NCBI GenBank assembly: GCA_964500345.1
Contig: CAZCNK010000003.1
Coordinates: 6,568 to 33,439 of the forward strand
Origin: Candidatus Woesearchaeota archaeon
GTDB lineage: Archaea; Nanobdellota; Nanobdellia; SCGC-AAA011-G17; UBA489
Length of the DNA: 26,872 nucleotides
Reading direction: 5' to 3'
Shown: positions 1 through 26,872 of the stretch, one piece after another
How positions within the stretch are numbered: position 1 is the first letter of the stretch
How the letters are laid out: every line of letters begins with the position of its first letter
Notes under the pieces: generated by a model
The model's database searches: none
What the model saw: the letters and a program-made list of their open reading frames with translations, nothing else
Told to the model about the DNA's origin: nothing
Translations under genes and position numbers: made by a program

Positions 1-55
1 TATAAATCTAATCTTATTATAAATCTAATCTTATTATAAATCTAATCTTATTATA
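1..55. repeat. 17-bp perfect tandem repeat, (TATAAATCTAATCTTAT)x3 plus partial TATA; cut by the window edge
   Basis: Units at 1-17, 18-34 and 35-51 are identical with no spacers; overlaps the stop codon (51-53) of the minus-strand permease gene. Confidence 0.95.
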
Positions 56-1256
56 GCATATACAATATTACAGGAATTATTAATGAGGACATGAGGTGGT
101 TTTTGCTAATTCTTTTGAGAGTTGGGATTAAGCCGAGAAAAGTTGAGGTGAAAAGGACAAGCAGTCCATAAACTCCCGATATAAAGAAAACTAAAATGGA
201 GATAAAAGCAATGATAAAGAGGGAGATTTTTTTGTAATTTATTTTTGTGATTATCTTTGAGAAGATTTTTGCTATTTTTAATGTTAGAAAAGTTGCAAAG
301 AAAGAGGAGATTAAGGATACAGAGAAGAAGATTAGAAGATGAAGAGGGGTAATTTGATATAGGAGTTTTGAGATTGCAACTACTGAGCCATTTCTTGATT
401 TTTCTATAGTAAATAAAGTGATAAAGGAGATTATTGTTGAGACTATTGAGATTGAGGATGAGAGGATGAGAAATCTTTTTTTGGTGTTGATTTTTGTTAT
501 TGAGGTTGCGAGGACTGCTGCTTGAGAAGGGCCTATTGCTGGGAGGAATGAAAAGATTGAGCCGGTGATTGTTGAGAGAAAGATTGTGCTTATTGATTTT
601 TTGAATGAAATTTTTGGGAATGAGCTTTCTTGAGATGGAATGGAGAGATTTTGTAAAAAACTATGGAGGAGTATTGAAGTGCCAAAGAGGCCTGAAAGAA
701 GTGGGAGAAGAGGCTCTTTTAAATTTGGAAAATTTAATACAGCTAAGCCTAGAGAACCTGAGAGTAGAGTTGTGATGAGAGACCAGAATTTTGAATTTTT
801 TTCTCTTAGAATTAAGATTAAAGTTATTGCAATAAGGATGTAGGGAATTTTTGATTTTATTAATGGATAGACTGTTTTTATGAAGAGATATGCAGGATGT
901 GATAAAGAGACAATTAAGATTAGAGAAGAGAGGCAACTAAAGATGCTTAGGATTATTGCATGGTAGGCTTGGCCTTGCAAGAGTAGTTTATGGGCTGGTA
1001 ATGTAATTAGAAATGAATCTGAATCTGGAGCTCCTAGGTATGTTGAGGGAATGAAGTTTAGGAAGATGTGAGTAATTGACATTGAGATAATGATTATTGA
1101 GAGGAGTAATGGGGAGAATAGATCTAAGAGATATGAGGAGGTGACTATAATGAGGGAGGCAATTAGATTTATGTGAAGACCAGGAGTTAAACCTGTAATT
1201 GAGCCTAGTAAGGAGCCTAACAAGGTTGAGAGCAGAATTTTTATTAAGAGGATCAT
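51..1256 (-). CDS. Tripartite tricarboxylate transporter TctA / DUF112-family multi-pass membrane protein
   Basis: 401 aa, highly hydrophobic; N-terminal GSLLGSITGLTPGLHIN, FIPSTYLGAPD, a second repeat GSIFSFLPAIGPSQAA and RNG near the C-terminal half match the archaeal TctA-like pattern. Confidence 0.8.
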   Translation of the reverse strand: MILLIKILLSTLLGSLLGSITGLTPGLHINLIASLIIVTSSYLLDLFSPLLLSIIIISMSITHIFLNFIPSTYLGAPDSDSFLITLPAHKLLLQGQAYHAIILSIFSCLSSLILIVSLSHPAYLFIKTVYPLIKSKIPYILIAITLILILREKNSKFWSLITTLLSGSLGLAVLNFPNLKEPLLPLLSGLFGTSILLHSFLQNLSIPSQESSFPKISFKKSISTIFLSTITGSIFSFLPAIGPSQAAVLATSITKINTKKRFLILSSSISIVSTIISFITLFTIEKSRNGSVVAISKLLYQITPLHLLIFFSVSLISSFFATFLTLKIAKIFSKIITKINYKKISLFIIAFISILVFFISGVYGLLVLFTSTFLGLIPTLKRISKNHLMSSLIIPVILYML

Positions 1257-1400
1257 GAATTTGTTAATATTTTGAAATTAAAGAATTTAATTTAGGAAAA
1301 AGCGAAAAACATTTGATGAGGGGGGGAAGATTTTTGAGATTATTGGAAGAATTTTGGAAAAATTGGAGATTTGTGAAAATCTTTTGGATTCTCCGGAAAA

Positions 1401-1440
1401 TTTTTAGATTGAAGTTATTTTTTTTAGATTAGGGTTATTT
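1401..1440. repeat. 20-bp imperfect tandem duplication spanning a stop codon
   Basis: tttttagattgaagttattt (1401-1420) and tttttagattagggttattt (1421-1440); on the minus strand this reads KKITLI* then KKITSI*. Confidence 0.8.
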
Positions 1441-1780
1441 TTTTGGCTTCAATTTCTAAACTGTTTTGATATTGCTTAATAATACCTTCAACTTCTATTA
1501 TTGAATTTTTTTGCAGTGTTATGTTTTGATTTTTAAATGCGACTACTTTTATCTCTCCTGTATTATCTTTTAGTGTAAGAATTAGAACAGAGGGAGTATC
1601 TTTTATTGAGGCAATTGTGCCTTTTACTTTTACAGACTTATCTATTGAGGAGTTTGTTATTGAGGAGATTTGAGAGGATTCTAATGAGAGTTTTTCTGAG
1701 AGGAAGATTAGAATTAAAATCCCAATTAAAGCAAAGATTAATGAGACTTTTAAAAGAGTTTTTTCTTTTATTTGCGGCAT
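1424..1780 (-). CDS. Membrane-anchored OB-fold (nucleic-acid-binding type) protein
   Basis: 118 aa; one N-terminal TM helix (SLIFALIGILILIFL), then VKVKGTI...LTLKDNTGEIKVVAF...IEVEGIIKQYQNSLEIEAKKI, the typical OB-fold beta-strand pattern. Confidence 0.75.
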   Translation of the reverse strand: MPQIKEKTLLKVSLIFALIGILILIFLSEKLSLESSQISSITNSSIDKSVKVKGTIASIKDTPSVLILTLKDNTGEIKVVAFKNQNITLQKNSIIEVEGIIKQYQNSLEIEAKKITLI

Positions 1781-1790
1781 AGTTATAGAA

Positions 1791-1810
1791 AGATTTATAT
1801 CCTTTAAATA
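1791..1810. promoter_or_regulatory. Back-to-back archaeal TATA boxes for the divergent OB-fold gene and tyrS
   Basis: TTTATAT (1794-1800) is 24 nt before ATG 1825; TTTAAA (1803-1808) is 22 nt before the minus-strand ATG at 1780. Confidence 0.6.
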
Positions 1811-1824
1811 GTTTTTTGGTTTTT

Positions 1825-2910
1825 ATGGATATAGAAAGTAAAATTGAATTGGTGAAAAAGGTTGGAGAAGAGATAATAACTGAGCAAGAGTTGAGAGAAT
1901 TGTTTGAGAGAAAGAAAAATCCTGTTGCTTATGATGGATTCGAACCATCAGGGTTGGCCCATGTAGCCTTTGCAGTATTGCGAGCAATTAATGTAAATGA
2001 CCTAATTAAGGCTGGAATAATGTTTAAGTTGTATATTGCGGATTGGTTTGGATGGATTAATAATAAGATGGGGGGTGATCTTAGCAAGATTAGAAGGGTT
2101 GGAGAATATTTTGTGGAGAGCTGGAAAGCAGCTGGAGTTGATATGAGTAAAGTAGAGATTGTTTGGAATAGTGATTTAGCTGATGAGAGAGATTATTGGG
2201 AGAAGGTGATAAAGATTGCTAAGGGTACTTCTTTACAGAGGGCTACTAGATGCTTGACTATAATGGGAAGAAAGGAGGGAGAATTAAAAGAGACTGCACA
2301 GTATTTTTATCCTATGATGCAGACTGCAGATATTTTTCAATTAGGAGCAGATATTTGCCAGCTTGGTTTAGATCAGAGAAGAGCGAATATTTTGGCTAGA
2401 GAAATCGGGCCTAAATTAGGATATTGGAAGCCTGTAGTTGTTAGCCATCATATGTTGATGAGCTTGCAAGGAATAAAAAATCCAGAAGGTTATGATGAAA
2501 ATAAGGAATTAGATTTAGAGATAAGTAGTAAGATGAGTAAAAGCAAGCCTGAGAGTTGCATTTTTGTGCATGATGATTTTGATGTTATAAAAAAGAAAAT
2601 TGGAAATGCTTATTGCCCTGAAGGGGTTGTTGAGAATAATCCGGTGTTGGAGTATTGTAAGCATATTATTTTTAGGAAATTTAAGAGTTTTAAAGTTGAG
2701 AGGGAGAAAAAATTTGGAGGGGACGTTGAGTTTGCGAGTTATGAAGAATTAGAAGAGAATTATAGAGAAGGGTTACATCCAATGGATTTAAAGAATAGTG
2801 TTGCTTTGTATTTAGATAAAATAATAAAACCAATTAGAGAACATTTTGAAAAAAATAAAAAGGCAAGAGAACTTTATGAATTTGTTAAGAGGCAAGAGAT
2901 AACAAGATAA
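1825..2910 (+). CDS. tyrS: Tyrosine--tRNA ligase, archaeal/eukaryote-like type
   Basis: AYDGFEPSG..H (HIGH region), IADWFGWINNKMGGDL, YPMMQTADIF, QLGLDQR, SHHML and KMSKS motifs. The track start 1816 is a TTG; ATG 1825 fits the TATA spacing better (361 aa). Confidence 0.97.
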   Translation: MDIESKIELVKKVGEEIITEQELRELFERKKNPVAYDGFEPSGLAHVAFAVLRAINVNDLIKAGIMFKLYIADWFGWINNKMGGDLSKIRRVGEYFVESWKAAGVDMSKVEIVWNSDLADERDYWEKVIKIAKGTSLQRATRCLTIMGRKEGELKETAQYFYPMMQTADIFQLGADICQLGLDQRRANILAREIGPKLGYWKPVVVSHHMLMSLQGIKNPEGYDENKELDLEISSKMSKSKPESCIFVHDDFDVIKKKIGNAYCPEGVVENNPVLEYCKHIIFRKFKSFKVEREKKFGGDVEFASYEELEENYREGLHPMDLKNSVALYLDKIIKPIREHFEKNKKARELYEFVKRQEITR

Positions 2911-2927
2911 TTAAAAATAAATTAAAA

Positions 2928-3683
2928 ATGAGAATTATTAAAGTGCCTTATTCTAATGGCAGTATGGGAAGAAATTTGGGTTGTGAGAAGGCTCCTGATA
3001 GGATTGTTGAATGCTTAAAAGAGTTTATTTGGAGCAATGATAATGGTGAGGATTTAATTGAGAAGATAATGAGATTAGAGATTAAGGAATGCGATTTAGA
3101 TAAGATGATTGATGGAGACTTTTATCTTGGAGGAGATCACAGTGTAAGTTATTTTGCTTTTAAAAAATTTATAAGTTCTGGCAAATTTAAAAATCCTGGA
3201 CTGGTTGTGTTTGATTCTCATCCTGATGTTTTTGAAATTGATGGCAAGATAAGCCATGAGGATTGGATTAAGCATTTGATAGATGAGAATGTTTTGAGAG
3301 AAGAGAATGTTATTGTTATTGGACTGAGGAATTGTGATTGGAGTGAGTTGGAGTATTACAAAGAGAAAAAAGTAAAGTACTTTATGATGAAAGAGGTTTT
3401 TGAGAATAGGGAGAATGTTTGCGATGTTGTAATGGAGAAGGCTAGAGAGTTTGATGGTTTTTATTTAAGTGTTGATATTGATGTTTTAGATCCAAGTTGT
3501 GCACCTGGAACTGGATACTTGGAGCCAGGGGGAATGCAAACAAGAGAATTACTTTATTTTTTGAGCAGATTAAGGTTGCTGAGGAATTTAAAGAGAGTAG
3601 ATGTTGTCGAGGTAAATCCTGATAAAGATATAAATGGAATGACTGTGAAGAATGCAGCAAAAATAATCGGAGAGTTGTTATGA
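2928..3683 (+). CDS. Arginase/agmatinase (ureohydrolase) family metalloenzyme
   Basis: All binuclear Mn ligand motifs are present: GGDHS, DSHPD, SVDIDVLDP, PGTG...EPGG, DVVEVNP. Substrate cannot be assigned from sequence. Confidence 0.92.
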   Translation: MRIIKVPYSNGSMGRNLGCEKAPDRIVECLKEFIWSNDNGEDLIEKIMRLEIKECDLDKMIDGDFYLGGDHSVSYFAFKKFISSGKFKNPGLVVFDSHPDVFEIDGKISHEDWIKHLIDENVLREENVIVIGLRNCDWSELEYYKEKKVKYFMMKEVFENRENVCDVVMEKAREFDGFYLSVDIDVLDPSCAPGTGYLEPGGMQTRELLYFLSRLRLLRNLKRVDVVEVNPDKDINGMTVKNAAKIIGELL

Positions 3684-4195
3684 GATTATTTATTGGCTTT
3701 GATGTTCCTGAAGAAAGAATAAAAGAGATAAATGAGAAAATTGAAGATAAAGGGATAAAGAGAACTAAAGAGTTTCATTGCACTTTGAAATTTCTGGGAG
3801 AGGTTGAAGATGAAAAAGTGAGAGGTATAGTAGAGAGATTAAAAAGAATAAAGTTTAAAAAATTTTATGTTGAACTTGGGAACGTTGGGTTTTTTCCAAA
3901 TGAAGATTATATTAAAGTAATATATCTTGAGATATTAGGACAGGAAGTCAATAAGTTAAGGGAGGAAATAGAAAAATCTCTTGAGGGTATTTTTCCTAGA
4001 GAGGAGAGATTTAAGGCTCATGTTACTCTTGGAAGGGTGAAATTTATTGAGAATAAAGAGGAATTAAAAGAAATAAAGAAATTGGGAGGGGAGAGGGAGA
4101 GGTATTTGATTGATAGTTTTAAATTAGTGAAAAGTGAGTTGAGGAGAGAAGGTCCTTTTTATGAGAATATTGAAGTTTTTAAAAGTCAAGATTGA
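3680..4195 (+). CDS. thpR: RNA 2',3'-cyclic phosphodiesterase (2'-5' RNA ligase, 2H family)
   Basis: MRLFIG start, two HxT motifs (FHCTLKFLG, AHVTLGR), C-terminal L.KSEL...GP.Y; ATGA overlap with the upstream gene. Confidence 0.93.
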   Translation: MRLFIGFDVPEERIKEINEKIEDKGIKRTKEFHCTLKFLGEVEDEKVRGIVERLKRIKFKKFYVELGNVGFFPNEDYIKVIYLEILGQEVNKLREEIEKSLEGIFPREERFKAHVTLGRVKFIENKEELKEIKKLGGERERYLIDSFKLVKSELRREGPFYENIEVFKSQD

Positions 4196-4259
4196 ATTTC
4201 ATTATATATAATAAAAAGCAATAATTTTTATTAAATAGTGAATATTAATTGTTTTTTTA

Positions 4260-4724
4260 ATGTCTATTTCAGTAGAATTGGAGAAAGAAGGTCTAGAAAA
4301 AAGATTGAAAGATTTTATAGGTAATGTTCTTGGAATTCTTAAGGGATTAAATTTTGAAGCTGAGGAGCAGCCTTATGAAAGGGTTGTTGATGGATTGGCT
4401 AGAGTTTATGGTGTTAGTGAAAGAGATAGATGGAAAATTGAGAGGATATGGAGAGGGGTATATAATGTAATTGCTGTAGGAGATATTAAATACAGGAGTA
4501 TAGATGTTTTTTCTAGGATGAATGAAAAGAGATGGATAAGAGTAAAGGAGCTTAGTGCTGAGGAAATTTTAAGAGGAGTAATAGAAGAACAGGAAATGAG
4601 AGTTGAAAGAGCGAAGTTAGAAAGAGCTAAAAAAGATAAGGGAGAGAGGTATAATGGGATGATAGAGGGCAAGGAAGAATATAGAGGGCTGTATCTATTT
4701 CAATTTTTTGATGGTATTCTTTAG
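4260..4724 (+). CDS. Hypothetical protein (charged, helical)
   Basis: 154-aa ORF fills the gap with plus-strand-typical G/A-rich codons; no motif recognised; 4-nt convergent overlap with the ERCC4 gene. Confidence 0.55.
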   Translation: MSISVELEKEGLEKRLKDFIGNVLGILKGLNFEAEEQPYERVVDGLARVYGVSERDRWKIERIWRGVYNVIAVGDIKYRSIDVFSRMNEKRWIRVKELSAEEILRGVIEEQEMRVERAKLERAKKDKGERYNGMIEGKEEYRGLYLFQFFDGIL

Positions 4725-5383
4725 AAATACTTTTCATCTAGGACTTTTCTTATTTGAGATGCTTTTATTTTTCCAATTTTTTCTACTTTTTCTAATTGTT
4801 TATGTTTTGCATTTATTATTTTTTTAACGGTTTTGAATTTTTTTAGCAATGACTTGGAGAGTGTTGAACCTATTCCTGGTAATGTTTCAATAATTAATTC
4901 TTGTTGCTCTTTTATGGAAAGAGGTTTTCTTTTTTTTAGCAGATTAATATTTCTTCTTGGATTTTCTAGTCTTTTTGCTATTATTGAAATCAATGAAGCG
5001 GTGTCTCTGAAGTTTTTTGTGTGGAGCATTGGAATTTGAAAGTCTATTGCGATTGAGGCTAACATGCCACGGATTGAGTTCGGGTGGAAATTTCTGAGAG
5101 TGTAAATGTTATCTGAGCCTTCAATTATCAAGAGAGGAATTTGGAAATTTTCTTTTAGGAGAATAAGTTGAGAGATTATTCTTTTATCAATTATTGAATT
5201 TAGAAAATCATTTTGGGTTTTCTTTTCTATGCCAACTAGGATTTCATTATTTTCATGATTTGTGCTTGAAATAATAAAGTCTGCTGTAACTAGGTTTTTT
5301 ACTTCTATGTCAAGACCTTTTTTTGCAAGTTCTTTTATTATTCCTGAGCTGCGTTCACGATGATCTATGATGACTTTTGGCAT
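4721..5383 (-). CDS. hef: ERCC4/XPF-family nuclease with C-terminal HhH2 (Hef nuclease half)
   Basis: IIDHRE start, ADF...IEKKTQNDF..SIID.R (GD..ERK...D motif variant), LLIIEG, HhH motifs LPGIG and VEKIGKIKA. Confidence 0.9.
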   Translation of the reverse strand: MPKVIIDHRERSSGIIKELAKKGLDIEVKNLVTADFIISSTNHENNEILVGIEKKTQNDFLNSIIDKRIISQLILLKENFQIPLLIIEGSDNIYTLRNFHPNSIRGMLASIAIDFQIPMLHTKNFRDTASLISIIAKRLENPRRNINLLKKRKPLSIKEQQELIIETLPGIGSTLSKSLLKKFKTVKKIINAKHKQLEKVEKIGKIKASQIRKVLDEKYF

Positions 5384-5392
5384 TTTAGCATT

Positions 5393-6928
5393 TTAGATTA
5401 GAGTTTTTTGAGTTTTTTGCTCTTCTTGATTTTCCAAAGTGATTTCGTTTTGAAGTTGCATTTGCCTTAAAGTTTTCTTCATAACATTTTCTTTTCTTTT
5501 TGCTGACCAGAAATATACCTGGTCGCGACCGGTTTTTGTGAGCAGGAGAATTATTTTCCCGGGCTTAGTTCTTGCTACACGACCTGAGCGCTGGATTGAT
5601 CTGATTTCTGATGGTACGGCGTCATAGAATATACAAATGTCTAGAGAGCCAATTGAAAGTCCCTCTTCACCTATTGAGGTTGCTACCAAAACATTAAAGA
5701 TGTTTTGTTCGAATTTTTGGATGGTTTCAATTTGTTTTTTTTGAGATAGGCCTTCTTTTTGACCTATTAGCTTGATTGGTTTTACTTGGGAGATAGAGGA
5801 TAATAAGTTGACAATCTCTTCTACTGTATTTCTATAGTTTGCGAATATCATTATTTTTGATTCTGGATTTGAAGCAATTTGAGATTTTATGAATTCTTTT
5901 AACTTTTCCAGCTTTGGGTGTATTATGTTTTGATTTTTAAGATCATTTATTTTTTTGATTGCGAGAGAGATGTTTTTTTCTTTTGTAATTATTCTTGAGG
6001 CTTTTGAGCTTTCTTGAGACATCTTTTGGAAGAAATCTAGAGGAGAGTTTAGAGATTGAGTTTCTAATAGTTCTAGGAGATGTGATACTTTTAGGCATTG
6101 AGCAACAAGGGAAGAGCCCCAAAATGCCCTCATATCTCTTTTTTTAATTTGGGACTGAAAGTATTTTTGCATTTGGAGAAGATCTTTTTTGTTTATTAAA
6201 TTGGATGGCTTGTGAAGCCCGAATTTTCTTAATGAGGAAACTTTTTCTTGGTAAACTTTTTTGATGAGAGAGTGAATTTCTAATAAGGACGGAGGAAGTT
6301 CGACAGTAATGTATTCTGTTTCTTTTTTTTGGACGTATGGGATTACGTCTTGGTCTTGTTCTGTTTTTATTTCTACGGATTCTATGTTAAGGTTTGAGCA
6401 GATTTCATTTATTTTTTCTTTTGTTGAGCCTGGAGAGGCTGTTAGAGCAAGAATTCTCGGGCATTTTGACTGTTGAAAGTAGATTTTTGCTATTTTTGTG
6501 TTTGCAAATTTTTGCCTTGAGCGATGGCATTCATCAATGCAGAGCATGCTTACATCATCTAGCGAGATTTTATTAGAAGCTAAGTCATTCTCTATGGTTT
6601 GTGGGGTTGCAGCTATGACCTTTGAGATTTGCCAAAATTTTTTTCTTTCTTCTGGAGGTAAAGCTCCTGTAAGGACTGAAACTAAAGCAGGATTTATTGT
6701 TGTTGAAGATTTGAATTCTTCTGCAATTTGATTTGTTAATGGTTTTGTCGGAGAGCAGATTAAAACTTTTGAATCTGGAAATTTATTTAAACGATCAATA
6801 GCAAGCATAATTGCAATTTTTGTTTTTCCTGTTCCTGTTGGCAAGCAAGCTAGAGTGTTTGATTTTTTAGATGTTTCTAATATACTTAATTGGTATGCTC
6901 TTGGAGTGAAGTTTTTGATTTCTAGCAT
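5393..6928 (-). CDS. hef: SF2 DEAH helicase, Hef/FANCM/Mph1 family (Hef helicase half)
   Basis: PRAYQ, LPTGTGKT (motif I), PTKPL, TPQ, DECHR (II), LTASPGS (III), HPKL, ATSIGEEGL (V), QRSGRVAR (VI). Confidence 0.93.
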   Translation of the reverse strand: MLEIKNFTPRAYQLSILETSKKSNTLACLPTGTGKTKIAIMLAIDRLNKFPDSKVLICSPTKPLTNQIAEEFKSSTTINPALVSVLTGALPPEERKKFWQISKVIAATPQTIENDLASNKISLDDVSMLCIDECHRSRQKFANTKIAKIYFQQSKCPRILALTASPGSTKEKINEICSNLNIESVEIKTEQDQDVIPYVQKKETEYITVELPPSLLEIHSLIKKVYQEKVSSLRKFGLHKPSNLINKKDLLQMQKYFQSQIKKRDMRAFWGSSLVAQCLKVSHLLELLETQSLNSPLDFFQKMSQESSKASRIITKEKNISLAIKKINDLKNQNIIHPKLEKLKEFIKSQIASNPESKIMIFANYRNTVEEIVNLLSSISQVKPIKLIGQKEGLSQKKQIETIQKFEQNIFNVLVATSIGEEGLSIGSLDICIFYDAVPSEIRSIQRSGRVARTKPGKIILLLTKTGRDQVYFWSAKRKENVMKKTLRQMQLQNEITLENQEEQKTQKTLI

Positions 6929-6989
6929 TTTTTGGTTTTTTATGATTTTGGGGGCAAGGTTTAAATAAGTAACTTTAGGATTTGTTTTT

Positions 6990-7253
6990 ATGATTTTAAA
7001 ACTATTTGGTATCTTGGATATTATAGCTGGAGTTGTGCTTGCTTTGACTTATTTTGGCATTGGTGATGGAGCAGGAGTTTTTTTCGGGATTTATTTAATT
7101 GGAAAGGGGTTGATGTTTATAAATAATATTGTTAGCATAATAGATATAATTGCTGGGGTTGCTTTATTAATAACTGTTTTTTATGGGGAGAGTGTGTTTA
7201 TCTGGATTTTTGTTTTATGGCTGATTCAGAAAGGGTTTTTTAGTGTGTTGTGA
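6990..7253 (+). CDS. Small membrane protein with an internal duplication
   Basis: 87 aa, hydrophobic; ILDIIAGVVL and IIDIIAGVAL repeats; TTTAAATA about 23 nt upstream. Confidence 0.75.
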   Translation: MILKLFGILDIIAGVVLALTYFGIGDGAGVFFGIYLIGKGLMFINNIVSIIDIIAGVALLITVFYGESVFIWIFVLWLIQKGFFSVL

Positions 7254-7326
7254 TTTTTGATAGTTATTGGATAGTGATAAATCAAAAGAGTTATAAAGGG
7301 GTTATGCAATCTAGAATAGGATAAAA

Positions 7327-7944
7327 ATGGCTAGTCAAACAAAAGCAAGATATAGGGTATTAACTTTGGATGATGTTGCTGCTGATAGTGGAAAGTATAG
7401 AACACAAGAAGAGTGGAGTAAATGGTTTAATAAGCATAATAGAATAATGGCGTCTGCTCCAGATGTATATCAGGCTGGAAAAAGCGGTTCTAATAAACTA
7501 TTAAGAGGACTTCGTGAAGATTTTGAATTAGGAGTTGTGACAAGTACCAGAATAGAATATAATCCAGATGATTTACATGCTAGGATAACACATTATGTTG
7601 GTAGTAGGGTTAAAAATCCAGTTCAATCTAGGGGAATTGTAGTTCCTGTTTATCTTAATGAATCAATAGAAAGGGTACTTAGAGAAGAGGAAGGTTTGTT
7701 GTACCTACAAACTTTATTTAATACAAATGATAAGGCTGAGGAGATTGTAGATATTCTTGAAAATTTAAGAAAAAAAGAAGATAATAGAATTTGGACTCTA
7801 GATCAAGAAGATAGAAGAGATTATATGGAAGGGGCGACCTTCTTCCTCTCCGGTTGTGGTGAGTTTCTTATCGTTGGCGACGCCCTAGTTGGTGGCCTCA
7901 ATGGGCGCTCTCGTGGATGCCAAGAAAATTTACAGAGGAAATGA
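7327..7944 (+). CDS. Hypothetical protein, candidate DGR variable (target) protein
   Basis: 205 aa, no signal peptide; C-terminus GATFFLSGCGEFLIVGDALVGGLNGRSRG has the Gly/aromatic-rich, GxSRG-ending form recalled for archaeal DGR C-type-lectin-fold targets, and its DNA shifts abruptly in composition. Confidence 0.8.
   Translation: MASQTKARYRVLTLDDVAADSGKYRTQEEWSKWFNKHNRIMASAPDVYQAGKSGSNKLLRGLREDFELGVVTSTRIEYNPDDLHARITHYVGSRVKNPVQSRGIVVPVYLNESIERVLREEEGLLYLQTLFNTNDKAEEIVDILENLRKKEDNRIWTLDQEDRRDYMEGATFFLSGCGEFLIVGDALVGGLNGRSRGCQENLQRK
7834..7920 (+). other. Putative DGR variable region (VR)
   Basis: Hand count: 87 nt contain 8 A and 51 G+C (about 59% GC, far above the surrounding DNA); 24 of 29 codons end in C/T. 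No matching template repeat was seen in the window. Confidence 0.65.
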
Positions 7945-8075
7945 AGGTATTGTAAATTGAGGAAAAGTTAGAGTAGTTAAGAAAAGAATTATTAAGATTT
8001 TATTTCTCTAAAAGGATTGAATCTGAACTTTTGAATTGCGGAAAGTATATAAACTATACTCCTCCATACTACTAT

Positions 8076-8216
8076 ATGAAGCAGGAAATGGTTATGATCT
8101 CACGTGAAGAATATGAACAGCTTAAGAAACAAGCTGAAATAGACATGGATATATTACGCCAATTTATTAGCAGCTTAAAAGATCTAAAAGAAGGCAGAAT
8201 AAGAAGGGTTAAGTAA
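8076..8216 (+). CDS. Small putative antitoxin (46 aa)
   Basis: MKQEMVMISREEYEQLKKQAEIDMDILRQFISSLKDLKEGRIRRVK; the V.ISREEYE.L and D.KEGR pattern is typical of small archaeal antitoxin-like proteins. TATATAAA at 8046-8053 supports ATG 8076 over the track start 8031. Confidence 0.65.
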   Translation: MKQEMVMISREEYEQLKKQAEIDMDILRQFISSLKDLKEGRIRRVK

Positions 8217-8535
8217 ACGGAAATTTTTTCAGTAACTCTAATATTTCATCTTTGTAAATATCCAACATCAAAAATATTGTATTAATCGCTTTCTGTTGGT
8301 CTTTCTTACTGCTGATAGCAACCATCAAAACAGACTTTAAATCATCGTATATCAGATAATACACTCTAAATTTATCGTGTTTCTTTTCACGACACCAAGG
8401 TACTCTGATTTGATCTCCTACATATGGATTTTCAACTAGCTGATCCTCAATCTTTTCTAACCATCTTTTAAATTCTAAGGGGTGCTTTTCTAATTCTTCA
8501 TCGAATGTATTAGAATGGAATACTTTATAGAGCAT
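8209..8535 (-). CDS. RelE/ParE-superfamily toxin-like protein
   Basis: YKVFHSNTFDEE...QLVENPYVGD...REKK...FRVYYLI...VLMVAIS.KK; RelE-like size and strand order. TTTAAATA (8564-8557) supports ATG 8535 (108 aa). Confidence 0.75.
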   Translation of the reverse strand: MLYKVFHSNTFDEELEKHPLEFKRWLEKIEDQLVENPYVGDQIRVPWCREKKHDKFRVYYLIYDDLKSVLMVAISSKKDQQKAINTIFLMLDIYKDEILELLKKFPFT

Positions 8536-8590
8536 TATCAAAAAAATATTTATCAATATTTAAAGCTACTGCCATCTAAAGTTCTAGAAT

Positions 8591-9349
8591 TTAAGATTTT
8601 ATTTCTCTGAAAAAGTAATAGAGGATTAGGATTATAATTGAGGCTAGTAGGGAGAAAACTATTGAGGCAAAGATGGGAAGGAAATATGAGAAGATTGCGA
8701 GGAGGGTGATTAGGAAAAAGGAGAAGATGTAAAGAAAGCGAGAGCCAAAAAAGATTGTCATTCCGTTGAGTTTTGGCAATGGGAGAATGTTGGAGATTGC
8801 TAATGAGAGATTTATAATGTAAAGAGATTCGAGATTGAGAAATTTTGAGAGCAATGCTATGATCATGCAGGTAATTATTGGGCAGAGGGCTATTACAGAA
8901 GATTCATATTCTGTGACTTCTGAGAATTTTTTTCCAATTCTATGTGGTTTAAAGGCTGAGATTTGAGTTTGAAGAACGGCAGAGAATGGAAGAGAGCCTT
9001 TTGAGAATAGAATTACTAGGATTGGGAGAATAATTCCTAAAGGAATTGTTTCATAAAGTTTTGGTTCTGGCTGTTTTGATTTTATATAACCTGATTCTCT
9101 GATGAGGAATCTTCTTGTGTACCAGACTCTGTACTCTGAGTTAGCTCTGTAAATAGAGGAGATTATTTTTTGGGAGAGAATAAAGATTAGTAAAGAGATA
9201 AATGAGAGGAGGGTTACGAAGAGATAATTTTGAAACCAAAGAGAGAGGATAAAAACTGGTCTTTTATCATCAAAACCAAATACAAATCCAAGGATAATAG
9301 AGGAGAGAAGTAAATGAAGCACCTCTTTTTTTGTAAAGGAGATTGACAT
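8591..9349 (-). CDS. Multi-pass membrane protein, degenerate site-2-protease (M50)-like
   Basis: 252 aa; SNILPLPKLNG aligns with the M50 NxxPxxxxDG motif but has N for D, and no HExxH is present. Confidence 0.6.
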   Translation of the reverse strand: MSISFTKKEVLHLLLSSIILGFVFGFDDKRPVFILSLWFQNYLFVTLLSFISLLIFILSQKIISSIYRANSEYRVWYTRRFLIRESGYIKSKQPEPKLYETIPLGIILPILVILFSKGSLPFSAVLQTQISAFKPHRIGKKFSEVTEYESSVIALCPIITCMIIALLSKFLNLESLYIINLSLAISNILPLPKLNGMTIFFGSRFLYIFSFFLITLLAIFSYFLPIFASIVFSLLASIIILILYYFFREIKS

Positions 9350-9371
9350 TTTTAACCTTTTGAAATGGCTT

Positions 9372-10073
9372 TTAACTTATTGAATTTTGGGTTGAGTATT
9401 TTTTTACTAGGCTCATAGCATCATCTTCATGACCTGCTCCGATAAAAGCTACTACCTTGTTGTTTTTATTATGGCTAAGTTTATATAAAGCTTTTGCAAG
9501 GATCTCGTTTCTTTCTTCTATTAAGATTTTATGAAGGGAGGGGTATTTTAATTTAAGTTGAGAAGTGAGCTCTTTTATAAGTTTTTTTGGCGGGACTTTT
9601 CTTATGTCAAAACCTAGGGATTGTTTTGTTTTTAAGGAAAAAATTGTTGTTAGCAAGTCGAATAATAAAGAGAGCTTTTCTTTCCAAGTTATATTTCTAG
9701 AGATTTTTTTTAAAGTGATGTCAATATCTTGATCTATTAAATAGATTTTTGCATTGATTTTTTTTGCAGATTTTATTGCTTGCTTCATTTCTGAACCTGG
9801 CATTACACCTATTGCTTTGCCTAGCTTGTTTTCAAAGTAAGCGCCTATTATGTTAAAGAGAAATCCTTTGAGGCCGAGTTGCTTTAATTTTTTGATGGAG
9901 AACTTTGAGAACATTTTTTGTTTTTTGTAAAGCAATGAATAAAATCTCTTTTTATCCAGTTCCAGAGCAACTATGTTTGGTTTTACTTTTTCTATTACAA
10001 TAGAGACTTCTCTAATTGAATATGGAGAGATGTGAGATGTTCCTACTATATACAGGTTTTTAAAATGGAGCAT
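9372..10073 (-). CDS. TraB/PrgY/GumN (Tiki-like) family protein, soluble short form
   Basis: GTSH, VALELD..R, PGSEM..A, LIDQDI.IT, LIEERN and GAGH motifs. ATG 10073 is preferred to the track start 10142, which overlaps the divergent gene. Confidence 0.88.
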   Translation of the reverse strand: MLHFKNLYIVGTSHISPYSIREVSIVIEKVKPNIVALELDKKRFYSLLYKKQKMFSKFSIKKLKQLGLKGFLFNIIGAYFENKLGKAIGVMPGSEMKQAIKSAKKINAKIYLIDQDIDITLKKISRNITWKEKLSLLFDLLTTIFSLKTKQSLGFDIRKVPPKKLIKELTSQLKLKYPSLHKILIEERNEILAKALYKLSHNKNNKVVAFIGAGHEDDAMSLVKKYSTQNSIS

Positions 10074-10085
10074 AGAAAAAGAAAT

Positions 10086-10102
10086 ATTTATATACTTTAA
10101 AT
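10086..10102. promoter_or_regulatory. Back-to-back TATA boxes for the divergent traB-like and PRC-barrel genes
   Basis: TTTATATA (10087-10094) is 23 nt before ATG 10118; TTTAAA (10096-10101) is 22 nt before minus-strand ATG 10073; 16/17 identical to 1793-1809. Confidence 0.6.
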
Positions 10103-10117
10103 TGTTTCCTATTGAAT

Positions 10118-10420
10118 ATGCTGAGAGTAAAAAAGATAACACAGGTGTATGATATGAAGGTATTTACTGATTCTGGGGAGTATTTTGGAGACATTGAAGA
10201 GGGGATATTAGCAGCTAATAAGATTTTTGGTTGGAGGGTAAGGGCAACTAGAAATAGCTCTTTGCAAAAGATATTAGGGGGGGCTAAGGGAGTAATTGTG
10301 CCTCATAGACTTGTTAGAGCAATTGGGGATATAATGATAATTAGCAAGAGTGCAATTCCTAATTATAGAGAAGAGGAAATGGAACAACAGAGTGTGCAGA
10401 GTGTAGAGGGAAGGATTTAG
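10118..10420 (+). CDS. PRC-barrel domain protein
   Basis: MKVFTDSGEYFGDIEE...GVIVPHRLVRAIGDIMII is the PRC-barrel pattern; acidic C-terminal tail. Confidence 0.88.
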   Translation: MLRVKKITQVYDMKVFTDSGEYFGDIEEGILAANKIFGWRVRATRNSSLQKILGGAKGVIVPHRLVRAIGDIMIISKSAIPNYREEEMEQQSVQSVEGRI

Positions 10421-10485
10421 TGAGCTTATAAGTAGTTCTTTAATAGCGATTTTAATTGGTTAAATAAGAGAAGCTGTGTAGAAAC

Positions 10486-10501
10486 CCTAATATTTATTAG
10501 G
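10486..10501. promoter_or_regulatory. 16-bp near-perfect palindrome (CCTAATA-TT-TATTAGG), candidate operator
   Basis: 7-bp inverted arms lie just upstream of a TTTTTATA box (about 10509-10516) preceding the 10547 operon. Confidence 0.35.
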
Positions 10502-10546
10502 AGTAACCTTTTTATATTAGTATTCTTATTGATTTAAAGAGGAAAA

Positions 10547-11224
10547 GTGAGAATTTTGAAAAAGAAAAAAGAGGTAAAGGGAAAGAGTGATAATAATCTA
10601 TTTTATGCTTTGGTTGTATTTGGAATTGTTTTCTTTTTTGGATTATTAAGCGGGGGCAGTTTTACTGGGGCTCAGATTGTTGAGAGAACTCCTTTGGAGA
10701 ATGCAATTGAATTTTTGAGGAGTTTTGGTTTTTTTAGTGTTGTTTTACCATTCTTGCTTGTGTTTACAATTATTTTTGGGATATTAGAGAAGACAAGGAT
10801 ATTTGGGGAGGAAGAGATAAAAGGAAAGAAACATCCCAAGAAGAGCTTGAATGCGATGGTTGCATTTAGCATTGCTTTTTTTGTTGTTGCTGCTTCGAAT
10901 ATAGTAGGTGCAATTCAGGCTTCCTTGCCTTTAATATCTTTATTCTTAGTTATCATTGTAGCATTTTTACTTTTAGTTGGAATATTTTTTAGTGATAAAG
11001 AATTTTCTTTTTATGAAAAATTTCCTGGTTTTACTAAGATTATAATAGGTGTTGTTGTTATCGCTGTGTTAGCTGTTTTTTTAAATGCTTTTGGTTTTTT
11101 AAGTCCTATAACAAGTTTTTTTGTGGGTGGTGCAAGTGGGACTATTGGAGCATCGATAATTTTTTTAATTATAATTATTGCAGCATTATGGTATATTGTT
11201 GGAGGAAAAAAGGAGAAGGAATAA
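10547..11224 (+). CDS. Multi-pass membrane protein, paralog 1 of a tandem triplet
   Basis: LPFLLVFTIIFGILEKT...LNAMVAF motif shared with the next two genes; extra N-terminal TM ending SFTGAQI; GTG start. Confidence 0.85.
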   Translation: MRILKKKKEVKGKSDNNLFYALVVFGIVFFFGLLSGGSFTGAQIVERTPLENAIEFLRSFGFFSVVLPFLLVFTIIFGILEKTRIFGEEEIKGKKHPKKSLNAMVAFSIAFFVVAASNIVGAIQASLPLISLFLVIIVAFLLLVGIFFSDKEFSFYEKFPGFTKIIIGVVVIAVLAVFLNAFGFLSPITSFFVGGASGTIGASIIFLIIIIAALWYIVGGKKEKE

Positions 11225-11773
11225 ATGGCAGTTAGTTTAACTGATTTGATAGGAAGATGGCAAGATCTTGGGATATATGATGTAGCTTTGCCTTTTTTGC
11301 TTGTTTTTGTTATTGTTTTTGGGATATTACAAAAAGTTAATTTGTTTGGAGAGAAATCCAAGAATTTGAATGCAGTGGTTGCTTTGGTTGCTGGATTAGT
11401 CTTCTTACAAAATACCTTCTTGGTTTTTACTCTGCAAAGATATTTGGCTAGAATGAGTTTTGCATTGGTTGTATTTTTGATGTTTTTGTTATTGATAGGT
11501 ATATTTGCTGGAAAATATAAAGGTTTGAAAAATGGGGCTTTAACTACTGCATTTGTTGTTTCGATAATAGTAATGGTATGGGCATTATCATCTGAATTTT
11601 TTGGAATGCCTGGAGAGGATGATTTTTTTCAGTGGTGGGATAGTATTGACCCTGTTACAAAGACAACCTTTTGGTTTGTTGTGGTAATTATACTTGTTAT
11701 TAGTTTTGCTTTGGGTGGGAGTGAGAAAGGGGGAGAAGGAGGATTTTGGAAGGGAATAAAGGGTGAAGAGTAA
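11225..11773 (+). CDS. Multi-pass membrane protein, paralog 2
   Basis: LPFLLVFVIVFGILQKV...LNAVVAL; starts immediately after the upstream stop. Confidence 0.85.
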   Translation: MAVSLTDLIGRWQDLGIYDVALPFLLVFVIVFGILQKVNLFGEKSKNLNAVVALVAGLVFLQNTFLVFTLQRYLARMSFALVVFLMFLLLIGIFAGKYKGLKNGALTTAFVVSIIVMVWALSSEFFGMPGEDDFFQWWDSIDPVTKTTFWFVVVIILVISFALGGSEKGGEGGFWKGIKGEE

Positions 11774-11782
11774 TTAATTAAT

Positions 11783-12301
11783 ATGGCAACAATTTTGGAA
11801 ACTGGATTAATTGAATTTTTAATGCCTGCTATTGTGTTTTTATTTGTTTTGGTAACTGGTTATGCGTTGTTGATGAAAGTGAAGTTCTTTGGGAGCAATA
11901 AGGGATTAAATGGACTGATTGCTTTTATAATTGCTTTGCTGTTTTTTATTGTGCCTCAGATGAGGACCGTTGTTACTTTGTTTACACCTTGGGTTAGTTT
12001 ATTGACTATTTTAGTTGTTGCGCTTTTTGTTTTTTTTATGTTTCTTGGAGTGAAAGAAGAGAAGGTAGTTAAGGTAACAATGGAGAGTGCTGTTTTTATG
12101 ACTATTGTAATAGCTGCAATTTTGATTTTGTTTTTGATTGCATTGACACAGGCATTTGGACCTTTTTTAATAACGAATCAAGAACCCGGGTTTTGGAATG
12201 CAGTGAAGAGGGTTGTTTTTAGTCCAATGGTATTAGGGGCTTTTTTTATAATCATATTAGGCTCTTATGCTGTTAAGTTTATAGCAGAGTATGAAAAATG
12301 A
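11783..12301 (+). CDS. Multi-pass membrane protein, paralog 3 (more diverged)
   Basis: FLFVLVTGYALLMKVKFFG.NKGLNGLIAF aligns with the same motif. Confidence 0.85.
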   Translation: MATILETGLIEFLMPAIVFLFVLVTGYALLMKVKFFGSNKGLNGLIAFIIALLFFIVPQMRTVVTLFTPWVSLLTILVVALFVFFMFLGVKEEKVVKVTMESAVFMTIVIAAILILFLIALTQAFGPFLITNQEPGFWNAVKRVVFSPMVLGAFFIIILGSYAVKFIAEYEK

Positions 12302-12361
12302 GAAAAGTTGCGATATAAAAAACTGGAAGAAGATAGTAAAAACTTACGAAAATGCTTAAGC

Positions 12362-13000
12362 TTACTTTTTCTTTAGTTTTTCTGTCAGTTTTGTGAGCTC
12401 TTTGACGTTTGTTGTTAATGGGGAGATTATATTTTGGAGAAGTTTCTCGAGAGCTTTGATTTCTGTACCTACGTCTGAGATTCCTTTATCATAATCTTGA
12501 ATTTTTCCAAGAATGGCTTTTTGAAGATTTTCAAATCTTGATTCTATTCTAAGAATTTCTTGTTTTATTGAGAGGGTGTCTGTTTTAATTTTTTCTTTGA
12601 AAGCGTTTAAGTCTCCAATTTCTTCTAGAGCTTTTTGCCATTTTTCTGAGATTATTGATTCTGCTATTTCTTCTATTCTTTCAGTGTCTTGAGAGAAATT
12701 AAGATTTTGGAATTGTTGTGGTTGTGGTGGTTGGAATTGAGGGTACTGGAATCTTTGTTGTGCTTTTGAAACATCCATGATTGATGGCCTTAATTCTGAT
12801 TCTGGTGGTAGTGGTTGTGGGATTTGATTTTGTGGCGGCATTCCTTCTATGCTTACTTTAGTTTCTGCTTGCGAGAGGGCATCCGAGATTTGTTGGTAGG
12901 TGTAGCCTTCATCTTGCAATCTTTGAATTATTTTTTCATTTGGAAGGCCTTGCTGGATCATAGAAATAACTTCATCTGTTGGGATTTCATCTGCTGGCAA
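12362..13000 (-). CDS. Hypothetical protein: small helical N-domain, Gln/Pro-rich linker, long coiled coil
   Basis: QQGLPNEKIIQRLQDEGYTYQQISDAL; PPQNQIPQPLPP and QPPQPQQ linker; heptad-rich C-terminal half. The track start GTG 13009 lies inside a GGTGA RBS motif, so TTG 13000 is the likelier start. Confidence 0.8.
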   Translation of the reverse strand: MPADEIPTDEVISMIQQGLPNEKIIQRLQDEGYTYQQISDALSQAETKVSIEGMPPQNQIPQPLPPESELRPSIMDVSKAQQRFQYPQFQPPQPQQFQNLNFSQDTERIEEIAESIISEKWQKALEEIGDLNAFKEKIKTDTLSIKQEILRIESRFENLQKAILGKIQDYDKGISDVGTEIKALEKLLQNIISPLTTNVKELTKLTEKLKKK

Positions 13001-13017
13001 ATTTATCACCTTTCTTT

Positions 13018-13413
13018 TTATTCACTTTTTATTTTGTTTTTATTGGGTTTTACTAGTTTCAATTTTTCATCTAGGATTTTGTTTAATTGATCTTCTGTAA
13101 CAAAATTTAGTGGACTCCAGAGGTTAATATACTTTTCTAAAACTTTGATTTGATCTGATTTTGCGAAAGACTGCATTTCTTTTATTACATTTGAAAAAGT
13201 ATCTTTCATTTGAAAAAGATCCTTTTTCATTTCTCTTAGTTCTTCATTTAAAACTTTGATTTCTCTTAGAACTTTTTTATATTCTTCAATCATGTTTTGA
13301 TTTACAACAAGAAGACGCTCTGCTAGGAGGTTGTATTTGTTTTCCAGGGTTCTAACTCTTGCATTTAAATCTGATAGTATATAAGTTAGATCTTGTTCTG
13401 TTTCTTGGGGCAT
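13018..13413 (-). CDS. Hypothetical coiled-coil protein
   Basis: 131 aa; heptads (LNARVRTLENKYNLLAERL...), C-terminal EKYINLWSPLNFVT; co-oriented with the 12362 gene and divergent from the ATPase. Confidence 0.8.
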   Translation of the reverse strand: MPQETEQDLTYILSDLNARVRTLENKYNLLAERLLVVNQNMIEEYKKVLREIKVLNEELREMKKDLFQMKDTFSNVIKEMQSFAKSDQIKVLEKYINLWSPLNFVTEDQLNKILDEKLKLVKPNKNKIKSE

Positions 13414-13514
13414 TTTCCTCTTTTTCCTTTAAATTTTAAGGGAAGATGGCTATAAAAGTTTTTGGTTTTTTATTTTTTAATATGAGAAAGTTTTTAAATT
13501 AAGAGTTGCTTTTA

Positions 13515-15782
13515 ATGAATATGAGCGGGGAAAAGATTGAGGTGTTGGTGGAGGGGAGCGAGCAGGTTTTGAGAGTAGATGCTAATTCTTGGAGTTACAG
13601 TCCTAGTATTGAGGATAGCGCTTTGGTTATGGGTTATGTGATTGATAAATTAGTTGAAATTCCCGGGGTTAGCAGGATTGTTTTTAATCAGAGAAGAAAT
13701 TTTATTTATGAGTATGATCAAGTAAAGATATTAGTTGAGATAGCGCAGATATATGGCCATTTGGTTAAGGGAAAGAAGATATTTAGCTTAATTGGATATG
13801 ATGAGGGGAGCGGAAGATTTTTTGGGGAAAAGATTGGTATTTTGCAGTATTTGATTTATAATTTGTTGAGAAATGATCCTATTGGATGCTATGTAGAGGT
13901 AAAGAGATTAGTAAGAGAAGAAAGAATAAGGTTAGAGAAGGAGGGAGATTTGAGATTAATAGATGCAAGAAAGGAGTATATTGCCTTATTGAGTTATATT
14001 TTTAATTTGTTGGATAGAGCTAGAATAATTTCTTTAGTTAAAGAAGAGTTAGATGGATATAAGGTTGGTGAGAGAGGTTTGTATAAAAATTTATTTAGGG
14101 CGGTTATAACTCCAGATTTTATTTTTACTAGAATAATGAGCAGCCCTCCTTTGGATGGGGAAGAGATAGAGGCTTATAGTTTTGGCAAGAGTGATGTTGT
14201 GATTTACAAATTACCAGGAGAGATTAAATTATTGTATCATCTAAATGTGCCAGAGTTTAAATTGGATGAGGATGAATATATGCTAGTGGAGTTGGCCAGG
14301 AATGTTTTGGCTGAGCATAAACCGAGAGAAGAGGAATTCTTGGATCCGAGCAGAATGAGAGATACAATATATAATATTGGAAGAGATCTGTTGAATGAGC
14401 TGGCTGAGAATAAAGGTATTCAATTAGCTTATAAAAGGGTTGAGGAATTAGCTGAGATTTTGGTAAGATATACAGTAGGTTTTGGTGTGATTGAGATTTT
14501 GTTGCAGGATGAGAAGGTTCAAGATTTGAATATTAATGCACCTATTGGGCAAACAAATATTTTTATTGTGCATCAAGATTATGGAGAGTGTGTTACTAAT
14601 ATTATTCCGAGTAGAGAAGATGGAGAGGGATGGGCTACTAAATTTAGGCTGTTGAGTGGGAGACCTTTGGATGAGGCTAATCCAATTTTAGATACTGAGT
14701 TGAGTGTAAGCGGCGGAAGAAGTAGAGTAGCAGTGATTATGAATCCTTTGAGCCCTAATGGATTGGCTTTTGCATTTAGAAGGCATAGGGATAAACCTTG
14801 GACTTTGCCTTTGTTTATTGAAAATAGAATGTTGACTCCTTTAGCAGCAGGATTGATAAGCTTTTTAGTTGATGGAGGGAGAAGCATTATTTTTTCTGGA
14901 ACTAGATCGAGCGGTAAGACAAGTTTGATGCAGGCTATGATGCTGGAGATAATGAGGAAGTATAGAATTTTAACTGTTGAAGACACGCTTGAAATAAGTC
15001 AGGAGTATTTTAGAAAATTAGGATATAACATATTACCAATGAAGGTTAGGAGTGCTTTGATGAGTGGGGGGACTGAACTTGCAGCTGAAGAGGGAATAAG
15101 AACTAGTTTGAGGATGGGAGATAGCAGTTTGATTGTTGGAGAGGTTAGATCAAATGAGGCGAGGGCTATGTTTGAGGCAATGAGAGTAGGAGCTTTGGCA
15201 AATGTTGTTGCCGGAACAATTCACGGAGCAAGTCCTTATGCTGTTTTTGACAGGGTTGTAAATGATTTGGGTGTTCCAAGGACTAGTTTTAAGGCTGTTG
15301 ATGTAATTGTGATTAGTAATCCTGTGAGAAGCGCAGATGGATTGAGAAGTTTTAGGAGAGTTTTACAGATTTCTGAGGTGAGGAAGCATTGGGAAGAGGA
15401 TCCTTTAAGAGAAAAGGGATTTATTGATTTGATGAATTATGATAGCAAGTTAGATTTGTTAAAAGAAACTGATGATTTGAAGAATGGAGAGAGTGATGTA
15501 TTAAAGGAGATTGCTGGCAATGTTAGGGAGTGGGCTGGAAATTGGGATGGTGTTTGGGAGAATATTTTATTAAGGGCAAGGATAAAAGAGAGCTTAGTTA
15601 ATTTTGCTAGAAAGAGCGGAAATAAATTTTTATTAGAGGCTGATTTTGTTGTTAAGAGCAATGATCTTTTCCATAGAATTAGTGAAAAGATAATGGAGGA
15701 GGTTGGGTATTTGGACAGCAAGATGATTTATAGAGATTGGGAAGATTGGTGCAAGAGAGAAATAAAGGAGAAGAAAATTTAA
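13515..15782 (+). CDS. Type II/IV secretion, VirB11/TadA/CpaF-family pilus assembly ATPase
   Basis: Walker A GTRSSGKTS, Asp box VEDTLE, Walker B IVGEVRS, His box GTIHG, AFAFRR; long N-terminal extension. Start may be 13515 or 13521 (the track's 13506 is TTG). Confidence 0.92.
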   Translation: MNMSGEKIEVLVEGSEQVLRVDANSWSYSPSIEDSALVMGYVIDKLVEIPGVSRIVFNQRRNFIYEYDQVKILVEIAQIYGHLVKGKKIFSLIGYDEGSGRFFGEKIGILQYLIYNLLRNDPIGCYVEVKRLVREERIRLEKEGDLRLIDARKEYIALLSYIFNLLDRARIISLVKEELDGYKVGERGLYKNLFRAVITPDFIFTRIMSSPPLDGEEIEAYSFGKSDVVIYKLPGEIKLLYHLNVPEFKLDEDEYMLVELARNVLAEHKPREEEFLDPSRMRDTIYNIGRDLLNELAENKGIQLAYKRVEELAEILVRYTVGFGVIEILLQDEKVQDLNINAPIGQTNIFIVHQDYGECVTNIIPSREDGEGWATKFRLLSGRPLDEANPILDTELSVSGGRSRVAVIMNPLSPNGLAFAFRRHRDKPWTLPLFIENRMLTPLAAGLISFLVDGGRSIIFSGTRSSGKTSLMQAMMLEIMRKYRILTVEDTLEISQEYFRKLGYNILPMKVRSALMSGGTELAAEEGIRTSLRMGDSSLIVGEVRSNEARAMFEAMRVGALANVVAGTIHGASPYAVFDRVVNDLGVPRTSFKAVDVIVISNPVRSADGLRSFRRVLQISEVRKHWEEDPLREKGFIDLMNYDSKLDLLKETDDLKNGESDVLKEIAGNVREWAGNWDGVWENILLRARIKESLVNFARKSGNKFLLEADFVVKSNDLFHRISEKIMEEVGYLDSKMIYRDWEDWCKREIKEKKI

Positions 15783-15883
15783 TTTTGTTGATTTTGTTTG
15801 CAATATGTTGATCTGCCAGTTTTTGATTTCATAGTTTAATGATTTGTTAAGAAGCTTATTAATGTTTCTTTCAAAGCCCGCCA

Positions 15884-16366
15884 TTACAAGTTACGCTTAA
15901 TTATTTGTCTTGCAAAATTATCAATATCAGTCTTAGCAGAACTGTCCGACAAATTATATAAAATTTCAAAATCAAAACCTAAATCAAATGCCTCAAATAC
16001 AGAAGCTAGCACACAAGCGTCTAAATCTAAACCACAAAAATACAATTTTGAAATTTTGTTCTGACTCAAAAAATCAACAAATTGTTTTGATTTGAATATT
16101 GAATATGTGCTTTTTTCAAAAATATGATTTTTCAATGCAATTTCAGAAAGCTCTGGGGCAACATCACTGTCAGGAGATTTTTTACATTTATTCCAATTCA
16201 ATTTCTTAACAAAATTCGAGCTTTCCGAATTGATGAATTTCGAGAAGATAATGAAATCATATTTTTGTGATTCAATGTGCTTCTTAATTTTTTGAGGAAG
16301 TGTTTTAATTTTCTCGGTAATAAAACAATTCTGTAAGTCTAGAATGATAAGGGCAGTTCTGCTCAT
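15884..16366 (-). CDS. Isochorismatase / cysteine hydrolase family protein
   Basis: ALIILDLQNCF (Asp), FEKSTYS (Lys), CGLDLDACV (Cys) give the catalytic triad motifs. TTTATATA at about 16396-16389 favours ATG 16366 (track start 16375). Confidence 0.9.
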   Translation of the reverse strand: MSRTALIILDLQNCFITEKIKTLPQKIKKHIESQKYDFIIFSKFINSESSNFVKKLNWNKCKKSPDSDVAPELSEIALKNHIFEKSTYSIFKSKQFVDFLSQNKISKLYFCGLDLDACVLASVFEAFDLGFDFEILYNLSDSSAKTDIDNFARQIIKRNL

Positions 16367-16545
16367 AATAGTCATTAAATTAGATTGATATATAAATCAT
16401 CTCATTGAAGGCGGGCGGGGGGAAATGTCATCTAACAACTATTAAATGAGATAAATATTCGTTTAATAGTTTAAATTAGGATAAAAAGCAAGATTTATAC
16501 TAGAACGTAAGATAAGTGACGCTAACTTAACAGCTCTTTACATAA

Positions 16546-16561
16546 TAAGTATTAATACTTA
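16546..16561. promoter_or_regulatory. 16-bp perfect palindrome TAAGTATTAATACTTA, candidate operator
   Basis: Perfect self-complement in the 266-bp divergent intergenic region, about 50 nt upstream of the TATAAATA box of the 16642 gene. Confidence 0.35.
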
Positions 16562-16641
16562 CATTGGAAAAAAGATTTTTTTTCTGAATATTAAAATCCT
16601 TTTTGGTAAAGTATAAATATAGTTGAGTAATTAGTTTAGGT

Positions 16642-18768
16642 ATGGATGGAGATGTTAGGGAGATTTTAGAGAGATACAAGGGAAAATTGGAGGATGGTAG
16701 TTTAGATTTTGAGAGTAGTTCTATTGGCTCCAGGGGATCTGGTGTGATGAGCAGGGAGTATGATATATTCAGGAGAGAAATGCTGGAGAAGAGGGTTAGT
16801 AATTATGAAAAGTGGTGCAATGTTGCTGAGAGAATTTTGAGAGTAAGGGCAAGTGAGAAGGAAAGAGAGGGTTTATTAAAATCTATTGAGACTAGCCATT
16901 TAAATATAAGCCCTGAGGGTGCTACTAGTTTTGCTGCGCTTGTTTCTGTTTTAGTAATTTTATTTGGCATAATGATTGGAGTTTTGAGTTATGCTTTTGG
17001 AGAATTGTGGTTGATTACCCCTTTATTTTTTGTGTTGGCTGGGGCTGTGATGATAAAACCTTTGACGCATATTCCAAATTATATTGCAAATAGATGGAGA
17101 TTAGAGGCAAGCAATCAAATGGTTTTATGCATTTTGTATGTTGTAATGTACATGAGGCATACTTCTAATTTAGAACATGCAATTAGATTTGCTGGAGAGC
17201 ATATAGGAGGGGCTTTAAGTTTGGATTTGAAAAAGGTTTTTTGGAACGTGGAGACTGGAAAGTTTTTTTCTATTAAAGAGAGTTTGGATAATTATTTGGA
17301 GGGTTGGCGGGGGTGTAGTATGGAATTTATAGAAAGTTTTCATTTGATTGAGGGAAGCTTGTATGAGATAAATGAGAATAAGAGAGTAGAGATGCTGGAG
17401 AAATCTTTGCAAGTAATGTTAGAAGGAACTTATGAAAAGATGTTGCATTATGCTCATAATTTACAGAGCCCAATTACTGTTTTACATATGTTAGGGATTA
17501 TATTGCCTGTTTTGGGATTAGTTATTTTTCCTTTGATTGGAAGCTTTTTATCTGGATTGATAAAATGGTATCATTTAGCAATTCTTTATGATATTATTTT
17601 GCCTGTTTTTGTTTTTTTTATGGGAAATAATTTATTGAATAAGAGACCAACTGGATATGGAGAGAGTGATGTAAGAAGAGATATGAATGTTGAGGAATAT
17701 AAAGAGAATTTTTTTGGAGCGGATCCTAAATTTGCAGGGATTTTGATTGGGGCTTTGATAGTTATGATTGGGCTAGTCCCAATGTTTGTTTATTTTTTTG
17801 CTCCTGGGTTTGATTTTGAATTCTTTGGAGGGAAGTTTTTTGATTACAAGGATGGGAATGGGCCTTATGGCATTGGGGCATTGATGTTTAGCCTGTTAAT
17901 TCCTATTGGATTAGCAGTTGGATTTTTTATTAATTATTATTTTAAGACGAGAAAGTTAATTTTTGTTAGGAAAAGAACAGATAATTTGGAGAAAGAGTTT
18001 TCTGGTGCAATATTTCAATTGGGAAATAGGATTGGAGATGGTGTTCCGGCTGAGGTTGCTTTTGGAAGTGTTACTGAAAGCATGAGAGGAACTGAGGCAG
18101 GAGATTTTTTTTTTTTTTTTAATGAGAATATTAGGAGATTAGGGATGAGCATCAAAGAGGCTATATTTAATGAAAAGGTTGGGGCTATTTTGTATTTTCC
18201 CAGCAAGTTAATTGAGAGCAGCATGAAGGTTTTGGTTGAGAGCAGCAGAAAAGGGCCTGGAACTGTGAGCAGGAGTTTAATTACTATAAGTAATTATGTT
18301 GATAGAATAAGGCAGGTAAATGAGAGACTAAAGGATTTGATGGCTGAGGTTTTGAGTAGCATGACATCGCAGATTAATTTTTTAACTCCTGTAATCGCTG
18401 GAATTGTTGTTGGTGTTGGTAGTATGGTAGTTACAATTATTAATAAATTAGGAGAACAATTTTCTCAAGTAAGTGTGCAGGGTTTTGATGCTGGAGGAAT
18501 TGCAGGAATTGCCAAGATTTTGAGGATTGAAGATGTTATTCCAGGATTTCAATTTCAAAGCATAGTTGGGATTTATTTAGTTGAGATAACAATAATATTA
18601 ACTATATTGGCAACTGGAATTGAGAGGGGTGTTGATAGAGTAAGCAATAGAAATAAGATTGCTAAGAATTTAATTAGAGCAGTAGGATTATATGTGGTAA
18701 TTGCATTTGTTGGAATAATAGTATTCAACTTATTGGCTAATGCTGTTAGTTTTTCAGTAGCAAGTTAG
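16642..18768 (+). CDS. Pilus membrane platform protein, T2SSF family with two domains (TadB+TadC-like fusion)
   Basis: 708 aa; two cytoplasmic helical domains (LEASNQMV..ILYVVMYMR..SNLE.AI.FA; LEKEFSGAIFQLGNRIGDGVPAE.AF), each followed by TM helices; next core gene after the ATPase. Confidence 0.8.
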   Translation: MDGDVREILERYKGKLEDGSLDFESSSIGSRGSGVMSREYDIFRREMLEKRVSNYEKWCNVAERILRVRASEKEREGLLKSIETSHLNISPEGATSFAALVSVLVILFGIMIGVLSYAFGELWLITPLFFVLAGAVMIKPLTHIPNYIANRWRLEASNQMVLCILYVVMYMRHTSNLEHAIRFAGEHIGGALSLDLKKVFWNVETGKFFSIKESLDNYLEGWRGCSMEFIESFHLIEGSLYEINENKRVEMLEKSLQVMLEGTYEKMLHYAHNLQSPITVLHMLGIILPVLGLVIFPLIGSFLSGLIKWYHLAILYDIILPVFVFFMGNNLLNKRPTGYGESDVRRDMNVEEYKENFFGADPKFAGILIGALIVMIGLVPMFVYFFAPGFDFEFFGGKFFDYKDGNGPYGIGALMFSLLIPIGLAVGFFINYYFKTRKLIFVRKRTDNLEKEFSGAIFQLGNRIGDGVPAEVAFGSVTESMRGTEAGDFFFFFNENIRRLGMSIKEAIFNEKVGAILYFPSKLIESSMKVLVESSRKGPGTVSRSLITISNYVDRIRQVNERLKDLMAEVLSSMTSQINFLTPVIAGIVVGVGSMVVTIINKLGEQFSQVSVQGFDAGGIAGIAKILRIEDVIPGFQFQSIVGIYLVEITIILTILATGIERGVDRVSNRNKIAKNLIRAVGLYVVIAFVGIIVFNLLANAVSFSVAS
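18105..18120 (+). repeat. T16 homopolymer inside the platform gene
   Basis: GGA GAT TTT x5 AAT gives GDFFFFFN; the frame is intact. Confidence 0.9.
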
Positions 18769-18780
18769 AAATGTTTATAT

Positions 18781-19485
18781 ATGGAAATTGATTTTAAGAT
18801 GTTAGTAATTTTTAAAGAAAGAGGTAAAATGAGAGAATTTCACTGGTTGCATGTTGTAAGCTTGTTTCTTTTAATAATGGTGGCTGGTTTTTTAAGCCAG
18901 GGTAACCTAACTGGTGGGGCTTTTTACAGGGATTATGGAGATGGTTATGGTGCTGGTGGATTTAATTTTTTTGGATATGGTGGTTATGGAGGATTTGGAT
19001 ATTTTAATTTTAGTGAGATGTATTATCAATATGCCTCTTTGATAGATGCCGTGATTTTTTTAGTTATCTTCTTGAGTTTGGGTAAAAGTATTTTTGGAGA
19101 GCATTTTAAGGAGAGTAAGGGAGTTTACATTGGGATTGGATTATTTTTAACAATGAGTTTGTTGTTGTGGGAGGAAAGAACTGGCTTTTCTCTTGTCGAA
19201 AGATTTGGACCTTTTGTTTTTTTCATTTTTTTGATAGTTTTAATATTTTATGTTTTTAAGTGGATAAAAGAGGCTGGAGCGGGGGCTTTGTTTGCAGCTG
19301 CTGTTGCTTATTTGATATTTTTCTTTTTTGTTTCAAGTTGGATTCAGGATTATGATTTAATGGGATGGTTGCCAGATGTAACACAAGGAATGATGTGGTG
19401 GCTTTTAACTGTAAGCTGGATTTTGGCTTGGTTTGTGGCTATTGGAAGCTTGATTTACTGGGTATGGAGTAAATTAAGCGGATAA
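18781..19485 (+). CDS. Multi-pass membrane protein with a Gly/Tyr/Phe-rich low-complexity loop
   Basis: 234 aa; YRDYGDGYGAGGFNFFGYGGYGGFGYFNF after the first TM. An internal ATG (MREFHW) is an alternative start. Confidence 0.75.
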   Translation: MEIDFKMLVIFKERGKMREFHWLHVVSLFLLIMVAGFLSQGNLTGGAFYRDYGDGYGAGGFNFFGYGGYGGFGYFNFSEMYYQYASLIDAVIFLVIFLSLGKSIFGEHFKESKGVYIGIGLFLTMSLLLWEERTGFSLVERFGPFVFFIFLIVLIFYVFKWIKEAGAGALFAAAVAYLIFFFFVSSWIQDYDLMGWLPDVTQGMMWWLLTVSWILAWFVAIGSLIYWVWSKLSG

Positions 19486-19554
19486 AAATAAATATAAGGT
19501 CAATAAATATAAACCCGATAATTATAAGGAAATAAATATAAAATGAATGATTAA

Positions 19555-19770
19555 GTGAGTAGATTGGAGGTAAGAATGAAAATAATGGTGACATTTGTTG
19601 GAATATTGACAATACTTGGAGGGTTATTGCCTTTTTTGGAGAAGATGAATTGGCTGCCTGAATCTGTGAAGTGGATTCCGACAAGTGGGCCTTGGTATCA
19701 GGCAATTATCATTGGTGTTGGGGTAATTGCTGTAATCTATGGAATAATGAAGAGTAGTAGTGAGCTATGA
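19555..19770 (+). CDS. Small two-TM membrane protein
   Basis: FVGILTILGGLLPFL and WYQAIIIGVGVIAVIYG helices; start GTG 19555 or a nearby downstream ATG. Confidence 0.75.
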   Translation: MSRLEVRMKIMVTFVGILTILGGLLPFLEKMNWLPESVKWIPTSGPWYQAIIIGVGVIAVIYGIMKSSSEL

Positions 19771-19874
19771 AGAAAGGAGAATTGGGTGTAATTTTGACTA
19801 TTGTAATCGTGATTGTATTTTTGTTTATCTTATTTTATATTGCAAGAAATGTCTTGGGTGATATACTTGGATAA
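19767..19874 (+). CDS. 35-aa pilin-like peptide with a class III signal peptide (not in the ORF track)
   Basis: MKKG|ELGVILTIVIVIVFLFILFYIARNVLGDILG*; ATGA overlap with the upstream stop (19767-19770). Confidence 0.7.
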   Translation: MKKGELGVILTIVIVIVFLFILFYIARNVLGDILG

Positions 19875-20583
19875 AAAAGGAGTTAGCATGGTAGTTGTTG
19901 GGGCCATAGTTATCTTAGTTGGAGCTATTGTGGTTTTTATTTTTTTAAATAATCTTAATCTTTTTGTCAGAGAGCAAAGCGAATTAGAGAAATGCAGGTT
20001 GAGTGTTTTAGCAAAATCGAAATCTAAACTGATTACGTTTGGAGCTGAGAGTGATGTTGAGCTGAAATGCAAGACTAAGATAGAGGAGATTAATGAGAGA
20101 GATAAAAAGATGGTTATGGGAATAATGGCTGAGAACATGAGGGAATGCTGGTGGAAATTTGGAGAGGGAAAGATTGATTTTTTGAGTGAATATGACTGGT
20201 TTGGGAGTGACTATAGATGTTTTATTTGCTCGAAGAAGATATTTAGAAATGATGTTGAGAGAATTACTCATGAGGATTTTGAGAGATTTTTAAGCACTAA
20301 GAAAATGGAGGGTAGTGATAAGGCTTATAAGAATTATTTTACTTGGGGTTCTAATAGAAATATTTATTCAGAGGGAAGTTATGATAAAGAATTTTCAACT
20401 AAAAATGGAGAGAGTGTTTATGCTGTATTTGTTGGGGCTAAGAAGACAATTCATCCAGAGAATGCTTGGTGGGGGGAGTATGTTGTAGCTGCTTTTGGGG
20501 GGGTTGCTTCGCCGCATTTTTTAAAATGGGTTTACGTTGTTAATGCTGAAGACATTAAGGAGAGGTGCGATACTTTAGAATGA
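19849..20583 (+). CDS. Pilin-like / surface protein with a class III-like signal and Cys-containing ectodomain
   Basis: DKKG|VSMVVVGAIVILVGAIVVFIFL, then CRLSV, CKT, RECWWKFGEG and CFIC. Start is uncertain: ATG 19849 keeps KKG, while ATG 19888 follows AAGGAG. Confidence 0.75.
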   Translation: MSWVIYLDKKGVSMVVVGAIVILVGAIVVFIFLNNLNLFVREQSELEKCRLSVLAKSKSKLITFGAESDVELKCKTKIEEINERDKKMVMGIMAENMRECWWKFGEGKIDFLSEYDWFGSDYRCFICSKKIFRNDVERITHEDFERFLSTKKMEGSDKAYKNYFTWGSNRNIYSEGSYDKEFSTKNGESVYAVFVGAKKTIHPENAWWGEYVVAAFGGVASPHFLKWVYVVNAEDIKERCDTLE

Positions 20584-20771
20584 AATTTAGAAAGAAAATT
20601 TTAAAGAAAGATTTTGTGAAGTTTTTTAGGAAAGGGGCAATGGAGTTTGAGGAAATTGGGAGATGGGTGATTGCAGTAGTTTTATTAGTTGTTTTAGTTG
20701 GGATTATAATTGTATTAAGCAAGAAGTATCCTTTAATTTTGGAGAAATTGAAATGGGTCTTGAGGCGATGA
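20580..20771 (+). CDS. Short pilin (class III signal peptide, Glu at +5)
   Basis: RKG|AMEFEEIGRWVIAVVLLVVLVGIIIVL; 44-aa predicted mature form; ATGA overlap with the upstream gene at 20580-20583. Confidence 0.8.
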   Translation: MKFRKKILKKDFVKFFRKGAMEFEEIGRWVIAVVLLVVLVGIIIVLSKKYPLILEKLKWVLRR

Positions 20772-20923
20772 GAATAAATTTTAGAAAGAGAGGATTTATG
20801 GAGTTTGAGAAGATAGTTGGATTAGTTATTGTTTTATTAATCATCATATTTAGCATTTTTGTTATACTAAAGATAACTGTTTTAAGAGATATTTTTTTGA
20901 AATTGTTTAATATTTTAAAATAG
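20768..20923 (+). CDS. Short pilin, paralog of the previous gene
   Basis: MRINFRKRG|FMEFEKIVGLVIVLLIIIFSIFVIL; 42-aa predicted mature form; ATGA overlap at 20768-20771 (track start 20663 overlaps the previous gene). Confidence 0.8.
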   Translation: MRINFRKRGFMEFEKIVGLVIVLLIIIFSIFVILKITVLRDIFLKLFNILK

Positions 20924-20952
20924 GAAAATTTTTATAGATAAAAATTAGGGGC

Positions 20953-22362
20953 ATGATTATGAAAAAAGGGGTTGGACATATCTGGTGGGTCATAATTGTT
21001 GCTGTATTAGCTGTAATGGTTCTTCTTTTTTCTGGTGGGTCTTTATATGGTATGGGAAGAAAGGCTTTAGATGTAACTAATAAAATTTTAGGAGGGGCTG
21101 AAAAGAGTGCAGAGGAGCTAAGTAATTTGGGGTTAAGTGATTTGACAGAAAAGGATGTTAAGATGTTAGAAGAGCAAGATAGGGTTGATGTAATCTTGGC
21201 TAATGCGCTTAGAGAGGCAGATGAGTATTATTCTAATAAGGATTATGAAAAGGCTTTAGAGTTTTATAAAAAATTTTTAGAGTTGTGTGAGAGATATGAA
21301 AGAGATTGCAGGCCAGCAGATAAAAAGCATGTTGATGATAGAATTAAGGATGTTGAAAATAAATTGAGGGAGATTGAGTTAAAGAGGATTAGTGAAGAGG
21401 CTAATCCTGGTAAGAAGATTGAGGCTTTAAGTGCATTTATTGGGAAAGTTCCTGATGGAAAAATAAAAAGTCAGGCGGAATTTTTGTTGGAGGAAGAGAA
21501 GAAAATAACAGAAGAATTGGAGAGTATTGATAAAGAGATTTTAAATAATTATGAAGAAGGGAGAAGGTTATTAGCTTCTGGTTTACCTAGACAAGCCGTT
21601 GAAAAATTTAAGGAATCAAGATTTTTGGCAGAGACTGGAGATTCGGAAGGTGATCTAGTAAATAGGTATCTCTTTTTATCTAATGTTGGTCTTGTTAGGA
21701 GTTATATTATTGTTGAGGATTGTGAAAATGGAAGGGCAGCAGCTTGGGAGCTAGATTCTATTTATAGGGCAGGGAAAGTTATTGCTTTTAATGATGCAAA
21801 GGATTTGTTTCTGGGTGGTGTGTATGATGTAGCAAATTGCTTTTATCAGAGAAGTGGAAAAAGGACAGAGGCATCAAAGTCAAGAGCTGATTATTTAGCT
21901 ACTTTAGATTTTGTTTATTCTATAGATAGGTATTATACTGGATTAATCAGTAGAGATAAAATTCCTAAGTTAGTTGAGATTTATGAGAATGTTGCTTATA
22001 ACTTAGCAGATCCTGCTGATTGTGAGTCAAGGGAAAGTATTGGTGATTGCCATAAAGAAAGTAGCACAATAAGTATTATGACTTCAGAAGGACTAAAGGA
22101 ATTTAATTTTGCTGTAACTAAAGAGATTGTTAAAAAATATCCTTATCTAGGATGTTGGTGGGAATTTAGAACGACTAATTATTGTAATTATTGTGATGTG
22201 AGCATTGCAGCTAGCAAGGGATATCCAGCAATTACTTCATGTTATGATTATTACCATCTTTTTAAAGGAGGGGCTAATGAGATAGTTTGTAAGACAGATC
22301 CTTGTGGATTGGGTTGTAGGTTTGTTGATAACTGGGGGCCTAATTCATGTGAAAAAATTTAA
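20953..22362 (+). CDS. Large pilin-like protein: class III-like signal, TPR-like helices, Cys-rich C-terminus
   Basis: MKKG|VGHIWWVIIVAVLAVMVLLF; ADEYYSNKDYEKALEFYKKFLEL and YEEGRRLLASGLPRQAVEKFKES look TPR-like; terminal CWW...CNYC...CYDY...CKTDPCGLGC. Confidence 0.75.
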   Translation: MIMKKGVGHIWWVIIVAVLAVMVLLFSGGSLYGMGRKALDVTNKILGGAEKSAEELSNLGLSDLTEKDVKMLEEQDRVDVILANALREADEYYSNKDYEKALEFYKKFLELCERYERDCRPADKKHVDDRIKDVENKLREIELKRISEEANPGKKIEALSAFIGKVPDGKIKSQAEFLLEEEKKITEELESIDKEILNNYEEGRRLLASGLPRQAVEKFKESRFLAETGDSEGDLVNRYLFLSNVGLVRSYIIVEDCENGRAAAWELDSIYRAGKVIAFNDAKDLFLGGVYDVANCFYQRSGKRTEASKSRADYLATLDFVYSIDRYYTGLISRDKIPKLVEIYENVAYNLADPADCESRESIGDCHKESSTISIMTSEGLKEFNFAVTKEIVKKYPYLGCWWEFRTTNYCNYCDVSIAASKGYPAITSCYDYYHLFKGGANEIVCKTDPCGLGCRFVDNWGPNSCEKI

Positions 22363-22443
22363 TGCTTCTTTGATTTAATGAGAAGAGTATATTAAAAATA
22401 AAGGTAGAAAGGTTTATAAATTTGGAATGGTGAGAGAATTAAG

Positions 22444-22839
22444 ATGAAGATGGATTTTAAGAAAAGAGGACAAGGATTGCCTTTAACAACTATTATAATT
22501 GCGATATTAGTTGTTGTTGTTTTAGTTGTTTTAGTTGCTTTTTTCTTGGGAGGAACAACAAGCATAACAAGAGGGATAAAGAGCTTGTTTTTTGGAACTA
22601 CTGCTGGAACTGATTTAACAATTGCTGTTGAGACTTGCAGAAATAGATGTGATCAGGCTCAGACTTTGCCGAGTGATACTTTAAAGAGAAATTCTGCTTA
22701 TTGCAAGACACCTTTCCATATGGATTATGATAAGGATGGAGAAGTGGACGTTGGAGATAATGGAGAGCCAATTGAGTTTTATTGCTGGGATGATAGACTA
22801 ATGGGAAGTACCGGATGTGCTGATGTTAGTTGTAAATAA
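22444..22839 (+). CDS. Archaeal type IV pilin (major pilin candidate)
   Basis: KKRG|QGLPLTTIIIAILVVVVLVVLVAFF; own TTTATAAA box about 25 nt upstream; six Cys and a DYDKDGEVD motif in the head. Confidence 0.85.
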   Translation: MKMDFKKRGQGLPLTTIIIAILVVVVLVVLVAFFLGGTTSITRGIKSLFFGTTAGTDLTIAVETCRNRCDQAQTLPSDTLKRNSAYCKTPFHMDYDKDGEVDVGDNGEPIEFYCWDDRLMGSTGCADVSCK

Positions 22840-22907
22840 AATTTGATGAGTTTGATAGGTAGTTAGATTTATAATTTATTTTTGTTTTAAGAGCATTGGT
22901 AATTCTA

Positions 22908-23363
22908 TTAACAATCTGTGATTGCTTCCTGCAGTTTGCCCATTGCAGAGTTCAAGTCAGTAATATACTTTTTCTGGTCATTAATTGCTTGCTCTACATC
23001 AGAAACAAATTTGCCATCTTCTCTAGCAAATTCTAAATCTACTTCGAGACCCTCTAAATCTTTTTCTGCTTCTGAGATTGCATTTGCTTGTGATTGTATT
23101 TCTTTTCTTGTGGAGTCTATATTATCACAGGCATTTTCTATAGAAATGGGGAATGATTGTGCTTCTTCATCACTTGCTTTACTTGTTATTTCTTTTTCAT
23201 ATGAATCAGTTGACGGAGTTTTCATTGCAAACTTTAAAATTAGAAATCCTGCAATTATTATAACCAGCAAAATTATCCATATGAATTTCTTACTTTTTGG
23301 CTTATTTTTTGGCTTTATGGTGCTCTTTCTTTTTTTATTTTCTTTTTTTATTTTCTTTGTCAT
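22908..23363 (-). CDS. Membrane-anchored coiled-coil protein
   Basis: Lys-rich N-terminus, one TM (FIWIILLVIIIAGFLIL), acidic heptads; starts 2 nt after the 893-aa gene's stop with AGGAG upstream. Confidence 0.75.
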   Translation of the reverse strand: MTKKIKKENKKRKSTIKPKNKPKSKKFIWIILLVIIIAGFLILKFAMKTPSTDSYEKEITSKASDEEAQSFPISIENACDNIDSTRKEIQSQANAISEAEKDLEGLEVDLEFAREDGKFVSDVEQAINDQKKYITDLNSAMGKLQEAITDC

Positions 23364-23365
23364 TC

Positions 23366-26047
23366 TTATCTCCTTGATTTAACACATGCTCCTTCAGAGC
23401 AGTAACCTCCTTCGCAAAATCTTGAATAGACTCTCATTTGATTACCGATGCATACTTTTTCACTTACGAATTCGCCTTGGCTATAGCATACATCTTCAAC
23501 TGTAACAACTGATTTTGAGGTTTCATCGTAGAAGGTTACTTTTCCAAGCGTGTAAATGTCTACTCCATCAGAATCTTGACAAAATGGCTCTGTTTTTAGT
23601 GCACCTTCTATACAGGCTCCGTCTGAACACCTTGTTCCTGGTGGGCAAGAAACTTTTCTTGACATGAAAGTATTAAGCTTGCAAATGCCTTCATTGACAT
23701 TGGATTCTCCGTCACATGAGTCTGTAAATGTATTTTGTTTGCCTTCTTTATCAGTGTATTTAACTGTTCCTTTTGTTTTTCTTTCCTTTGCGTCAGAATC
23801 TGAACATGACTCTTTGGATTTAACACATGCACCATTTAGACATACTTCATCACCACTGCACTTGAGAATTTTGGTTCTGCCTTGGTTTATGGTGTTACAA
23901 ACTGATTCTTCAACGAATCTGTAGCCTATACATGTATCTTCTATTGTTTTTGAAGATCCTTTTTCATCTGTATATGCAACTGTGCTCTTGGAGTTCTTAT
24001 TTTCACCGTCTTGGTCTGTACATTTGGTTGAAGTTTGTTTGCAAGCGCCATTGCTGCAAATATAACCTGCAGGGCATCTTCTTCTGCAGTTTTCCTGATT
24101 CTCACAGGCAAATTTACCATCTTGAGTACATAAGCCTTCAAGAACACCTACTAATCCTATGCAACTATCTGTAAATGTGTTTGTTTTACCGTCTGGAGTT
24201 AGGTATGTTACTATACCTGCTTGGTTTATATTATCTCCATCTGGATCTTCACAGGTTGATTTTGGTTTACACACATTGCCTTCATCTATTTCAGAATTGC
24301 AATTATTATCTATTTTGTCGCATATTTCAATTGCAGAAGGATTTACATTTGCTAGCTTGTCATTGCAATCAAGATTATTATCTACGTAACCTTCTGGTTT
24401 TGCTGGTGCAGATTTCTGAGCTTGTGGATTACCATAACTATCTTTATCGAGATCTTCATAGAATATGGCTCCTCTTTCTTTTAATTGATATGTACACCTC
24501 GATAATTTTGCTGCTGCATCTAAATTTGAGTACTTCCCATTTATGAATTGATTTTCACCATAAGTGTAATCTGGGCAGTTCCTGTCAATGCAGCGAGGGT
24601 CATAAATATCTTTGCATTCTTTTATTATCCATGTAGCAGAATCTTTAGTTCTTGATACTGGGTTGGTTGCTAGATAAGTTTTTAGGATGGGATTTTCGAT
24701 TACTAAAATAGCACCAAGGCCCATAGCACCTGAACCTGCAGGATAACCTGTTGTTTGTGTCCATAAATAACTAACTTCGTGGTTTGGTTCTCCAGAGTCT
24801 ACTTTACCTAGTTTAAATATCCCATTAAATATATCTCCATAATACAAAGGAATCTGGATTGATTCACCTTCTTTCAAGGTTACTGTTAGACCTTCTTTAA
24901 GTGTAGGGGTTTCTTCTGGAGAGCATGCACCGTCTTTGCACCCTTTTCTACACTCAATATTTTTTAAAGCAACTATCTTTTTTCCTTGATAGTCTATGCA
25001 TATGTTTTCTGTTACGTAATTCTCATTTAGGCAAGTGTCTGTAACTGTTTTTAATGTGCTGTCAAAGATGCCTTTTGTAGTTCCTTTTACAAATCTATTA
25101 TCTCCATCTGGGTCTTCACAAATTACTTCTTGACTTGGTTTCTGCTGTTCTCCTGTGTCAATTAGTTTGTAAGCGCATTGCCTTTGTTTAGACTGAGGCC
25201 ATGTTAAAAGCTTGCCCTCAACATATTTTTTGTTATTATAACTAAAGTCTTTACATCCATCAAAGCAATTAGGGTCATCAGTATTTTTACACTCTTTTAC
25301 TTTGAAAGTCACTGTTTCTCCTTCTCTGTCTACAGGAACGATTAAAAAGGTAGCTCCTTGCAATTGCCACCAATCATTTATAACTATATGCCCTAGACTT
25401 ACGAGACCGTAAGTGATGTATTCTTCATTAGACTTTCTTAATTCATATCGAATATAGTTTCCTGGAGGTCCATAGTCAGCATCAGTAAGTTTTAGTATAA
25501 AGCCGCCTATAGGCCATAACTTAAGAGGGACTTTTGTTGATTCTCCTTTTTTTAGCTTAAATATCATTTCTTTTGCCGGTTCTGGAACTGGCTCTGATGG
25601 CGGGGCTGTTGTTGTGGATGGGGAAGTAGGTGGTTCCTTTGATTCAGGGGATGGTTCGCATTTGTTTGTGTTGAAATTGCAAATAGAATTTTCATCACAG
25701 TCTTCTTGCTCAAGACATTCTACACATTTTTTTAGAGATAGATCGCATCTTTTTTGGCAATCTTTGTCAGATGAACATTCTCCTTTTTGTATGCACCTTC
25801 CAGTGTTTATGTCGCATGTTCCACTAGAGCAATCAGAATCAGCTAAACAACCCAGTTTGCATGAACCAGACTCGCATATATATCCTGTGCCACAATCAGC
25901 ATCTTGATTGCAGCTAACTGCGAGACCAGCAAGAAAATGTAAGCCATATTTGCTCTTATAGTTTTCTATATTTGTTGATGTGCATCCAGAAAGAACAAAT
26001 AAAAATAGAACACCCAGTAAAGCAAAATAAATTACCTCTTTTTTCAT
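23366..26047 (-). CDS. Large Cys-rich repeat surface (lipo)protein
   Basis: Signal peptide ending LSGC (lipobox-like); four CxxDxDC modules; Pro/Thr/Ser linker; two ~140-aa homologous domains; a MopE-like repeat (DLDKDSYGN...DCND...P.AIEICD.IDNNC...IDEG); five C.D.D(G)...G.V...D.C...E..C...C..GAC repeats. Confidence 0.9.
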   Translation of the reverse strand: MKKEVIYFALLGVLFLFVLSGCTSTNIENYKSKYGLHFLAGLAVSCNQDADCGTGYICESGSCKLGCLADSDCSSGTCDINTGRCIQKGECSSDKDCQKRCDLSLKKCVECLEQEDCDENSICNFNTNKCEPSPESKEPPTSPSTTTAPPSEPVPEPAKEMIFKLKKGESTKVPLKLWPIGGFILKLTDADYGPPGNYIRYELRKSNEEYITYGLVSLGHIVINDWWQLQGATFLIVPVDREGETVTFKVKECKNTDDPNCFDGCKDFSYNNKKYVEGKLLTWPQSKQRQCAYKLIDTGEQQKPSQEVICEDPDGDNRFVKGTTKGIFDSTLKTVTDTCLNENYVTENICIDYQGKKIVALKNIECRKGCKDGACSPEETPTLKEGLTVTLKEGESIQIPLYYGDIFNGIFKLGKVDSGEPNHEVSYLWTQTTGYPAGSGAMGLGAILVIENPILKTYLATNPVSRTKDSATWIIKECKDIYDPRCIDRNCPDYTYGENQFINGKYSNLDAAAKLSRCTYQLKERGAIFYEDLDKDSYGNPQAQKSAPAKPEGYVDNNLDCNDKLANVNPSAIEICDKIDNNCNSEIDEGNVCKPKSTCEDPDGDNINQAGIVTYLTPDGKTNTFTDSCIGLVGVLEGLCTQDGKFACENQENCRRRCPAGYICSNGACKQTSTKCTDQDGENKNSKSTVAYTDEKGSSKTIEDTCIGYRFVEESVCNTINQGRTKILKCSGDEVCLNGACVKSKESCSDSDAKERKTKGTVKYTDKEGKQNTFTDSCDGESNVNEGICKLNTFMSRKVSCPPGTRCSDGACIEGALKTEPFCQDSDGVDIYTLGKVTFYDETSKSVVTVEDVCYSQGEFVSEKVCIGNQMRVYSRFCEGGYCSEGACVKSRR

Positions 26048-26222
26048 TGATATTTCTTTATTTTTTATATTTAAAAGATTTTCGGATTTTGTTAAGACGT
26101 CTTGTAGTTACATAATAGATGAACTGTGCGATGTATTTCATTTTATTATCAGCAAAATAGAAGTGGACTTTATGCTAAAAGAAATAGTGAGATTTATATA
26201 TTAAATAATTCTTTTGATTTTT

Positions 26223-26774
26223 ATGATTTTTATGGATAGAGGGGATGAAGAGGTTGGATTTCTAAGCGTGGCGATTAAGGTTGTTATAGGGGCAATAATT
26301 GTAATTGTGATGTGGAATGTGATAAATAATATATGGGATATTTTTATGGGCGGGGTAGATAGTGAAAGTAAAAGAACATTTAGTGATTTAACTAAAGAGA
26401 TAGGAATTTTAAATAATGGTGAAAATGGAAAGATTATTGCAAAATTGAAAGATGATTATAGCATAGTTGGTTTTGGGAATAGAGAGGGAAATTTAGTTGT
26501 CGATGGAAATTGTTATGATGCTGGATATGTAAAAGAGATTAAGGCTGAGTGTAAGAGTTGTATTTGTTTGTGTAGACTTAGCGGGGCGGAGGTTTGTAAA
26601 GAGAAAATAGAGTGTAGGAGGTATTCAGGGTTAGATTTTAAAAGCGGTGATGAAGATAGATGCGGAGGAAATTTTGTAATTTTAGGAAGTGGTTTAATGA
26701 TGTTGGAAGAACTTTTCTATGTTAATATTAAAAGAGAGCAGAATGTTGTGAGTTTTACATTGAGTGAGAGTTGA
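26223..26774 (+). CDS. N-terminally anchored Cys-rich surface protein, possible atypical pilin-like
   Basis: DRG.DEEVG, then TM (FLSVAIKVVIGAIIVIVMW); ECKSCICLC and VCKEKIEC motifs; AGATTTATA 24 nt before ATG 26223. Confidence 0.7.
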   Translation: MIFMDRGDEEVGFLSVAIKVVIGAIIVIVMWNVINNIWDIFMGGVDSESKRTFSDLTKEIGILNNGENGKIIAKLKDDYSIVGFGNREGNLVVDGNCYDAGYVKEIKAECKSCICLCRLSGAEVCKEKIECRRYSGLDFKSGDEDRCGGNFVILGSGLMMLEELFYVNIKREQNVVSFTLSES

Positions 26775-26823
26775 GAAGGGAGTTGAGAATGTTTAGTTTT
26801 TGGTTTTGAAAATGGGGTGAAAG

Positions 26824-26872
26824 ATGGAGAAACAGGATCAATTTATTTTTGTTGGATATCTTTTATTGAGTA
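26824..26872 (+). CDS. 5' fragment of a gene running off the window (MEKQDQFIFVGYLLLS...)
   Basis: ATG preceded by a GGGGTGA RBS-like motif at 26814-26820; the frame is open to the window end. Confidence 0.5.
   Translation, partial: MEKQDQFIFVGYLLLS

Follow-up and report, generated by a model that had tools for sequence, protein, structure and literature searches.

DGR target genes in archaea and phage

Archaeal DGRs were first described by Paul et al. (2015, Nat Commun 6:6585, PMC4372165), and the SAG AAA011-G17 is among the genomes of that study. In nanoarchaeal DGRs, the IMH features TGGGGT, the IMH* features TGGAAT, and hairpins with a GRA trinucleotide loop are located inside the target genes (PMC4372165). 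The same report describes "partial DGRs" of Nanoarchaeota, which are devoid of a reverse transcriptase (RT) and are interpreted as either fossils or remote targets. Remote targets, which are not adjacent to the rest of the DGR, were surveyed by Wu et al. (2018, PMC5758913), and are exemplified by the TvpA paralogs of Treponema denticola. The structure of a nanoarchaeal DGR variable protein, AvpA, has been solved and features a C-type lectin fold (Handa et al. 2016, PMC5006420). In the Bordetella phage BPP-1, disruption of the hairpin abolishes detectable homing, and an IMH together with a hairpin is enough to turn a sequence into a target (Guo et al. 2011, PMC3240598).

The window, i.e., the whole 26,872-nt stretch of DNA that was analysed, is part of contig C3 of an assembly of 1.1 Mb, which is 86.5% complete and consists of 116 contigs. 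The open reading frame at 7327–7944 (+ strand) encodes a 205-residue protein that, as indicated by its HMMER relatives, belongs to a nanoarchaeal family of DGR target proteins, which is unnamed and not represented by a Pfam family. The system is a known one, with reports of the phenomenon going back to 2015, and the window gene is a further example: in a tiny DPANN archaeon, one more target gene carrying a variable region (VR) is left without its retroelement.

The DGRs of the DUSEL4 Nanoarchaeota (PMC4372165) involve the same protein family as the window gene (contig AQRL01000028), and share the IMH/IMH* pair and the trinucleotide-loop hairpin with those family loci of the present analysis that are served by a template repeat (TR). 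The partial DGRs reported in PMC4372165 are said to have retained their cis-acting elements. The window copy, in contrast, lacks the hairpin, its IMH is shortened and its genome yielded no TR, so that it is more decayed than the partial DGRs. The window gene also resembles the remote targets of PMC5758913, as the VR gene lies far from RT and TR, and several paralogous targets are present in one genome. However, in accepted remote targets, all differences to the TR are at adenines, whereas the window gene and its paralogs differ from one another at non-adenine positions and in length. We regard the window VR as a relic DGR variable region, frozen in a gene that is still open, and assign to this reading a probability of roughly two in three.

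Composition of the window gene

The first 169 codons of the gene (7327–7833) encode a scaffold (residues 1–169) that is conserved in family alignments. This segment is A-rich, as the original prediction had stated (38.3% A, 33.3% GC). The following 87 nt (7834–7920) contain 8 A, 24 C, 27 G and 28 T (58.6% GC), and 24 of the 29 in-frame codons have C or T at the third position. The recount thus agrees with the A-poor, GC-rich tail of C/T-ending codons initially described. At the protein level, the tail reads ...NGRSRGCQENLQRK. The island is the sole one of this kind in the window: at least 51 G+C are found in 10 of the 26,786 87-nt stretches, all of which fall within 7826–7921.

Two segments may be distinguished within the island. 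The variable part of the VR (7837–7902) includes 22 codons (residues 171–192), as determined by comparing three copies of the region, and is predicted to form a beta-hairpin in an AF2 model. It is followed by a 13-nt block, GGGCGCTCTCGTG (7903–7915), which is identical in the three copies, codes for GRSR and marks the 3' end of the VR.

In AT-rich archaeal genomes, a GC-rich island frequently turns out to be an RNA gene. The whole assembly contains 14 islands such as that of the window; 5 of them are DGR-type variable regions, and the others include rRNA-like sequence (C5) and tRNA-Ile (C40). The resemblance of several of these islands to rRNA or tRNA sequences would fit the notion that the window island is a non-coding RNA gene, or a structured element, over which an ORF spuriously extends. 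We give this notion almost no credence. Neither a tRNA (ARAGORN) nor an Rfam family was found at the island on either strand, fold energies, computed on both strands, are like those of shuffled sequences (z = -1.07 and -0.35), and hundreds of homologues keep the same reading frame across the island.

The GC skew of the window is strongly positive, ranging from 0.4 to 0.7 in most 500-nt segments (e.g., 1–5000 and 13500–22500). It is about 0.2–0.3 over the minus-strand gene at 5393–6928, and slightly negative over 23000–25500.

A protein family diversified by DGRs

A fast word-index protein search retrieved only the two proteins of the genome itself, and the family emerged only with an exhaustive HMMER profile search, by which 393 relatives were identified (59 at E ≤ 1e-30, with E down to 1e-51). 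Matches span residues ~12–201 of the query, i.e., nearly end to end, and most of those listed run to the C-terminal end of the hit or close to it. In the family alignment, a conserved body of ~170 residues is followed by the pattern ERAxxFxxxxGxFxVxG...GRSRGV, in which hypervariable residues are interspersed between fixed positions. The window protein has no match in Pfam, and no family member has a consistent one; the family profile has no match among PDB sequences. In the ESM Atlas, the protein falls among unnamed archaeal (Nanobdellota) clusters. Neither the single protein nor a VR/TR pattern specific to the lineage had a match in the JGI metagenomes. In a collection of species-representative genomes, the only match is contig AQRL01000028 of the Nanoarchaeota SAG AAA011-G17 (tblastn of the window protein, E = 1e-38).

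When 401 genomes of the phylum were searched with the profile in six frames, the family was found in 28, often in multiple copies. Additional short matches, restricted to the VR and located right beside family genes, correspond to template repeats. We checked nine loci in other genomes (L021; G072, G014, G236, G239 and two in G181; AAA011-G17; G286), and in all nine, a family C-terminus is paired with a TR that adjoins a DGR-type RT. In the core, VR and TR differ only or mostly at TR adenines. For instance, the last 84 nt of the homologue encoded by the groundwater contig L021 recur 1 kb downstream, adjoining an RVT_1 gene, and all differences between the two copies are at adenines of the downstream one. 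At six loci (G072, G014, the two in G181, G236 and G239), VR and TR were aligned, and the RT is directly 3' of the TR. In AQRL01000028, two tandem family genes, and hence two VRs, precede the TR, which in turn precedes the RT.

The family, the members of which would be binding proteins, serves as a target of DPANN/Nanoarchaeota DGRs. In its living members, an RNA copy of the nearby TR is reverse-transcribed, and errors are made at adenines. The resulting cDNA overwrites the last ~90 nt of the gene, by which about a dozen residues are randomised on the C-terminal beta-hairpin.

The G286 genome carries six family copies. The TR on contig C37 differs from the adjacent VR at 11 positions, and from a VR on another contig (C23) at 8; all mismatches (11/11 and 8/8) are at adenines, and neither VR has lost its IMH or its strong GC hairpin. 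The third copy compared, on C50, departs from the TR at 20 positions, 10 of them non-adenines; its IMH reads GGAGTG, and no GC hairpin is present. The family therefore holds both true non-adjacent targets and decayed copies. Judged by its sequence, the window gene looks like the decayed G286 copy and not like the non-adjacent target. VR-bearing family copies are also present in G353 (99% complete, 3 contigs), in which no TR was found anywhere, and G230 (93% complete, 7 contigs) carries one family copy and no RT match.

Gene arrangement varies within the family. Tandem arrays of six or three family genes are present in some genomes of the phylum (G238:C13:12383-19493, locus L063; G019:C64:3776-6095), and other family members are ~500 residues long and feature an additional N-terminal region. 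A run of four genes in L021 (487–4971), in which the stop of one gene overlaps the start of the next, begins with a gene for an AAA_5 ATPase and closes with the family gene; the arrangement suggests an operon. The RTs located beside family TRs in L055, L056, L057 and L064 are matched by tblastn in two pieces, with a break near residue 200, which could reflect a frameshift, an intron or an assembly error. The RT ORFs of L021, L061 and L062 are matched in one piece.

Paralogs in the same genome carry an imprint at adenine sites

Paralogs, which the original prediction had suggested looking for, were found in the assembly. The island recurs twice, on contigs C76 (77% identity) and C22 (73% identity). 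The C76 paralog is full-length (211 residues) and is 71% identical to the window protein at the amino acid level. The C22 gene is truncated by the start of the contig, and an N-terminal family fragment is present at the start of C20. The 13-nt block that closes the VR occurs nowhere else in the genome; it coincides with the end of the TR/VR homology, also ends both the TR and the VR of L021, and is slightly changed at other loci. Upstream of this block, differing columns are scattered along the DNA alignment of the three copies.

In the scaffold, the window and C76 genes differ at 19, 21 and 25 sites at codon positions 1, 2 and 3, respectively, over 168 codons, with a dN/dS of 0.84. Inside the island, differences among the three copies occur mainly at codon positions 1–2, and the number of variable columns per codon position is 9, 13 and 7. 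We compared these columns with eight TRs from other genomes. Majority-A is found at 15 of the 29 columns that vary among the paralogs, and at 7 of the 48 invariant columns (Fisher one-sided p = 6.5e-4). When only codon positions 1–2 are considered, the figures are 15/22 and 7/30 (p = 0.0015). The VRs therefore differ where the family template would carry an A. Moreover, divergence at adenine sites far exceeds that of the scaffold, so mutagenesis acted after the copies had separated.

Ordinary divergence of paralogs, or diversifying selection acting on a binding loop in a lineage that never hosted a retroelement, would also generate differences among the copies, and the scaffold is itself fast-evolving, as its dN/dS indicates, so that change is not confined to the tail. 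Selection, however, would not yield a patch of NNY codons, 59% GC and poor in A, in a gene of 33% GC, nor would it make the variable columns coincide with template adenines of unrelated genomes; homologues are, in addition, demonstrably DGR-written. We consider this explanation very improbable. The assignment of the tail to a DGR-type variable region, put forward from composition, is upheld by the full-length membership of the protein in a DGR-written family and by the coincidence of paralog-variable columns with adenines of foreign TRs.

The three copies have also drifted. A 3-nt indel and seven third-position differences are found at columns without majority A in the family TRs, and thus a single TR cannot now write all three copies. 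We asked whether non-adenine sites of the VR are more alike than those of the scaffold, as expected of homogenisation. In a hand count of third positions, which makes for an underpowered test, VR and scaffold differ at 2/25 and 25/168 sites between the window and C76, and at 6/25 and 6/51 sites between the window and C22.

The region is present in Logan contigs from four groundwater runs, at a depth of 2–5x and fragmented throughout. Contigs that omit 7818–7925 were observed in two runs (X1 and X4); they carry the 6-nt insertion of the paralogs, from which they probably derive.

Template repeats and reverse transcriptases in the assembly

No TR for the window VR was found in the assembly by BLAST at E ≤ 10, by an ungapped scan tolerating mismatches at genomic A, by a scan for the invariant 3' block or motif, by a six-frame profile search, or by 28-nt tiles with at most one non-adenine mismatch, which would detect a split template. 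The original prediction had envisaged a template that differs at A positions and lies next to an RT elsewhere in the genome; the 86.5%-complete assembly holds none for this VR. Its statement that RT and TR are both missing from the 27 kb is correct, as RT matches are found on other contigs only.

The genome contains three RVT_1 matches, located on C2, C87 and C92. Complete DGR cassettes, in which target, TR and RT are on one strand, are present at C2:30720-33043 (L017:6720-9043) and C87:620-2925 (L018). In both cassettes, most TR/VR differences are at adenines of the TR (which appear as T on the + strand). For the two targets (287 and 302 residues), neither Pfam nor the PDB sequences gave a match; both targets and TRs are unrelated to the window family and its VR.

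The third match, C92:1-411 (L019), corresponds to the last 136 residues of a DGR-type RT and is located at the very start of the contig. Relatedness of this fragment to other RTs, being 61–63% identical to the C2 and C87 enzymes and 45% to that of a family locus, did not identify its target family. Exact-protein look-up of the neighbouring gene, carried out in order to extend C92, gave nothing. As family-locus TRs sit just upstream of the RT, the TR of C92 is expected to lie off the contig. Since the assembly is incomplete and divided into many contigs, and the C92 RT is cut at the contig start, the cognate TR of the window VR could simply be unassembled.

The C92 fragment is the most plausible source of activity if the window gene and its two paralogs are still rewritten in trans by a DGR located elsewhere. 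A third distinct RT at a contig edge, at which the upstream TR position is missing, fits such a scheme, as does the G286 VR on C23, a non-adjacent target of the family. The lack of any TR or TR fragment in the assembly stands against it, as do the indel and the third-position differences among the three copies, which one TR could not write. In our estimate, ongoing diversification of this kind is possible but unlikely.

IMH and hairpin

For the comparison of IMH and hairpin sequences, the DNA 3' of the VR was taken from family VRs with a known TR, with the exception of G239. In seven family VRs whose TR lies in cis, GGGTG follows a shared CGTG (CGCG in L021), and the two TR-matching VRs of G286 read CGTCGGGTG at the IMH. 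TR-served VRs feature TGGGGT, and TRs feature TGGAAT. In the three copies of the present genome, the motif is TGGATG (window, 7914–7919), TGGGTG (C76) and TGAGTG (C22), and the sequence at the IMH reads GATGCC, GGTGCA and AGTGCC, respectively. All three are one base shorter than the canonical form, and by comparison with the TR-served VRs, the window motif is degenerate.

In seven of the eight TR-served family VRs that were folded, a perfect GC-rich stem of 4–6 bp with a GAA or GTA triloop is located 12–19 nt past the IMH. The exception, VR1 of G17, has a weaker 3-bp stem and a 5-nt loop. The 45-nt stretches downstream of these eight VRs fold with energies of -3.0 to -9.8 kcal/mol (DNA parameters). 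GC-rich hairpins with a GAA or GTA triloop are found at the same distance in the TR-matching VRs of G286 and in the live C2 and C87 VRs of the present genome, the cassettes of which carry GAA triloops; stems range from 3 to 6 bp over the whole set. In the window, C76 and C22, there is no GC-rich triloop hairpin and no perfect stem of at least 4 bp within 70 nt downstream. The downstream sequences of C76 and C22 have fold energies of -0.2 and 0.0 kcal/mol, and that of the window (-3.4 kcal/mol) forms only an unrelated AT-rich stem of 8 bp with a 16-nt loop. The corresponding inverted repeat (AATTTACA / TGTAAATT, 7927–7958) extends across the stop codon of the gene and is absent from C76 and C22.

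Inspection by eye revealed, at the right distance in each of the three copies, a 15-nt stretch that may be drawn as an AT-rich 6-bp triloop stem with one mismatch. In the window, this possible remnant of a target-site hairpin is ATTTAC-AGA-GGAAAT (7928–7942). The three imperfect stems may have decayed from a common ancestral hairpin, as their sequences suggest.

BPP-1 and the family share the same architecture, in which the VR is followed by a GC-rich IMH and a downstream inverted repeat (PMC3240598). Family loops are 3 nt long (GAA/GTA), and stems are 4–6 bp long, whereas BPP-1 hairpins are GRNA tetraloops; the window lacks the element. The idea that archaeal DGRs strictly need a hairpin and an exact IMH would be an extrapolation from one phage.

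These features offer a simple means of sorting orphan VRs by sequence alone, as within this one protein family, TR-served copies keep TGGGGT and the GC-rich triloop hairpin, and copies that have drifted from any template have lost both.

Relic or live target

The original prediction had presented the gene as diversified in trans and, in explaining it, had allowed for either a remote or a fossil target. Of these alternatives, the fossil is favoured and the trans diversification of its title is not, because the assembly contains no TR, the IMH is degenerate (TGGATG) and the GC-rich triloop hairpin is absent. We infer that DGRs acted on this lineage in the past and are inactive on the gene at present.

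The window copy and its two paralogs would thus bear the imprint of DGR activity, each with its own set of residues at the positions at which the template has adenines. The imprint appears to be frozen: the template seems to be gone, the IMH is one base short, the hairpin has apparently decayed, and drift at non-adenine sites has accumulated since. With their ORFs still open, the three copies probably survive as protein variants of fixed specificity.

Some observations do not sit easily with a relic. The ORFs are intact. The three copies share the short IMH, yet differ at adenine sites, and the short form could have been a working target after duplication. The latter observation also speaks for diversification that continues from a distant template, since the adenine-site differences postdate the separation of the copies although the short IMH is common to all of them. 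Open ORFs, and the presence in each copy of an imperfect triloop stem in which, by eye, 5 of 6 bp are formed at the right distance, point the same way. Such a scheme needs a short IMH specific to the lineage, and target-site hairpins that are weak, imperfect and AT-rich. In contrast, the proven remote target of G286 keeps both the canonical IMH and a GC hairpin of -13 kcal/mol, and the window has neither. Were the genes nevertheless active, target recognition in archaeal DGRs would be much looser than the phage paradigm implies, and a family of cytoplasmic proteins linked to toxin-antitoxin genes would be hypermutated in trans. A frozen VR remains our preferred interpretation, the main doubt about which comes from the missing upstream part of the third DGR.

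Predicted structure and cellular location

An AF2 model of the window protein based on an 87-sequence alignment has a pLDDT of 95.4 and a pTM of 0.90; a run on 3 sequences reached a pLDDT of 36. In the model, the VR forms a beta-hairpin composed of strands E168–176 and E179–187, and the conserved block is located just before the last strand. The best Foldseek matches of the model, in both the PDB and the BFVD libraries, are CTLDs, with sub-significant scores (E 0.065–0.33, TM 0.17–0.48). None reaches E ≤ 0.001, and no DGR variable protein is found among the top 50 structural matches.

Several features of AvpA (PMC5006420) are found in the window protein. Both consist of a single domain of ~200 residues, in which a VR of ~25 residues precedes a last strand encoded by the IMH, and the last-strand motif of AvpA, RFxGV, resembles the RSRGV motif of the family (RSRGC in the window). 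By reading, the AvpA motifs GxxVVVYAH and HPxxxPFxG are absent from the family consensus. As to the AvpA-type C-type lectin fold, the CTLDs that are the best structural matches of the window model score E 0.065–0.074 and TM ≤ 0.48, which is not significant.

The original prediction had also noted the absence of a signal peptide. In agreement, the N-terminus is hydrophilic and, in the model, is part of the domain's first strand; the protein is therefore likely to be cytoplasmic. The window protein is thus probably a small cytoplasmic protein; we infer that it has a binding function, in which case the ligand would be intracellular. The family, for which Pfam has no model, numbers hundreds of members, has a fold that is predicted with confidence and is often found next to toxin-antitoxin genes; it merits a name and an experimental structure.

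Toxin-antitoxin genes near family members

A toxin-antitoxin-like pair had been reported next to the window gene. The ORF at 8209–8556 (- strand), which is relevant to the gene as context only, is indeed similar to ParE/RelE toxins, with a score slightly below the Pfam cut-off (PF05016, E = 2.2e-4, 22.1 vs 23 bits). However, the small ORF at 8031–8216 (+ strand) is convergent with it, and therefore the two do not form an operon pair. Both paralogs adjoin PemK/MazF genes (L002:314-890 and L003:440-1008), accompanied by an RHH partner at C22 and by an unmatched 83-residue ORF at C76. In L021, a HEPN-nucleotidyltransferase fusion (5041–5712) is encoded between the target and the TR.

Follow-up and report, generated by a model that had tools for sequence, protein, structure and literature searches.

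A probable phylum-typical type IV filament locus with conserved coiled-coil and membrane accessory genes in a groundwater Woesearchaeota archaeon

Results

Gene content of the locus

We analysed a stretch of 26,872 nucleotides (the window) from a tiny groundwater DPANN archaeon of the Woesearchaeota, the ~1.1-Mb genome of which is 86.5% complete. A search of sequencing runs traced the sequence to 4 groundwater DNA runs and found no matching RNA runs. Positions 10547–26872 encode a motor, a membrane platform, partner proteins without a family name and a row of pilin-like genes, together with several insertions:

10547–11224, plus strand: m1, 6 predicted transmembrane (TM) helices, first paralog of a membrane triplet (HMM cross-matches to m2 and m3)
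11225–11773, plus strand: m2, 5 TM helices, second paralog (triplet cross-matches)
11783–12301, plus strand: m3, 5 TM helices, third paralog (triplet cross-matches)
12362–13009, minus strand: cc1, cytoplasmic; a P/Q-rich linker joins a small helical domain at the N-terminus to a coiled coil at the C-terminus; no TM segment
13018–13413, minus strand: cc2, 131-aa cytoplasmic coiled-coil protein, divergent from the ATPase gene; no TM segment
13506–15782, plus strand: secretion/pilus ATPase of the T2SSE/VirB11 family, 758 aa, extended at both termini by conserved regions
15884–16375, minus strand: isochorismatase-family gene (Pfam, 6e-20), between ATPase and platform
16642–18768, plus strand: fused double-domain platform, 708 aa, FlaJ/TadC/PilC fold by predicted-fold matches
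18781–19485, plus strand: m4, 5 TM helices, Gly/Tyr/Phe-rich loop
19555–19770, plus strand: 71-aa protein with two predicted TM helices
19767–19874, plus strand: 35-aa class III-like micro-gene, MKKG followed by a hydrophobic helix; overlaps the gene before it by ATGA
19849–20583, plus strand: p256-family pilin-like protein, class III-like N-terminus and globular part; candidate conserved minor pilin
20580–20771, plus strand: headless mini-pilin 1, RKG then A-M-E-F-E, mature length ~44 aa; candidate major subunit
20768–20923, plus strand: headless mini-pilin 2, with KRG ahead of F-M-E-F-E and ~42 aa once mature; overlaps mini-pilin 1 by ATGA
20953–22362, plus strand: p469 (469 aa), class III-like N-terminus, helical/TPR-like region and Cys-rich C-terminal domain; occupies a hypervariable 420–540-aa slot
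22444–22839, plus strand: p131-family pilin-like protein, KKG/KRG-Q N-terminus, long helix and small head
22908–23363, minus strand: cc3, predicted N-terminal TM helix and coiled coil, in an antisense island
23366–26047, minus strand: 893-aa Cys-rich, adhesin-like repeat protein with a lipobox-like signal (Pfam MopE-type motif, 3.5e-9)
26214–26774, plus strand: p186, single-TM, Cys-containing, atypical class III-like start; here the plus-strand array resumes, and the contig ends at 26872

An earlier note on this DNA had named the ATPase, the platform, the class III genes, the membrane and coiled-coil proteins and the adhesin-like gene, and all of them lie where it placed them.

The assembly ATPase and its platform

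The ATPase matches the Pfam T2SSE model (1e-13, 51 bits, cut-off 24.9) and, among PDB sequences, afGspE (2OAP, 95 bits), followed by CpaF as second-best match (82 bits) and FlaI (64 bits). Its catalytic motifs are intact, with Walker A, the Asp box, the Walker B Glu and the His box aligning with those of afGspE and CpaF. The best NCBIfam profile is FlaI, yet the score of 127 bits falls far below the cut-off of 550; the TadA model TIGR03819 gives 121 bits where 373 are required. An ESM Atlas search with the N-terminal 260 residues returned no usable match, and a complex prediction for residues 1–300 with cc1 and cc2 scored 0.00, which, having been run without controls, is evidence in neither direction. 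The locus has no gene for a second (retraction) ATPase.

By sequence, the platform had no match in Pfam, NCBIfam, a T2SSF search of the genome or a profile search of PDB sequences, and its profile aligned to the genome's own T2SSF proteins with probabilities of at most 7% (hhalign). Its identity comes from the predicted fold. In its AF2 model (pLDDT 78) the protein resembles FlaJ from M. voltae and from M. jannaschii (E 6e-9; TM-score 0.57 by query and 0.69 by hit), and each of the two cytoplasmic domains resembles EpsF, OutF and PilC (TM by target 0.66–0.77).

Both proteins are well conserved. Over 23 orthologs the mean column identity of the ATPase is 70%, and the ATPase is 56–64% identical among them; the best 120 of more than 3000 platform homologs share 52–67% identity. 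The platform occurs in 398 of the 401 genomes sampled from the phylum. Even in a 490,885-bp genome of the same class the ATPase persists (713 bits), as do a homolog of the platform and two m genes, the genes being dispersed there. Such identities and near-universal presence would be unusual for an adhesion pilus and hint at a more central role.

The pilin-like array

Six class III-signal-like genes encoding 35–469 aa lie within 3.1 kb, and the gene at 26214–26774 is a doubtful seventh. Our screen for class III signals was crude (an N-terminal [KR]G followed by a hydrophobic stretch); across the 1.1 Mb of the genome it returned 46 N-termini, of which 5 fall inside the 3.1-kb stretch, compared with ~0.13 expected. 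A widened screen recovered the sixth gene of the stretch (20580–20771). None of the pilin-like proteins matched the pilin model PF04021.

The array follows a plan that recurs in relatives: a ~40-aa mini gene, a p256-family gene, one or two headless, Flp-like pilins of ~50 aa that carry Glu at +5, the 420–540-aa hypervariable slot and a p131-family gene. A class III-like ORF of at most 46 aa, comparable to the 35-aa gene here, starts the array in 20 of 48 loci. The p256 family (Family 0) is present in 46 loci, with tblastn matches in 40. Across 30 loci, the median count of class III-like ORFs on the same strand is 5 downstream and 1 upstream, and 28 of these loci have no antisense class III-like ORF. 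A downstream pilin array is absent from at least 5 of the 30 full-flank loci.

Headless Flp and Epd pilins make long pili in Tad and Epd systems. Both mini-pilins of the window carry Glu at +5, followed by E or K at +6, and related loci encode a ~50-aa mini-pilin family with W at +4 and E at +5, some orthologs of which read W-E-Y. Glu at +5 was found in the mini-pilins of 17 of 48 loci, compared with 10 of 234 large pilin-like proteins.

The larger members of the array differ in how widely they are shared. Pfam gives only weak TPR matches to p469, and the globular part has a homolog in just one other locus, although many loci carry a gene of similar size at the equivalent position. The p131 family is present in 37 loci; its alignment reveals a conserved N-terminal KKG/KRG-Q and a head in which six Cys are invariant and a loop reads D-x-D-x-DG. 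An AF2 model of p131 (pLDDT 83) had no structural match in the PDB, and among AFDB clusters it matched its own 'EF-hand' family and, weakly, pilin N-termini.

Elsewhere in the genome, contig C36 carries a Peptidase_A24/FlaK-like (FlaK/PibD-like) gene, and other contigs carry two further, more canonical type IV filament (T4F) loci. Archaellin (PF01917) was not found in the 86.5%-complete genome, and none of the window's proteins has an ArlH, ArlF, ArlG or ArlCDE/X-like domain. The earlier note had reported archaellin, ArlF/G/H, a prepilin peptidase and a retraction ATPase as absent. For the window this is correct; across the genome it fails for the peptidase, which is simply encoded elsewhere.

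Strain-specific insertions

Three minus-strand genes lie outside this pattern. The isochorismatase gene has no homolog in 80 related loci, and the GC skew around it departs from the strand bias of the contig; it is outside the conserved machine. The antisense island behaves similarly: cc3 has no homolog in the 80 loci and lies in a region of deviating skew, and the adhesin-like gene has a single partial match and a skew of about -0.08, compared with +0.4 for the contig. We therefore rejected the island as part of the conserved machine. Comparison with related loci shows the adhesin-like gene, cc3, the isochorismatase gene and the sequence of p469 to be specific to the strain, and none of them is counted among the parts of the conserved machine.

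Accessory genes and their order in relatives

The membrane triplet consists of paralogs, with HMM cross-matches of 1e-9 to 1e-38. There is no significant Pfam or NCBIfam match to m1 and no consistent Pfam match among 32 members of the family, and the ESM Atlas neighbours of m2 are archaeal clusters without a name. The family occurs in 118 of 121 genomes of the phylum, usually in 3 copies. Of the coiled-coil pair, cc1 and cc2 were each matched in 61 of 80 related loci, and an alignment of cc2 orthologs reveals a conserved C-terminal motif. The two other membrane proteins are less widespread: m4, which has no significant relationship to m1–m3, is conserved in a subset of loci only (15 of 80, at partial coverage), and the 71-aa protein was matched in 6 of 80.

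Of 29 full-flank loci from Woesearchaeota, 27 share one gene order of triplet, coiled-coil pair, ATPase and platform, and distant families of the class keep it in part. The earlier note had let its reading depend on the co-conservation of accessory genes with the motor, and for the triplet and the pair this is borne out. The note's further reading, that the accessory proteins form membrane and cytoplasmic subcomplexes of the machine, is a possibility suggested by synteny only.

The triplet and the pair might instead serve another conserved process (e.g. envelope biogenesis or division) and stand beside the motor through frozen gene order in small genomes, an alternative that we consider doubtful. 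At order level the conserved block indeed takes in unrelated neighbours, namely M50-like, TraB-family and PRC-barrel proteins. In three genomes (G018, G040, G248) the triplet sits elsewhere, away from the motor, and in G062 an m gene is present with no motor ortholog detected. Against frozen order, the M50, TraB and PRC neighbours are gone from the locus in distant families while cc1 and cc2 persist beside the ATPase (G010, G089, G092 and G248; cc2 alone in G357), and all or part of the triplet stays at the motor locus in G010, G089 and G092. Furthermore, G331 has neither the ATPase ortholog nor the m family, and Hamm et al. independently tied coiled-coil proteins to CpaF and TadC in several DPANN phyla (PMC11291902).

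Discussion

Comparison with described filament systems

The T4F superfamily is marked by three components. An assembly ATPase with Walker A, Asp box, Walker B and His box is present here; a polytopic platform of the GspF/PilC/TadC/FlaJ family is recognised by predicted fold only, sequence models failing; and subunits with class III (prepilin-type) signals are present at the level of the motif. We conclude that the locus probably encodes a T4F machine typical of the phylum of this Woesearchaeota/Nanoarchaeota-type DPANN archaeon, which would assemble class III-signal subunits into a thin filament.

[quoted passage not shown] 2024, Nat Commun 15:6449; PMC11291902). These are conserved in Woesearchaeota, Pacearchaeota, Nanoarchaeota and others and were proposed to act in host interaction, and some of their proteins were detected by proteomics in Ca. 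Nanohaloarchaeum antarcticus (PMC11291902). As in those loci, coiled-coil genes adjoin the pilus ATPase and platform in the window, an adjacency also seen in distant families of the class; the match is by gene layout alone. The main text of Hamm et al. has no membrane triplet, ordered pilin array, Glu+5 mini-pilins or hypervariable slot, and the CCPs were modelled on viral attachment proteins (PMC11291902), whereas cc1 and cc2 carry neither a signal nor a TM segment. With kindred loci reported in 2024 (PMC11291902), the present locus is a lineage-typical variant of published loci and not a new kind of system. Its novelty is thus lower than the earlier note assumed, the association of coiled-coil, ATPase and TadC genes in cluster-2 DPANN being already in print; what we add to that core observation is a sharper parts list.

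The Epd pilus of Methanococcus maripaludis (T4F 'system 1') and Tad/Flp systems resemble the locus in a short headless major pilin (a candidate major subunit here), several minor pilin-like genes, single ATPase, lack of a dedicated retraction ATPase and peptidase encoded elsewhere. Pilins of the system-1 type are found in 1990 DPANN genomes (Sivabalasarma et al. 2026, PLoS Genet; PMC13705601). Both system 1 and Tad split the platform between two genes, in Tad the separate TadB and TadC, whereas the window has one fused, FlaJ-like gene of 708 aa with two cytoplasmic domains. The ATPase is not of the TadA/CpaF type by its TIGR03819 score, and CpaF is only its second-best PDB match. Neither TadZ nor a secretin was found, PF04021 is not matched, and the coiled-coil pair and triplet are extra. 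The Flp pilin is short and headless, with G followed by x-x-x-x-E-Y; the window's mini-pilins share the Glu at +5 but have E or K in place of Y. The label 'Tad-like' suits the headless Glu+5 mini-pilins at most and fits neither the ATPase, which is far under the TadA and FlaI cut-offs, nor the fused platform.

Euryarchaeal and halobacterial type IV pili (Makarova et al. 2016; clade 2, subclades 4C/4F) share the ATPase and TadC core and minor pilins. Subclade 4F includes an intracellular coiled-coil accessory, arCOG07564, to which cc1 and cc2 are likened by description only. No membrane triplet was described in that census, which is older than the Woesearchaeota genomes.

Proposed assembly and function

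We propose that the hexameric VirB11/T2SSE-family ATPase docks on the fused two-domain FlaJ/TadC-like platform, where ATP would drive the lifting of processed class III subunits from the membrane and their stacking into a thin filament. Their signal peptides would be cut by the single FlaK/PibD-like peptidase of the genome, the gene for which lies on a different contig. Most of the filament most likely consists of the two ~42–44-residue headless Glu+5 mini-pilins, which are Flp/Epd-like, and the remaining pilin-like proteins, the conserved p256 and p131 families included, may be minor, priming or tip subunits. The hypervariable 420–540-aa protein (p469 here) could be the exposed, fast-evolving part that meets a partner cell or surface, and the cytoplasmic coiled-coil pair and membrane triplet may be lineage-specific accessories of the motor, candidate roles being scaffold, stator and regulator. 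The gene cluster would then encode a short Epd/Tad-like pilus for cell contact.

The machine may alternatively make no long adhesive pilus at all but a short pseudopilus or piston that secretes class III-signal proteins or displays them on the surface (bindosome/T2SS-like), or that takes up DNA or other host material. This would explain why the locus is retained in nearly every genome of a phylum unable to make many building blocks, and the near-universal, very highly conserved motor, its retention in a 0.49-Mb genome, the many minor pilin-like genes, the very short headless subunits and the missing second ATPase are consistent with it; ordinary pili could be supplied by the genome's two more canonical T4F loci. 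We nevertheless think it unlikely. Neither a ComEC-like channel nor a cargo gene was recognised in the window, headless Flp/Epd pilins build long pili in Tad/Epd systems (PMC13705601), and a hypervariable exposed protein suits contact or recognition more than bulk transport.

The locus shares with the archaellum motor core (ArlI/FlaI, ArlJ/FlaJ) the fused two-domain FlaJ architecture and the ATPase superfamily; it differs in that no archaellin was found in the genome and no ArlH/F/G in the window, and in an ATPase with extra N- and C-terminal regions that scores far under the equivalog cut-off. An archaellum-like rotary motility organelle, as implied by automatic 'flaI/flaJ' annotations of Woesearchaeota and in keeping with the FlaJ fold match, the best NCBIfam profile and the flaI, flaJ and flaK genes listed for Woesearchaeota in published surveys, is rejected as highly improbable, because the FlaI score is under its cut-off, no archaellin was found in the 86.5%-complete genome, the Arl domains sought in the window are missing and the subunits are headless or non-archaellin.

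In its boldest form, the contact-pilus reading would unite motor, coiled-coil pair and triplet in one phylum-wide, near-essential contact organelle, in place of an optional adhesion pilus, with a short retractile Flp-like filament, a hypervariable tip for partner specificity and the triplet as a membrane ring or conduit that exchanges material with the host. We regard this full version as rather a long shot. Partner specificity may be set at the hypervariable slot, a candidate that lends itself to testing.

Among archaea that have not been cultivated, Woesearchaeota and their relatives belong to the most abundant. The platform, triplet and pilins of this locus escape routine annotation, and the locus is found in nearly every sampled genome of the phylum and is conserved above the level usual for pilus genes. 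Near-universal and well conserved, it offers the most obvious genetic entry point into cell contact in these archaea.

Motor and platform of the locus

The gene set of the locus, derived by ORF listing and translation, bears out what an earlier note had read from the sequence: one ATPase, a double-domain platform, class III-like genes, accessory membrane and coiled-coil proteins and an adhesin-like gene are all present. The features are as follows.

10547-12301 (+), m1, m2 and m3, paralogous membrane proteins (the triplet)
12362-13009 (-), coiled-coil protein cc1
13018-13413 (-), coiled-coil protein cc2
13506-15782 (+), ATPase
15884-16375 (-), isochorismatase-family gene
16642-18768 (+), platform
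18781-19485 (+), membrane protein m4
19555-19770 (+), 71-aa two-TM protein
19767-19874 (+), 35-aa class III-like gene
19849-20583 (+), p256, pilin-like
20580-20771 and 20768-20923 (+), putative mini-pilins
20953-22362 (+), p469, pilin-like
22444-22839 (+), p131, pilin-like
22908-23363 (-), coiled-coil protein cc3
23366-26047 (-), adhesin-like gene
26214-26774 (+), p186, with an atypical class III-like start

The 758-aa motor protein belongs to the T2SSE/VirB11 family of ATPases (Pfam 1e-13) and scores 127 bits against the FlaI model (cut-off 550) and 121 bits against the TadA model (cut-off 373). Its nearest solved structures are Archaeoglobus GspE (2OAP), CpaF and FlaI, and its Walker A, Asp box, Walker B Glu and His box align with those of solved relatives. 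Mean column identity among 23 orthologs is 70%, and invariant positions also occur in two regions missing from FlaI, ~260 residues at the N-terminus and ~100 at the C-terminus. No sequence model matched the 708-aa platform protein. Its AF2 model (pLDDT 78, pTM 0.73) matched the FlaJ proteins from two methanogens (E 6e-9 and 7e-9; query TM 0.54-0.57, hit TM 0.65-0.69) and also MJ1286, while both cytoplasmic helical bundles resemble solved domains of EpsF, OutF and PilC. These matches identify the protein, by fold alone, as a predicted fused two-domain platform.

The genome carries two more type IV filament (T4F) loci, each with a split platform and its own pilin-like genes. At C41:311-3514 (locus L107) a 1067-aa T4F ATPase containing an intein (NCBIfam intein_Nterm 9e-19; FlaI model 374 bits) precedes two platform genes and then pilin-like genes. 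At C1:5689-7205 (locus L106) the ATPase is spread over two neighbouring ORFs (332 and 170 aa) separated by 2 nt after the stop codon, for which gene breakage, a sequencing error or genuine splitting could account. Around it lie two platform genes as well as six pilin-like ones. Among the three motors, that of the window is the most divergent and the phylum-universal one. A single Peptidase_A24/FlaK-like gene lies on contig C36, and no archaellin was found in this 86.5% complete genome (1.1 Mb in 116 contigs, the window being the final 26.9 kb of contig C3). Class III-like clusters away from ATPase genes were also seen at C7:11776-23030 (six matches) and C32:1533-4276 (four).

Conservation of the core and accessory genes

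Scanning one genome per species by pattern gave 511 platform-encoding loci, of which 80 were retained for comparison. By tblastn, the ATPase was found in 76 of these, cc1 and cc2 in 61 each, m1 and m2 in 50 each, m3 in 52, p256 in 40 and p131 in 36; the adhesin, p469 and p186 had one match each, and cc3 and the 35-aa gene had none. Homologs are labeled Candidatus Woesearchaeota, Nanoarchaeota or Nanoarchaeia. Of the 29 loci whose flanks are complete, 27 share the order M50-like, TraB, PRC barrel, m1, m2, m3, cc1, cc2, ATPase, platform. Ten distant genomes of the class, represented by eleven stretches, have no M50, TraB or PRC neighbours at the locus; seven of the genomes keep ATPase-platform adjacency, four still have cc1 and cc2 adjacent and a fifth only cc2, and three retain the triplet in whole or in part. 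The platform was found in 398 of 401 phylum genomes sampled (117 families) and the m family in 118 of 121, almost always in three copies. Two single-contig genomes of the same class keep ATPase and platform. In G059 (490,885 bp; locus L100) the ATPase (713 bits), a diverged platform gene and two m genes are dispersed over four sites. In G248 (605,887 bp; loci L098 and L099) the coiled-coil pair is adjacent, with the triplet 150 kb off. Neither an ATPase ortholog nor the m family was found in G331 (92% complete).

The triplet proteins are paralogs (HMM cross-hits down to 4e-38) with 5-6 predicted TM helices each, and no named family was found for them in Pfam, NCBIfam or among ESM Atlas neighbours. 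Synteny and co-occurrence suggest that they are linked to the motor. Neither a TM nor a signal segment is predicted in cc1 or cc2, whose genes are divergent from the ATPase gene. Downstream of the platform, m4 and a 71-aa two-TM protein are present in only a subset of relatives.

Ordinary housekeeping genes (TctA, class I tRNA synthetase, arginase-family enzyme, LigT, Hef) lie 5' of the pilus locus. Positions 8591-10420 encode the M50-like membrane protein, the TraB/PrgY-family protein and the PRC-barrel protein (63% median identity), which are syntenic with the pilus module order-wide and lost in distant families. Archaeal cell division has been linked to PRC-barrel proteins.

The pilin-like array

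We screened all six frames for [KR]G within ~20 residues of the start and, after it, a hydrophobic stretch free of charged residues. This gave 46 N-termini genome-wide, five of them at positions 19767-22839; a sixth class III-like gene (20580-20771) was recovered by a slightly wider screen. ATGA overlaps join array genes at 19767, 20580 and 20768. Pilin Pfam models matched none of the array's pilin-like proteins, so their putative pilin identity derives from N-terminal motif, clustering and context. In 30 loci with 8 kb to either side, the platform strand carried a median of 5 class III-like ORFs downstream and 1 upstream, and five loci had none downstream of the platform; antisense ORFs numbered zero in 28 loci and one in each of the other two.

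Three mini families recur: one of about 35-43 aa at the array start; one of about 50-55 aa with acidic +1, W+4, Glu+5 and often a C-terminal R-F-G; and one of about 57-66 aa with a p131-like N-terminus. Mini-pilins carry Glu+5 in 17 of 48 loci, versus 10 of 234 larger pilin-like proteins, and some mini-pilin orthologs read G then x-x-x-W-E-Y, as Flp does. BLAST clustering after removal of signal and helix placed p256 in 46 loci, p131 in 37 and a ~270-aa family, missing from the window, in 22. The slot between p256 and p131 holds a 420-540-aa gene that is nearly always a singleton; the globular part of p469 has a homolog in one other locus only.

The p131 family (homologs of 22444-22839) has a conserved N-terminus, KKG/KRG-Q-x-L-x-x-N-T, and a head whose six invariant Cys and EF-hand-like D-x-D-x-DG loop suggest a disulfide-bonded, calcium-binding extracellular domain. 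Its model (pLDDT 83) shows a long N-terminal helix and a small helical head, with no solved structural match and only weak pilin N-terminal matches.

Strain-specific insertions

ATPase and platform directly abut (2.3-kb spacing) in 19 of 29 full-flank loci; in the window they are split by the isochorismatase-family gene, and the antisense cc3-adhesin pair breaks up the pilin-like array. The plus strand of contig C3 has a G-over-C bias of 0.41 overall, shared by old minus-strand genes (TctA 0.55, M50-like 0.46). The values for the isochorismatase gene (-0.06), cc3 (-0.12) and the adhesin gene (-0.08) lie off this bias, which fits recent arrival; amino-acid composition could contribute. None of the 80 related loci has the isochorismatase gene, and its skew differs from that of its surroundings, so it was probably inserted recently between two genes that otherwise form a tight pair. 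The strand bias, unusually strong for an archaeon, seems to be an effect of the replication strand; absolute GC skew exceeds 0.2 in 26 of 78 contigs longer than 5 kb.

Relation to described systems and likely product

Makarova et al. 2016 does not cover the Woesearchaeota-type lineages of the window, and Woesearchaeota surveys list generic flaI, flaJ and flaK. Hamm et al. 2024 (PMC11291902) described two type IV pilus-like loci that encode coiled-coil proteins, CpaF and TadC and are conserved across Nanohaloarchaeota, Woesearchaeota, Pacearchaeota, Nanoarchaeota, Aenigmarchaeota and Undinarchaeota. Sivabalasarma et al. 2026 (PMC13705601) found DPANN T4F loci seldom captured as ordered systems, ATPase and platform adjacent in them, and system-1 (Epd-like) pilins in 1990 genomes. 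The triplet, ordered array and hypervariable slot are absent from the main texts of both papers.

The window core is very probably a T4F assembly machine. The earlier note's reading of an expanded Tad-like pilus is supported in part: the triplet and the coiled-coil pair are co-conserved with the motor, but the adhesin island is strain-specific, and the Tad likeness fits only the headless mini-pilins, the TadA score being below cut-off. The window sequence is present in four groundwater metagenome DNA runs. As the likeliest product we lean towards a thin filament of the Epd/Tad-like kind, in which headless mini-pilins would be joined by conserved minor subunits and by an exposed protein that evolves fast; this filament would serve partner-cell or surface contact. 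Since conservation is high and the machine near-universal, it may have a more central function, in secretion or uptake.

Follow-up and report, generated by a model that had tools for sequence, protein, structure and literature searches.

The stretch of DNA analysed here, referred to as the window (26,872 nucleotides; C3:6568-33439 of a 1.1-Mb Woesearchaeota genome that is 87% complete), has a G+C content of 33% and occurs in four groundwater metagenome runs; none of the runs listed is RNA. Its forward strand carries a row of membrane protein and pilin-like genes (Table 1), among them an open frame of 35 codons, here called p35, which lies between an upstream neighbour, p64, and a downstream neighbour, p231. 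The genes of a secretion ATPase and of a candidate platform protein lie on the same strand as p35 and within 6 kb of it. Six consecutive genes, namely p35 and the five that follow it, encode products starting with [KR][KR]G and continuing with a hydrophobic helix. The genome also encodes, on another contig, an A24 prepilin peptidase (PF01478 above the cut-off at G000:C36:9789-10130, 288-aa ORF). Because of this combination of a T2SSE ATPase, a GspF-like platform, six genes with [KR][KR]G starts and an A24 peptidase, the locus is, judged from its gene content, type IV filament-like. Such a pilus-like locus is near-universal in Woesearchaeota-type (Nanoarchaeia) DPANN archaea.

Table 1. Genes and features of the pilus-like locus, in positions of the window
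Feature	Position	Strand	Description
Secretion ATPase, T2SSE / FlaI / TadA-like	13506-15782	+	Pfam PF00437 T2SSE, E 1e-13; NCBIfam FlaI and TadA matches below cut-offs
708-aa polytopic membrane protein, probably platform (GspF/TadC/FlaJ-like)	16642-18768	+	50-67% identity across the order; detected in 37 of the 41 relatives
234-aa Gly/Tyr-rich multi-pass membrane protein	18781-19485	+	Retained behind the platform gene; most orthologous loci give a tblastn match
p64, 64-aa two-helix membrane protein	19576-19770	+	GGAGGT 4 nt 5' of ATG 19576
p35 mini gene	19767-19874	+	MKKG leader-like start, one transmembrane helix, 9-residue tail; read from the sequence
MKKG codons of p35, candidate class III leader	19767-19778	+	Predicted cut after Gly4; read from the sequence
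p231 family gene	19849-20583	+	DKKG leader, N-terminal helix, cysteine-bearing head; family traced by HMM to 44 loci
Mini pilin-like gene, 63 aa from ATG 20580	20580-20771	+	Motif RKG-AMEFEE; ATGA overlap with p231
Mini pilin-like gene, 51 aa from ATG 20768	20768-20923	+	Motif KRG-FMEFEK; ATGA overlap with the preceding mini gene
469-aa protein, MKKG-type leader	20953-22362	+	TPR-like stretch (weak TPR matches below cut-off), Cys-rich C-terminus; orthologues found
131-aa candidate major pilin	22444-22839	+	KRG-QGLPLTT start, then a long hydrophobic helix; family conserved at almost every locus

Several components of the locus stand apart from named families. The 708-aa protein gave no Pfam T2SSF match even at E 10 and no sequence match in the PDB, and its assignment as a GspF-like platform is offered as a lead, drawn from ESM Atlas look-alikes: its nearest clusters either bear the name GspF-domain protein or include PF00482 in 16-21% of their members. 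The 234-aa membrane protein matched no family in Pfam or NCBIfam, and look-ups of the pilin-like neighbours of p35 in these two collections returned no family. The family of p64, likewise without a family match, is recognisable by a conserved GGLLPFL...IPTSG..YQ pattern and in many loci lies just before the mini gene, the two overlapping in an ATGA. Scans of the whole window for Rfam families and tRNAs gave no matches.

Further observations concern the surroundings of the locus. Two minus-strand genes (151 and 893 aa; 22908-26047) interrupt the forward-strand row of pilin-like genes, while in relatives further pilin-like genes directly follow the major pilin; over this interval the GC skew of the forward strand is about -0.1, against +0.5 around it. 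The forward strand is strongly C-poor over the whole window, positions 1-26872 (A.304, C.104, G.230, T.362). GC skew amounts to +0.4 to +0.7 in forward-strand genes and about +0.2 in most minus-strand ORFs, with values of +0.55 and +0.46 in ORFs 51-1256(-) and 8591-9349(-), a pattern that points either to a strand-wide bias atop a gene-strand bias or to a wrong strand call for these two ORFs.

The p35 open frame

The frame runs from an ATG at 19767 to a TAA at 19872-19874. Its in-frame extension upstream of the ATG comprises a single codon, and ATG 19767 is therefore the earliest possible start. The product begins with MKKGE, continues with 21 residues that include no K, R, D, E, Q, N, H or P and form its sole transmembrane segment, and ends in a nine-residue tail, RNVLGDILG. 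At its 5' end the start codon of p35 overlaps the TGA stop of p64 in an ATGA. At its 3' end the last 26 nucleotides are shared with the frame of the next gene, provided that p231 starts at ATG 19849. The stretch AAAAAAGGAG at 19873-19882 follows, with a GGAG located 5 nt 5' of a later candidate start, ATG 19888. A first, sequence-only reading of this DNA had described the start, the hydrophobic helix, the translational coupling to the upstream gene through an ATGA overlap, the 26-nt overlap and the GGAG near ATG 19888, and each of these points is correct in the sequence. The same reading regarded p35 as hidden and missed by the ORF track, which holds for the track available to that reader and fails for public gene calls, where the exact 35-aa product is present, nameless, on a Logan contig and on the NCBI contig. 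p35 is thus an unnamed gene, not an unseen one.

Conservation and selection

The p231 family, defined by an iterated HMM, was used to compare loci taken from 36 related genomes and, in addition, from 26 contigs of genomes or metagenomes. A hydrophobic ATG-initiated ORF of 25-50 aa, ending at or overlapping the start of p231, was found in 43 of the 44 loci that carry a p231 gene, in 35 distinct sequences, and a mini ORF also precedes a p231-type gene in approximately 19 of 23 further loci of other families and orders. Dinucleotide shuffles, scored for ORFs with an ATG start, at least 25 codons and hydrophobic content, lead one to expect 0.07 such ORFs over the 35 orthologous segments together, or about 0.002 per locus; the real segments contained one in 35 of 35 cases, and the reverse strand of the same 35 segments contained none. 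The alignment of the p35 family is nearly gapless, and what is conserved across orders is a hydrophobic helix of some 20 residues with its flanking charges.

The closest relative is only 67% identical to the window in the platform protein, so that synonymous sites are saturated against the window itself, and for this reason selection was estimated in another clade of the p35 family. In the close trio L041/L066/L080, dN/dS of the mini gene is 0.08-0.13 (about 0.1), and third codon positions account for 7 of 9, 6 of 9 and 5 of 8 differences in the three pairs (binomial P 0.002). A search of metagenome contigs for p231 found no close relatives in the window's own lineage, and with the platform protein as query the matches there did not exceed 61% identity, the best genome match being the 67% already mentioned. 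When the family profile was run against 1.84 billion representative proteins, only ten clusters were matched at E <= 0.001; all ten matches are full-length, 34-42 aa, similarly built, and none is named.

Comparison of orthologous loci and measurement of dN/dS had been proposed as the means of deciding whether p35 is a gene, and on both counts the proposal is borne out: the frame is conserved in the orthologous loci, and purifying selection is evident in the L041/L066/L080 trio. Taken together, these comparisons show that p35 is a real, conserved and presumably translated gene for a predicted single-pass membrane peptide, and that its family is, by codon statistics, under purifying selection where this is measurable. 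Part of the conservation of the tail may nevertheless belong to the other frame, since the tail is encoded where p35 and the p231 leader overlap.

Gene order and the pairing with p231

Across loci the mini gene tracks p231 and not p64. In G001, G008 and G014 a major pilin gene stands between p64 and the mini gene, which still adjoins p231, and in several other families the mini gene lies directly 3' of the platform gene while still abutting p231. Where p231 is tandemly duplicated, the mini ORF is placed before the first copy. The stop of the mini gene and the start of p231 repeatedly overlap, by 4-26 nt. In L024, L044, L047, L048 and L067 the gene immediately 5' of the mini gene is a p64 orthologue, which overlaps it by 4 nt as in the window. 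As p35 is tied to the start of p231 and, in the window, to the stop of p64, the three products are probably made in a fixed ratio. From this gene order we infer a partner role of p35 with p231.

Architecture and start of p231

The p231 family was present in 273 of 301 genomes sampled across the phylum (about 90%). Its members share invariant cysteines (C49, C74 and C240) and a nearly invariant G11 and C124, the leader glycine being among the nearly invariant residues. An AlphaFold2 model of the window's protein (pLDDT 82) has an N-terminal helix of 53 residues (11-63) and an alpha/beta head, and p231 thus has, as modelled, the lollipop architecture of a pilin, with a long N-terminal helix plus a head. 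The fold of the head matched nothing in the PDB: the best Foldseek hit there had an E value of 3.6, and a wide VIA-align search gave Z below 5, with the helix only aligned. No Pfam or NCBIfam family matched p231 either. The idea that p35 is a frameshifted N-terminus of p231 was rejected, p231 having its own leader and helix.

Public gene calls place the start of p231 at ATG 19888, which would remove the DKKG leader. In relatives the leader is often reachable only via a GTG or TTG start inside the mini ORF. Because the leader glycine is nearly invariant and orthologues often need a GTG or TTG to include the leader, p231 most likely starts at ATG 19849, or at a GTG or TTG shortly after, rather than at 19888; with such a longer start the overlap with p35 would be real. 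The KKG codons of p231 had been read as serving mainly as a ribosome-binding site for ATG 19888, a view that is probably wrong given the conservation of the leader in the family.

The leader motif and likeness to pilins

In class III signals a short leader carries K or R at -2 and G or A at -1, and the M-K-K-G start of p35 has this form. The predicted mature product would begin with E-L-G-V-I, placing Glu at +1. The predicted leader of four residues falls within the range of PibD, which cuts leaders of 3-4 residues, while FlaK requires 5 (PMC4307647); the leader would suit an A24 enzyme of PibD type and be too short for one of FlaK type.

The motif is not a constant feature of the family. A [KR][GA] pair within the first nine residues occurs in 28 of 52 distinct mini orthologues and is absent from 24, and no hidden motif was found in the in-frame upstream extensions of the leaderless orthologues. 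On the tree of the platform protein the leader state has changed at least 7 times, with at least 5 of these changes forced by well-supported branches. The window's own well-supported clade has kept the motif in 6 of 7 members. About 30 of 35 p231 copies keep their leader. The earlier suggestion of a KKG cleavage motif therefore holds, as a sequence feature, for the window and most of its clade, and does not extend to the family, in which at least 5-7 gains or losses separate the 28 bearers from the rest. Cleavage cannot be essential for the function of the mini family, since the motif is missing in 24 of 52 orthologues and its state has changed at least 5-7 times.

Among the 28 leader-bearing mini proteins, approximately 20 have an acidic residue within +1 to +5, and in most the residue right after the leader glycine is acidic or Gln. 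The leaderless proteins begin a few residues before the helix, 10-11 of the 24 starting with ME or MD near the predicted mature N-terminus of the others. The functional unit would on this evidence be the helix with its acidic N-terminus, and the leader an optional addition. Residues following the helix are basic in both groups (mean +1.3), whereas those preceding it in leaderless members are neutral or acidic; under the positive-inside rule, this distribution of charge suggests a topology opposite to that of a pilin. Longer leader-bearing mini proteins, however, have basic tails as well.

Loss of the leader was also seen in the longer mini family of the RKG-AMEFEE type, in one genus (L031, L032, L035, L036 and L043), whose leaderless proteins start ME.E.LGK, near the point where the leader-bearing forms are predicted to begin when mature. 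In the window itself, the mini genes at 20580-20771 and 20768-20923 both encode an internal Met-Glu-Phe-Glu straight after the putative cut site.

Searches of Pfam and NCBIfam with p35 (E up to 0.1) returned no family and no pilin model (Class_IIIsignal/DUF361, N_methyl or Flp_Fap). HMMs seeded on the mini families of 43-63 aa collect members of the p35 family and leave out the equally hydrophobic p64 family. The likeness so detected is carried largely by the transmembrane helix and could have a compositional origin. The identification of p35 as a pilin is accordingly upheld in part: the class III-type start, the A24 peptidase, the pilus locus and the profile link to the longer mini families argue for it, while the variable motif and the lack of a match to those pilin models argue against it.

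Comparison with known systems

The closest parallels within the locus are the mini genes at 20580-20771 and 20768-20923, which share with p35 an operon, a [KR][KR]G start, a single helix and a short basic tail, and iterated HMMs join the three families. The families of these two differ from p35 in length (43-63 aa), in a longer amphipathic basic tail and in a leader kept in most lineages, whereas p35 is shorter than either and is the one linked to the p231 start.

Flp pilins of bacterial Flp/Tad (type IVc) systems carry a G/XXXXEY processing motif and measure approximately 40-60 residues when mature. They resemble p35 in being very short, with little more than one helix, and in the presence of several paralogues beside a TadA-like ATPase and a TadC-like platform. 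p35, in contrast, has no E-Y after Gly4 and no Flp_Fap match, and is shorter and archaeal.

Single-helix accessory subunits such as KdpF, CydX and AcrZ, of approximately 30-50 aa, are encoded by genes that overlap or adjoin those of their partners. These proteins have no sequence relation to p35, no prepilin-type start and no place in pilus loci, and serve as an analogy of mechanism only.

A further comparison is offered by the Epd system of Methanococcus maripaludis, with its major pilin MMP1685/EpdE and the small EppA substrates MMP0528, MMP0903 and MMP1283 (PMC3875500, PMC13705601). Like p35, these pilins are archaeal, have a class III-type leader that ends in Gly and a single hydrophobic N-terminal helix with no head, and are accompanied by larger pilin-like proteins. 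Epd proteins measure 67-76 aa, with leaders of 5-13 residues, and their mature forms of 54-63 residues are the shortest of the characterised archaeal pilins (PMC3875500); the Epd-type motif has Gln at +1 and Glu at +5 after the cut site (PMC4371748, PMC3875500). p35 differs in its 35 aa (31 mature), four-residue leader, Glu at +1, lack of a +5 Glu and lack of a Class_IIIsignal/DUF361 match. About half of its orthologues are without any leader, and some have Gln at +1.

Discussion

The best explanation of these observations, and one that we consider moderately probable, is that p35 is a pilin-derived partner of p231, a low-copy accessory and not the main filament subunit. p35 would be the shortest of a set of "headless" pilin-like mini proteins encoded in the type IV pilus-like locus. 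In the window's lineage MKKG would act as a class III leader, cut after Gly4 by the A24 peptidase to release a 31-residue peptide beginning with Glu. The helix of this peptide would pair with the long N-terminal helix of p231, either before assembly, while still in the membrane, or within a small complex that initiates the filament or forms its tip. p35 would be an accessory or minor subunit of low copy number and would not build the shaft, for which the 131-aa product of 22444-22839 is the better candidate. In leaderless lineages translation would start near the predicted mature N-terminus, often with Met-Glu, and for that reason the mature helix and not the leader would carry the function. 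Cleavage, topology, contact with p231 and role are all inferred.

The rival that survives best, clearly less probable than the pairing just outlined, holds that p35 is not a pilin but an uncleaved membrane subunit that stabilises or regulates the platform or the membrane-stored p231, much as KdpF, CydX or AcrZ do for their complexes, its KKG acting as a positive-inside signal only. A leader motif that about half of the lineages can dispense with is in keeping with this idea, as are the absence of a pilin model match and a basic residue after the helix that is more constant than the leader; a length of 25-41 aa is generally typical of accessory peptides. Such a subunit would not, however, account for the recurrence of [KR][GA] followed by an acidic residue or Gln in lineages of several orders, in a form that matches the leaders of the neighbouring genes, nor for the tendency of leaderless forms to start at the would-be mature start or for the HMM link to leader-bearing mini proteins.

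p35 could instead be a true structural pilin, from which MKKG is removed and whose 31-residue helix is polymerised by the ATPase and platform into the filament core, as the shaft or a regular minor subunit; it would then be the shortest pilin known. The class III-type start, the Glu at +1, the long hydrophobic helix, the setting in a pilus locus, the A24 peptidase in the genome and the profile similarity to the longer mini families are all as one would expect of a pilin, and headless pilins exist, the major pilin of M. maripaludis being 62 aa when mature (PMC3875500). Repeated loss of the leader, in 24 of 52 orthologues, is unexpected if processing must precede assembly, however, and 31 residues give no surface beyond the membrane helix. 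The 131-aa pilin with its fully conserved leader is better suited to the shaft, and a gene coupled to that of one particular minor pilin suggests a product acting as a 1:1 partner, not as a bulk subunit. We consider this reading improbable.

Far less probable still is a regulatory upstream ORF, whose translation would only bring ribosomes to the overlapping start of p231 while the peptide itself has no function. As this reading would have it, the overlap of the mini-gene stop with the p231 start is conserved, and the start of p231 is often a weak GTG or TTG located within the mini ORF. Purifying selection acts on the amino-acid sequence, however, and different orders have kept both the helix and the charges that flank it, none of which a coupling device would require. 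A chance open frame in AT-rich DNA, for which one might cite the mere 35 codons and the fact that T-rich DNA gives hydrophobic codons in any frame, is refuted by the presence of the frame in nearly all loci against about 0.002 per locus in shuffles, by the empty reverse strand and by variation concentrated in third positions, and its probability is negligible.

In a recent census of archaeal type IV filaments, loci of this kind were poorly captured in DPANN, and the pilin genes of Woesearchaeota-type members were detected only as scattered components (PMC13705601). Woesearchaeota-type DPANN are uncultivated and probably host-dependent, and the pilus-like locus is among their few candidate attachment tools. 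That locus holds a conserved unnamed gene of 25-41 aa which is locked to one minor pilin gene; added here are the finding that the mini gene is paired class-wide with a single family of minor pilins, the observation that evolution can dispense with its leader, and a measure of the selection acting on it, together with a correction of the likely start of p231. The mini gene thereby offers a handle on two questions, namely the function of a minimal pilin-like unit and the need for leader cleavage.

If p35 is only an accessory membrane subunit, the result is an improvement of annotation of modest reach. A bolder proposal, to which we give a low probability, is that p35 is a genuine filament or initiation-complex subunit, reduced to a core helix of 31 residues and half as large as the shortest pilins yet characterised, and that its leaderless orthologues are "pre-matured" pilins made without a peptidase step. 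Were these orthologues indeed pre-matured pilins, the leader and its removal would not be obligatory for the assembly of type IV filaments.
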